Assembly: GCF_964204645.1 (NCBI RefSeq)
Contig: NC_134032.1
Coordinates: forward strand, 10,776,275-10,840,274
Length of the DNA stretch: 64,000 nt
Origin: Tubulanus polymorphus
Lineage: Eukaryota > Animalia > Nemertea
Direction of reading: 5' to 3'
How positions within the stretch are numbered: the first letter of the stretch is position 1; every line of letters begins with the position of its first letter. The notes beneath the pieces are model-generated. The model was not told where the DNA came from. It did not search any database and saw only the letters and a program-made list of their open reading frames with translations. The translations under genes were made by a program, and so were the position numbers. Shown here piece after piece: positions 1-64,000 of the stretch.

Positions 1-119
1 CTTTTTTTTAGAAAAGCAGTATATTACAGTAGGTCAAAAATTATATCCAATCAAGTCATCAGACTGTCGGCGGCTGACAACTCCCACAGTCTGAAAGGTT
101 GATGGCGATGTGACACTAT

Positions 120-305
120 GAACACACCCTCAGAGAGTCCATACATATCCTTGGAGACCCAATACATCCTCAAAGACTCCAAACACACCCTCAGAGAGTC
201 CCAACACACCCCCAGAGAATCCCAACACATCCTTAGCGTCCCAATGCATCCTCAAAGACTCCACACACACCCTCAAAGAGTCCCGCCAACACATCTTTAC
301 AGTCC
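120..305. repeat. Degenerate ~20-21 bp minisatellite (aacacaccctcagagagtcc), about 9 copies
   Basis: Visible periodicity; last unit overlaps the exon 9 stop codon. Confidence 0.8.
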
Positions 306-580
306 GAGATTCATAGTTTTCAGTTCGTCGAGAATCTGCGAATGGTTTCGTCTCATGTGAGCTTTAAGCGTATCGAGTCGCGTGTACTGAGTAGCGCAGA
401 TCGCGCATTTGAACGCTTTACCCATCTGCACGTGTTGTACGAGCACGTGGCGTTTTAAATTGAAATTGTTCGCGCACACTTTATTGCACAGATGACACAC
501 GAACTTATCCACTCCGCCGCCGCCGTTGTTGTCGTCATGGAAATGACCTTGAAGTGGAGCGAATGGATTAAGAAGGTCAC
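297..580 (-). CDS. Alternative terminal exon 9 (most distal in window) of multi-isoform C2H2 gene; 2 C2H2 fingers
   Basis: Acceptor tcattccAG (582-581), phase 1, in frame with ORF 297-512; CHLC..RHVLVQH and CAIC..RLDTLKAHMRRNH; stop at 297. Confidence 0.85.
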
Positions 581-1407
581 CTGGAATGACAAGGAAGAGA
601 TAAATTTAGAAGAAAACAACAACGGCTTTTATTGTCTGCTCGCAATGGAAAGGGTTAACGATCAATAGACATTTTCAATATTCGAAAACTCTCAATACAT
701 TTGCTTCATTCTTTTGTAATTCCAGGTGACCTTCTAGTGTTGCTAGGATTTAGAATAGGCTAAAACAATTTGACTACTGGAGGTAGTTGCCCAGTAGCAT
801 CAGAGAAAACCCTCAATTCACTAATGTACCTAAATCCAACACTCTCAGATGAAAATGATACTAAGAAGGATGACTGTTCCGTATACACCATGCACCTGAA
901 CCTGTGCTGTAAGTCTGGTGTTTTGTCGGTCAAGAGATATTTCGGACAAGATTTTGTGCTCTAAATTCTATCCACAGAAGTTCAAGAAGTTGAAAAGACA
1001 ACAAATGAAAACAGAACGACACAATTTAGGAAAAATGATATAAAAATTTTGATTATTATTATTGGGCGAATAGTTTTTACAAGTAAAATTATTTTTCGGA
1101 GAATGACACGATTTAAACTTTATCGATATAGAATTTTCATCATTATTAGTCTCAAAGTTTTACAAATACAACAGCTTAATTTGGATGACCAGGGACTGCC
1201 CAGATATCTTTGAATTGATTAAAATGCGAAAATAAGATAATAATAGTTTACACGGTTCCAGGTTAAATGGACCAAATATTTCATCCGAATTAAGTAAAAA
1301 TCCGGATTAAAAAATTTGAATCAAGCAAGTTCAACAACTGTACAACTGTCATTCTTCGGTGGATATTCATTTCGTTTTCGATTACGGAGTCTTTTTCGAT
1401 CGTTCGT

Positions 1408-1880
1408 TCAATTTTGAAAGTTGTGCATTCCGACGAGCGGAGGAACGGCAGGCGGAGGATGCTTCGAATCGACGTGCGTTTTGAGGTTATCCGACCGCGA
1501 GAAACTACGCTCGCAAAACCGGCACTGATATCGCGTTTTGTCGAACATGTGAACGCCGGCGACGTGTCGATTCAGATTGAACAATTTACTGAACAATTTA
1601 TTACAAATCCGACAACGGAATCGCTTCAGGGCCGGCGGCGCTCCTCGACGACCGTCGCCGAACACCGGCGATCTGATGAACTCGACTTTATATAAAGATA
1701 AGTCCGACGACGTCGACGCAGCGGTCGGCGGATCGAGGCGACCGCGCTCGACGGGATTCTGTAACGCCTCGTACGGATCCGGCGCGCACCGATGACTCAT
1801 CGTCAAAGAATCTTCGTCCTTGTAATCCGTAGTTTCCAGATAAATGTCTGCGTTGTTGCCATGGTGATTGGCTCTCAGTC
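1408..1880 (-). CDS. Alternative terminal exon 8; 2 C2H2 fingers (Ttk/Fru-like HX4H)
   Basis: Acceptor catttttcAG (1882-1881), phase 1, open into ORF 1408-1806; CRIC..NLNRHVAGVH, CRFC..RSDNLKTHVDSKH. Confidence 0.85.
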
Positions 1881-3189
1881 CTGAAAAATGTCATATGGAA
1901 ACTACGGATTACTGAAATGCGTATGGCTGCGTGTATTCACTACGTGCATTAGGAAAAATAAAACATTACATGTGTATGAATATAGAAGATGGCTGTCTCT
2001 GCAAGTCCTCATATGACATCATCAAATTTTCATTTAGATCTATTAAAAATCTTAAAACTATACATTTTTATATACACATTGCTTTCACAATTTCCAAATA
2101 CAATTGACTAAGATTGGTGGATTTTCAAGGGCGGATCCAGAAGCCAATTTTGAAGGACTTGTCACATCCCAAAAAGGCACTTTGCTGTCCACAAAGGCAA
2201 TGTAGGGGCACTACTGCACTGAAATTCACCAATTATCTCTATTGACAAAAAAGAAAACAGCACTCGAAAAATTTGATGTAACTGTACAAGTGTCGAAGTC
2301 TTCCTGGATCCAACCCTCAATTGGACAGTGGTTATACAGTGGTTCATTCAGATTTGACTATAAAAACTTTCCCCCTTCATAGTAACGATGAATAAGAAGG
2401 GATTATGACATTTGTGGCGGAATAATTGACTATCGAATGCAACCATATTTTCTAAGAGGTTCTCCAGTGTTGGGAAATATAAACTAGCATCTAAAACCTC
2501 AGATTACAAAGAAACGGAGAGTTCGAAATCCTCTTGAGCCAAAAGCCTTTCTTCAAAGGAAAGGATGAGACCGACGAATCAACCGATACCGAATTACGCG
2601 ACACAGAAATATCAACATAACATGAAATATGTTTCTCGATGTGGTTGGATTTATTAAAATTGTTATAAACAGTTTTACACATGATATTTCTACAACATTT
2701 TAATAGATTTCCAGAAATATATATGAACCTCGTAAATACAATAGATGCGGTACAGCTGCTATGGTCAGTGGGGCCGCAGTTTCCTAGAAATATTCGAAGT
2801 ACACAAACCCGTGGGCGGGATTTCCCGGCAATTGCACCGTAGATAAGCGTTTTAGAAGCGGTGATCCAAACATTCAATTGCGATCCCGACACAGACAGAC
2901 CCCACCAGAACCACACACGCGCAATTATTCTATTTCATTCTATTACAATATCGACGATTAAAAGTGATTAAAGCATCACGAGCTATTTACAATTTAAAAT
3001 AATCATTTCTACATCCATATCGAAATAAACGCTTCTTATTCACTGAAAAACGTTCCCTCATTAGTAGCTGCAGTGGTTCCTGGTAAACCACCTCCTCTCA
3101 ACCTCACTCAGTTTGTCCAAATTAGTCAAGGTTTACTGTATGATACTACTTATGTATGACTCCTAGTAGTTGCGCCCAGTAAATGCTCG

Positions 3190-3328
3190 GATGTTACTTC
3201 TCCCCAGGGAGAGGATTAATACATGAATAGATAATAGGTAATAATACCAAGTTTGGAGCGCATTTGAACAGACTCTAGATTGGATACCTGCGCTATATAA
3301 ATAACAATTATGATTATTATCATCATTA
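3190..3328 (+). mobile_element. 3' fragment of the SINE family seen at 11332-11646
   Basis: ttctccccag...ggatacctgcgctata...(att)n tail shared with that copy. Confidence 0.6.
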
Positions 3329-3498
3329 CTTCTGTTTTATCAATATCAATTGCACACTATGTATTAACCATCAGGCTTTCACTCAGAAAAATACAAAGTT
3401 CATATTTGTCAACACAAATTTTCAGAATCGACTTCTTTTTTCCACTCCCACCTATCGGAAGGCATCAGAGTTAAGGGCATTCGGAAAGTATAGTCGAC

Positions 3499-3570
3499 CA
3501 CCTCGGCTGGGACTTGAACCCGGGTCTTCAGTTTGCAAGACGAATGCTCTACCAGTTGAGCTACCCGGGC
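3499..3570 (-). mobile_element. tRNA-derived SINE head / pseudo-tRNA
   Basis: A box TAGCTCAACTGGTAGAGC and B box GGTTCAAGTCC, but acceptor and anticodon stems do not pair. Confidence 0.65.
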
Positions 3571-3751
3571 AGATTGACTACTGATATTTCCTGCGATATT
3601 CCTTGCTTTCCTGGCACTGGCTAAGATATCTAAATTATATCTACCCGTACAACGATCCCTGAATGCCTTACGTGTATAAAAATCTGAATTTGCCGCGCGC
3701 AAAATATGAGGCAACCGTACGCACTGACGGGCACAAAGCCCTGAGGGATTT

Positions 3752-3990
3752 CTATGTGGGTAACACCGGATAACCGGGCGGCAATTCGAACCCGTGTCGC
3801 AGCCGGATGTGACAGCGTAACGCGTCTTTGCGATTGAAACGTTTTTTGCACACCATACACTCGTACGGTTTCAGTCCGGTGTGTATTAACAAGTGTCGGT
3901 TCAGGTGGCCCGTACGCGAGAAAAACTTCCCGCAAACGTGACATTCGAGAGACGGCGCCGGCGCTGCCCGAGCCGGCCGAGTGACCGCAT
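3752..3990 (-). CDS. Alternative terminal exon 7; 2 C2H2 fingers + HGFELP tail
   Basis: Acceptor ctattttcAG (3992-3991), phase 1 in frame; HTGLKPYEC linker; RKDALRCH. Confidence 0.88.
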
Positions 3991-4214
3991 CTGAAAATAG
4001 CCAAAAATGCGTAGAATTAGATATGTCTTTCGAGCGAGGAATTTCGGGTAAGTTTTTATTTTGGTCCCCCGTTAAAAGATTCGGCGGAAACCCGGCCGGC
4101 GAAAGCACGTGCGCGCAGAACCACGTTTTCTTTCAAAATTCACATTTTGGAGATCGAATGAAATAAATAAATAAAAAGTAATAAATAACTCGAAGAGTCG
4201 CGTCGAAATTTTTT

Positions 4215-4630
4215 TTATCCTTCGTCGCTTTGATTCAACAGCGGATCGAATAGATACGCCTGCTCGTCGCCGGTGACGCGCGCGGCAGACGGATCGTCGC
4301 CGGCGCCGGTGACCGTCGTTGTCGTCCGCCGCTCTCCCTCGTTATCATCGGCCGCCACCGTCAGCGGATATCGCCACGGCAACTCGAACCCATGCTGCAA
4401 ACGGATGTGGTTGCGCACGTTGTCGCGGCGATTGAAGCGTTTTTTGCAGACGATACATCCGTACGGTTTCTCGCCGGTGTGTATGAACGTGTGACGCGCC
4501 AGGTGGCGCTTCGTCGAGTAACATTTGCCGCAAATCGGGCAACTAAATTCCGAGTTCGTTCGCCGCCGGGCGTTGGTGTCCGCGATGCGCCGCTGTTGTC
4601 CCGCGAACGGCGTCGTTGTTGTCGGGGCCC
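4215..4630 (-). CDS. Alternative terminal exon 6; 2 C2H2 fingers + HGFELP tail
   Basis: Acceptor ctttttcAG (4632-4631), phase 1 in frame; HTGEKPYGC linker; RRDNVRNH. Confidence 0.88.
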
Positions 4631-4959
4631 CTGAAAAAGCCATACACAAAAATTACTGGAAAATTTTCTAACGAAGTTCAATCGCAGCCCGAAAAACCGG
4701 GTTCTTACATCTTAAACATGTACATAGCTTTTCAGGGCCCCGTGAACAGCAATTCTGGGGTTTGAACCCGACGCTCATAATCCACTACGACACAAACACC
4801 GGACATTTACATCCGTCTGAATACAAGATGTTTTTACGCTCCCAAACACTGGTTAGGTACTTAAGTAGACATTTACATAGCTTTAAGGTCAATTTTAGAC
4901 AAATTTCGTCACTTCACGGTCAGCTGGAGTAACTCTGCACTTTAACTGATTCGCCAATC

Positions 4960-5170
4960 GAAGGTCAATTTAACTCGCGAGTCGTTTCAACGTCACTTTA
5001 TCTTATGAGTCGTTTCGAGGTTGCTTTAACTTGTGAGTCATTTCAAGGTCATGTAGATGAGAAGTTTCATGGTAACTTTCTCTTACGAGTCATTTCAAGG
5101 TCAAGGTCGCTTAATCTTATGAGTCAGTACAAGGCCATGTAAACTTATGAGTAATTTCAAGGTCACTTAA
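4960..5170. repeat. Degenerate ~29-bp minisatellite (cttatgagtcatttcaaggtca...) in 3'UTR of exon 5
   Basis: About 7 units of gagtc(a/g)tttcaaggtc. Confidence 0.7.
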
Positions 5171-5204
5171 ACGCGGACGTAGTTTCATGATTTACGCGCA
5201 AGTT

Positions 5205-5506
5205 TTAATCGTCGGCGGGTTTCAACGACCAGCTGAGCGGCACCTCGAACCCGTGAGTCAGTTTTATGTGGTGGCGCACGTAGTCTTTGCGGTTGAAGCG
5301 TTTTTTACAGACGATACACTCGAACGGCCGGTATCCGGTGTGTATGATCAGGTGACGCGTCAGGTGACTCGACGACGAGAACGTTTTACCGCAAACCGTG
5401 CACGGGTTGCTACGCGGGTGATAGTTGCTATGACTACTAACGGCCTCCGACTGACGACCAGCCGACGAGCGGGCTGAGGCGGAGGACACGATTCGAAGAT
5501 CGAATT
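5205..5506 (-). CDS. Alternative terminal exon 5; 2 C2H2 fingers + HGFEVP tail
   Basis: Acceptor ttttctttcAG (5508-5507), phase 1 in frame; HTGYRPFEC linker; RKDYVRHH. Confidence 0.88.
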
Positions 5507-7828
5507 CTGAAAGAAAAAATCGAAAAATGCCGATAATTACTACGAACCAAGGATTGCCCTCATATCTTTCTTTCATCCAGTGCCGGAAGGAGTTATATCC
5601 AGTCAGTTTTCTATGCTTTACGGTCCTAGCATACCTTACAACCCCAATGCAAACTTCGGATTATGTAACTAGCGGTCGCTATCAATCTAAGCTCACTACA
5701 GTTTGGTCTTAAGCATTTTCGCAGTGTCCGCCATCTTGGAATTACAGTGACCGTGTTCAGTTGCCTGGTTCACCATTTTTTGTTACTAAATGACAATTGG
5801 TTTCACTTAGTTTGCGAATAGTCGACTAATTCCAAAAACTGATCATTCATTCAAATGTGTGATATACCAACATACTAAAGGTTCTTAGTCAAATTTGTCT
5901 TAGTTTTCGCCACTGTTTCTGGCAATGTCTGTGGATTCTACGGTCATTGTGGTAGAATTCTTCATACTCGGGTCATGAGATGATTAATCGAAACCCTCTG
6001 CCGCTTGGCAAGAAGTTCGATTTCAGGATTGCCCCAGTGCTTGCACGTTGAGCCTCAGCCAAAGAGTCGGATCGCGACAAAAGGGGTGGCACATCTAGTC
6101 TTAGATCGAGGTCGATGAAGCTGCCGAGCTAGATGCAACCTTCTAGATGTTCTCACAGATATTAGACGGATAGGACTAATATTTCCGAAGAATGAAATTG
6201 GAATTCGTCGTCGGCTTCGGAAATTGAAACAATTCCTTCTCGAAAGATGTTCATCCTACTTTCCCGAAAACGACATCAAATATCAAATACGAAAAGCCAA
6301 CTTACGTTTTTTTATCTATCAATTTCGATATCGACTTTTTTATTCATCCATTTATTACACATTTTTACACGAATTACTTCGAGGTTATTTTCATCCGTTT
6401 ACAAAAGTAAATAAAAATATATTCATATACATATATGTATATATACATAAAATATCAATTACTACTAGAACCTGGTATAATATTCCTCTAATTAGTCGTA
6501 GTTCGTTAAGTTTAATGAACTAAATATTCTCTTAAAATTTTCACATCTTGAATTGATATCTAATATGACTGTACATAGAATATCCGGATTATATATATAT
6601 ATATATAAGTAGTATACACGAACATTTCATAAATACCAAAGTAAAAATGTTAAAACTGTTCAAAGCACTGAATTGTCAGTATCCGGGGCAGTTCCACAAA
6701 AACGAAAAATTTAACACTTAAATCGATTCAATTTCTTCACTATCTAGTTAATCTTAACTTTTTGAGTGCGTTTACACTGCAGTACGGCGTATATATCGGT
6801 GATGTACTTCACTAATACACCGCATTATGGTGTTTCGATGTAATAAGTAATTCGTTTCGTATCTCCATTAAAAGATGGCAGCACCCGTCAAACTTGGTGA
6901 TATATTAGTAACCCAGTATGGCGGTCAGATAGTCAGCACAGAAAGGGTTTTATCGATTTAGCAGTTGAACTTTTTTATGAAACTGGGTGCCGAACAAACT
7001 TGATCATTGTCGGTTCATAATAAACTGTATATCCAACATACAAACATTAAAAAAAACAAATCATAAAATCCTAAAACACAGGTTTTGATATACATTTTTT
7101 GTTGATGAAAAAAAGTCTAATAAAATGAAGTCATCAGTTGCCGGAACTTGACACAAAGAATCCTGCTTAAATCCTGTAGTTAGGGGCCGTCAATGAAGTA
7201 TGTTTATGCAAAATTAGCCTATTTTAAAGCATCAGAATTTTTGCCTTGCCTCCCTGAGGATGCATGGATGCATGCAATTCCAACATATAATGGTCTATTT
7301 GACCCCTAACAGTGGACGGCTAGTAAAATTAAAGGGATACTTCGTATCGAAAAAAAAATGCAGACATTCTGGTTTACATTGCATGCCCCCCTCAGGGGCG
7401 ATCTGATTAACACAACCACTCCCCATCCCCCGCCCCTGACCATAATATGGTCATGGATATGTGCAAATTTCATTTATCCGGGTATTTCATTTTCTTAAAA
7501 CTATTCTATCGTTTCATGGAACCTCGCTAAAACAAATTACCCTTTTTCGTCCCAATATCCGACAAGTACCATGATACCAATTGTAATTGGGCTAATGAAC
7601 TATCACTTAAAAGACCGATTCCCTGAATTCAAAATAAAGTCTTCAATAAGAAATGGTCATTAAAGCTTAACGTGATTAATTTGCAGACAAGAACTTTAGG
7701 AGTCCGGTTTAAAAAGGTTCCACATAGGTATCCTAAAATGCAGTTAAATTCGAATGAATCTTGTAAAGGAGTATCGGCCAATAGGAACGAGCGTTACTGG
7801 CGGTATCAGCCAATAGGAGCGAGCGTTA

Positions 7829-8082
7829 CTACATCGGCTGAATCGAGTATCCGAACGGCAAATCGAAGCCGTGACAGTGCCGCACGTGGCAGCGCAGTTT
7901 GTCTTTGCGCGCGAAACGTTTTTGACAGACCATACATTCGAACGGTTTGACTCCGCTGTGTATCAACAGGTGGCGCTTCAAGTTATACGCGTTCTTAAAA
8001 TATTTACCACATTGCGAACAGTATTGTACGACCGAGCCGGACGAGGTTTGACTGCCGAACATACAGGACTGCGGCTGTGCCC
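7829..8082 (-). CDS. Alternative terminal exon 4; 2 C2H2 fingers + HGFDLP tail
   Basis: Acceptor tgccgtttcAG (8084-8083), phase 1 in frame with ORF 7829-8062; HSGVKPFEC linker; RKDKLRCH. Confidence 0.88.
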
Positions 8083-9352
8083 CTGAAACGGCACAAAAAT
8101 ATATAATAATTACTAACTGATCAACATTATTAATTAATTACTATTCGGTGCTAATAAACTACGAATCTACTACGCTTCGTTTAGGGTTAAAAAAAAAAAT
8201 ATGGCTGCAAAGCAGTTATAATGGGTTTTTCTGCGTTGCCGGTTCACAACGAGGTAAACAAAGTTTCATTGGAATTGCGGCCATTATCAGTACAACGAAT
8301 AGGGTTTTTTTGTAGGAGCGCCACCTAGGGGTCAAAACACGTATTATACGTGCGGTGCAATACGGGTTACTAAATACAAAGTTTATTCATCTATACACTC
8401 CCCTGGTATAGATAACGATTTTCAAATTCTTTTGATTATAATAGCTACGTAATCGTGAACATCGACCCAGTACGGGGAGTTGGAAAAAAAATTGAATCGC
8501 AAGTGAAATCTGCGACTCGTGGAAATTGGACGAAAACATTTTGCAAATGAGCAGGCCCGATCTCTCAACGAGTTCATAATAGCTAAACGATCAAATATTT
8601 TTTGCTCCCATTGCTGAATACGGAATCATCATACAACGCCGCCGTACGAATATTGATTAGACTTTAGCTTATCTAATGAAATGCCCATTAGGAATGTTTC
8701 GGATATAAAAATACTGGACTCAGTCGCACGGTCATGACTTAATGCGCACAAGTTGTCGTCTTCAAATCACAAGACTTAAATCGTAAGTAGTTAGATCGGT
8801 TATGGATGTAACTTCTTAAATTCAAGCCATGACGGTGTAACTTCGCTAGCTCAATTCACGCATCTTAATTACGATGATCACTTTTGGATTTCTAACGGAT
8901 AAAAAAATGGCCAGCCAGCAGTCCCGAAAAAAGCGGGTTTAGCAGTCAAAGGATTAATCAATATCAATTATACAAAAAATACCGAATAAAAAAATGCGCT
9001 CGGCAATAAAACTTAACAACATAGAGTTCTTCGGCTAAAATTCTATCACTCGTAACATTCAATTGAATTTTTGATTTATTCAATAATGGAAAGGGCCAGC
9101 CAGCAGTCCGAGAATTTGCAAGTTTAGCAGTCAAAGGATTAATTGATATGTTATCGATAACACAAAATTTATACCAAATAAAAAAACGCTCGGCAAAAAT
9201 GTACAAAACACGAGATCTCCTAAAATTCAAGAACTTTTTCAGAAATTGTGGATTTATCATATCAGTCAATAAAACATGAGGCCCAACCGGCAGTCCTGAG
9301 AAATGGTGGAATTCGAGACGATGGGTTTATCGATTGGAATTCGCGAGCGGAA

Positions 9353-9906
9353 TTATTCAGGGTTAGCCGGTACGGGATAGCCCTGCGGCAGCTCGAATCC
9401 GTGCCGCGTGCGTATGTGCACGCGCAGGTGATCCTTGCGTTGGAATCGCTTCTTGCACACCATGCACTCGAACGGTTTGACGCCGGTGTGAATCAGCGAG
9501 TGCCGCGTGACGAGCTGTTTCGACGAGAATCCTTTACCGCACGTCGTGCACGCGTACGACGTCTGAATCGCGAACACCGCGCCCGAGTTCGCGCCGCCAA
9601 CCTTCGTACGCGCGTTACCCTTACTCGCCGGCGACCGCGTCCCGCCGCGTCCTCGACCCTTCGCGGCGACCGGCGTTGACCGATTCCGTCGCGTCGGCGT
9701 CGACGTCAAGTTGTAGTCGTCGTAATCCGGTTGCCGGTAGTCGGTCGACTGGTCGATGTTCTCGTACGCGAAGTAGTCGGCGTTACCGGGAAACACGGGT
9801 TGTTGTTGCTGTTGCAGATGACCGCCGTAAATATCGTCGTCGAAGTCCGGCGGCATCTGCTCCTGCAGTTGTTGCTGCTGTTCGATTTTCAGGCCGTCAG
9901 GTAAAC
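9353..9906 (-). CDS. Alternative terminal exon 3; Q-rich linker + 2 C2H2 fingers + HGFELP tail
   Basis: Acceptor tgccgtttcAG (9908-9907), phase 1 in frame with ORF 9353-9856; HTGVKPFEC linker; RKDHLRVH. Confidence 0.88.
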
Positions 9907-10479
9907 CTGAAACGGCAGAAAATAGAACAGGTTACAACAACAACTTACACGTCACCCGAGGACTTGGAAACGTCCGAGCAACCCTTTTCGCTCGTTTACG
10001 CGACTTCGGGCGTCTGGTTTTATTACCGCGGGAGGTTTAGAAAATCACGTCGCGAATCATAAAATCTTATCGAATTTCGAAATACACCGCGATCACGTAA
10101 CAATCAGGTACCGGCGACACAGCGCCATCTGGCAACCAGCCTACTGGATGGATGACGCGCGACTTAATAACAGCAGGTCTTACGCGCCGAATAAACGGTG
10201 GCCGTCGTGATCTCACGAGAGTCCGCGCGATAAAAATGCCCTCTTTTCTCTGCTGCTTTTATTCCACGAAAATATCTTCAATTTTTCCGTCCTCGCAACA
10301 TTTGCTTGAAAGCTCAATACAGCATTGATAAATCCAACAAGACAACCACCTAAACATCCATCCATGCTTACGGTGTGGATCTTCACCAAACAAGGTCGTA
10401 CGTGAACCGCCCCCAATGATTAAGGTGCGCAGGGATAACATCCTAATGGAGTCCAGTACGGGTTAAAACCCTCTTAGTA

Positions 10480-10945
10480 GGTTGCATGGGACTATCCCGG
10501 CTCACTTTGAACACAGTAAGGGGTTCCCCACGTAGTAGACACGACAGGACTAACCCCGCTCACTCGGTTGACTGTACAGGACTAGCCCTGCTTATTGAAT
10601 AGACTGTACGAGATAAACCCCGCTCACGGACAGTACAGGGTTCCCCTCGTAGTAGGCTGTACGGGACTAGCCCCGCTCACCGAGAAGACAGTAAGGGGTT
10701 CCCCTTGTAGTAGACTGTACGGGGATACCCCGCTCACTGAGTAGACTGTACGGGGATACCCCGCTCACTGAGTAGACTGTACGGGGATACCCCGCTCACT
10801 CAGTAGACTGTACGGGGATACCCCGCTCACTGAGTAGACTGTACGGGGATACCCCGCTCACTCAGTAGACTGTACGGGGATACCCCGCTCACTCAGTAGA
10901 CTGTACGGGGATACCCCGCTCACTCAGTAGACTGTACGGGGTAAC
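10480..10945. repeat. 31-bp minisatellite GTAGACTGTACGGGGATACCCCGCTCACT(G/C)A
   Basis: Seven near-perfect units 10710-10926 plus degenerate units to about 10480; first unit is the end of exon 2 CDS. Confidence 0.95.
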
Positions 10946-11239
10946 CCTGCGGCAACTCGAACCCGTGACACGAGCGTATGTGAACGCGCAGGACGTCTTT
11001 GCGATTGAAACGTTTTTTGCACACCATACACTCGAACGGTTTCAGCCCGGTGTGTATGAACATGTGACGCGTGACGAGTTGACGCGACGAGAATCCCTTC
11101 CCGCAGGTGGCGCAGTTGTACACGACGGCCGTCGAGTATCCGCCGGTCGCCGCCGCCGCTGAACTCGAGGAGGTCGGAAGCTTCGTCGGTGTTTTGTTGG
11201 TTTTCGTGCCTCTTCGGTTATTTTGGCGACTGCCGACGC
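10920..11239 (-). CDS. Alternative terminal exon 2; 2 C2H2 fingers + HGFELP tail
   Basis: Acceptor tgccttttcAG (11241-11240), phase 1 in frame with ORF 10920-11123; HTGLKPFEC linker; RKDVLRVH. Confidence 0.88.
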
Positions 11240-11331
11240 CTGAAAAGGCACAAAAACCGACATATTAATCCGACGGAGCAAATTACAAAAAGCCGCGCAG
11301 ATTGTTCGTTTTTCGAGGGGGGAGGGTTAAT

Positions 11332-11646
11332 GAATAATAATAATAATAGTGTCGATATAGCGCAGGTATCCTAACCAGTCCAGTTCAAACCCGTTAATTT
11401 GATATCATTACCCCTCGCCTATAACTCTATTTTCTGTATCAGTCATCTCTCGCTGGGGAGAAGTTACATCATCCCAGCAACTACCGGGCGCATCTATCTA
11501 AGGAGTCATCTATCAGGCCAGGTACCCATTTACTCCTGGGCGGATAGAGGCAATGAGGATGTCTTGCCCACTACGGTAATATACGGGTTCGAACCCACGA
11601 CCAGGCTTCCCAAGGAGTCAAACACTCTAACCACTCAGCCACACCA
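11332..11646 (-). mobile_element. tRNA-derived SINE
   Basis: Head GGTGTGGCTGAGTGGTTAGAG...GGTTCGAACCC, central ccaggagtaaatgggtacc, tail tgcgctata..(ATT)n. Confidence 0.75.
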
Positions 11647-12561
11647 CTTTGAGGGTAAGTAGATTGTCACCGATTCATACACCATGGTGCAGTCCATATA
11701 TTTCTATGATTTTTTCTTTGTGGGAGGCGGTCACAAACCTACAAGTCCGAGCACAGGAATATTCTAATCCGACAGAAATATAGCGATATAAGGAGACGGA
11801 GCCATTTCTTACTTTTTGTTGGCGGGAATATCACGAGGTCTCCTAACGTCGTGGATACAATCATTAGAAATGCCGGGGATGTATTTGGCAGCTATGAAAT
11901 GTTATCGACGTTTGGGGAGGGGATATTCCTCGTCGTAACAACTCTAACAAAGACCATAGACAAACCGTCTTCAAGGGGCGGATTCAGGGGGACAGGTGAG
12001 ACTTGTACGAGTCCATCTTTTTTCGAGTACCCTTTCTCGTCGTGTCAACAAAGATAATTGGCGCATTTCAGTACGGCAGTGCGCCTTATATTTCCCTCGT
12101 GTGACAAGTCCTTGAAAATTTGCACCTGGATCCGTGCGCACTCTTGAAATTGCAAAAACAAACAAACGATAAAATCGTGAAAAATTATATTATATAAATT
12201 TATCTTTGATTATCGTCGAATCAGCTAAACGTACATACATCGTACTATAACGATATATCCATACATAGAATATTTGATTATTTTTTTCCCTCGATTTTAA
12301 GTTAATGTCGATTACAACGATTTCTGAACTGGAAGAATTTGCCTACTTTTTGCCCACGCGGCAAACACAGCCTGCCGGCATATACAACAACAAAAAACCA
12401 CTCGCCCAATTTTCATCAAAATTTTCTTTAAAAACTCATGCACAATCACATTAAAACAACATATTTACGCTAAATCATCTCGTTTAAGTATCTTGACTGC
12501 ACGCGATTCTAAATTACACATTTGACCAGAGGTCCCTCCCAGATATCAAAATCAGGTAAAA

Positions 12562-12810
12562 GGTGCGATCACACGTAGACGATTTCGCCCAGGTCAAACT
12601 GGTCCGGACTAGGCCGAATTAAATTTGGCCCGTGCTCAAGTAGAGAGCGCATTCACGTAAATGTAAATTAATACTTTGTCGCAGTTACTTCCAGAACTGG
12701 TTACCATTCAGATGGAGTAATTCAAAAGATACCTAAGTTCGGCACGGACATCTACAATACCAGCCAATTTGACCAGGGTAAGAAATGCTTACGTGCCATC
12801 GCAACCAAAG
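12562..12810. mobile_element. MITE-like element (gcgatcacacg termini), related copy at 44917-45105 in opposite orientation
   Basis: Shared aaatttggccc and gagcgca motifs; imperfect TIRs. Confidence 0.55.
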
Positions 12811-12944
12811 TCTTAACCGTTTTAAAATAAATGCAAGTTCATTTTTTACTGACTAAAATATTACCAAATAATATCTCGACCGCGTAACTATAGCTCATGA
12901 TCACAGAAAGCCTATCGATTCTTATGGAATTAAAACGAACAACG

Positions 12945-13183
12945 AACTGATCGGTCAAACCGCGACGAATTTTAACATCTAGCATCAACGGTTACCTCGA
13001 AAATTTAATATCTGATTAAAACAATTCAACTAAAACTACAGATTAACTGGAATAACTTTCTAGAACTGATCCGCCAAAACCACGGCGAATTTTAACATCT
13101 AGCGTTAACAGTTACCTCGAAATATTCAATATCTGATTAAAACAATTTAACTAAAACTAACGATTAACTGGAATAACTTTCTA
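12945..13183. repeat. Two-copy ~119-bp tandem duplication
   Basis: aactgatc...gaataactttcta occurs twice. Confidence 0.8.
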
Positions 13184-13599
13184 CAAAAAAATTGCGTCTC
13201 ACGAAACATTTTCTCTTTTTGAGAAAAGAAAAACACGTATTTAAAAACTAGCAAACGTAATAATAACATAAAACATCAAGCCTTGCAATCGAGCAAATTT
13301 TTATGATAAAATCAAATTTTGATTCAGTTAAGTTCACGCCGACACATTTAGCGTAGCCCGCTAAAATTGAACAGGAAAATCAACCACGCCATAACACACA
13401 CACAACCACGCATACTACACTGTCCATGAAATGCGCTGGTAATTTCAAAAATTTTCATAAAAAACAAATCACCGCGAGACATTTTCCCCATGATTTTTCG
13501 GTCTGACGGGTATAAAAAAATAATCACATTCTGGTCGTAAATCATGTAAAGCTCTTCGTAAAAAACATCAATGCACAGCGTACGAGAGCGGAGCAAAAC

Positions 13600-14052
13600 T
13601 AGGGAATCCCCCATGTATCAGGGAATTCCCTCAAAAATGGGGTTCCCGACTTACACCCGGGAAATCCCTACACTTAGGGGTTAAAGAATACCCCCTCCAC
13701 AGAACCAGAGAATAACCTTTCCATCGGGTATTCCCTAAAAAGGAATTCCCAGCCAATACCAGGGTATCCCCGCGACGAGGCACCAAACAGCGATCAGTCA
13801 GTGAACCAGAACGTATATCAGGGAATTCCCTTGAAAACAGGGATTCCCCAGCCAACACAAGGGAATCCCCTGCATTGAGGCATCAAACACTGATCGGTGC
13901 TACGTGATAACGTAAAAAAAAACACACAATGAATCGTTCAGACATGATACTCAGCAAAGCCGATGAGAGAATCTCTCCATACACCTGGAAAGAGCCTCCT
14001 ATCAAGGGGAATCCATCGTATCAGGGGGGGGGGGGGTGATCTGGGAGTTCCA
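13600..14052. repeat. Degenerate repeat of (a)gggaat(t/c)ccc palindromes in 3'UTR of exon 1
   Basis: More than 10 gggaatccc/gggaattccc motifs. Confidence 0.6.
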
Positions 14053-15038
14053 TTAGACTTGCAGCATATCCTTATGCATACGATTCATGTGCACCTCGAG
14101 ACCGGACGTGTTGCGGAAGCACTTCGTGCAGAAACGGCAGCTGAACGGCGCGATGCCAGGATGCGTACGCAGGTGCCGCGTCAAACTCGACTGCACCATG
14201 AACGCCTTGTCGCAGAACTGACACGCGTAACGCAGACGCGGATCGCGCGCAGGCGACGACGACGCCTTCACGCCGTACACGAGCTGCTGCTGCTGCTGCG
14301 CGACGGCCCCGTCCGCGTAGACGTCGTACTTAACGTCGATATCCGGGAGTTCCTCTTTATAATCCTCGTCGTCTTCATCATCATCGACGGCTATAGGCAC
14401 GGGATCACCGTCATCATCATCGCCGTCGATTACATCCCCGTAATCGTACGCGTAATCGACCTTCTGATTACCGCCCGAGGTCGTGCGACCGCGTGTGTTG
14501 TAAATGCGACTCGATGCCGACCCTTCGACCTTAACACCGAGCGAACCTTCGACCTTCACCCCCGACGACGATCCTTCGACCTTCACCCCTGACGACGGAG
14601 GCCGATATTTCTGCGGAGTCGTCGCGACGTTATTGTTGTGATAACTCGAACGGTTTATGACGGGCGGTTTTACCGGAGTACGCGCCGCCCGGCCCGGCGT
14701 GAGACGATGCGGGGAACGGGCGATACCGCCGGGCGTACGAGGAGACCGCGCCATTGCCTTCGACGGCGATGGATCGGGCGTCCGAAAAATCTTCGCGTCC
14801 GCCGGCGTTTTGCGATCGTCGTCGACCGCCCAATCGTCCGTCGACGGTTTCGCCGGTGACGACTGCACGTTTTTGATCTCGTGTCCGGTGATGCCGTAGT
14901 TGATGAACAAGCGGTCGCCGAAGTTCGGCGGCGTGCTCTCGTCCTCGACGATCTCGATGTCGTTATCGACGTCCGCCACCGGTGGCGCCGGCGGTTTAGC
15001 GTCTTCCGTCGCAGATCCCTCATTCCATCCGGCATCAT
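14053..15038 (-). CDS. Alternative terminal exon 1 (proximal); long S/T-P-rich and acidic linker + 2 C2H2 fingers
   Basis: Acceptor tattttgcAG (15040-15039), phase 1 in frame with ORF 14053-14979; three VKVEG repeats; CQFC..RHLRTH, CRFC..HMNRMH. Confidence 0.88.
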
Positions 15039-15105
15039 CTGCAAAATACGGATGGAAGAGGAGACTTAGAACAGAAGTTGCTGATGATGTTGTTGATGGC
15101 GGAGG

Positions 15106-15136
<31 letters not shown>

Positions 15137-16283
15137 TATAAATTAAAATCATTCCTTTAGATCATCTTTTGTTAGTAGCAACGGTAGCAAATATACATCG
15201 TTAATAGAAGCACCGTTAAAAAACTAGAAATAGACGGAAAATCTTGAAGTGCGAGACCTGATTTTCCATACTTTTTCCATAGCCATAGAGGAAAACAAGC
15301 AACAAAATTTCCATTGCCTTTTAAGGGCGTGCAAAAAAAATCGATTCCCATTTTTGAAAACCTTAGAAGACCCGTCCGACCCCTGTAAACCAATGAACAA
15401 CAAATCTCTCAGATAAGTCAGGGAAAAGAGGAGGATGAACAAGGGCAGATCCGAGAACGAATTTAATCATAGTACCAACAGTAAAAAGGCTGGTACTATT
15501 CAATCGAAAACGAGATATCCTCCGAGAAACACGAACAACTGCGATTATACCCGAACTCGGTGTAGGGTGATTCGTTAATGCAAAATCTAATGCGTCCGGC
15601 GCTACTATAGAAATAATCCTATAGATACTTAATGCAGGTAGGTCGAATACTATAGAAAAAATCCTATAATTAATACAGGTAGGTCGAACCAAGATGAAAA
15701 CCTGCAAAAGACATCATAAACGGGGATGAGAAGATTTTCAACCTGAAATCGTTCACCTTACGCCTCTTTAGTCTATCCGTTTTAACAATGACCCATCCGT
15801 CAAATTCTGTCTTTTAATTGACTACAATCTCTCAAACTCCACCAACTTTATGCACCAGTCGATATCTATGCTTATATACGCGCGTTCAAATTATCGAGAG
15901 TTCATTCCAGTTAATCGTATATGCAAATTCCGCACTGAGTTTCGTTAGAATTGAGGAAGATTTTAAAAAGTCGAGTAAATCTCGCGATTTCAACCGATAA
16001 CGCGTCGCTTTGTCGCGAAGAAGCCGTCGTCTGCCGCTGTCACACGGGATTAATACGCAACGCGCACATCCGTGATCGCTCCTTGATCAGTATTGTATGG
16101 TAGCGAACGATTCTCATCGTCGCTCCGACCTAGTGGCCGTGTGCGCACGCGGATCCAACTCGTGGTCGTCATGGCAACGATATGTCAGTCGCCTCTCTCT
16201 CTCTTTGTCTCAAGGGAGGCGTTCTTTGATTTTCCACCAGAACAGGTTAAATATCGCATGGACATATCGTATCTGATTAAAAG

Positions 16284-16315
<32 letters not shown>

Positions 16316-18595
16316 GGGGGTTCAACAAACATCGACCCACAATAAGACTAGAGTGCGAAATCGCGAATAACGTCTTTCGAAAAAATAGATACCTTTTTCT
16401 TGTTTCTGCTGAGCTTAAAAAGTTGACCCTGCCGGCCGCCTATATACCCCTGTATACATTACTTTCTTAAAAATTATGATCGAGCTTATCATAAAAGACG
16501 CGCAAGTCGTTATAGAAATGAACTGGTGACAAACTTCATTGCGGTTTACGTAAGTGACCCAGTCCATTAGGAGAAACTTTAAGGTATCATTTTTTTAGCC
16601 AGAAAAACGATTTTCAAGCCTTGAAAAATCGTTTATAGCGACTAAGTGATAATCCAGTTGTGTCCATCTGAAAAAATTTCACACGGGAAAAAAATATCAC
16701 GAAACTTCCACCACCATTTTGAAAACCAGCGAAACGCGACTCTTTCACTGTTTTCCGGACGACTTTCCCAGTAAGAGAAATGGTTCATATATTTTTACAA
16801 GTACTACTACACCAGCCAGATTTTTCTATCATTTCAGGTTGCCAAATAACCTGAAATATCTAAATAAATGCAGTGCAGGAACCCATTTCGGAAAAACTGA
16901 AATGGCCAAGGACTTCGGGTTGAAAATTTTTTAACCCGTTAAATATGTTGCGTTTTCGAACGCATTTCGGAACCAGGTCCACCGATATCATGACACTATA
17001 TGCCACGTACCAGTATCGAAGCTAGACATATTTCACTTAAATGACGGAACCTTGTGTTATAAATAAATAAGACCATCATCCCATATAAGATGAAATAAAT
17101 CTACTTTTTAACTGGACACGACAAACAATATCGGTTCATCGTTCCTCCGTATATATACCCTGCATATATAGATCGACACGTGCACGCTGGTCTCGGACGG
17201 TTCGACCGTACAAACTCGTCGAAATATATCTTACCGTTAATTCCCGACATTTCTCATTAAAAACACGCAACATATGTCTGTGAACCAAATGCCCAATGAG
17301 AATGAGAGTGAGAGGAAACAAGGAATGGCTTTCATAAACGAGAAATGAGGCATGGCTTATTCAGTTGTTCAGGGATAAGGGATGCGTTAAGGATATCTTA
17401 TCAACCATTTATAAGTTATAAGTCATGCGACTAAGGCAGTCTCAACCTCTACCACAGACTCAAATCTATGAATCATATTCAGATTAAGGATAAACAATTA
17501 TCACTAGACGAAATTATCTACCCTCGATGATTCACAACCCGTAGAGGGGCTGCGGCCCACCTCGACAGGGATTCGAACCTGATGGCATATCTACACTCAG
17601 CCACGGCGTGAAACCCTGCCGCACTCGACCGAGTGCGCAGGTACATAAGCAGATAATGTCATAATTGGCCAAACAGAAATCCCATAATTATTTAAGCCCA
17701 GGTTTTCTGATAGTTAACCCGTCAAATTTGCTTTCAGCGATAATACAACGAGCAATCTGATCGGTGCGACAGGGTGAAAAGAGAACGCAATAACTCGAAA
17801 TGGAGTGCCACACAACGCCACCAAGCAAACTACAATTACGCACAACAACCGATTTGCAAATAGCGATTATTATCATCCATCAGAATCGAATTAAGTTTGT
17901 TGATATTTGAAGATTTGTCTTTAACAACTGAACTTTTGACCTCCCTCAATGGTGCTTACATAGGCCCGCATCTGAGTGTGGCCACTTTCCGGCCATTTAC
18001 AAATCAAAAGTTTTCAATGTGATCAAACTAAATTCCCTGAGCTAACCAGTTAAGGAATACACGCGGTCAATAGCTCTCATCCAAACTCCCTCAGTTTTCC
18101 AAGGTTTTTGAGGTCTGCGGCCACCCAGTTATTAATAAGGGCAGGCTTAAATCACTCAGCCACTACCCCTATGAGGAAGGTCAGGACCGTTGTGTTAAAT
18201 CTTGAAATATCGACTTGAATATACTTTCGTGAGTGTTGTTGTCTGATCTAGGCGCATATTATTTCTCAACGGATTTTTTCGAAATTCTGGCATTTTGTAG
18301 GATAATAATCACATCTAAGCAATTCGAAGTGAGTCGTACCAATCGTGCCGATTTGAGGTTCAACAACCGATTAACTCGGCCTTAATCAAATTCACTTAGT
18401 ACTGGTTATGCTCCATGTAGCCTGGCTTCTCACTGGAAAGAACAGAGCTACAAAATACTCAGGAGCAATTTTCAGAGCACTATACGCAAAATCAGAAATC
18501 AAATAGAGACGTGTTTTTAATCTTTTCAATTATCGTCGGTTTTCATGTCTCATATTCTCAAATCCCAGTCATTGTGCTTTTACATTCAACAACAG

Positions 18596-18740
18596 GGCCG
18601 GTTGCATAGTAACGGCTTAGACTTAAGACCAGTCTTAAGGCCAGTCTACCAACTTGGTTCTATAGCCAATCTAACACCTTAAGACCAGTCTTAGAATTTA
18701 AGACCACTTTGGACTTAAGTCACGACTGTGCAACTGGGCC
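18596..18740. mobile_element. MITE, Harbinger/Tourist-like; same family as 41908-42045
   Basis: TIR ggcc(g/a)gttgca; flanked by cag on both sides. Confidence 0.75.
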
Positions 18741-19060
18741 CAGGACTCATTGCCACAGTCATGAGTTCACTATCGCGTTGAAATTATAAGCTATCACAAA
18801 AGGTTCAACTCCGACTTAAAATTTATTCAATTTCTTCATAAATCTAGTGTATCTTAAACGGATTTAGGAATTAGCTATTTTAGTGAAAATGGTCTCCCCG
18901 AGTCAGATCTTATCTCGGATCCGTGGAACTAGATCGAGAGGAATATATTTTCAACATCTCTGGTTATAAATTTTGAACCTCCCGCGCGATTAATACGACT
19001 CGTCCTCAGCAAAACGACGACGAAGAATCGAACGAAGGAAAATAAATCCGAGAAACTTAC

Positions 19061-20119
19061 CGGTCGAATGCGAACTAGGACCGGGCATCGGTTGACCCGG
19101 CGCGCCATGGTGGTGATGATGATGCCCCATCAACTGATTCTCGTAGCCGGCCATCATGCCCGGTTCGACTTTGATAATCTCGATCGGATCGTCGATATCC
19201 TCTTCGCCGTCGTCGGCGTAGTTATCCGCCGCCGTCGCCGACGAGTCGTGGTGATACTCCGGTTTCGGTTCGAATATCTCCGTGTTTTGTAACGGCGCCG
19301 ACACGTCCGTTGTCTCGCGGCTATCATCGCCGCCGCCACCGGTCGGTATATACGACTCGTAGCTACCGTCCACGGGCGGCGCCACCGTGCCGTCGTCCGT
19401 CCGTCGTTGCTGCTGCTCCGGTTTGACGTCCTGCTCGGAGTTCTTAATGCTCAACAACGTCGACTCGATCTCCTCGGTCGTGAACATTTCCGCCGACGGC
19501 CGCACGACGCCGCCCGCGTCGCCGACGCCGTGCGCGCCGGACACGCGGTGCTCGCCGTCCTCGGCGGCCGGCGATACTGACGGAATAGACGACGGAATAT
19601 TTGCGGCCGCCGCGTTCGGCGACGACGACGAAGAATGATTAGGCGAAGACATATTGTTACTGAAAGACAACTGAGGCCGGTGTTTCGGACTCATCATTTG
19701 TTGGTGTTGCTGCTGATGCTGCGGTGATGGCATCGACATGCCGTGTTGCTGCTGCCCGGTAACCGGCGACATCGCCATTTTTTGCGGTGTCGACGACGGA
19801 GATTTGCGCGGAGTCATTTTTTGCGGCGTCGTCTGTTGTTGCATGCCGCCCGGCGAGCGATTCGCGTACGGCTGATGGAGCGGTCGCGGTCCGACGGCGC
19901 CGCCGCGACCACCGAAGTTCATTTGCGCGGCGCGATTCTGCGGGGGAATCGACGACATCATCGCCGGCGCGGTGCCACCGCCTCGCCGACGTTTCACGGC
20001 ACGTAAAACGTTCTGCGCGACCGCTTGTTTGCGGTTCATGTCCAGGCGACGTTTCGGCGAGTTCTGCTGGTGCGGCATCGCGACCACCATGCAATCGTCG
20101 TCCGCTAATCCGCCTTGAC
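19061..20119 (-). CDS. Shared coding exon 2 of the C2H2 gene (basic NLS-like segment, Q/P/S-rich disordered region, IKVEP motif, His run)
   Basis: Acceptor cctcgacAG (20121-20120); strong donor CCG|GTAAGT at 19060, phase 1; matches ORF 18990-20090. Confidence 0.9.
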
Positions 20120-20697
20120 CTGTCGAGGGGCGAGAGAAAACAATTCATGTGTAATAGGACGCGACTTTGACCGTATCCAGCGAGGGTATTAGATTTTTCT
20201 TTGGGATACGTAGAACTCAAATGACAAGGTGGCCACTTATTTGCAAATTCCCTGATTTTTCCTTGTTATAACAGAAATTTCCTGAGTGAATCCAAAGAAT
20301 TTCTTCGTTTAAAATGCCGATAACAATTCATTCATTTTTCATTGAATCACGTATTGATAAAGAAACAAGTGGTCAATAATATATAGGCCTATCTTAATTC
20401 CCAAAGTTTTCTTATAAGTTTTTTCAGCAAGATTTGTCCCTGAGTTTTTTAATGTGAATCTGATTCCCATGAGTTTTCTATAGGTTTTCCAGGTCAGTGG
20501 CCAGGCTGTTTAATCGAAGATTCAATTTTGGTGCGCTATCCAGTGAGAAGGTACTATATTTTTTGTCAGGAAAGTTAAAATTGAAATGTAACCATCCCAA
20601 AAGAAATTTCTTAGCTTAGAGGAATCCTGAGTTCAGTTTCTTTTCCATGAAAAGAATTTGACCACTATATTCGTTTTCATGCAATAGTTATACGTAC

Positions 20698-20851
20698 TTT
20701 TAACAGTTTGTCTCCGCGACGACCAACGAAACCACGTATTGTCATCGACCGTGACGACGATTTCGTCGAGCCAATCCAGATGGCGCCGCAAACAGAGTTT
20801 CAGCTCGTCCTCCCGGACGTGGAGCCCGACTCCTTCCATGAACAACACCAT
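20698..20851 (-). CDS. Shared coding exon 1 of the C2H2 gene: 51-aa N-terminal module MVLFMEGVGLHVREDELKLCLRRHLDWLDEIVVTVDDNTWFRWSSRRQTVK
   Basis: NAGNAG acceptor TAGCAG at 20898-20893; in-frame TGA upstream of ATG 20851; donor A|GTACGT at 20697, phase 1, joins next exon in frame (TVK-S-QGGLADDDCMVV). Confidence 0.8.
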
Positions 20852-22099
20852 GACTCTTTCCTGAGTGTCTCTCGATCAGATGTAAATCTGGCCTGCTAGA
20901 AAAATATCAATACTCAATGAAAGCTCATGACTAAAAAGGAAATTAGCGCTCCAGGCCCATATTTTCCATTGTCGGTCATTTAAGTTTCAAGTGTTCAGAG
21001 TTAAAATTTGTTCATTTTCAGTGTTTGGCTTCGACAGTCCACCCTTTTTCTAAACTTTTAAGCCCTAATAGGTATTTTCCGAATTATTTGATATGGTATG
21101 ATCCTGTACGAACCTACCACACCTGCTTGAAGTGGTTTTGATTTTGAAAATGGAAATGGAATTTAAGCCCAAGTTGGGCGAAGTGTTGAATTTAAATAAT
21201 TATTCGCTTAAACCAAAGCACGCAAATAGAGAGAATGCATCCTCCCCCAGCAAGTATTCGAATTCCTGTTGGCTACGAGACACGCCACGGTACGAAACCC
21301 TGCCACAATAGACTGAATGTGCTGGATCACTCCAAGGATAAACAGTGATCAAATATTGGATTTCTATCTATCTTCTTCACTGAGATCCAAGGACATCAGT
21401 CGATCTGTCTTGTCAAACTTTTGCATTTGCAAATTTTGATATAGAAAATACTAAGTAACCATTAGCAACTAATCCAAAAAGCTCTACCGATTCAATTTTA
21501 GTAGTTGAATAAATCTGTCTAACCCGTATAATATGTAGGCTGGTAGATGAATGAAGTAGTTCCACAAGTGAATTTCATATGATAAAATTTATTAAAATGA
21601 AAGCACATTTCAACCGTCAAAAGCTATATCATCAAGTAAACAAACCAAATATTTTGACAAATACTACATTCAATAGCAACTGAAAATATGAGTTCTTAAC
21701 TCTATTTGAAACTGGACCATCCGCGAAGTCAATTAAAAAAATTAAGTTTCATAATAGGCCTAAAAGAAAAATAATTCATCATGCCTAAACTTGTACTGCA
21801 ATAAATAATTTCAAATTCTAAGTTATAAAATTCTAATGATCAATATTCCAATAACCCGATTAGAGCCTTTCAAAAACCTATTGAATTCGACATCAACAAA
21901 GAGGTTCACCTAAGGTTCATCGATTCAGGGTTCAATAATAATGGCGTCGACACAATGCACCCCGATGCAGCAACTAGCAGCCATGATGGCGAACCCAGAT
22001 GTCGTTTAGCCCCAGTTCAAAGCGCCCACTTCACACCCGATTTACAACCTTTTCGGCCCAGAATAAATCGCGAAATATGCATTAAATGATTCTCAATAC

Positions 22100-22330
22100 C
22101 TTCGACTGCGTAACTTCAATAATCGGGATCCGTTTTCGTCGATCGATCGCGAGATATTCCGGTTAACTCGAGCGGATAGTTCGGCAGATGCTGCGCGCCG
22201 TCGACCATAATTAACATGGAGCGCTCGTTCGCGGCGTCAAAACCTAGTACATCAACATAGGCGAAAAGACGCCGCGCACCGACGCGCCAGAACATCAATT
22301 AAGTCGCGTCTAAAACCAGAACTCGCGCTA
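22100..22330 (-). promoter_or_regulatory. Probable promoter and non-coding first exon of the C2H2 gene
   Basis: CpG-rich patch with TCTCGCGA-like motif near 22147; donor AAG|GTATTG at 22099; lies between the MED30 3' end and coding exon 1; 5' boundary uncertain. Confidence 0.5.
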
Positions 22331-23554
22331 ATTGATCAGTCACCCCTTAATACGAAACGTCGGTTTGGGGGATATATATACAATTTCGTTTGAATCATAT
22401 CATAATGTGTCATTATTTACCATCGCAGAACAATCAAGGTGCATCTAGGATTATTTTGAGGGGTGTTAGTAGCTGCATATTGAAAATGGTACTTAATTTG
22501 AAGAAAAGGGCTGATTAGGAATGGGCTCAACTGCAAAACATTGGTAGGGGTTTTGGTGGCCTTACCACCACAGAAAATTGAAGAAAAGAACAAAAAGGGG
22601 CTCTTCTGGACATTAACAGAGGGCATATCGATTCATTTTTTGTCTTTTTAAAATTTCTTTGCAAAAGAAATTGTTATACTTTTTGGAAGTCAAATTTTGA
22701 TGGAGTCCACCCCTAAATCCACCCTTGAAAGACCTAGCCTATACCCAGAAAGCCTCTTAGTTTAAGTATATGGTGGCATTTATGATGAAGGTACTCAAAT
22801 AACCTGTCTTATATTGGCTGCTATGATCATATGTTATGTTAGTGGAAGTTTCTAAAAGCTTAAAATCAGTTTTCCCAATTTAGTTAATTGTTGTAAAAAA
22901 TATCAATGCTCTCTTAATCCATCTACCGGTAAGCGCACTTTTAAGTCGCCCTGATGGCATTGTAGAGTGGATAACAGCATCGGGGCTGTAGATTACTTGA
23001 CCACTTGTGTGGGTTCAATTTGGACAGTCCCACATTACCGGGAATTAGGATGCTGTTCTACAGTTATGAGGATTTAATTTGACGGGATCCAGTTTCACAG
23101 TTGTGGGCTTTTAATTTGCACAATAGCGAAACCAATTTGCACAACAGTTTTGTGGGTTTAATTATCTCCTGAACCAGTTCTACGGCAAAACTAAAGAATA
23201 GCCTACTCCAAACACTCCGAACAAAATCCTTCCAAATCAAAAGCACAGCAATGCGTAAATGAATATCTTTATTTCATTTCAATTTCATCCTTTGACTTAA
23301 ATACATAAACCATAAAAAAATAAAATCCATTTTAAATGATTTTCAATCATGAGTTCTTACGTAGAAGACCAGACTGGCTAGGTCATCAAAATGTATCGGT
23401 ACAACAATTTCACTTGTCTCACGGTGGGCCCTGAGCCCTAGACTGTTTATATTCTAGAATGATCAGTTTCTACAAACTACATTCTGCGCACGCTGTAACC
23501 ATTACCTAAACCATCTCTCAGTTCCAAACTGCATCAAAAACTAACGATTGCGCA

Positions 23555-26500
23555 TCAAGTCTTGCGCATCGCCATCATCGTATTAATCTCCCAAACGATC
23601 GTTCGCAGTTGATCGATCACTTCTTTCATTTGACAATTCTTCATACGTAGCTGCTGCAAAAATCAAGTTTTAAGTCGTATTCGAAAATTTCCGCGTTAAT
23701 TAGTTTAAATCCCACTATATACAAAGTTCAAAAAAGATTAAAAGCAAATCTGATTCATCAAAAATTAAAATCAAAAGACACGACGTTTAGAACTCCTGCT
23801 AGATAAGAGATCACCTGAAGACGATTTCCAGTGAAATTTCGAAACCTTTCCGTATTTTGATTTTAATCTTTGAGAAATGAAATTTGCTTTTAATCTTAAA
23901 AATTCCGTACACAGCGGATTTAATCTGATTATCTAAACAGTCATCAACTGTTGGATTTCTATTCATCTTCTTCACTGAGATTCAAGTACATTAGTTGATC
24001 CGACATGTCAAAATTTTGTAGATATCGAAAATACAAAGTAACCACTGGCAACTAAACCAAAAACCTCAAAGGGTTCAAATTTTGTTAGTCGAATGAAACT
24101 ATCAAATCCATGTGAACTATAGATGAATAATATTCTCAACGTCAGAGTCTGACTATTCTAAACTATTTCCGAGTTATTTCGATTTAATTCGCGGAAAAAA
24201 AATTAATTCATCGTTACCTCCGCGTATTCCTTTTTCTCCTCGGTGACAGCGAACTGCAGCAACGTCGACTCTACTTTAACGGAAGGCTCCGAATTTTCGA
24301 GGGGTATCAGATTCTGCATAGTACAAAATAGACGAGACTTATTTCGGCGGATGAAAACACCTTTTCGGATCAATAGAACAATTTTGGCATATCAACAGTT
24401 GAAAATTGTTTGAATTAATTACACGATAGATTTCAGGACAGATATGCCAAAAATTTTCATCGATTTCAATGAATTGATGTAAAGCAGATTGATTGAACAC
24501 ATTTTAGACAAATAGAACAATTTTTGGCATATTACCAGTTGAAATATTTTGGGATAAACGAATCAAAAGGTTTCTTCTTTTCCCTCATTCAACTTGAACA
24601 AAAAGTATCTTTTTTGGTAATCAAAACCTTCAATACAATACAGTGAAAGATCGATCAAAGATCGATGAGTCTAACTGCAGTTTAGGTTAACCGTTTCACT
24701 TTTCCCGATCGATACGAACCTCGGGCGACGTTTCGTCCAACATGCCGCAGTTTTCGTTCACTTTCGTGTAGATCAATCGCAACTTTTTGAACGTGACGTT
24801 GATCGTGCGGAACAACTCTTCGATTTTCGCCTTGCGATCGTTGTACATCTGCGTCGAATTCGGCTGCGTGTTCGGCACCTGAAATAACGCGATTGAAATT
24901 TTCGCATTTTCGCTCTACACCGCGGTCTAAATACGATTTCTTACACCCCAAAAGATGAAACCATTCAAGCCGAACAATAGATTGCCCATGGGCAAAGCGA
25001 TAACCTTGAAAACTGGAGCTTGCTCACCAAGGGCATAAACAAGACAAGTTTTTTCAAACGATATCATTAAATTTTATATCCATTCACACTATCATATCGG
25101 CAAAAATGGTAAAATAATTTAAGTAAAACCCGCTTAACCCTTTCAGTGCTGGCTATTTAATATCCTAAAGTGCTGAAGATAATTTGAAAATTCTGAAAAA
25201 TTCCACCCTCGTGTGTTGAATAATGGGAATAGCACTATAGTGCGTCTACACCCTGGGGCGGTTGATCGTTAGTTACTAATATTTCACTATGTTTGACAGG
25301 TGCTGCCATCTTTCAAGAGAGATAATTAGTAATTTCTAATTAAATCAATACACCGCAGTGCGGTGTACTAGCAAAATCCATCACCGATTCGTACACCGCT
25401 CTGCGGTGTAGACGCACTGAAAGGGTTAATCCGAATCAGCTTAATCCAAATTTTGGTCTGATCTGGATAATATTTGCAGTCCATATGTTCATAAATATAC
25501 AAGAAAATTACTTTCAATCCGCAGCAGATTTCCCGTAAAGCGGATGAATTTCGTTGGTCCCAAACGATCCGGATCGAACGGATTCTACCGTAGAACGTTT
25601 CGGTTTTTCGTGAAACTGGACCTGACATAGGTAACATACGGAGGTCACCTAGGCACCAGCCGCACTTGGAGACGAATACCAATTTCTTCGTCCCTTTTTC
25701 AATGAAACGCGGGCAGCGCGCATAAAACCTTACTATAGAATTGGACCAAGTCATTTAAAACTCTATCAACTTATAAATTCTAGAGAGAACATGTCCGGAC
25801 TTAGTTCTTCGTATCAGAAAAGGCTTTAAATACTTTTAGAACTATTGTTATATTTGCCATCCTGTTAAAACAATTATTGTAAATTTGCACTTTTTGCTTT
25901 AAGCAAATTATTTTTTGTGGGCAATAAATATGAATGAATGAAAAGGCTAGAACGGTCACCTGAGTGGCTTTTAACTGGTTGCACATCTCCGTAGTTTTCT
26001 GCACGATATCTTGCACGGTTTCCTGACCGATGCGACACAGCGAAGCCGTGTTGACCTCTTTCGTAGGTGAAATCATACTCGACTGTTGAGTTAACGCGGG
26101 CGCTGTCGAAAATCCTGCTTGTACGGCATTACCTTTTGAAATAACATTAATGAGCTTAATCAATTGTTAGTTTAAAACACACGACGCAGGGAAACAAGGA
26201 AATACAGAAACACAAAATCAAACATGTTTGATGCCAGAAATATTGTTTCCCCAAACAATGTTTCAGTTTCTTGTTTCTGGTAAACGCACACTACACAGGA
26301 AATATGTTTCCGTTCCCTGTTTTCATGTGCGTTGCTGGAATTTCATAAAACCAGATACAGATATTAGCTCTCCTCTAGTCTCCCCTATCTATCCGGCATC
26401 GCCTCTCCCCTCTCGACTCAACCCTTCCTGGCTCTAGTTAGTTACCTAATCGTTGGTGGTAAGCTTTTTATAATCGGATGGGCGTTTGTGAAAATATCCG

Positions 26501-26839
26501 ATCGTGAAACTAAACCACAGACAGGTTACTGACTATCCTGGCTCCATCTCCCCTCCTTCCACAGGAATAGGCCTTGGTGAAATACTAACCTGTCTTGTCT
26601 CCTCTCTCGACTCAGCCCCTTCTATCTCCTCTCCCCCACAAGAATAAGCCTAATTATTTAATGAGACAAATACCTGAAGCCACAGTTGTTGCAGGTGTCG
26701 GATACTGTTGTTGTGCTGCCCCATATTGCTGCTGTTGTTGTTGCTGTTGTTGTTGTGACGTTGGTTGTCCGGGCGTACCGGGTGTACCCGGCTGTGTACC
26801 AATATTCGGTGTGCCCGGTCCGCCAGTCGGTAGGGCCAT
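23555..26839 (-). CDS. MED30: Mediator complex subunit 30; exons 26839-26674, 26132-25960, 24878-24720, 24313-24218, 23653-23555
   Basis: EVNTASLCRIGQETVQDIV and C-terminal KNCQMKEVIDQLRTIVWEINTMMAMRK match conserved MED30 motifs; all junctions GT-AG with consistent phase; probable 5'UTR donor at 27131. Confidence 0.95.
25138..25425. mobile_element. piggyBac-like MITE in MED30 intron
   Basis: TTAA|CCCTTTCAGTGC...GCACTGAAAGGG|TTAA; related remnant near 6760-6950. Confidence 0.85.
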
Positions 26840-29800
26840 TTCTACTATCTTCTGCCAGGCGCTTAAGTGAAAGTGAGAAAAAGAGGGTTTAATGAGGTTT
26901 TAAAGGCTAAAATAGATGCTAAAAGCTTCGACCCTAAAAATAGGGGACGAAAACTAACTGACTGGCCGGGGCCGCATTCCACTGATCATAGTCTGAATAC
27001 CAGTCGTAGTTACGGTTCCCTACAACTGTTGTTTGAGGAACAACGGCTAGCCTAGGTACTAGACTACACCAATCAATGCCGCAAATGGATCAAAATCCAA
27101 GCGAACTTTAACTAGCCTAGGCCTATTTTACCTTTATGATTTCCTTCGATCAGATATAGACTTTTTAAAGGTTTCTTCCTCACAGAATGGATGATTTTTT
27201 GCTTAATGTGTCAATTTCTGGAGTGAAGTCAATCTTAAGAATCAGCAGAACATGGCGTCACAAGCCCCGGGGCTTGTCACGCCATATCTGACATGGCGTC
27301 ACAAGCCCCGAGTAAAATGCAGACTATATATAATTCACGCGGAACGAAGATATATGTTCGCGTCGAACGGACCACGTTTTTAAGTCCGATACGACGTGTA
27401 AAACCTGAATGAGATAATTTCAAGTACCGGTATGTCAATGTGTAATGAATTTCTATTTTTTCTTAACTTATTGTCTAAATATATACTTACTAAATATTGT
27501 CTAAATATAATATGTACTTATACGTTATATTGTAGTATTCCGTTCAGTGCAACCACTTTGAAAGAAAATTATATCCCGTTTTTACTTCATAACTATATTC
27601 AGATGCATATATATCGAAAGATTTTTATGTAAAATTCTTCGAATATGTTTTTTACAGGTTTCCGTTATGGTGCGAGACGATCAGGAGATAATCAGCTACA
27701 TTTACATAAGCGATTTTGTATATTTTTACATATGAACAAAAAAGAAACAACGATTTATAAACCTATTTCTAAGACTTAATGATTATTGTACTAATTTAAG
27801 ATAATCAGTCACAATTTTTCATTTATTTCTACGGAAAACTGATCGGGTCCTCTCACGCCATGTAAATTGAAGCTATATTCTGTAGACCGTTTGGGGCCTG
27901 ACACGCCATATAGAAGACAAATCGCGATTTTTCTAGCAGTATTTGTTTTTTTTTCTTAGACTTTATGATTATGAACAATATATAACTAATTGAAACTAAA
28001 GATATGATTAGTGACAATTAATTGCTTCCATAGAAAACTGATCGCGTACTCTCACGCCATATTGGCGGCAGAACACTTTGGGGCCTGACACGCCATGTAG
28101 AAGACAGCGTGGTTTTAGGAGCTTTTTGTAACAGTATTTGCTTTTTTTTCTAAGACTAAATAATTGACAAATCATATAGAAGGATTAATCTTTGAACATT
28201 TAAGACAATTAGTGACAATTATTCATTTGTTTGTACGGAAAAATCGTTCGGGTCTTCTCACGCCATGTCTCAATTGAAGCTATTCGGCAGACCGTTTGGG
28301 GCCTGACACGCCATGTAGAAGACAGCGTGATTTTAGGAGCTTTTTGAAACAATATTTGCCTTTTGTTCTTAGTCTAAATGATTGACAATCCACGTAGAAT
28401 GATAAATCTTTGAATATTTATGATAATCAATGACAATTATTCATTTGTTTGTACGGAAAATCGTTCGGGTCTTCTCACGCCATGTCTCAATTGAAGCTAT
28501 TCTGCAGACCGGCAGGAACCGGTCCACAGCAGTCTCCAAACACATGACAGTAGTAATCCGACTGGACACAATCCGTACAAGTTGGTTCCAGTTCAGCCTC
28601 GCCGTTTTTTATCCAGGTTACATTTTTGACGTAGATTACCTCGTCGCCAATTCGAAGTTCTTTAGCACCTACTGGCAGAATATCGCCATCCGCAACGACT
28701 AGAACATAAACGTGAAAAACAGCGTTTGAATTACATACTCGATGTTATGTATCTCTTCTGTAAATAGTTTCGACATTACCTGATTTTACCACTAAAACCA
28801 ATGTTAGAACACTCCCACATAATTTGAACCAATTTTTCGATGCCATTTTGTATCGCTAGGCACTCAATATCCTTAAAATTTTCGAATTCTACGAGCCTAT
28901 TGATTCAGAGTCCCTCTCACGCATCTCGGAAAATCATTATCTAACTGAATAAATAAATGGTTTTCAATTGGTGATTTGAAATATCTTCCTTGAACGACGT
29001 GCGGTTTTGAAGGGAGGATATTGTCTACCCACGAAACGAAATATAATCTCATACCAAAATCAAAAGACCCTCTGTAACTAAGACTTTAAAACCACACCCA
29101 TCTTTTGTTTCATTTTGACCCATTTCATCAACACTTATATGGCATCTACAGCTGCTGGCGAAGGCTATATGAAATTCAATCAACGATTGTTTGTCATTAG
29201 GATTTAGCTTCTTAGACCTTTTAGTTCGGTAATCTCTTCTACCGAAAATTACTAAATGAGCTTTAGAATAATTTCACGCAATCTTTCCATTTAAATCATT
29301 ATTGTATGTATATAATTTAGGAAAAACATATTACTTGGTCTGCGCATCCGCCTGCCAGAGTTCTGCAAAAATCATCAAATTAAAAAAGAATTTTTTAGCC
29401 CTGCTTTGTGTTTTCATCACATTTTATCAATGAAGTAATTCTTTTTATATGTCTTGATTTTCAATCTAGTAACTTGTAAAAGTTATGTTCAATTTCGCGA
29501 TTTGCAAAAAAGTGTTGCTTTTTTCATTTTTTCCCATCATTTGAATCAAGTTAATCACAATTTTCACTCCCTCTTTAACTTTTTTTCTGCAGTCCATGAG
29601 AGGTAATAAAAAAAATTTATCTTAATTATTTTCTTGCCCCCATTTCGAACCGCCGATGATAAGAAAAGCTTTTTTCCCATCACCCTCCAAATTTGTTCAT
29701 GAAAAAACCCGTATTCCAGGTAATTAGAAAAGGCCTTAATACAAATACACTATCTATTGTCAACCCGACGACCTGATGACAAACCTAATTCCTATGATTC

Positions 29801-30656
29801 TTCTAAAACGTAAAATAGAGCCTGTTGTACCAATCTCCGCTATTTGACAAATGATTGGACGAACGAAGTGACCACCATTTGCTCTCGGACAAGAACGGCA
29901 TTGATTTTCCTTGCTGTTGGACGCGCGCCATGTCACCATGTGCATTCATGCGAGCAAGGCTCTCCCTTGCAGCATTCTTCCTTTCAGCATCTAAAATTTG
30001 CAAAATTCCATTTTATTGCTGATCTCCTGTGATGTTTTTAATTGGCCGGGGTCGACATTTCCTCGGCTCTCTAGCTCATTCGAGGCGAAAAACGATAACA
30101 ATTTAGCACGCCTCGAGCGTATGAAACCTACGTATTCTCGATTATAGCTTGTAGCTTATAAGTTGGAACCACAGAAAAATCAGAAAATTTGAACGTTTTA
30201 GATGCGTTTCTTAGCCATTCTAAAAAAAAAAAACGGGAATCAAACGCCGAACATCGACAAGCGGGAACTGGTAACGACCTAAGTGGACGAGTCGGTAGAA
30301 AACACGACTATTATCATTACCATCATGAACCGCAGTTAAAATTCATTTTTTTAATGAAATATTTTCATTAATTTTATTTCGTCGTGGTAACCGTGAGCTA
30401 CAAAGACAATTTCTCCATTTAACTTAATCGCGACGATGCATTTGCCAAATGATTCCATATAATGACACTGTACCTGCAACTTAACTTTCTTCTAAAACTT
30501 ATAACATGCATTCTGCTTATAACCAGCAGAGAATCCGTCTGTCTATTCCTTTCTATATTCTATACTAATTGTGAAGTGGCGAATGTATCCTTATAGTGGA
30601 ATGTAGTGAATGCAACTAATTTGATTTAACGTTCAGTAACCATGGGTGTTCGTTGT

Positions 30657-32799
30657 TCACATATGATTACTGCTGCTTATGTCGGCCATCGTTCTTTTCG
30701 TTTGAATGCTCAAGGAATCTTCATACATCGACGAAGCCGGGTTTCTGGTGAACGACACACCGACGAATCTCATACACGACAGCACCCTACGCTTCATAAC
30801 CAGACGAACCTCGTTGCCGGAAATGACGTAGATGAAGAAATTTATGCCGTAGTTCATCTGATAGAAGAACTCGATGATTTCACGAGCCGGTAACTCGCCG
30901 CTGATCGAGCCGAAATAGCGCTTGACGACACCTTCGAAGATCCAGGCGGGAAGGGTCAGAATCAAGAACGAGCATGTTAGCAAGAGTAACATGGCGGTGA
31001 TTTTGTTACGCGCTTTGGACGAAACTTTGCTGGTGTCGGTCGGCCGGTGGCGGAAAAGCGAGAAAACTACCAAAGCATTGCTTATTATGATGACTAGTGC
31101 TGGTATATACTCCATGGGAAAGCCGAGATAGAGTTGGGTAATCCATCCGATTTCCTGCGGGACCGCGCAGAAGTTTACATCACTCACGAAACGGATGTAA
31201 ATGATATAATATAGCGTGGACAGAATGGCAAATATGAAGACCCCGACGATAATCAATCTTGCGACCTTTGGACTGAGCCTGGTCGTAATAAACGGGAACC
31301 AGACGATAAGAAAACGCTCGAACGCAATAGTAGCCATCATCCACGCACCCGTTATCTGCATCACATCTGGAATACCTGCGAGTGAACAAAACAGTCCATC
31401 ATTAATTACTGAATTTGTCTTAACCCTGTTTTTTGAACATAAGAATACCGATATATTGACTTTGTCGTCCAAGTCTAGGCTTCAGAATTTAACGCTTCAA
31501 TCATATATTCAACTGGTTAGATTGCCAGCGCCCATCATCGACATATTCAAGACGTAGGCTTCGTATTTATGGCTTTTTGTAGTCATACCAACGTTCACAA
31601 GCGAATCGGATCCTAGTTCAACAGATGTGAGCTACGTTTAAATCAGAACGGTGGAACTGGCACCTGTATTATATCGGGACTTATTTCGCATTGGCGACAC
31701 GCGAATTTGATGAATACAGAGCTAATTCCCTTTCTCTCTCTCGGTACTAATCCCCTCCGTATATTTGTACAGAGCTAGGGAGACAGGAAATAGCACATCG
31801 TTTGAAGATTTTTTCTCGCTTTGTATCCGTATTACTGCAATAGTGCAATTCACTGTCAAAAATATACCAGTGAGTGAGGAAATAACTGTCATAATTCATA
31901 TCAATTCTAATTATAGATATTATTAGCATCACTCATCAATGTGGCGAATGCTTCTTTTCTAAGTTTGGATTTTAATATCTTCACCTAATACTTTTAAACA
32001 ATAAGAATCTGCATCTTCTGTATAAGGGGGAAATGTCGAGATCCCTACAAGCAAAACAGTCATTGGTAGTTTGTATCACTCCCATAAGAGATTTATAAAT
32101 CATTATCACAATTGTCTCTAACTTCTTTAGTTTCTTATATTTCACACACATAGCTTAGGTCTGAAACAACTAAGATATATTTAGAAAATTGGAATGATAT
32201 TCCTGAGTCATGTTTGGGAAATTCTGGGAGCTTTTAAAAAAATAACAGTTATAGGCTCCTACTTTTTTCGGCAGCAGTATCCATAGCAACCTTGCCTGAT
32301 CATACAGGACAGGTGGCAGCCCCCTCTCAACAATGTTCTGGCTACGCTCCTGAAAGAAATGTAATATAGGCCCTAACTTATACAGAATTTGCATACCTTC
32401 ACCGAGGATACAGCCGACATCGTTATAAAAACCAATAACCGCTTTCTTTCCCATAGCCAATAAAATCATGTTCAACCAAGAACAAAACCGTGCCGACAGC
32501 ATGGCGTTGTCGCAAACAGCTAAGGTGGCGATGTACCAGGCGTATGTGTGCTTTCTCATAGCGCTGTCCATCATTATCACCAGGGTCATCGTGTTACCGA
32601 AAAACCCGACCAAAATTATCATGAATGTCCCGATGAATCTCATCCACCGGACCCATTCGGGCAACTGATTTATGTCCCAGTAGAGGTTGGCAATCAAAGC
32701 TGGCCAATACTCGAGAATCCATTGCGTCTGAGATCCTACGGCGGTTGTACCGTTAGGGGGCGTCATGGTTTCCGTTGGAATGGTGGTGAATGTCGTCAT
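30657..32799 (-). CDS. Class A (rhodopsin-like) GPCR, invertebrate peptide-receptor-like (FMRFaR/Srw-type expansion); exons 32799-32397 and 31375-30657, about 373 aa
   Basis: GFFGN (TM1), LAVCD (TM2), FERF (TM3), LTLP (TM6), NYGINFFIY (TM7); phase-1 intron GAAG|GTATGC...cgcAG. Confidence 0.88.
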
Positions 32800-33756
32800 T
32801 CTTACGACTATCTTTCTTCTGGCCGACGTCACTTCCGCCGTAAACACTGCAAAAAGCGGTACCTGAAAATATCATACGAGAAAATCACAGATATATGCGA
32901 TCAGCTACGATCTCACTTTGATGGTTTCGACGAGACAATACTCGCAACTGGTGGTAAAGTTGGAACTGATCAATGCAGCAAAAAACAAGGAAACGAACTT
33001 TTAAACGCATGGATAATCCTCACGTCAAACACCTCATATAATCCTATTATTCTATTCTTTACATCTAAAACTGCTCCACAAAATGCTGGATTGGAAAGTA
33101 ATCAGTCCTAATGACTGAACGCGAATCGTTTGACATTTAAACCGTCCATAGCAAAGCTGGATTTCTATTGGAAACGCACAGTTTCCCTCACTAATACAAT
33201 TTGTCGCGAAAGTCAAATTGATCGACTACACATCCTTAATGAATAGCTGTTGATTAGCTACGATATTTACCTTCCATCGTTAGATAATTAATGACTTCCA
33301 ATAAATATTCATTCATCAGTCATTTTACAGGAAATTACACGAAATTACGGATCCATTCAAAATATGCATCTACGTGTAAAAAGACGAATTATGAACCCAC
33401 TTTCGAAGTTGGTGTTATTTTTCGCTTAGGTTAACAGGTTCTTTTACACCATATTGATGAGGTAGGGTTCCTAAATTGCATCGAAGATCACCTACGTACC
33501 ATATTGTCACATTGGAAGGTCTTGAAGTTGCGGGGTTAGAAGGTACATTCAACAGCACTGTATGAGAAGGGCCGAACTGTAACTCTATGTCGGGAAACTA
33601 ACTCCTGATGGTTTTGTACATTGAGAAGGGGAGATGAAGAAAAATAAGTTTAAAATAATGTCATCAGCTAACGCTTGACGCAGAACAAATGGAATCGGAC
33701 TGACATTACCTGAATTGATCTATAGGTTACTAAAAGCTACATTATGAAATTTATAC

Positions 33757-34562
33757 AGGGCAGTGACGATAAAGAATGTCGAAACCGTCACCAACATCAT
33801 AGTGGTTTGGTTCGTTCTCGACGATTTGTTGCCTCCTGAGCCAAATTTACTAGATCGGTAAAGTTGTACTCCGATTATTATATTAAATACTGACGTTAGT
33901 ACTATGGGTACAATGTAAAGGTAAGATACAGAAAATGTTAACCAGATTTGATAGACGTCTTGATTCGTGTACAAACATCCGATACTTGGAGAATAATCGT
34001 GGAATATGATAACAAGCGGTGCATTTAAGGCAGCACTTAAAAGAAAAACACCGCACACGACACACCTGGCAAAACGGGCAGTGCAAAGAACTCGTGACGT
34101 AAACGGGAATAAAACTAACATCAAACGTTCAAATGAAATGATAACCACGAATGAAGAACTACAGTACGTGCATGCTGCGAATAGAAATCCGTAAATTCGG
34201 CAGTTGGTTGCGCTAATTAGGTTAATCCCACCCATGAGATAACTGACTACTGGCATTAAGCACGACCCCACGGAAATCGACGTATCCGCCACTGCAAGAG
34301 CCGCCAGATAGCTAGCGAATGACAATCGCCTGAAATTTTCGGACGTCATGATCAGAAAGCTCGAACAATTTCCAAACAATCCAAAGGCGAAAATGGTTGG
34401 CAACAGAATAAGTGAGGTGATCCTCAATTCTGGGGGTAGGTTTAACAAGCTAAGTAGCAACGTGCCAGAATAAAAGGGTCGGCTTACGCGCCTCGTAACG
34501 GAGATATTCATCATGTAACACCACTGCCCGCCTGATCGCTTTGTCTTCTGATTCAAATGCAA
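33757..34562 (-). pseudogene. 3'-truncated class A GPCR (TM1 to mid-TM6)
   Basis: GLFGN, LAVAD, FERL present; similarity to paralog 35277-35733 stops abruptly after FIVTAL; no TM7 found. Confidence 0.7.
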
Positions 34563-35276
34563 CAGTTTCCAGAAGAATATAAATCAAAAATCAATGCTAA
34601 TTCAGCGCACACGACATTTTCATTATCATCAATCAGCTGAGGCTGTACATCTATAGAAGCATTCATGTTTTCATTATCTAGGGCATAGACAATTATTTTA
34701 TGCGTGGTAAGCATCAATAACACGCGATACAATGAATATGTTACAAGTATATTTATTTCGATTTTTGATATTTCTCATTGTGTTCTGGTAAAAATCAAGC
34801 AGAGTCATTCGACGCATGCAATGTTACAAAAGACATACAATACACATGTAAAACGTTCTACTACGTTTTCAAAGAGAATGTAATCATGTAAAAAAATTAA
34901 AAGAGTGCTGCCATTTCTTAATGATGATAGATTATTTCGTATTCCTCGACATGAGAAGAAATGTGATTATTCTAACATAGTCGGAGTGTTTCAGATTCTT
35001 TTCGATTGTAACCAATTTGTCCCTGAAAAGTCTAAATTATTCCCTCGTTACTTTTGGCGAAATCTAAATTCTCTTAAGTTTTTCGAATTCATATCATCTT
35101 TAGGATTTCAGAAACGAACATGTGATTTCATAATCGAAGCAGAATGTACATTCCAAGTTTACAATCTCACGCATTCCCTAACCTCGGGTAGGATACGGAT
35201 ACTAGTGCTAAGACTGAAGATCTCGGAAATGGTACTGTATTCAGTTTTTACTTTGAATGAAATTGAAGTCAATTTT

Positions 35277-35733
35277 CTATTGGAGACAAGATATCATTTT
35301 CTTGAATGTGTTCCTCACCTCCGAACCGAGTAACAGATAAATATAGAAATTGAAGTTATAATTGCAACTGACAATGATTGGTAAATCTTTTGAATCGTGT
35401 CCATCGATGCAGGAATGTACGTACTAAGTACTGACGGCAGGGCAGTGACGATAAAGAATGTCGAAACGGTCACCAACATGATAGTGGTTTGGTTCGTTCT
35501 CGACGATTTGTTGCCTCCTGAGCCAAATTTACTAGATCGGTAAAGTTGTAATCCGATTATTATATTAAATACTGACGTTAGTACTATGGGTACAATGTAA
35601 AGGTAAGATACAGAAAATGTTAACCAGATTTGCAAATTATCTTTATTCGTGTACAAACATCCGATACTTGGAGAAAAATCGTGGAATACGATAACAATCG
35701 GGGCGTTGAAGGCAGCATTTACGAGAAATACAC
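35277..35733 (-). pseudogene. 5'-truncated, frameshifted class A GPCR (TM4 end to C-terminus)
   Basis: Near-identical to 33757-34050 over TM5-TM6; TM7 CNYNFNFYIYLLLGSEVR is in a shifted frame (break near 35367); 5' part replaced by transposon repeats at about 35732. Confidence 0.8.
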
Positions 35734-37353
35734 TGATCGGGTCCTCTCACGCCATGTTTCAATTGAAGCTATTCTGCAGACCATTTGGGGCCTGACACGC
35801 CATATTGGCTGCAGAACATTCGGGGCTTGACACGCCATATAGAAGACAAATCGCGGTTTTTCTAGCAGTATTTGTTTTGTGATTATCAAATCATGAACAA
35901 TATATAACTAATTGAAACTAAAGATATAATTTAATTGCTTCCATAGAAAACCGTTCGACAAACCATGTTTCAATTATTGAAGCTATTCTGCAGACAATTT
36001 GGGGCTTGACACGCCATATTGGCTGCAGAACATTTGGGGCCTGACACGCCATGTAGAAGGCTTAGCGATTTTAGGAGCAATATGACTGCAGATCACACTA
36101 GATTGGAGCCTGGCTCACCATATATGTTTTTCTAACATTATCCATGTTCTTCTAAGACTGATTGATCAACAAATCATGTGAAATAGATGAATGATTCATT
36201 GAAATGTAAGATAGTTAATTAAAATCTTTATTCTGCAAAACTCATTCAGTAGATATATATGTAATGTTTTTGTATTTTTCATATGCTGGCGAAATATATG
36301 ATTGTTTAAATTGTGTTTCAAAATGTGTGTACACTGCATTAGATTAACAAACAACGATCAATTTCTATTCTGTAAAACTCATTTTAGTGTAAATGCGATG
36401 TAATATGTAGTTCTTATTATGTATATATAATACGTTGTAAATCATCTAAGACAAATTAATATCCAACCGAATATTTCAACTTCGGAAGAAAAACCCGCGA
36501 GACTTAGTCGACGTTTCATCTCATGCATAGGATTTGATTTTCATTTTACGTTTACCACATGGCGTGTCAGGCCCCAATATGGCGTGACAAGCCTCGGGGC
36601 TTGTGACGCCATATGCAGCAGGTCTTAAGATTGCCCTAGATGAATTTCTGAGCCCTTTCAAAAATTATTTTCTGCAGCTGTCCACGACCTTCAAACAGCC
36701 AATGGCACTAAATAGTGGATCTGGCTCAAACTACTGTGGCATGCGAGTAGTACATTAAATAGCGGATAAGGATTGTTGAACCTTTACGTACTGTGTGGGA
36801 TGGTTAGTAAACGTTTCCAGCGTCTTCTTGTGCTCATAAAATGCCGAATGTGCATTATGAAAAGTTTAGAACCATAGTCATTCATTTTCTCAACGCGGTA
36901 TTTTATTAAAAATTAAAGCGCAGTTTTCCGATAGAGGGCACCAACGCTGAAAGTTATCAGCGACAGCGATTGACTAATTATTAATTAACATTAGTGTTTT
37001 CCGCCTTTCCGTCTTAGCCCGATCCGATGAATTTCTCATTATTCGTTGAACACTTACTTCTGCTACCCTTAACATAAATTAAATGATTCCAGGGGATGTT
37101 TGCAGAAACTACGACTGACGACCTTTCATTACATTAGTTGGGCCCATCACTACTTTTGCTTTATTCGACTAAAAATTCGAAAAATATCATTTTTCTGTGA
37201 GACGCGTCAAAATTCAATTTAAACTTTCTGATTTAACATCATTCAATTTAGTTAGATTTATATTCATCGCGATGAACGCGATTTCACAAATATGAGCGCT
37301 AGATTTCTGAGAATTGATTGCCGAGTTTTCTAACAAATGATAAATTACTATAA

Positions 37354-38478
37354 ATGCGACTTTATCTTGTTCGCATGAAATTGTTCACTGTCAATGTTTG
37401 TGCACAGCAAACGATTTGTATAACATACTTATACCTTGTCGATTATCCTGTTGTCTCCTTAGCTCGCGGATGGATCGATGGTGCATTTGAATTTGAATCA
37501 TCAAGTCAGTTCTTTTCTCGTGGAATTATGAATTTGACTCGGACGCAAATTGCTAGACCGTATGCTAGCTACATCGTTCTCATGTCGGTGGAAAACAAGA
37601 CCGGTAGCTACCGCACGCTTTCGTTGGCCATTTTGCCGACGTTGTTCGTGTTAGGCGCCTTCGGAAATTCGGCTACTTTCCTAATAATGATCAGTCGCAG
37701 ATTCCGGAATTTATCTTACGCTAACTATCTGATCGGTTTGTCTCTAAGCGATTGCGTGTACTGCATGAATTTCACGCTGATGCCCGTTTTACAGTTTGTT
37801 CTCTTGCGCGGAACAACTGGTCCTGCACTTTTGATGAATTCGCTGATCAGTTGTCAAATCTATGAATTCATTACCACGCTGGCGGCCTGCAATAGCTCAT
37901 GGTTAATAGTAGCTATATCTCTAGAACGTGCGGCAGTTGTGCTCTTCCCGTTCACATCTCGTTTGATATGTACACCGAGATTTGCCAGACTTGTTACACT
38001 CATAATTACTGCAGTGAACGCACTAGTTCTATATCTTCTGCCAACTTTGTCCATGCATTTTACCGACCAGCTTTCCAGATGTTACTATGAATTATCAAAG
38101 CAAATAACGTATTTCTCCATAATAGTCATATACGCTAACCTTTTACCGTTAATTCTGATTATCGTATCAAATTCTCTAATAATAGTTCAGTTATTCAGAG
38201 GCTCAGATATGGTTTCGTCAGATAAGAAATCTGCGAAGTCAAAACGCACGACTATAATGCTTGTAACAGTTTCACTCGCATTTGCGATATTCACACTTCC
38301 AGACACTATTGCCGTTTACGTACCACTCCCTGACGACCGAAAAACATTTCTCTACGATATTTGTTTTCACCTGCAGATTTGCAATTATGTGGTAAATTTC
38401 TACATATATCTTTTATTGGGACGAGAAATTCGTGAATATTTCAGCGCGCAATTCCGCTGTAGAAAACCGACGAAATAA
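37354..38478 (+). CDS. Intronless class A GPCR, paralog of the 33.7-35.7 kb pseudogenes (true start probably ATG 37528)
   Basis: GAFGN, LSLSD, LERA, FTLP, CNYVVNFYIY; seven hydrophobic segments. Confidence 0.9.
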   Translation: MRLYLVRMKLFTVNVCAQQTICITYLYLVDYPVVSLARGWIDGAFEFESSSQFFSRGIMNLTRTQIARPYASYIVLMSVENKTGSYRTLSLAILPTLFVLGAFGNSATFLIMISRRFRNLSYANYLIGLSLSDCVYCMNFTLMPVLQFVLLRGTTGPALLMNSLISCQIYEFITTLAACNSSWLIVAISLERAAVVLFPFTSRLICTPRFARLVTLIITAVNALVLYLLPTLSMHFTDQLSRCYYELSKQITYFSIIVIYANLLPLILIIVSNSLIIVQLFRGSDMVSSDKKSAKSKRTTIMLVTVSLAFAIFTLPDTIAVYVPLPDDRKTFLYDICFHLQICNYVVNFYIYLLLGREIREYFSAQFRCRKPTK

Positions 38479-39778
38479 AAATCAATTTCAAGTTTGATTT
38501 GCAATCACGTGTCGTGAGAGCAAGTTTATTCCCTCAAATCGAGAAAAGTAATCAATTAACCCTAAATTAATCCGAAGTAGTAGTATAGTAGTATTATCAT
38601 CAGTCTTGGCGCTCTAGTCATTTTATACCTTATCATTTATTCAAGTATATAGTTTTTAATGGGGATTCCTCTAAATTGCAATAAAAAACCAATAAAACAC
38701 GAAGAATCGTTTATTTCAATGATAATTTACAAATCAACATTCTTCAATGTTTGTTATTATTTCCTAATTTACCTTGTCAATAGATCATCCATTCTCACTT
38801 ACATCTTACTCAGCCATCAGGTGCCGGGGGTACATACTCAATAATACTTGTAATCTGACCTTACGATATTTTTGTACTCTGAAAATAAATCAAACGACTT
38901 ATGGGATGAAGGCATCGCTCAGCAAAAAAGAGCAGCGTATGACACCCAATTTCATCATAGATTTGGAATGATGCATCATTACCCATTTAAACTGGGGTAC
39001 ATGGAGGGGGCTCCATGCCAACTTGGAAAGTGGCCTAAAATGCTCGACAACCTGGCAATTTAACAGCTCCAAAGAGCTTATACAGAAAGTGAAGCAATAG
39101 CCATGTTATGAATTCTCGCGCGGAGAAAACCAAAAAAGGGCCAATGTGAATTTTGTTATTGTTCCTCGGCCGCACAGAAAAATGTTTCAGTATGGCCCCA
39201 ATCAGCCACCATACTAGACGCTCTTAACTGACTGACACCTTTCCGGCTCAGTGACGTCAAAGAGTTATTCATGAAATATAGTTAAAAATGTGTTGTTAGT
39301 TTAGGCTACATTTAGTTGATATCTTGTTGGTATATAGGTATTTCACCGCAATATCAGCTGAATTCGGCGTTCGATTCCACTGGAGGCGATATTTTGACTT
39401 TAGATATGTCGAATATAGGATGGCTTCATCGGATTCGACTATTTGTATAACTGCAAAATATGAGCATGAATACACATGACGCGCGGTGCGTATGTATAAG
39501 TATATATTTACTTTTCAGACAGTCCGGTACATCAAAAATAATGTACTAACTTAATATAAAAAACAGCATTAGGGGAACGGATAATGCATCGGAATAATTT
39601 TAGACGCGCGTTTAGATAATCAGTTTTTCAATCTCAAAGATCCGAACTGTTTAGTATCCACAGCAGTTGTTCCTGACGTGTAGGAGAACTCGTACATCGT
39701 CTGGTGTTCAGACTAACCGAACCGCTGATTCGCCGCACTTAATAATTCCTGACGATATTTTCTAATGCAGCGAACAAA

Positions 39779-40861
39779 ATGTCAAAAAACGATTCGAAGT
39801 GCGCCGGCAAACTTCACATATCGAATATGTTCATACAGCGCATCACATTTCTGCCCATATTGATAACGTTCGGTATTTTCTTCAACAGCCTCAGCATCGT
39901 GATCCTGAAACGACAGTCGTCGCAGCACAGATCGATATTTCTGCTCAGAGCTTTGGCGGTCGCCGATATATCCTTTCTCGCTGTTAAATTCTTTCGCGAG
40001 TTCCTGCGTCCGTTGCTGAATGTACTAGTCTACGGGGTTTCGTTTCAACGCGTTATAACTTATCAAATTCACCACAGTTCAAGATTTATCGGGTTTTATT
40101 GGATGTATTTCGCAATGCTTCTCTTCAACCGGACGACGAAATTGACGAGGAACTGGATAACGGTACTGATAGCGACGGAGCGGGTTATAAGCCTCGGTTT
40201 CCCGCTGTTCGCGCAGGCTCACATCACCAAACGACGCTTATTGATATGCGTTTGCTTGCAATACATTTTCTTCGCTTGCTTCGGTCTTCCTTATTTCATG
40301 TACATAAGCCATTCGTTTAACTGGTTAGATCACTGTACGGGAATTACCGTTCCGATACTGGCCCAAAGACATTTGAGTCGCATTGAAAGCCGTATTCTAT
40401 ATTACGTTGAACAGGTTTTAACGACGATTTTTACGAATCTGATACCGATTCTATTGCTTATAGTCCTCAACGCGGTTCTTATAGTTTTGCTGAGACGAAT
40501 CGGTAAAAGCAGACAAAATCTTGGCACCCAAGATTCAAAGTTCAGCAATCTCGATCGGAAAGCTACTAAAATGACGCTCGCTATTGTCATTTTATTCATA
40601 CTTTTAGAGTTCGCCACTTCCCTTTATACTTACATGCTGATGCTTTTCGAATTAGGCATGAAAAAGCCGAGTGTCGACGTTATATATCTGATCGCGCGTA
40701 TATCAACGATAGGGTCCGACGTGTTGACTCCGTTAGATTCGAGCGTCAATTATTTCGTATATTGCGGGACTAACGACAGATTCCGGGCCGAAGCGATAAA
40801 AATATTCAAAGGTTTTGGAAGTAAGTGTCGCTGTTCAAGGCGAGTACAGAAAGCGCTGTGA
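39779..40861 (+). CDS. Intronless class A GPCR, FMRFamide/Srw-like orphan peptide receptor
   Basis: FFNS, LAVAD, TERV, DSSVNYFVY; 360 aa with seven hydrophobic segments. Confidence 0.9.
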   Translation: MSKNDSKCAGKLHISNMFIQRITFLPILITFGIFFNSLSIVILKRQSSQHRSIFLLRALAVADISFLAVKFFREFLRPLLNVLVYGVSFQRVITYQIHHSSRFIGFYWMYFAMLLFNRTTKLTRNWITVLIATERVISLGFPLFAQAHITKRRLLICVCLQYIFFACFGLPYFMYISHSFNWLDHCTGITVPILAQRHLSRIESRILYYVEQVLTTIFTNLIPILLLIVLNAVLIVLLRRIGKSRQNLGTQDSKFSNLDRKATKMTLAIVILFILLEFATSLYTYMLMLFELGMKKPSVDVIYLIARISTIGSDVLTPLDSSVNYFVYCGTNDRFRAEAIKIFKGFGSKCRCSRRVQKAL

Positions 40862-40897
40862 TCAGAGCCACGATATAAATGGTGTTTACCCGTTTTA

Positions 40898-41117
40898 GGC
40901 TAAACAAAAATGATACCTTGTTTCTCCGCAGCGGCCGGGTCATTTTTGTAAAATATGATAAAATTCATAAACAGTTCATTTCCATAGCGGCCGGGTCTGT
41001 TATGGTGAAATTGATCACGATTTAAAAAAAAGTAATGTACAGGGTAGATAGGCGGCCGGCCGGGTCAACATTTAAGCTCAGCAGAGCGGAGAAACAAGGT
41101 ATCAATTTTTTTTGGCC
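40898..41117. mobile_element. PIF/Harbinger (Tourist-like) MITE, TTA TSD
   Basis: ~32-bp TIR ggc(t/c)aaa..tgataccttgtttctccgc; empty paralogous site gttttaacaaaa near 43214; related fragment at 16380-16455. Confidence 0.9.
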
Positions 41118-41907
41118 TTAACAAAACTCTTTCCGTCGATGACCTATCGAAAATATGTCCGATACGTATGCAAAAAACACGTTGTTTCATTTTGTTATAG
41201 CTAGCGTTTCTATCTGATTTTGTTCGTCAAGTTTTTACGTCAATATTCTCCTTCCAGTCAGTCAGGGTGATAAGGAACCGAAATTTGGGTGGAATTACTT
41301 TAAAGTATGATCATAATTTGAAAAGTTTATTGATATGAAATTTAAAAGTTGGAAATGGACCGCCGTGCATGTTTGAATCGATAGGAGTGAAAGATCGAAC
41401 CAATGTATAAATGAACTTAAACTCACCTGAATCCGTAGCGGGATGAGAAAATTCACAAGCAACAGACTCACGAAATTATTATATACAGACCCATCATAAT
41501 ACATGTATGTTCGATTATTAAAATCGCCCCATTATCCTTTTACATTTTTCTTCGTTTAATCATATTTATTATATCGTCCAATAATGTAACATCTTCATGA
41601 AAATAAATTTCAATTTCAATTTCATAAAATCGCTATTGACTTCGTCTCAAGTACAAATCAATATAGTACGTGCAGTGTATTAGGAAAATGAATAATAGTA
41701 TTCAGTTAAAGTAAAAGTCTAAAAGCACCTACATAGTATTTAAAACAACGGTTGAACCCAATCATCACTGAATCATTAACACTAAATTAAATAGAATTAA
41801 CCCTTACTAGAATTATGATTATTTTAACTCGAAACAAGTATTGGGTTGCCAATTTTATGATTCGTTGTTCTAATATCAGAACATCATTAGTTCCTGGTAA
41901 ACACCAG

Positions 41908-42045
41908 GGGCCAGTTGCACAGTCGTGACTTAAGTCCAAAAGGGGTCTTAAAACTTAAGACTGGTCTTAAGTTGTTAGATCGGCTATAGAACTAAGTTGG
42001 TCTTAGACTGGTCTTTAGTCTAAGCCACGACTATGCAACCGGCCC
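41908..42045. mobile_element. Harbinger/Tourist-like MITE with CAG TSD
   Basis: cag|gggccagttgca...tgcaaccggccc|cag. Confidence 0.85.
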
Positions 42046-42867
42046 CAGGATCAATTATTGCTTTCTCAGGAAACGGGTTGAAATAGATAAGTTATTCTTG
42101 GAAAAGGCAAGTTAAACGGGTTGCCACAATAAGAATTAGGCTTTATAAGCTCGCGTGACGTGGCAGTTTTGCGAGTGGTTTATATAAGGAGGGTCCCCGA
42201 ACTCGAGAGAGACACGGAGAGACACCGGAAGACACCTGCAGACGAGACTGCAGAGAGAACAGCAAAGCGTATTCAGACGGTAGCGCTGTAGGCACGTGTT
42301 ACCGTCGCGAGAATCTCGTGCTTTTTCATATTTGTTCATGCCCAAAATGGAAAAGCGCACATCTTTACAAGACGAGGTAGATAATCTTAAACAAAAGCAC
42401 ATAGTTCAAGATTTGTCTTTATTGCCTGGAAACTACATCTCAATGCAGTTAATTTGCGTCAGGACATTAATTGCAGCAAAAAGCAGATTTTCAGTATTTC
42501 AGAATGCCCTTTTTATTTCAAAATGCCCTTCTTATTAGTTGTGCTACCCTCGACAGTAATTTCTGGATCCGCTCCTGAGAGCGAACATACTCCTAAGAAT
42601 AAAGCATATTGTATCACTGGAGAAGATTCTTCTCACTTTCATTTCTAGCAAGTGTGATCATTTTTCTAGCCACATCTCTCAAAATTGTATCGATGAACGT
42701 TCATTGTTAAGATAGAAAACAGCTGCTATTTGAGACCTTATATAGATACATCTAACAGTCAAGTATTAGCGATCAATATGGCGACTGGCTCCAAGAATTT
42801 GATATCACTTAATAGTTAAGGCGCACGAACGTGCAGTTTAAAGGAGATCAAATGTGGCAAGGGAGTA

Positions 42868-43510
42868 ATACATTAAATAGCGGATATGGACAGTTTAACC
42901 TCACCTACTGTGGAATGTGAGTAAACGTTTCCAGCGTCTTCTTATGCTCATAAAATGTCAAATGTGCATTATGAAAACACAGTTTAGAATCATTGTCGTT
43001 TTGTCAACGCGGTACTTTATTGAAAATTAAGGCGCAGTTTTCCGAGAGGGCACCAACAACGCCGGCAATTCTTAGATTGCAGAAAGGTATCTATCAGCTA
43101 TTGACTGTTTTCCAGCCTCTGAAGCGATAAAGATATTCAAAAGTTTTGGAAGTAAGTGTCGCTGTTCAAGACGACAGAAAGCATTGTGATCAGAGCCACA
43201 AATGGTGTTTACCAGTTTTAACAAAACCCATTCTGTCGATGGCGTATCGGAAATATGAACGATACAAATCCAATAAAACATTTCCGCGTTACTTCATTTT
43301 GTTGCGTTATAGCTAACGTTTCTATCTGATTTTGTTCGTCAAGTTTTTACGTCATCGTTTTAGTAGTCAGTCAGGGTGATAAGGAACCAACATTCGGATG
43401 GAACTACGAAATATACAGACCCATCATAATACATGTATGTTCGATTACTAAAATCGCTATTGACTTCGTCTCAAGTACATATTGTATGAATCATATCAAT
43501 ATAGTACGTA
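42868..43510 (+). repeat. Deleted duplicate of the 36.75-41.7 kb GPCR cassette
   Basis: 42868-43055 resembles 36752-36945; 43120-43510 resembles 40790-41670, including the last codons of GPCR 39779-40861. Confidence 0.85.
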
Positions 43511-44140
43511 TTTGTACAGTGATTACTCCAAATTACTTAAAAAAACAGCTGTTCGGCTAGTACTTCAGAACGACTGAATCATTTTGATGATAAGTTTGGA
43601 AAAAGTGAAGGCTACGTGTATAATCAATTGTGTTCAATCAACCGAGATGAGAGAGTCCAAGATGCTTAATATCTATACTCGCTGCTCTTCAAAACTAATA
43701 ACATATTATAAGTGTTCCTTATGACAATTGATAGTAACTTCAGTCAGCTGTGGTCGGCGCTATTTATTTTCAGCATCTATTCGCATTTTGGCTCCGAAAC
43801 GATTGCACTGCTCGATAGACACAACAACGACGGCGCAGATACACTGTGACACCGGCGAAAGGTATCTACGTAATTGCTTGATTTTTTTGGTAATCAGCGC
43901 ACGAGAATGTAAGTAAAAATGAACGCCATTCTCAATCTTACGGTAAACTGTGATCGTACAGAACGAACAATTCCGTTTTTTACACATATTCCGCAGAACA
44001 TTTTTCGGGTAATCCTTTTCAAAAATTTGTTGGTATCAAACTATATATTAGTTTGCTTCCTATAGTTTTCGCTACCTGTTCTATCAACTTACTATAGTTT
44101 TTTTGGTCGTGATAACTAATACGCATTTCCCTCATTACAG

Positions 44141-46148
44141 ATGTTTTTCCTAATGATCGGAGCCACCCTACTGGTGTCGCCGTATGCGACGCCGTGTTCG
44201 ATGTCGCCGAATAACGTCGGTAAGTTTCTCAGTTCTGAGATAGTGTAACACGCCCGATTGAATTTTCAGACGCCGTAAAAACCGTTACAATAATGTTCAT
44301 ATACGTTGTTAACTGTGCATGCGTTATTTAAGGAGTTCTGTGTGAGTCGATGTGCACAACGTCATCGATATTGGCGTTTCGAAATAACACGATAGAATTG
44401 TGGCATTTATTTTGTAATCGAATATATTTCATGACTCGATGAATTTCCACGTCTTTTTGATTACCAATTCTTTGAGTGCATGCGCACTACGTCATCAATA
44501 TATCGGGGCTCGACTGGTTGCCGGTCAATTCAATTCAATTATTGATTCATTCAAAATTCAAAGTAATTCTAAGTAATTTTGGTGATCCTTGATATCATAT
44601 CATTAGTATACAATTCGTTGTTGACAATTTTAGGCAATACATGTGTCGTTTTTCTTCATGGCGTTAAGAAAACTTTAAGTTCGTTTTCTTGTTAGTAACA
44701 CAGTTTCAATTCATCAGAAAGCTTATCATTTAAATGCATTTTATGCAACTGACCACTGTGTCTTTGTGTCACCTTCATAGCTACAAAAATATTGCATTCA
44801 TCGTTATCTTATCATTTAGAAGTAACGATAACTGAACCAGCGACTACTACTGAAGTAACTACAACGACCGAAACGCCTGCGCCAACCAACTGTGGTAAGT
44901 GGAATTAGTATCTTATGGTCGCGATCACACGGCCATTTTTACACGTGCCTAACTTAAGCTACGACCAGAGCAACTGGTTCCGGAAGCATTGAGTGAGTGG
45001 TTTACGTGTGAGCGCACTCTCTAATTAGGCGCGGGCCAAATTTGACTCGGACCTGATCCGTGCCAATTTGGCCCGAGCCGAATCGTCTCCGTGTGATTGC
45101 GGCTTATGTAGGACGATACGCTGAGAATTGGATGCATTTTCGATCATTGTTTTCACGAATAAATTTTCGATCGTAGAGTGCAGTTGCGAAAGCGGTTGGA
45201 CAAAGGCTGGAGAAAAGAAGTGCTTCAAGGTTTCTAAAGTCTCTAGTCGGTTCGATAGGCGCATACTCTGTCCTGGCAGTTCACCAGCTGCAATCGAGAG
45301 CGCAGTTGAAAACGAAGTAGCCAGAAGTAAGTAGTAAAAAATCTATCATATAAAATAAATGAGAAGAAAAGAGATTCATATTTTCAATTTTGATTTCATC
45401 TTCGTATTCTCTCGTATAGGACTTCTTATACCCCTACCGGGAAAGTATCCTAACTATCCTAAAGTGTTCCTTAATTTCACCAGACCGTTCAACAAATTGG
45501 TGAGTCTTTTTGTCTTCGAGTTATATTTTCTATGATACAAATCTTTAAGGCTAAATATCATATAACTCGCAAACATGAAATATAAAAAGAACGTGAAGGG
45601 TGAAACCTGGTGACTTACATGCATTCAAAGGCAAAGGGGCTTTCAGACAAGGATTACAGAAGATCTCCGAAATAATTTTTTTTTTGGGGGGAGGGTCATT
45701 AAATTGCTTTAAACATTTACAAAGATATAAACTCATATCGAGATAACATTAAGTTTACGTTTTATTATTCTCCTGACTTGAGCCAAGTAAAGTGAGGCCT
45801 GAATATGATTTCACCTCATCTTTCTGTAAATAAAGAAAGTCAAAAAATGTTTTGTTAATTTGTAATCATTACCTGCTGAATGCGCAGTAATTTATGGCGC
45901 CGAGAGTAGCTGCCTCACTGGTCAGAGCGATAAACAAAGCTTGGTGACCGATGGGTTTTGATGAAATATTAGATCTATTAAATGTGAAAAAAAAAACATT
46001 GCAGAAATACAAGAACTGGCGCCGCGGAGAACCTAACAACGCTCGCGGAGATGAAAATTGCGTGGTACTCCATCGCAAGGGTGGTGGATGGAACGATATG
46101 CCGTGTGATTGGCGACGCCGTGCAATCTGCTCGAAGCCGTGCCTATAG
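44141..46148 (+). CDS. Secreted C-type lectin with Thr-rich stalk; exons 44141-44219, 44820-44894, 45177-45326, 45420-45499, 46005-46148 (about 175 aa)
   Basis: Signal-like N-terminus, TTTE stalk, CxxGW..KCF, W..GEPNN..ENC..WND.PC..IC; phases consistent. Confidence 0.8.
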
Positions 46149-49100
46149 AGATGCGGCACTAATTACAACTTCTCTAAAGATATAGCAATATAAAAGTGAC
46201 CCATACGCGGCTAATTCGAAACGCCTTACAAAAAGAAACTATACAAACAAAAGATATCGTGGACGTGTTTAAAGCCGCGGCCCGGTTCCATCACAGTCCT
46301 CGATTGAATCATCCTTCCCCCGGTAGGGATTCACACCTGATGGTATCGAGATTCCACGGTAGATTTCGTGCCGTGGCTCAGTGTAGCGATGCCACCAGGT
46401 TTGAATCCCCAACGAAGGAGGATGCGATTGAATTTGACACTTCCTATTTCATTTAGAGTATTGATCTTTTATCATTAGATTTAATAGTTCGTTTTCGATA
46501 CTCTAAACTCTAAAAAAGTCAAGTATCACGACTCACAACTGCGGATTACTGGTTTCCAATTACCAAGAAATCACGACAAAACCGACCTGCTTCGACTTCT
46601 AATTTTTCGAAATGACTTTGATGTGAGTCTGTCATTCCAAACATTGTTGAGTCTCGTTACTACACATTTAAGGCCACCGCACACGGCCCCGAAAAAACGT
46701 TTTTTTCATGTTTTTTCTTTCCTATGCCGTGTGCGGGGAGTCAAAACGCAAAACGCCGAACATTATTCCCTGACCTTGACCTAACCTTGCTGGTTATCGA
46801 AACCGACTATATATTGAAATATACAATAATCTTGACCCGCGAGTTTCATTTAGCCGATATATTGGGTTTTATCTTCCCTGATTTAATGCTTATAATATGC
46901 AGTAACTGGATAACATATTATAGGAACTGAATAAATCTATACCCGCACTACGAGCTTCCTGCTGCACATAGGTCGTTCGTACATTTGATTTTTCTAACAC
47001 TGGCAGAAAGGTCAATAAGATATACAATATCCGTCTAAGTCGAACGAGATAAATCCTACAATACTTCGAGCGAAGATGTAAAAACAGTCTGGTTTAAAAG
47101 CAACGCCGCAGTCCGATCGTTAGCCAAATCATTAAGATAGAACAAGTTCTATTTCCTACGATCAGATCGTCGTAGCCAATCAGCGACGAGTTTTGCATCA
47201 CATGACTTTAAGACTCGGAGACGATTGAGTCGTAGTCGACCTGAAAGATCGTGAGACAAACGAATCAGCAATCAGTGGTCACGTGTTTACTACCGCTGTT
47301 CATACGACCATTTAGTCGCGGGTCGTTAGTCAACCTGAGCTTAGCTTTTAATTGACTATATATATATTTTCTTCACTGCCTTCCTCAGCAAGTTTTCCGA
47401 AAATGGATTTCTTAATTGTTACTTGATAATTATTATCACCAGCCTGATCCAGACCGGAACAAGGTAAATTCAGATAATTTCATCATTCTTCTTAAAAATG
47501 ATGAATTCAATCATAATTATTTGTACATATCCCCCTTAAAAGCCTTTTTAGGATATGTGAAAAAGATTGTGATTATTATTTTAATATCTACAAATTGTCA
47601 ACACTAAACATGGTCCAAGTTACTTCTAAAGACCTTGTAATTGTTATTTTGCCGGCTGTACTGTTCACTGGTGTCGCTTGTACCTGGCAAATAGCCGACC
47701 TTGGAGGGATAACTGAAGGTCAACCCACTTGAGCGGCGATCCTTTGTCGTCTGGATGGAATTTTAAATAAGCTAACATTGTAGAACACGTCAATCAAAAT
47801 TACCAGCAGGCACTTCTATCATCTGCTGAGTGGTTTACTGTTCAAATTGTCGTTCTACAGTCATTTTACAGCCGATTTGATTTCATTAACTCTTCATTTT
47901 CAATAGCATGGCGCAGCTGTGTCGTGGTCAACACAGTATCCAAAGAAGAAAAAGAACAAGGCTGTGTAGAGAACCCGTTATCGCTGCTTTGCAGCTATAT
48001 TTAGGAATTGACATTCGGCCGAACTAATAACATTTACCCTAGCGTCCATCCTATCTAACCAGAATGGTAGACCTGGGCCTTGTGTAACAATAAAGGGGAA
48101 CCACTGAACTTGTTACTCCAGCATCGTCCAAATCAATGCATTTCAAATTAACTTTCAAACTAGATTCTTTGGCTTCCGAATCCAAAGGTTATCGGTTTGG
48201 ATGCGGAAGGTTGATCCAAAGGTAGATTGATTCGCTTCTAAAAGAAATATGCAGGAGAAGTATGAATATGCATATATAAAGGGCGAATTCAGGGAATTAT
48301 TCTTAAGAACTTGTCACATCCCAAAAGGGAACTTTGATGTCCAGTATTAGGCAATATAAAAATGCACCCAATTTCGTTGTTAACAAAATGAAAAAGGGCA
48401 CTCAAAAATTGATGTAAGTCTCTCGAGTTCCCAATGGAGCCGCCCTTAGAGGTACTGGACATAGAAGACCGAACAACAAAGAAAGAAACATGTCGATCCA
48501 AACGGAATCTTCGATTGCCGCATTAACACATATCAACTCGTGCTTCGATGCACGTACGAAGGTGTTTCACGGATAGAAAATTGATTTTTACCAAACGCAT
48601 ATTACATTACACTAGAATAAGCAAAAAGAACCAATATCGTTACCGTCCAGTGGGCACACAACTACCGGTTTTTAATTTCAAATTGAAACCGCCATCAACC
48701 CAAGCCCTCCGAACCAAAGAAAATCACCCATCCTAAAAGAAATGAATACTTTCAGCGAGCAGAAAATCGATTTCTTCTTTTTTATAAGTGATTTTTTAAA
48801 TTTGTAAAAGAATGGTTTATATATGAATTATGTATAGTTCGTATTTAATGCATAGGCCATACACAGGTGAGACACAACCCATAAACAAGAAACAGAAACA
48901 ATTTTCTAGCTTTCTGTGTGCGATGCTCCGAAACACGAAAAGTCGAAACAATCCAAATACGCGTTCCGTAAATTAGGCATCCTCCTCCGACAGGGATTCG
49001 AACCTGATGGCATCGAGATTGCCACAGTACGAAACCCTGCTACACTAGACCGAGTGCGCAGCTACATGCACAACTTAAATGGTGTCATTGTTAGCTAATC

Positions 49101-50467
49101 AGAAATCCATTTTATTTTAGCCCGGGTTTTCCCGTTTATAGTTCTTCCGTGAAATTTGCCTCTGCGATTATACAACGAGCGATCTGATTGGTGCCGCTAG
49201 TTTTCGTGCGGCAAAGCTGCGCATGTACCTGCGCATCCGGTCTACTGTGACAGGGGTTTGGTGTTCGGATGCCGTCAGGTTCGAAACCCTGCCCAGGGAG
49301 GATATAAATTGGGGTAACTTGAGACACTTATTGGTGATTTTTTAAATGCAGCCCGGGGACTACCTACAATCCACCCAAATGGTAATGAATTGATCAACAA
49401 TCTTCAGTTCTAGGCTCGACGAAAAATATCTCTATTGATTTTCTAAATCCATTTAAAAAGAAACAAGGTAAACCCGAGGTGAGGGATAACTTAAGACATA
49501 CAAAAAATAACACAGAATTTGAGTAAAATGAACATTTAAGTTGTTCTTAACTCCTTTGGTTAAGAGTCTGGCAAAAAGGCCGACTCCTGTATATATGAAG
49601 TAACCTCAGTGAAGATGTTAGTCGGGGTGACTTGAGACACTGGTTTGGATGAACATCCCACCTTAATTTCATCTTTATAGAATAAGAATAAAAGATCAAA
49701 ACCTGGGGGTACAGAGTGCACAAAAGCTTTGTCGCTGCGTACAGAGAAATGAGTTAAGTGACCCGAATACATTTTTCTGGATGTTTGTTTCGTAAGTTAT
49801 GCAAGTTATGTAAAGCCTTACTTTCAAGATTAACACACTCCAGCTCATTGTGATCTTGTACTAACACTTTTACTCACAAATTTAATTTATACTATATGAA
49901 AACGAATCCATTCTATTCATTAAACTTATAGAGAAAATGAAACTAAAGAACGACACACCAATCACTATCAGCCATATCATCTCAAAGTCACCCCAATTTA
50001 CGGTTTCTGTTTTAGGTTTTGGGTGAACATCATGCTGTGAAGTTAGAGAAAGAGGTTTGTGGGCGTTGAGAAATTTTCATCAAAAAAGAATATTTGAAAT
50101 ATATACATTAAAAAAAATTCATATATAAATTATAGATTTTGCGCCGGGAGAAATTGAGTACCACTCACCCCATTTTTAATCTAAACTAATTCAAAAACAC
50201 CCGGCAGCTATTCTTTCTGTATAAATAACGCCACATTTCCCGGTCTGGACATCAACAATTGTTTCAGTTACCAACGCTGTATTCGTGCTGTTCTTTCAAG
50301 GTAAGTTGCATAAACATAATCAAAATTTCGTGCTTCTTGTTTGAAAACGCAACTAATTTACGTCTGAAAAGTCACAGTCGGGCGGTTGAGGTGTTCACGC
50401 CATTTTCTTCTGATAGGTATTTTATTCATTTTATTTCTATTAATTTCTATTTCACGTTCAGCTGAAA

Positions 50468-52586
50468 ATGACTGCAATCTTCTACGGGATGCTATTGGTA
50501 GTCGCGTTCGTGTTGGCGCCGGTGGCAGTAATGGCGGACCCTCCCGTCTTATCAGACTCAGTACCAGGTAAAACGTGTTTATTTTTGTTAGCAGTGTTAG
50601 CTTCTATACTTTTCCCAGTAATTATGAAACAACGGCACCAAACGTATAAATGTGGCCAGGGTTTATTTAACAAAGCATTCAGTGCTGTAGATACGTATCG
50701 AATTATTCTTATAAATTAGTTAATTTATTCTACGAACCTATAAATGCTTCTTCAAGTAGCGTATATTAGTAGCCTATCCGGCGAGAGCTAGAATTTATGA
50801 ATATAGCGCTAATATCTAGTGAATTTGTCAAGCACCAAAAAAGTCATGATTTTATCTATTTTAGTGTGTTTCAAAGACACTGATGTTGTTCTCATGCTGG
50901 ACCAGAGTGGAAGTCTGAGAAACGGAATAAATAATCAAGGACCAAACCACATACCGACTGTCAGGAAAGCAGCGGGAGACATCGTCAAAGGCTTGCCGCT
51001 TCCTGTTGAAAATAATCCAGCGATTTTCGGGGTAACAACAAAAATATCGAAAGCCCATCGCACATGTATAGGGAAATACGGAAACAGGAGGCTGAAACAT
51101 GTTTCCGTGTGTCGTCACGAGGAACGAGAACCACATTGATTCCGAGATCAAAGATTATTGTTTCCGTGTTTCTGTGGTAACCTGCGTCGTGTGCGTTGGA
51201 CTTAAGCTATAATGGACGGCTTTCGATGCTTATCGGTTTACCGGTCAACCATTGGTTTAGGACGCAGCTATTTTGAAGGCACTTCCTGTAAAAGGAAGTC
51301 ACCAAAAGGGACATTTTGACAAACTAAAATTTTTGATAGCCTATTTCTTAAAAATTGAATTTTCCATTAACGATTAGCTGATCACGTAACAACTATGGAA
51401 CAAATGATTTTAAGCTTAAAATCGTTGTACTGATTGGAAATATGAATTATGCCATAGCAACTAAACAACAAATCTTTGAGTTTAACTTAACTTGACCAAT
51501 CAGAATATTTTATGAATAATTTTACATTAAATATAAGCTTTCTGATTTGAGTTTTTTTTCTAAGTTATCTTTTAGGTAGACGCGTATAGATTATCATGTT
51601 CATACGGTATTTCCATATTAACAATGTATATTGTTTATTCTCAGATGGGGGTGTACATGTTTTCGGGAGCAGCTGAACAGCTCATAGTTCAACAAATGAC
51701 CGAGTTGCAAACGATGCAAGACGTTGATAATATCGTGACTAAAATCGATAATGCAAACATTAACCACGGCCAGACGCATACAGATACAGCGCTGAAGAAT
51801 GTCCGAGAACAGGTAGATTGATATACTTGTCTCAGAAAGAACCACCTTGTACTTTCATCACAATTTTGAAATTGAGTATCAGATTATAGTTATTGTCACA
51901 TGATTTGGCATCGTTGCGTGCAAGGGTTTAGTTGCCTTTGCACTATTGGTGATGCAACCGAATCCATCATTTGGTCATTAGTACTTCTCGAGAGAGATAC
52001 GTGGCAAAATTTCAATCAGATCTTGATGTGCAGGTGAATACGTAAACTGATTCATTACTCACACGCCACAGTAAGAACATCGAAAATCTTGACCATAGCG
52101 TGCTGCCCCTATATAAACCATTGGCGGTGAATACGTGAACTAAACGAGTACTCGCATGCCACTGTAAGAATATTGAGCTGTGTAAAATGATGCTCGTTGG
52201 ATATGTGCATTTTTCCTCGAAATTCCCCCAAATCATCATGAAATATTTTCATTCATTTTCAGATGTTGCCGAACAGTCGCCCAGACGTGAACAACACGGT
52301 CGTATTGATCACTGACGGCGAAATCTTCAAAGGGAACGAGTTTATTGATATCGCAGAAGGCTTATTGCTCGAGCAGGCGGATAAACTACGAAGCCCCAAC
52401 ACCCGCATCATCGGGGTCGGGGTCGGAGCAAAACTGCCGCAATTCAAGGAGCAGTTGAAGAAAGTGGTCAGTCAACCGGTGAACGCAAACTACTTCGAAA
52501 TAGAAGATTGGGTCAACGTCGAGCATTTTCTGGCGAGCACGATCGTGGCCACGATAACATGTCCTCCGATGTGCCCACCGCAGTAA
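50468..52586 (+). CDS. Secreted single von Willebrand A domain protein, copy 1; exons 50468-50567, 50865-51031, 51645-51812, 52263-52586 (about 252 aa)
   Basis: Signal peptide; MIDAS DQSGS..T..TDG; IIGVGVG; TATAAATA at about 50220 and UTR donor at 50301. Confidence 0.88.
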
Positions 52587-53399
52587 CAAGTCAAATCATA
52601 CAGATGAGCCCTATATCTGTTCATCTATATTCAGTCGTATTCCGAAGAAACGTCATATGAAATCAAGCAATAAACGTAAACATTTACGAAAAAGTGACTT
52701 CGTTTTTGTCATCTCGTCCGAGCTCATGTATTCGCCGCTGAAATATAGAGGCAGAACGTGACAATCAAGGTCAAACGCTGCTCGATATTCCAACTGTGGC
52801 ATGCGAGTGGTAATAATACGTCGGTTTATAGTCAGGATCGGATCGGAGCGTTTTGCCAACAATGATAAACCAACAAGACCCACGTCAAGACATCATGCCT
52901 GTTAAATCTGCAATAGGCCTTTCTATCTTTCCTACCCATGTTTTTATCTATCACAAATCCTCCTTTGAAAATACGAAATTGCACTAGACATTTTTACGAA
53001 ACTAATGTTAATCTAACACGTCAAAGGCTTGGTCAGTTTGATTTGAATAACCTCGATAATATGAACCCTGACAACGCGAATAGTTCATTTATCGATAGAT
53101 TACATCATTAACGAGGTTTCACCTAAGCAACTAAAAATGGCACGAAAAATCAAAATTACCTTAACCCTGGATGACTAGAGGGAAATTTAGATATTCCAAA
53201 AAAAGGGTTAGATTGTATAGAGCTTCTATAGGACTTGATAAAAGCTCTGTTGAATATCAGAACTTTGTTACCGAAATAGATATAATCAGATGAAACGTAC
53301 TGCTGAAAAATCCTACAAACAGTCACCGAAAATCCGATCATCCAGAAACTAAAGCACAGTCTTGCCGCTGACTAACACTCAATCTTCTGCTCCGCCCTC

Positions 53400-56300
53400 T
53401 CTCCTTCCTGTCATCTCCACTGCCCGCCCCTCTCTTCTTTTATCCTCTCCCCTCCCTGTTCCTGGTTTACAATTCTTGTGAATTTCCGATAGTGGGACTT
53501 AACCACGGACCCGTTACCGAGTGGTAGTTTTGGCAGATCTTTACATTTACATTCCTTCAAAATGACAGTCAATTTTTGAAAATGCTCCATGGTTTGTGTA
53601 GTCAAACTCGCGGCTTCATTTTCTGCTGACTAATTCCTCCATTTTGCCATCCCTGAATCCATCTTCCTAACAGTTGTTACTGTAAATATCTCAATAAGGA
53701 GCTAAACCAAAGCCCTGTTACTGACATTCCTGTAGATTTCCACACACTTCCTTTTTGGTCAAACTAACAGCCAAGATTTTGCAAATCCACCACGAATTCG
53801 AACAGTCACAGCAGCTGAAAGAACACCACATTTTCTATCCAAGAACTGGAAGAGTCAGGCATCAAAAACCACGGAGCTTTTCTATTTAATTAAACCCGAT
53901 GAAAGATAACAGTTTTATAGATAAAACAGATTCGACCTCTCGATTCGGACATTTTTTTATAGTATTTTTTATGCTAAACACATTTCGTAGTGAACTGATG
54001 ATTAAAATATCTAATAATGAGTCTTCGACTGCGGCTGCCCGACAAAATTAAACTCTATGAGTTTGCTTACGTCCAATCGTGTATCTGGAACAAAATTCCT
54101 CACAGATCTCGGCAAAAGTCCGATACCAAAGGTCAAAACGTTGAATATTAACTCGTTTAACTTACTGCATAAGTGAGTTCTCCCTCCATCGATTCGAATC
54201 TGAGACTAAGATTCATTTTTTGATTCGCGTTCATAATCAGAGCACGAAATTTCGGTCAAAAATGATTTCAAAATTGTATTTACGCATTTTGAATGACTGC
54301 GGTATTCTGTATCTACCTCTTGATACTCATGCGGAATACAGAAATTCTTCCTTCGGATTTCTAGGCCGAGTCAAGATTCATTTTTCAATCACTTTAAAAA
54401 TCTATGTATGAAATCTCAGTCAAAAGCCATTTCAAAGTATAACCGTATTTCAAGTTCAGCCCAGTCAATGTACATAGAAAAATACCAACAAAGAAAAACC
54501 AAAACAAACCGCAAATATTTAATATTTCGATGTTAAACTCACTCAGATAAAAATCACAAGTCTCTCGACAGATTCCTTATTCCCATAGAAATTCCATTAT
54601 CAATTTCATAATTAAGTAATTTAGATAAGATCTTAAAAGATCACGTATAAACATTGCTGCAGTGGGTATCAACTACACAATGTTAAAAGGCACAAATAAT
54701 CCATACATATTCTATAGTAAAAATCTATATATACCTAAGAGGTTGAGTTTAAGATAAAGAAAGGTATCAGATATACATCAAATGGTTAACCATTTTCGAG
54801 ATAAGTATCTGATGACGATGATACACCGATCTTTTGTGAGGAGTATCTCTAGAACCTAGATCAAAAAACCTTTTCCGAGCAGCCTTACGTTGTTCCTTTC
54901 TCTCTCTGTACGGCCGTTTCTTTTATTTCATTTTTTGTCCTTTTTTTCTATTTTTCATATATTTGCGAACCGAGCTTTTCTGAGCTTATATGCGTGCGTG
55001 CTTTTTTCTATCAGAGGCGGGAGGCTCAAAGCACATCCTCGGACACGCAGTGAACTTGTCCCTTCGTACAAAGTGACCTCATCAATCACAATATACTCAG
55101 ACCCCTGTGTATATTCGTTCGCTGCGAGAGGCGGGGGCCCAAAGCACATCCTCGGACATGCAGTGATCTTGTCCCTTCGTACAAAGTGATCAATCACAAC
55201 GTACTCAGACCCCTCCTGCTGTTTGTAAGGGAGTCCACATCTAGCGGATCATACCCTGAAGCACTTGTCGTGATGAGCGACATAAGTTCGCTTATTACTT
55301 ACCTGTATCTTAATTCTTATTATTTCATTTTCTCTTTCATATATGTTTCTATTTCTTTCATATATTTTCTTCCCGCCGTTTTGAGAAAACGTTGCTCGGA
55401 AAAGGTTGGGCGTGCGTGCAATACCCTTTTGGCACAAACTATAAGAGATTTACTCAACACGATCCAATAAGCAATTCAAAATTCAGGTGAATCATCGCAC
55501 ATCAATTCCGGGTTCGATCCCCGAACTTATGTATTACTCGTCAACCATAGATTCAAACCGGGTTCAAACCCCGGACTACTGGTCTACTGGTTAACTAAAG
55601 GATATAGAATAATACCGGGTTCAAACCCCGCGCTACTGGACTACTGGTTAACTAAACGATATACAATAATACCGGGTTCAAACCCCGGACTACTGGACTA
55701 CTGGTTAACTAAACGATTTAAAATGATACCGGGTTCAAACCCCGTACTAATGTTTTACCGGTTAATTTGAAAATATAGATGACCCGGTCCATACCCAGGA
55801 CCAATGTTTTACTGGTTAACTAAACGTAATAAAATGATTCCGGGTTCAAACCCCGGACTAATGGTTAACTTGACAATTTAGCAGTTTACCGGGTTCAAAA
55901 CCCGGACTACTGAATAGCTCAACAATAGATTCATACTGGGTTCGAAACACGGGCAGCACCAGCTAGTAAAAAGTCTACCATCAAAACTTGTGAACGAAAC
56001 GTCTTGTATAGGGTTGTGAATAACTCCTCTCCAAATACAGAATTGGAAAAAAATATTTGGAGATTGATTATAGATATTTCAATTAAATGAGAATTTTTGA
56101 TTCGGTATTTTTCTGTACAACTAACAAGGACGAACTCTAACTACAGCCCTGCGCCGAAATACGTATTCAAATCGGGATATTCCGACCGTGCATGAGCTCT
56201 TTCAGAAATACAGTCAATGTATCAGCGACAAAAGTACTCTTTATTTACTCTTTATATAGAAAAGTGCAGAAACGATAATCTCGTTCTGTTCAGTGATTTT

Positions 56301-57275
56301 GAATATGCATCTTAACACGTTCACACGGAGCCATAAGTTGATTCAAAATATATATGAGTTTAAAAACTCTCAAAAGTCGCTTCATGTGTTTTGAACTAAT
56401 TTTTCGATTTAGCTCATAATCATGTAACGGAATGTATTCAAAGTATTCCGCAATTTTGAAAACATCTCCTCAAATTTTTCGCCTATATTCATATACCAGA
56501 AATAATCTACGCAAGTTTTATCACATACACACAAAGATACATGAAAATGCGTGTACCTATAAGCAAGCATCAAATGAATTTTGAAATCACGAAATATCTG
56601 AAGTCAGCCAAATACGCAATCTACTTAACATGAAAAATACGAGACAAATTTCTTCCATCGAGACACGTCGAATCTGTTTTATCTATAGAGATTTAAATCA
56701 GGTATATTTGATAGTTTCCATCGGAAAGAAGAACTCATTGACTGCTATCTTAGTCAAAACAGTAGAAAAAATCCTGTATGCTTTGGTTGTTGATTTATCA
56801 AATAGTGGACCTCGGAGCCCTGGCATCTGCCAGTTTGTGATAGAAAATGCATCAGTTCTTCCAGAAACTTTGCTGTTAGTTTGGGACGATTCGAACTCTT
56901 GTTGGATTTGCAAAAAATGACTGTTGGTTTGACGAAAAAGAAGTGTGGAAATCGGTACAGAAAAGTCGGTAACAGGGCTGTGGTATAGTTCCACAATGGG
57001 ATATTTACAGAAACAACAGCCAGGAGGCGGGAGACGGGGAAGGCAAAATGGAGTGATTAGTCAGCAGAAATGTAGCTATGAGTTTGACAACACAAACCAT
57101 GGCGATTTCTCAAAAATCGACTGTCAATTTGAGGCGATGGAAATATGAAAATCTGCTAAAACTATCACTAAGTAACCGGACAGCGGTTTTGTCTCACAAT
57201 CGGATATCAACACGAACCATAGGCCAAGAAGAGGGAATGAGGGGATGACAGAAGGAAGGGCATGGGCAGTGGGGA
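53400..57275. mobile_element. Non-autonomous long-TIR (foldback/MULE-like) element, ~550-bp inverted arms
   Basis: About 53400-53945 is the inverted copy of about 56658-57275 (e.g. ccatggtttgtgt..tcaaact / agtttgacaacacaaaccatgg); exact ends and TSD not resolved. Confidence 0.7.
55508..55955 (+). repeat. ~57-bp tandem array, each unit with a tRNA T-arm/B-box (CCGGGTTCAAACCCCGG)
   Basis: About 9 units starting near 55508, 55558, 55615, 55672, 55729, 55783, 55839, 55888, 55936. Confidence 0.85.
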
Positions 57276-57949
57276 GGATTGTGGTTTAGCTTGAACACAA
57301 ACCAAGGGTAGGGAGGAGGGGAGGTTGATAAAAATGAGGGGTATAGTTAACAGGACTGGGTTTAGATTTACACCAACTACGAAGAGAACGGGTGAAAGAA
57401 GGGAGGGGGAAGACAGCGATGGGGGAGGGAGAAGGCCTGAATGAGTTGTCAGAAAGAGGGCTCATAGACAGTAAGATCATTGCATGACTGTGACCAGTAT
57501 GGTTTCACGATATCCGAAAACTAACTTTTAAATACTATGAATTATGTAAATATGAATTTAAGTTTGAGTCAAATTGTAAAACCGTCAAAAATAGAAGGAA
57601 TGCACCTCACCACAATATCATACGAGCTGAAATTCATTTCTCTGCCGTCTTTCTTCTATCGGCCATAATATTCGCCATCATCATCTCAACGCTTGTGGTT
57701 ACTGTTAGCATCCTTAAAGATATGAGTTAGTTTCAGCTAGACGTGCCTTAATTCAAACTGTTTAGTTCTGGTGAATCCGGTTTGCGATAAGGAAAGGTGG
57801 TCAATATGGCCACCCGCAGTAGTGTAGTGTATACGGACTACAAATGTAAATCGAGAGCGACGACGGTCACTTTGAATACGAATTCACCGTCTGCTGAACA
57901 ATATTCAACCTTGACCACAACGTCGTATACGACTTACGACCCGATCCGA

Positions 57950-60900
57950 TCGTTGGGTCGGAGGGAAGCGAGTCTGCGTCAGACTCGATTTTTTAATCGG
58001 GAACATTTTCGACAGAGTTTACTTTCCGACCACAAGGATAGAATAAGTTTTATTTTCTACGACCCGATCAGATCGTCGTAGCCAATCAGCGACGGGTTTT
58101 GCATCACATGTCTTTAAGACTCGGCGATGATCGAGTCGTATTTATGTCGACCCGAGTGCTCCTAGGATCGTGAGACAAATGAATCGGCAATCAGTGGTCA
58201 TACGACGATTTAGTCGGGTCGTAAGTCGACCTTAGCTTAGCTATAAATAGACTATTTTCTTCACAACCTTCCTCGGCAAATTTTCCCCCAAAAATGGTTT
58301 TGTTCGTAATTGCAATCCATAATTGCTATTATCAGCCTATATTCAGATATTTCATAATTTTTCTTTAAAATACTAACTAAACTTTTTGTACATATCCCTC
58401 TTAAAGGCCTCTTTAGGAGGGATGTGCGAAAATGATTATGATTATTATTTCAATATCTACTAATTATCAGCGCTAAGCTAATCAAAGTTACTTTTTAAGA
58501 CCTTGCCGGCTCTGCAGTTCACTGATGTCGCTTGTACCTCGCAACTGGTTGACCTTGGAGTGATAACTGAAGGTTAACTCACTTGAGCGGCAATCCTTTT
58601 TCGTCTGGATGGAATGCAATATAAGCTTTATACACTTAGCTTTATACACTTTAGTTACATAACATCGCAACACACGTCAACCACGTATCCCACGCAGCTG
58701 GCACTTCTGTCGAGTGCGCTTGTTCAAATTGCCGTTCTACAGTAACGTGAGCAATTCCAGTCGATAAATTCAACAAGCTGTAAAAATTGGGAATTGAAAT
58801 TTGACCAAACTAATTCTTTTAACTCCAGCGTCCATCCTATCAAACCAGAATGGTGGACCTAGGCCTTGAGTTACATACAATTAATGGGAACCGCAAGAAT
58901 CCACCACCATCGTCCAAGATAATGCATTTCAAATTTCAACTTTCGAACTAGATTTTTTGCTTCTATATCCAAAGGTTATCACTTGAACCACCGAATATTG
59001 ATTACAATGATAGTTTTCTTCAAGATTATTTGCTTTTAAAAGAAATATAAATAATCTTTACAGGTATATAAGGGGCGGATACACGGGCTAATTTTGAAGA
59101 ACCCGTCACATCCTAAAAGGGCTCATTGATGATGTCCATTATTAGGCAATATTAGGCGTACTCCCGAACAAAAATACACCAATTTTCATCGTTGACAAGA
59201 TGAAAAAGGGCACGTGGAAGACCGAAAAACTACAAGCAGACCTGGTGGATCCTCTTTTGGAATCTTCGATTGCCGCAGTAGCACACATCAACTCGCGCTT
59301 CGATGAACGAACGTAGGTGTTTCACGGATCGAAAATTGAAATTCAACATCCGTATAGTAAGAGGAACCAAGATCGTTACCGTCCAGTGAGCATGCGCAGG
59401 ACGCAACTACCGGCGTATATTTCAAACTGTAAACGTCACCAACCCTAGCCCTCCAAACCAAAGAAAATCACTAATCCCAGAAGAAGGGAAATGTTTCAGC
59501 GAGTAAATTCGATTTCAGTTATCATTTTTGTAAGTGATTTGTCCAATCGTAAAAGAAAATGGTTTTTTTAGGCCTATATAGTTCGTGTTTTATGCCCAGG
59601 CCATACACAGGGAGACACAACCCGGAAAAAAGAAACAGAAAGTATTTCGTGTGTGATGCTCCGAAACAAGAAGAGTCGAAACAACCCAAAAAAGCGTTTC
59701 TGTTTTATGTTTCGGGTGAACCGTCTTACTACGGTTTAGAGAAAGAGGTTTGTGAGAAAATATTATGAAAAAATATTTTTCAATATATATTTTAAAAATA
59801 TTCATATAAATTATAGATATGACGGGGAAGAAATTAAAAACCACATCGAGTTATCGATAACCAATATAAAAACGACCGGCAGCTATTCGTTCGGTATAAA
59901 TAACACCACATTTCCCCGGTCCAGACATCAACTATTGTTTCAGTAACCAACACTGTATTCGTGCTGTAATTTAAAGGTAAGTTGCGTAAACCTCATCATG
60001 ATTTTGTTCGTCTTCTATGAAACTGCAAATTATCTACGTCTGCTGGTCTGTGATTAGTTAAGTCACAAGCGGGCGGTCGAAGTGTTCACGCCATTTTCTT
60101 CTGAAAGGTATTTCATTCAATTTATTTCTATTAATTTCTATTTCACGTTCAGCTGAAAGAAAATGACTGCAATCTTCTACGGGATGCTATTGGTAGTCGC
60201 GTTCGTCTTGGCGCCGGTGGCAGCAATGGTGGAACCTCCCGTCTTGTCGGACTCAAAACCAAGTAAAACGTGTTTATTTTTAAAAGCAGTGTTAGCGTCT
60301 ATAATTTTCGGTGATGGTAAAACAAACGGCACCAAACATATATAAATTTATGTACACAAAGTCCAACAAAGCATTCAGTGTTATAAATACTTTTTGAATT
60401 TTTTTATTATTGAATTATTATTATTATTTCAAAAGGGAAAAAATTAATAACTTACCAACCTATACATGCTTTTTTCAGGCACAGTATATATTAGTAGCCT
60501 ATCCGGTGACAGCTAGAATCTATGAATATAGCGCTAATCTATTGAATTCGTCAAATCCCAGAGCAGTCATGATTTTTCCAATTTTTAGTGTGTTTGATAA
60601 AGAACGATGTTGTTCTCGTGCTGGACCAGAGTGGAAGTTTGAAAAACGGAATAAATGGACAAGGACCAGACAACATACCGACTGTCAGGAAAGCAACGGA
60701 AGACATCGTCAGGGGCTTGCCGCTTCCTAAAGCTCAAGGCGATTCCGCAATTTACGAGGTAACAAAAAAATGTTGAAAGCACATCGCACATGTACAGGAA
60801 AACACTGAAACAGGAGACATGAACATGTTTCCCTATGTCATCACGAGAGCCGAGAAATATGGTTTTGAGAACATTTTGTTTCCGAGATCAAACATGTTTG

Positions 60901-62550
60901 TTTCCGTGTTTCTGTATTTTCCTGCGTCGTGTGCGATGGGCTTGAAGCTTATGGATGACTCACCGGTCTACCGGTCAACCATTGGTTTAGGATTTAAAAT
61001 TCGAATTAAGCGAAAGAAACTAAACAAAAAATCTCTGAGTTTAACTTAACTTGACCAATCTGAATACTTTATGAATAATTCTGAATAGATATAAGCTTTA
61101 ACTGGTAATTCATTTTAGAATGTTTTTCTAAATCATCTTTTAGGTAGAAGTGTATAGGTGGTCATATCTATACGGTATTTCCATATCAATAATGTACTAA
61201 ATTGTTTTTTGTTCAGGTCGGGGTGTACATGTTTTCGGGAGCTGATGAACAGCTCATAGTTCAACAAATGACCGAGTTGCAAACGACGCAAGACGTTGAT
61301 AATATCGTGACTAAAATCGATAATGCAAAAATTAACCACGGCCAGACGCATACAGATACAGCGCTGAAGAATGTCCGAGAACAGGTAGATAAATATTATA
61401 GTCTCAGAAAATACCACCTGTAACCACATCCCAATCCAGCGATAAAGTACAACATCTGTTATGAGTTATGGACTCGCAAGTAATCGAGATCCGTTGGATG
61501 CGGAGTCTCAGAATAAGTTAATTTTACGAATCTTTCCAAAAACGGACCATTTCAACTCATTAAAAACTGGCATCTAAATAAAAGTCAACTTGCTGAATAT
61601 CTCGGCGATCATCACTCACTATGTACTTCCATCGTACTTTTAAAATTGAATTAACAAATTAGTTATTGTCACATGATTTGGCATCGTCGCATGCCAGGGT
61701 TTGGTTGCCTTTGCGCTATTGGTGATGCAACCAAACCCATCCTGGTAGTACTTGTCGAGAGAGATGCGTAAGAATCTTGACCATCATGTGCTGCTCCCGA
61801 ATGGTGAATATGAGAACTAATTCACTTCTCACATGTCACAGTAGGAAAATCGAAAATCTTGACTATCACGTGCTGCCCCTATATAAACCATTGGCGGTGA
61901 ATGCGTGAATTAATCGAGTACTCGCATGCCACTGTAAGAATATTGATCTGCGTAGAATTCTGCCCATTGAATATGTGTATTTTCCCTAGAAATTCCCCCA
62001 AATCATCATACAATATTTCATTCACTTTCAGATGTTGCCGAACAGTCGCCCAGACGTGAACAACACGGTCGTATTGATCACAGACGGCGAAATTTACAAA
62101 GGGAACGAGTTCATTAATATCGCAGAAGGTTTGTTGCTCGAGCAGGCGGATAAACTACGAAGCCCCAACACCCGCATCATCGGAGTCGGGGTCGGAGCAA
62201 AACTGCCGGAATTCAGAGAGCAGTTGAAGAAAGTGGTCAGTCGTCCGGTGAGCGAAAACTACTTCGAAATAAAAGATTGGGAAAACGTCAAGAATTATAT
62301 GGGGGAAGCGATCACGGCCACTTTGATATGCCCCCCGCCGTGCCGAATGAAATCATACAAATGAATCCTTTATCTGTTCATCTATATTCAGTCGTATTCC
62401 GATGAAACGTCATATGAAATCAAACAATTAACGTAAACATTTACAAAAAAATCACTTTGTTATTGTCATCTCGTCTGGAGTTCATATCATATTTGCCCCT
62501 GAAATATTACGGCAGAACGTGGCAGTCAAGGTCAAACGAAGCTCAATATT
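57950..62550 (+). repeat. Segmental duplicate of about 47100-52800 (VWA gene plus upstream region)
   Basis: Colinear similarity in upstream DNA, introns, exons and 3'UTR. Confidence 0.85.
60163..62364 (+). CDS. Secreted single VWA domain protein, copy 2; exons 60163-60262, 60589-60758, 61217-61384, 62032-62364 (about 256 aa)
   Basis: Same exon structure and MIDAS as copy 1; TATAAATA at about 59895. Confidence 0.88.
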
Positions 62551-63485
62551 CTTACTCAACTTCAACTCAATTTAGATTAATTTCATAAGGAAGCATGTTT
62601 TAGGAATATTAACTAACAGAACAAAAATGAAAATTGAGAAGGCTTTCACATGAGGGCCAAGCAAAGGCCGCTACAGCCAGCACCCAAGGAAAAACAAAAA
62701 GATAGAAAACAAGAGAAGAGAGAAAGGACAATAAAAAAAGAATGAGGCCGAGTTAAGCGTGAGAGAGCCGTTTTGTTACAATATCATTGATCACTTGAGT
62801 CAAATTAACTTAGGGTCAATGCGGACAACCTTCGCGCTCGTATCGAGCTGAAATATAAGATGATATTTTTTCTTACAGAGTACTTTTTTCAAGCTAGTTA
62901 CTTTTTCTCAATTTCGACAAATCAAGGTATCTTAAAGGATGAAGGAATGGGATCGATGGTATACGTTCATGAGAATTTAGTTACGTAGTGAATATTCAGT
63001 AAAGATCGGTAATGTACTGTGTACCAGAAATCTTAAAAAAACCGTTCAACTGCTGGAAAAGAGTAAAATTGTCATACCACAGCGGAAATTGCACCAAAAT
63101 AAACAACCTAACTTTTCCCGTAATTAAGTGTGTTCCCGGAAAAAATCCCATTCATATCAATGAATTATAATCAATGAAAAGCTTTGTTATCAACTTTCAC
63201 TGAAAATATTACAAAGAAACACATTCGATAAAATCAGACATCATTTACCAAATCAAGAGGCCCCATTAGAGGCACATTAACAACGAGATGAAATCTTATT
63301 TGCACGGTGCGAAAAAATTACTTATCGTTTAAATGAAAATCGCAACCCCCGACCTGACTCTAAATGCAACTTCACCATAACTACTAGGGACAAATTTGGG
63401 CGAAATAAACGAAACCCTAATGTCACGTGTTAGCATCAACGCATTCTCCCTCGATAGGGATTCGTACCTGGTGGCACCGCTTATA

Positions 63486-63727
63486 GGGCGAACTTCGGTT
63501 ATCGGAGTTAGTCGACTATAGTCGAACTAAACGAAACCAAATGTCCGTTAGTCTGAACTATCGTCCGGATATGGTCGACCACGGGATTGGGCACGGTCGC
63601 TGTAGTTCCGACCCATTTCCATGGCCGAAAGTGTGAAATTTTACGTTACGACCGAACTATGGTTACCGAGCGTTCGGATATTAGTTCCGACCACTAGTCG
63701 ACTAGCTACGAAAACCGAAGTTGGCCC
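63486..63727. mobile_element. Palindromic MITE, probable TA TSD
   Basis: ta|gggcgaacttcggtt...aaccgaagttggccc|ta; internal tagtcgacta motifs. Confidence 0.75.
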
Positions 63728-64000
63728 TATTGCAGTGGCAGCCCCGATGTCATCAGGGTCCTCTTATTATGTTTATTTGATTGGTTGATTTGGTGTGATT
63801 TGATTTTGTGTCCCTTACAAATCGATCACGCCTGCCGGGAACGAAACAGGGGGTTCGATTTTGAAATCGGAAATAAGAGTATAGCCAGTGAGACAGCATT
63901 TCGAGCAAGACGGTGAAATAATTGGAGGTGTTACATACAGATTAATCGAATGACTTGTTTAAATCTATTCACAAGCAACTTGTATAGTAACGAACCACAC

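Follow-up and report, generated by a model that had tools for sequence, protein, structure and literature searches.

The gene LOC141910263 of Tubulanus polymorphus, a species of the phylum Nemertea, is very probably a transcription-factor diversification locus, in which a constant 5′ part is combined with a single last exon, any of nine that encode zinc fingers or, probably, a tenth that encodes a homeodomain. The gene lies on the minus strand of the window, the 64,000-nucleotide stretch of DNA analysed here (NC_134032.1, positions 10,776,275 to 10,840,274), and all coordinates given below are window positions on the minus strand unless otherwise stated. The constant 5′ part consists of two coding exons, which encode a 51-aa module and then a basic nuclear-localisation-like motif with a low-complexity acidic region, and its single phase-1 donor at 19061 would be spliced to one last exon, each supplying a different C2H2 pair, its own stop, and its own 3′ end. 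Because every variable exon is terminal, their use would be mutually exclusive, and because the constant 5′ part would be joined to one variable exon at a time, the resulting isoforms would have the effector half in common and differ in DNA-binding specificity. A preliminary description of this DNA had proposed that the zinc-finger last exons are used in a mutually exclusive way behind the shared 5′ part of one gene, apparently outside the insects; the gene structure is supported by phase, stops, gaps, a RefSeq junction, RNA-like contigs, and a paralogue, and the host is a nemertean.

The database model of the gene, RefSeq XP_074657091.1 (P0001), is a 732-aa protein composed of the module exon, the shared exon, and ZF1, and its junctions agree with those predicted from the sequence, that of 19061 to 15038 exactly. 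RefSeq contains no further isoform with the N-terminus of LOC141910263, and no contigs encoding P0001 were found in a search that excluded the records of the window's own genome. The exons were used singly as search queries, and P0001 was the one full-length protein analysed. Judged by sequence alone, the CpG-rich region at 22100–22330 is a candidate for the promoter and a first exon without coding sequence, with a candidate donor (GAAG/GTATTG) whose last exon base is 22100. The first coding exon (20698–20895), delimited by the sequence and the N-terminus of XP_074657091.1, follows an acceptor AG at 20897–20896, carries the start ATG at 20851 and the coding region of the 51-aa module (20699–20851), and ends in a phase-1 donor (AAAA/GTACGT, last exon base 20698). 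The shared exon (19061–20119), which is contained in P0001, has an acceptor AG at 20121–20120 that allows an in-frame join to the upstream coding exon, and its donor (ACCG/GTAAGT) is in phase 1, the last exon base, 19061, being codon position 1. In the preliminary description, an ATG at 20090 preceded by an in-frame stop was taken as the start; this stop is intronic and the upstream coding exon joins in frame, so that the shared N-terminus described at the time was incomplete, the real first coding exon and its conserved module having been missed. The shared exon encodes a basic motif, KRR..NR..VAQNVLRAVKRRR, together with an acidic region rich in Q, S, and P; it matched no Pfam family, and it retrieved no match as the query of a word-based protein search.

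A six-frame motif scan of positions 1–23000 detected exactly nine pairs of C2H2 fingers, all on the minus strand and at the places previously noted, and each of the nine exons contains two fingers of the C-x2-4-C-x12-H-x3-5-H type (Pfam PF00096). The exon ZF1 (14053–15038), assigned from the sequence and the RefSeq junction, comprises 328 codons with two C2H2 fingers and its own stop. The other alternative last exons were delimited by motif scan, acceptor, and open frame in the case of ZF2 (10920–11239), ZF4 (7829–8082), and ZF5 (5205–5506), with the addition of Pfam for ZF3 (9353–9906) and ZF6 (4215–4630), of contigs from run X2 for ZF7 (3752–3990), and of both for ZF8 (1408–1880), while ZF9 (297–580), the farthest zinc-finger exon, was assigned from the sequence, Pfam, and a contig from run X3. 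The five exons submitted to Pfam matched zf-C2H2 with 36.9–41.1 bits against a cut-off of 25.2 (E = 1e-9 to 1e-10), and the base-contacting residues vary from exon to exon. A word-based protein search with the ZF2 exon retrieved no match. Internal ATG codons are present in some of the zinc-finger exons.

Each of the nine exons is preceded by a pyrimidine-rich AG; the coordinates first given for these acceptors are those of the G, and the exons begin one base lower. When the donor G is prefixed, all nine read open to their own stops in phase 1 and in frame with the single donor at 19061, an agreement that is inherited among tandem duplicates and does not count as independent evidence. A scan of 22 kb for phase-1 acceptors (score of at least 9, at least 60 open codons) recovered the ten DNA-binding exons and five other sites, three of which reside inside DNA-binding exons and two of which open AT-rich, non-protein-like frames. 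In ZF6, an AATAAA lies 155 nt past the stop, and the next acceptor is 223 nt from the stop; ZF5 has neither AATAAA nor ATTAAA ahead of the next acceptor.

The tenth of these exons lies outside the window. The array had been suspected to extend to the left, and it does so by one phase-1 last exon encoding a homeodomain (window −1646 to −1357, chromosome C8 10774628–10774917, minus strand), which is likewise open from the donor at 19061 and puts the end of the array 1.4 kb left of the window; no further C2H2 exons were found in 40 kb. The exon was identified from the sequence and by Pfam PF00046 (75.8 bits, E = 2.2e-21, cut-off 22.9), and it has weak, partial coverage in run X2. Its sequence context suggests that it is probably used as the tenth last exon of the locus, and all ten last exons would then join the donor at 19061. 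It could also terminate a homeobox gene distinct from LOC141910263, a serious alternative to which we give somewhat less than an even chance: its closest relatives (43–55% identity) belong to a cluster of ordinary homeobox genes on C6, it is absent from all other module arrays, and no junction into it was seen among the displayed contigs. However, the exon has a phase-1 acceptor, follows ZF9 immediately on the minus strand, and has no ATG ahead of the homeodomain, while the 1.65-kb gap between ZF9 and the homeodomain exon contains no plausible first exon and has no X2 coverage, and the next same-strand gene beyond it is an unrelated vWA-type gene.

The design of the locus recurs elsewhere in the genome. 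The module gave 42 six-frame matches in T. polymorphus, corresponding to at least 36 copies, with about 17 of the 42 within C8:11.41–11.65 Mb, and for 88 of the top 141 ZF2-like matches a module lies upstream on the same strand. The same anatomy is seen in the paralogue at C8:11496543, where a module exon and a shared exon ending in a phase-1 donor precede 36 zinc-finger reading frames, each closed by a stop of its own; for 30 of these frames the best acceptor is in phase 1. The shared exons of the two loci are homologous (E = 3e-10). Sequence comparison thus places LOC141910263 in a family of similar loci that number in the dozens.

The module itself is predicted by AlphaFold2, from a 23-sequence alignment, to fold into a β-hairpin and three helices (pLDDT 90.5), and a complex prediction with two module copies scored 0.30 against a mark of 0.32, a value that speaks neither for binding nor against it. 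It had no Pfam match even at E ≤ 1, no credible match in a profile search of PDB sequences (best E = 0.82), no Foldseek match in the PDB at E ≤ 0.001, and no credible match in the wide VIA-align search (best Z = 3.1) or in the Atlas shape search, and the ESM Atlas feature search returned unnamed or irrelevant clusters only. A likeness to the KRAB A-box noticed by eye was dropped, given the empty Pfam result and a model consisting of a β-hairpin and three helices. Among 1.84 billion representative proteins, the module found 14 matches, 13 of which are T. polymorphus proteins or are 65–72% identical to the module copies of this genome (five are named T. polymorphus); the remaining one, a 3026-aa bacterial Ig/fn3 repeat protein (P0012), was judged spurious. 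The module therefore appears to be a previously undescribed, lineage-restricted domain, no other organism having been found in that set, and it may serve as an interaction or effector domain.

The isoforms could arise in another manner, in which the variable exons are separate precursor RNAs, transcribed from internal promoters, and the shared 5′ part is trans-joined to them, as happens with Drosophila mod(mdg4) and to some extent with lola. The layout is like that of known trans-spliced loci (PMC11426971; PMC13490949), and the paralogue array is strongly conserved just upstream of its acceptors; conserved intron motifs are reported to play a part in the trans-splicing of mod(mdg4) (PMC13490949). 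However, all exons of LOC141910263 are collinear on one strand, for which ordinary cis-splicing is enough, inter-exon gaps as small as 223 and 573 bp offer little space for additional promoters and none for these together with first exons, and nothing points to internal transcription starts. Trans-splicing is thus considered unlikely, and cis-splicing from the shared donor is preferred.

Transcript evidence bears on whether the exons beyond ZF1 are used. Contigs from run X1 cover everything evenly, and X1 was read as DNA-like for this reason. In contrast, the contigs of runs X2 and X3 cover the ZF7–ZF9 exons with their 3′ regions and leave the upstream introns uncovered; those of X2 cover ZF7 with about 1.4 kb downstream, and ZF8 without the intron upstream of it. 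The distal exons are expressed, the RNA nature of X2 and X3 being judged from this coverage pattern. A 334-nt contig of X3 (record 18) matches the window at 531–581 only and continues with 283 unlike letters, the break falling exactly at the ZF9 acceptor, which is in use. The match runs one base into the acceptor AG, as it should when the last base of the upstream exon is a G, which is so for the exon ending at 19061; X3 also contains 58% of the sampled words from the shared exon. Contigs of run X4 read through the acceptors of ZF8 and ZF9 without splicing and may represent pre-mRNA or DNA. Of the junctions from 19061 to each acceptor, which the preliminary description had put forward as the check, direct evidence covers that of ZF1, from the RefSeq model, and the acceptor side of ZF9, from the X3 contig, whose donor-side letters were not displayed.

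These data also weigh against the view that the ZF1 isoform alone is real and that the other zinc-finger frames belong to small genes of their own or are duplicated exons in decay. The single RefSeq isoform and the internal ATG codons of some exons would fit such a view, which is nonetheless very unlikely, as the distal exons show RNA-like coverage without introns, the ZF9 acceptor is in use, most exons have no start codon before the acceptor and too little promoter space, and the identical design is seen again in the paralogues. Furthermore, the exons are old yet under constraint, with dN/dS values of 0.1–0.7 among the ZF2–ZF7 cores (0.15 for ZF2 versus ZF3) and dS from 0.6 to saturation. Serial splicing of the zinc-finger exons into one long multi-finger protein, as in some paralogue RefSeq models of 702–1577 aa that string several finger exons together, is rejected as extremely improbable, since every zinc-finger exon has, as first noted, its own stop, 6–58 codons past the second finger, and no decent phase-1 donor was found past the second finger in any DNA-binding exon of the locus.

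The acceptors of mutually exclusive last exons may themselves be subject to control. Unusually stable hairpins enclose five of the ten acceptors, with z values of −4.3 (ZF1), −3.8 (ZF2), −4.5 (ZF3), and −4.4 (ZF9), and the ZF8 acceptor resides within a stem of 17 uninterrupted base pairs (z = −3.4); such hairpins may damp or regulate acceptor choice. As a family-wide feature they were rejected, only 2 of 29 paralogue-array acceptors reaching z ≤ −3. A broader reading, put forward tentatively and short of being probable, is that nemerteans, or at least Tubulanus, evolved an independent lola-type system of dozens of loci with a new domain and up to about 36 exclusive two-finger last exons, that the present locus switches between C2H2 fingers and a homeodomain, and that hairpins tune its acceptors, the exon's first codons being paired with the pyrimidine tract and branch region. 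We know of no precedent for a gene that swaps zinc fingers and a homeodomain.

The closest known counterpart is lola, which, like fruitless, broad, and tramtrack, has shared 5′ exons, one donor, and an array of two-finger C2H2 last exons with their own stops, its isoforms having a common effector half and different DNA-binding specificity; 17 of the 20 lola isoforms have different C2H2 fingers, and the TTK-type BTB has been reported in arthropods only (PMC11426971). The TTK-type layout of shared 5′ exons and multiple DNA-binding last exons is found here, with junction evidence for ZF1 and the ZF9 acceptor, but the host is a nemertean and the 51-aa module of a β-hairpin and three helices stands in the place of BTB/POZ, to which neither Pfam nor fold comparison matched it. 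The absence of BTB noted earlier was borne out, as the window contains no PF00651 and, among the matches listed, the sole one on the 16.7-Mb chromosome is about 10 Mb off. Unlike that of lola, the T. polymorphus design recurs at dozens of paralogous loci, and one exon, probably used by this gene, encodes a homeodomain. The mod(mdg4) gene also joins a common 5′ part to one of many alternative DNA-binding 3′ exons, more than 30 of which, with DNA-binding or FLYWCH modules, have been described (PMC13490949, PMC11426971). It differs in its BTB domain, in FLYWCH in place of C2H2 or homeodomain modules, in variable exons on both strands, and in obligatory trans-splicing, whereas the exons of LOC141910263 are collinear on one strand.

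The KRAB (tetrapods), ZAD (insects), and SCAN domains are short, lineage-restricted N-terminal domains with their own 5′ exon, which are coupled to C2H2 fingers in tandem clusters. The module is likewise a lineage-restricted N-terminal unit, C2H2-coupled and tandem-expanded, as seen in its 42 matches and the 88 of 141 ZF2-like matches, but it has no sequence or fold similarity to these domains by Pfam, PDB profile, Foldseek, or VIA-align. The diversity of KRAB, ZAD, and SCAN factors is spread over numerous genes, in each of which a single exon carries a long array of fingers, whereas that of the module family would also come from many alternative two-finger last exons per gene. The clustered protocadherin and UGT1A loci, which do not encode transcription factors, combine constant 3′ exons with variable first exons that each have a promoter; their variable exons are also taken singly, in an orientation that is the mirror image of LOC141910263.

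The placing of alternative DNA-binding last exons in an array behind one common effector domain has been viewed as a peculiarity of the arthropod TTK-type BTB genes. If the present reading is correct, a BTB-less, convergent spiralian version spread over dozens of loci would show this design to be a general way in which transcription factors diversify in evolution, and would add a new family of zinc-finger-associated domains. The number of C2H2 factors in such genomes would be badly underestimated, since RefSeq lists one isoform at this locus against ten possible ones, and about 36 in the paralogue, and the locus would provide a second, independent system for the choice among many distant 3′ splice sites.

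The preliminary description had placed nine two-finger open reading frames on the minus strand, and a six-frame pattern scan of positions 1–23000 recovers the same nine C2H2 finger pairs and no others, all on that strand; zf-C2H2 was confirmed by Pfam in the five exons submitted. Each exon, from the proximal ZF1 (14053–15038) to the most distal ZF9 (297–580), is preceded by a pyrimidine-rich AG, as claimed, with pyrimidines making up 67–83% of the last 24 bases before the nine AGs, and the acceptor coordinates recorded earlier are those of the G of each AG. The shared exon (19061–20119) ends in ACCG/GTAAGT, and a codon begins at its final base, 19061, making this a phase-1 donor; once the donor G is prefixed, all nine exons are open to their own stops, in agreement with the proposed single donor. 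No decent phase-1 donor is found 3' of the second finger in any of the nine exons, which can therefore serve only as last exons.

Across 22 kb of the minus strand, a blind scan for strong phase-1 acceptors that open onto 60 or more codons without a stop yields ten DNA-binding exons and five other sites, three of which lie inside DNA-binding exons, while two open AT-rich, non-protein-like frames. The nine-exon array is therefore real rather than a product of chance, although tandem duplicates inherit their phase, and the shared phase does not count as a set of independent observations. The ZF1 exon is four times as long as the other variable exons, with long acidic runs and three tandem copies of a short SSGVKVEGS-like peptide repeat (14500–14600, minus strand). 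Within the locus, the stretch separating the ZF7 stop from the ZF8 acceptor contains a tRNA-Ala(TGC) gene or an element derived from a tRNA (3498–3571, minus strand), and the translation of a nearby reading frame (3409–3714) resembles a tRNA-derived repeat.

The in-frame stop reported ahead of the ATG at 20090 is present, but it is intronic, and the protein does not start there. An acceptor AG at 20121–20120 connects the shared exon in frame to an upstream first coding exon (20698–20895, minus strand), which contains the ATG at 20851, ends in a phase-1 donor, and encodes a 51-residue module. An exhaustive HMMER search with this module retrieves XP_074657091.1 (732 aa, "uncharacterized protein LOC141910263", Tubulanus polymorphus), which corresponds exactly to the module, shared, and ZF1 exons, including the predicted 19061-to-15038 junction. 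No other protein with this N-terminus is found in the 5.8-billion protein collection, and thus the proximal isoform alone is annotated.

The array probably extends to the left of the window, as had been suspected, by one homeodomain exon (window −1646 to −1357; same strand), while C2H2 exons are absent from the 40 kb fetched on that side. This exon has a pyrimidine-rich phase-1 acceptor, a Pfam score of 75.8 bits, and no ATG ahead of the domain, and the next same-strand gene beyond it is an unrelated vWA-type gene. Approximately ten homeobox exons with 43–55% identity to it are clustered on another chromosome (C6:5.35–5.63 Mb), which is likely its source family. MED30 was confirmed as a neighbour. 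Repeated, very similar vWA-like exons (MLPNSRPDVNNTVVLITDGE...) occur at 52263–52586 and 62032–62364 (plus strand) and in stretch L003 outside the window (1102–1473, minus strand); their presence on both sides of the locus suggests a putative tandemly duplicated vWA gene family. The open reading frame list also contains at least five clustered, intron-poor rhodopsin-type GPCR frames (271–374 aa) on both strands of 30657–40861.

RNA mapping, proposed earlier as a check on splicing from 19061, was approached in limited form with assembled contigs from runs X1–X4, compared with the most distal 6 kb (the homeodomain, ZF9, ZF8, and ZF7 exons). Coverage by run X1 is even in every bin, as expected of DNA. 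Runs X2 and X3 show an RNA-like pattern, in which the ZF9, ZF8, and ZF7 exons and the sequence downstream of each are covered and the introns immediately before the ZF9 and ZF8 acceptors are not. A 334-letter X3 contig matches only window 531–581, followed by 283 unlike letters, so that its break coincides exactly with the ZF9 acceptor that had been predicted. Its match reaches one base into the AG, which an upstream exon with a terminal G would explain; the shared exon has such a G at 19061, and the donor side is consistent with that position. Of the sampled shared-exon words, 58% are present in X3, whose contigs total 19 Mb. In X2, coverage of the homeodomain exon is only weak and partial, and X4 contigs, which may be pre-mRNA or DNA, run unspliced across the ZF8 and ZF9 acceptors.

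Folding of 150 nt centred on each of ten acceptors gave stable structures at ZF1 (z = −4.3), ZF2 (−3.8), ZF3 (−4.5), ZF8 (−3.4), and ZF9 (−4.4), in which the first exon codons pair with the pyrimidine tract and branch region; the remaining five range from −1.9 to +1.1. Only one of 50 random positions on the same locus and strand attains −3.4 (Fisher p = 2.6e-4). It is plausible that the predicted hairpins damp the strong proximal acceptors, letting the distal ones compete. Such hairpins are not general in the family, with z ≤ −3 in only 2 of 29 acceptors of a paralogue.

The module has no Pfam family, and neither sequence relatives in the PDB nor a match to its predicted fold were found. AlphaFold2, given a 23-sequence alignment, models it as a beta-hairpin followed by three helices (pLDDT 90.5), and two of its tryptophans are invariant. 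It is a putative interaction or effector domain, to judge by where it sits in the protein and by its pairing with DNA-binding domains.

The family to which the module belongs is the main new result of this analysis. Six-frame searching finds 42 matches in the genome, approximately 17 within C8:11.41–11.65 Mb on the same chromosome and the others on seven more chromosomes, and 88 of the 141 best ZF2-exon matches have a module upstream on their own strand. In the one paralogue examined in full (module exon at C8:11496543), the shared exon is homologous to that of the locus (E = 3e-10) and ends in a phase-1 donor, and the following 40 kb contain 36 zinc-finger reading frames with their own stops; for 30 of these frames the best acceptor is phase 1 and has the form tttgcag/G. 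At many acceptors of this array (stretches L006–L010, C8:11501353–11517041), the ~20 nt directly upstream are nearly identical (ggattctcatggctctttgcag); this could reflect either a conserved splicing signal or a strong branch point and tract kept through duplication. Of the 14 module matches in a set of 1.84 billion representative proteins, 13 are T. polymorphus proteins (five confirmed by name) or are 65–72% identical to the module copies of this genome; the fourteenth, a bacterial Ig-repeat protein, was judged spurious. LOC141910074, annotated with isoforms, has an isoform X2 (database protein P0013, C8:8307927) in which the module and a basic motif precede a non-zinc-finger C-terminal region without a Pfam family, and other types of C-terminus may thus also be joined to the module.

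The locus works in a manner like lola but lies outside the lola family, because it has no BTB domain and occurs in a nemertean; TTK-type BTB domains are reported in arthropods only (PMC11426971). The claims of BTB absence and of a non-insect host both stand. Among those listed, the only PF00651 match on the chromosome is ~10 Mb away. Full-text searching of the literature turned up no account of comparable loci in nemerteans or elsewhere beyond the arthropods. The locus also resembles the KRAB or ZAD families, in which a lineage-specific N-terminal domain likewise accompanies fingers in tandemly clustered genes, although its domain has no homology to theirs.

The ZF2–ZF7 cores show dS from 0.6 to saturation and dN/dS of 0.1–0.7; the exons are old and constrained. 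Residues at helix positions −1, 2, 3, and 6 vary between exons; in finger 2, R at −1 and D at 2 occur in eight of nine exons, and positions 3 and 6 are variable. Given these differences, distinct DNA targets are expected, and different isoforms should bind different DNA sequences.

Follow-up and report, generated by a model that had tools for sequence, protein, structure and literature searches.

Predicted hairpins at six of nine alternative terminal-exon acceptors in a lola-like zinc-finger gene of the nemertean Tubulanus polymorphus

The variable 3' splice sites of LOC141910263, a minus-strand gene of Tubulanus polymorphus, are predicted to be folded shut far more often than expected by chance, this being the case for six of the nine terminal exons found in the window (the whole 64,000-nucleotide stretch of DNA analysed here). 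Docking sites, trans-splicing and poly(A) timing account only in part for how a single donor selects one of many last exons in tandem. For the present array we give about even weight, for and against, to the idea that local self-masking dampens the acceptors, so that distal exons gain use. A broader version is possible but doubtful, namely that the array is balanced without docking or trans-splicing by separate hairpin brakes, gained at least five times and again in a sister array, with strengths tuned to set the zinc-finger mix.

The anatomy of the gene can be read from the sequence. Two common coding exons are followed in the window by nine phase-1 terminal exons, each consisting of a linker and a C2H2 pair, as follows:

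20698-20892, minus strand: common exon, N-terminal domain of about 51 aa, ATG at 20851
19061-20119, minus strand: common exon 2, low-complexity, 353 aa, ends at the shared phase-1 donor
14053-15038, minus strand: E1, variable terminal exon, linker and C2H2 pair, used by the RefSeq protein
10920-11239, minus strand: E2, variable terminal exon
9353-9906, minus strand: E3, variable terminal exon
7829-8082, minus strand: E4, variable terminal exon
5205-5506, minus strand: E5, variable terminal exon
4215-4630, minus strand: E6, variable terminal exon
3752-3990, minus strand: E7, variable terminal exon
1408-1880, minus strand: E8, variable terminal exon
297-580, minus strand: E9, variable terminal exon

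All nine acceptors are YAG, match in phase the common donor at 19061/19060 and lead into an open reading frame with a C2H2 pair; behind this single donor there are nine terminal acceptors in the window and nine to eleven for the whole pre-mRNA. The length of the RefSeq protein corresponds to 51+353+328 aa, that is, to the common exons plus E1, and the E1 junction is present in this database entry, the sole RefSeq protein returned by a search made one exon at a time. Neither a Pfam family nor a BTB domain was found in the common exons. The N-terminal domain of the 20698-20892 exon has 42 matches in the T. polymorphus genome, and no relatives were found outside this species; all nameable related proteins belong to it, and a short-query search was also empty. 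The layout is lola-like, without BTB; the alternative 3' exons of lola also carry zinc fingers, and the T. polymorphus lineage appears to have combined this type of gene with a different N-terminal domain.

The structures predicted around the acceptors are the following:

15003-15077, minus strand: E1 hairpin, 15049-15077 (intron) paired to 15003-15031 (exon), loop of 8 nt containing the AG
11180-11279, minus strand: E2 hairpin, pyrimidine tract (core 11242-11262) with exon (core 11195-11215), AG in the loop
9868-9941, minus strand: E3 hairpin, with the junction at its centre and the AG base-paired in its upper stem
8076-8081/8090-8095, minus strand: E4 stem of only 6 bp, AG in the loop
4613-4752, minus strand: E6 stem, upstream intron arm 4719-4752 across the junction to 4613-4648, covering tract and AG
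3972-4100, minus strand: E7 stem (weaker), intron arm 4084-4100 with exon start 3972-3988, pyrimidine tract unpaired
1822-1912, minus strand: E8 hairpin, intron 1891-1912 with exon 1822-1843, AG in the loop
571-735, minus strand: E9 stem, upstream arm 714-735 repeating the acceptor (571-592) in inverted orientation, AG fully paired

A first-pass annotation of this DNA had proposed that each of the nine acceptors is masked by its own inverted repeat, which stands for E1, E2, E3, E6, E8 and E9 and falls for E4, E5 and E7. The arm coordinates that it gave are all correct, including the perfect 17-bp inverted repeats of E9 (571-587/719-735) and E8 (1822-1838/1896-1912), and so are its two geometries, in which the tract is base-paired to the exon that it precedes (E1, E2, E3, E8) or an upstream intron arm reaches across the junction (E6, E9 and, weakly, E7). 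Its E1 stem of 13 bp is actually about 30 bp long, with -39.6 kcal/mol, a z of -5.9 and a predicted opening energy of 20.5 kcal/mol. The E2 hairpin, at 29.1 kcal/mol, has the strongest opening energy of the set, but its G-U wobbles, placed by that annotation on the transcribed strand, give this strand no advantage, the opposite strand folding better (-52.2 vs -46.8); no consistent strand preference was found over the six stems, three favouring the transcribed strand and three the opposite one. E3 reaches -40.6 kcal/mol (z -7.3, opening 25.1 kcal/mol), E6 opens at 18.7 kcal/mol with its AG paired, the intron arm of E8 (opening 19.0 kcal/mol) spans positions -32 to -11, the likely branch region, and the inverted copy at E9 extends to 21/22 bp (opening 23.8 kcal/mol).

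Short stems only had been noted at E4 and E5, and indeed the 6-bp stem of E4 is marginal (fold z -1.9, 7/200 shuffles equally good), while at the E5 acceptor no stem above chance was found (fold z +0.95). Opening the acceptor zone of E7 would cost 5.3 kcal/mol, within chance; over the first ~20 exon bases only, a zone picked after the fact, its stem gives 21.3 vs 13.4+-2.5. Concerning poly(A) signals, the only AATAAA after the E8 stop (633) sits in the loop of the E9 stem, the only one after the E6 stop (4060) in that of the E7 stem, and E5 shows no canonical hexamer ahead of E6.

What can be stated as observed is how often the predicted helices occur at the acceptors, where they lie and that each is specific to its exon. 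In the comparison with control acceptors suggested by the first-pass annotation, opening energies are 18.7-29.1 kcal/mol at six of the nine acceptors versus 3-11 (maximum 11.2) at the controls, none of which (0/17) is masked (Fisher p=0.0004; Mann-Whitney p=0.003). The same six exceed 20/20 shuffles in opening energy, with best-helix p values of 0.01-0.03 (100 shuffles) and tight-window fold z scores from -3.4 to -7.3. Across 124 kb, an equally strong helix touches 8.3% of the 27-nt zones, which for six masked acceptors out of nine gives a binomial p=2e-5. An opening energy of 18.7 kcal/mol is reached by 7% of 221 acceptor-like YAG sites, and by 16% where GC-rich sequence comes next; with alternative zones, 3-5 of the nine acceptors remain over the 95th background percentile. 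When introns and exons were swapped, the native pair was the most closed in its own row and column for all six masked exons. Along the array, the three exons closest to the donor (E1-E3) are all masked, and masking shows no gradient, E4, E5 and E7 being open and the distal E8 and E9 shut.

The stems had also been described as sharing no sequence and as independently evolved. This fails for E2-E4, since an intron arm is common to E2/E4 (p 0.01) and to E3/E4 (p 0.005); because these exons share acceptor sequence not every stem arose independently, and their common ancestry leaves about five independent cases. E2 and E3 each retain a hairpin, apparently in different pairing registers. Covariation, a suggested check, was sought among paralogues, where it is visible by eye and gone in the shuffle test (21 distinct arm pairs, observed equal to shuffled, P 0.35-0.79); the paralogue exon arm also codes for a conserved PWEP peptide. 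None of the 40 variants listed falls in the arms, 92 further variants being outside that list. Transposon ends or miniature inverted-repeat transposons were rejected as a source of the E6, E8 and E9 stem regions, which match once each in the genome in a copy search that can miss common words. Among 54 variable acceptors of paralogues only 6 are masked, and therefore such arrays function without masking. Masking in one paralogous array, of 34 exons, lies mostly near the donor, at three of the first four acceptors versus one of the other 30 (p=0.003, the cut having been set post hoc; p=0.07 for the rank correlation).

Sequencing-run contigs add the following. In X2, probably an RNA run, contig depth, a crude measure, is greatest at the masked E8 and smallest at the unmasked E5; the proposal that stem strength sets isoform ratios thus finds no support, since this crude depth does not fall at stronger stems and the RefSeq protein uses the masked E1. 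One clipped X2 contig carries about 26 foreign bases, splice-junction-like, ahead of the E6 acceptor, and would represent an E6 splice junction. Contigs from runs that are probably RNA read through the acceptors of E6, E7 and E9 without splicing; in X2, coverage upstream of E9 stops near 811, with a gap at 986-1169. The suggested check for A-to-I editing gave 0 differences over the E9, E7 and E6 stems and T>C changes no commoner than in the DNA run, both in contigs, which drop rare variants.

The mechanism that we propose for the six masked exons would start with a local helix that forms during transcription of the first part of the exon, burying the branch region, the pyrimidine tract and/or the AG. 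Recognition of the buried acceptor by U2AF, SF1 and U2 would be slower, the polymerase would often be beyond the exon and its poly(A) site before commitment, and this passage would leave a share for more distal exons. With helices private to each exon, a shared docking site would not be required. We infer folding in vivo, repression and selection for balanced exon choice. If the braking is true, it may be a simple means to keep the nearest exon from always winning, and the locus is compact and has built-in controls in the open E4, E5 and E7 and in a sister array with few stems.

Five other explanations were weighed. We consider it unlikely that the helices are tolerated by-products, namely short inverted duplications produced by template switching or quasi-palindrome correction close to exon boundaries while the array was duplicating, and kept without selection. 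The perfect 17-22 bp inverted copies of E8 and E9 do resemble single recent events, and the lack of strand asymmetry and covariation, with most paralogous acceptors devoid of stems, points the same way; however, no known mutational process hits variable-exon acceptors yet spares 17 controls, the long and interrupted stems of E1-E3 suggest age, and both E2 and E3 have kept a hairpin, apparently in different registers. Rather unlikely is a coupling of 3' end formation to splicing, with stems that shield the previous 3' UTR from stray splicing or govern the poly(A) site in the loop. Only two cases show the AATAAA in a loop (633 in E9, 4060 in E7), and E1, E2, E3 and E8 are left unexplained, although the E6, E7 and E9 acceptors would lie within or at the end of the preceding exon's 3' UTR, E5 has no canonical hexamer before E6, and contigs span these three acceptors unspliced, in runs that are only probably RNA and in which no 3' ends were observed. 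The hairpins could also recruit proteins that bind double-stranded RNA (Microprocessor, ADAR), by which the acceptor would be repressed, cleaved or edited in a regulated switch, given that E1 and E3 are unbranched, ~75-90 nt long and about -40 kcal/mol over the junction, much like the DROSHA hairpin (PMC5473138), and that E3, E6 and E9 have a base-paired AG. We regard this as improbable: the stems have no Rfam match above gathering score, neither differences nor a T>C excess turned up in the contigs at the stems of E9, E7 and E6, and the loops of E6, E8 and E9 are large or branched.

That the helices instead help their exons, by showing the AG in a loop, by shortening the branch-to-AG distance or through separate trans-spliced acceptor transcripts as in lola and mod(mdg4), seems very unlikely. 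The AG does lie in a loop in E1, E2, E4 and E8, and the depth of the masked E8 and the X2 break near 811 with its gap would fit; against this, most of the helices include the tract or the branch region, the best U1-like pseudo-donor of the common intron scores 8/11, none being strong, all exons are on one strand, and holes in contig depth are not proof. Least of all do we expect a docking site of the Dscam or PGRP-LC type in the common intron, competing with the hairpins and opening the chosen acceptor. An AU-rich segment near 17990 paired with 8/9 targets at one score threshold, but this pairing was absent at the other three, and its natural-sequence null gave P=0.04 before correction. No common docking site emerged: three scans gave no reproducible partner and no shared selector k-mer was found, duplexes between the common intron and the acceptor regions have energies that match shuffles (p 0.07-0.9) at scattered positions, and a 71% repeat (10008-10042/18971-19005) was rejected as a docking pair (p=0.57). 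The stems are local, acceptor to distal-intron pairing having been screened by ungapped repeat search alone.

If the hairpins act as predicted, the self-masking proposed here would be a third, purely local solution to the choice among tandem last exons, which could be added exon by exon during array growth. Masking of an acceptor is already known, while its array-wide, docking-free form was not found in the literature searched. Drosophila lola and mod(mdg4) share with LOC141910263 a common 5' part and many alternative 3' exons, but they have BTB and trans-splicing with a U1-binding TSA motif (PMC4387717), whereas here there is no BTB and no TSA counterpart was found; acceptor hairpins in these two genes were not found in the literature searched. 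In Drosophila PGRP-LC, CG42235 and Pip (PMC6191721) RNA structure also acts in mutually exclusive 3' cassettes behind one donor, yet those arrays activate the selected acceptor through one common docking site, while no such common partner emerged here and the stems would be repressive. Closest in effect is the Ubs6.1-Dbs6.40 balancer of Dscam1, where structural masking of the exon 6.1 acceptor represses splicing: pairing over the intron-exon boundary masks a proximal variable acceptor, as predicted here for E1, E2 and E3, and counteracts first-come, first-served choice, the same effect that we propose (PMC8791459). That balancer is long-range (~10 kb), with one upstream element, several competing partners and a docking site besides, serves internal exons and has been demonstrated through covariation and mutants, whereas LOC141910263 has local (<170 nt) predicted stems, one private to each exon, in terminal exons and with no docking site found. 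Local helices that conceal a pyrimidine tract or splice site are likewise described in F8 (intron 15) and MALT1 (exon 7), where masking of the acceptor represses splicing (PMC11802352), and in DROSHA, where a hairpin at the exon-intron junction favours skipping (PMC5473138); those are single exons, while here a helix is predicted for the majority of the terminal exons in a tandem array.

The window occupies contig 8 (10,776,275-10,840,274) of the 268-Mb genome, and protein search identifies the gene as LOC141910263, a minus-strand gene that lies downstream of MED30. Its common part is followed by nine variable terminal exons, E1 (nearest the common donor) to E9 (farthest), whose acceptors are all in phase, each leading into a linker followed by a C2H2 pair and then a stop. 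Features in or next to the gene, in window positions, are:

20892-20698, minus strand: common coding exon 1
20119-19061, minus strand: common coding exon 2, ending in a phase-1 donor
15038, 11239, 9906, 8082, 5506, 4630, 3990, 1880 and 580, minus strand: first exon bases of E1 to E9, behind YAG acceptors
About 630 bases beyond position 1 (locus L002), minus strand: phase-1 acceptor of candidate exon 10, which encodes an acidic tail of 55 aa that lacks zinc fingers
About 1360-1420 bases beyond position 1 (L002), minus strand: phase-1 candidate exon 11, a homeodomain ORF with two possible acceptors
3498-3571, minus strand: a tRNA gene, or an element resembling one, lying in the E7-E8 intron (ARAGORN, Ala; Rfam, 45.8 bits)
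10678-10981: 31-nt tandem repeat beginning in the final E2 codons and repeating the E2 stop codon into the 3' UTR
4931-5193: 28-nt tandem repeat after E5
121-284: 21-nt tandem repeat after E9

No further zinc-finger exon was found in the next 60 kb. Exons were searched singly, leaving out the joined spliced model. The 51-aa N-terminal domain has 42 matches in the T. polymorphus genome and none in Pfam, hence we do not class LOC141910263 as a BTB gene; all related proteins that could be named are from T. polymorphus. Judged by eye, window 30600-41000 and 50400-62400 hold several GPCR-like ORFs of about 370 aa on both strands, as well as multi-exon genes with vWA-like segments, a copy of which lies 3-9 kb beyond the window start.

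The first-pass annotation had all nine acceptors paired or enclosed by their own inverted repeats, with arm coordinates that proved correct. Three tests concur on masking, as predicted from a single genome, for six of them: E1, E2, E3, E6, E8 and E9. Against 100 shuffles, the best local helix gives p = 0.02, 0.01, 0.03, 0.01, 0.01 and 0.01, respectively, with E4, E5 and E7 not significant. The energy needed to open positions -25 to +2 of the acceptor is 20.5, 29.1, 25.1, 18.7, 19.0 and 23.8 kcal/mol in the same order; in the proposed comparison with controls and shuffles, each value exceeds 20 of 20 shuffles and all 17 control acceptors (3.1-11.2 kcal/mol, most controls being predicted exons, not RNA-proven ones). 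The remaining three open at 13.6 (E4, marginal), 6.9 (E5, chance level) and 5.3 kcal/mol (E7, whose stem covers only the exon start), and candidate exons 10 and 11 are unmasked (7.9 and 5.9 kcal/mol). The E1 stem, described earlier as 13 bp, is roughly 30 bp long and places the AG in a loop of 8 nt (-39.6 kcal/mol, z -5.9).

Variable and control acceptors differ (Mann-Whitney p = 0.003, Fisher p = 0.0004). Helices of comparable score touch 8.3% of zones in real sequence, giving binomial p = 2e-5 for 6/9 and 1e-4 for 6/11; 18.7 kcal/mol is reached by 7% of 221 acceptor-like sites (16% with GC-rich downstream sequence), and with alternative zones 3-5 of the nine acceptors still exceed the 95th percentile. 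Because thresholds were set after the data were seen and E2-E4 are related, the true p is weaker; the enrichment of predicted helices nevertheless holds.

In all six strong cases, swaps of introns and exons among the nine left the native pair as the most closed in both its row and its column, the effect at E6 and E9 depending on their own upstream arm. The stems had been thought to share no sequence and to have evolved independently, which fits E1, E6, E8 and E9, as these look separate in origin. E2, E3 and E4, however, have an intron arm in common and partly cross-pair in swaps, so their hairpins probably descend from one. Each of the E6, E8 and E9 regions occurs once in the genome, and none reaches the threshold for any Rfam family. 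G-U wobbles at E2 do not favour the transcribed strand, as had been claimed, nor is there a strand preference across the stems.

Read data come from one alignment spanning window 250-5750, with 40 of 132 variants shown. Uneven, run-specific depth suggests that runs X2 and X3, neither recorded as RNA, are RNA. In a 309-nt X2 contig the alignment begins at base 31, which falls on position 4626; routes from the common exon into E6 and into E4 would diverge there, so both exons are probably spliced. Another X2 contig (depth 19.7) spans the unspliced E9 acceptor (window 525-811) and ends near 811; X2 is empty at 986-1169, which reflects either filtering within the E8 3' UTR or a transcript that starts separately, upstream of E9.

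To sample related arrays, 200 kb were taken from a cluster of paralogues at a distance of 0.5-0.7 Mb:

Contig 8, 11.39-11.54 Mb, both strands (loci L018-L037): paralogue cluster, in which one gene has 34 or more terminal exons with zinc fingers

Mean closure of the 54 predicted variable acceptors in the 200 kb is not above controls (p = 0.16), and 6/54 are masked. In the 34-exon gene masking affects three of the first four exons versus one of the other 30 (p = 0.003, the cut chosen afterwards), with a rank correlation of -0.31 (p = 0.07). The sister arrays thus lend weak support to a brake on proximal exons, and show that such arrays need no stem at every exon. The stem at the masked acceptors joins the probable branch region to exon bases encoding a PWEP peptide; since 21 distinct paralogous arm pairs show no covariation beyond shuffles, it may be an ancestral stem since lost from most copies, or a coincidence held by protein constraint. 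A conserved PWEP-type peptide sits some six residues inside many of the variable exons (L033-L034, where the large paralogous array has its first exons); the DNA encoding it may also resemble an RFX X-box half-site, and E8 has a similar motif near window 1857-1866. Several RefSeq proteins of the cluster (P0005, P0006, P0008) read as if alternative exons had been strung together.

A single donor that serves tandem last exons gives a head start to the acceptor and poly(A) site that come first. A helix formed within 170 nt during exon transcription would hide the branch region, tract or AG, and the later commitment of that acceptor would let distal exons be used. We give this delay by local helices an even chance. 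Masking has the proposed effect at Dscam1 exon 6.1 (PMC8791459) and in F8 and MALT1 (PMC11802352). Against a simple form of the model, masking shows no gradient from E1 to E9, X2 contig depth, a crude measure, is greatest at masked E8 and least at open E5, and masked E1 is the exon joined to the common part in the RefSeq protein.

Among other readings, that the stems are neutral inverted duplications seems rather unlikely, and a coupling to 3' end formation slightly more so, even with the sole AATAAA after E8 lying in the E9-stem loop, the sole one after E6 in the E7-stem loop, and contigs crossing the E6, E7 and E9 acceptors unspliced. Protein platforms, for Microprocessor or ADAR for example, have a precedent in the DROSHA junction hairpin (PMC5473138), but contigs over three stems carry no changed base, hence no sign of the A-to-I editing suggested for checking, and we hold this reading doubtful. 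Enhancement of splicing, or trans-splicing, is a still fainter prospect, and a hidden docking site is very improbable, as no segment of the common intron acts as one.

In the literature searched, which excluded most subscription journals, no array of terminal exons is reported to have a private hairpin at the majority of its acceptors; the predicted pattern is clear, surprising and open to direct experimental test. LOC141910263 does not belong with the docking site-selector systems (PMC6191721), whose docking feature was looked for and not found; its predicted hairpins would work like known acceptor-masking structures and share their presumed purpose with the Dscam1 balancers.
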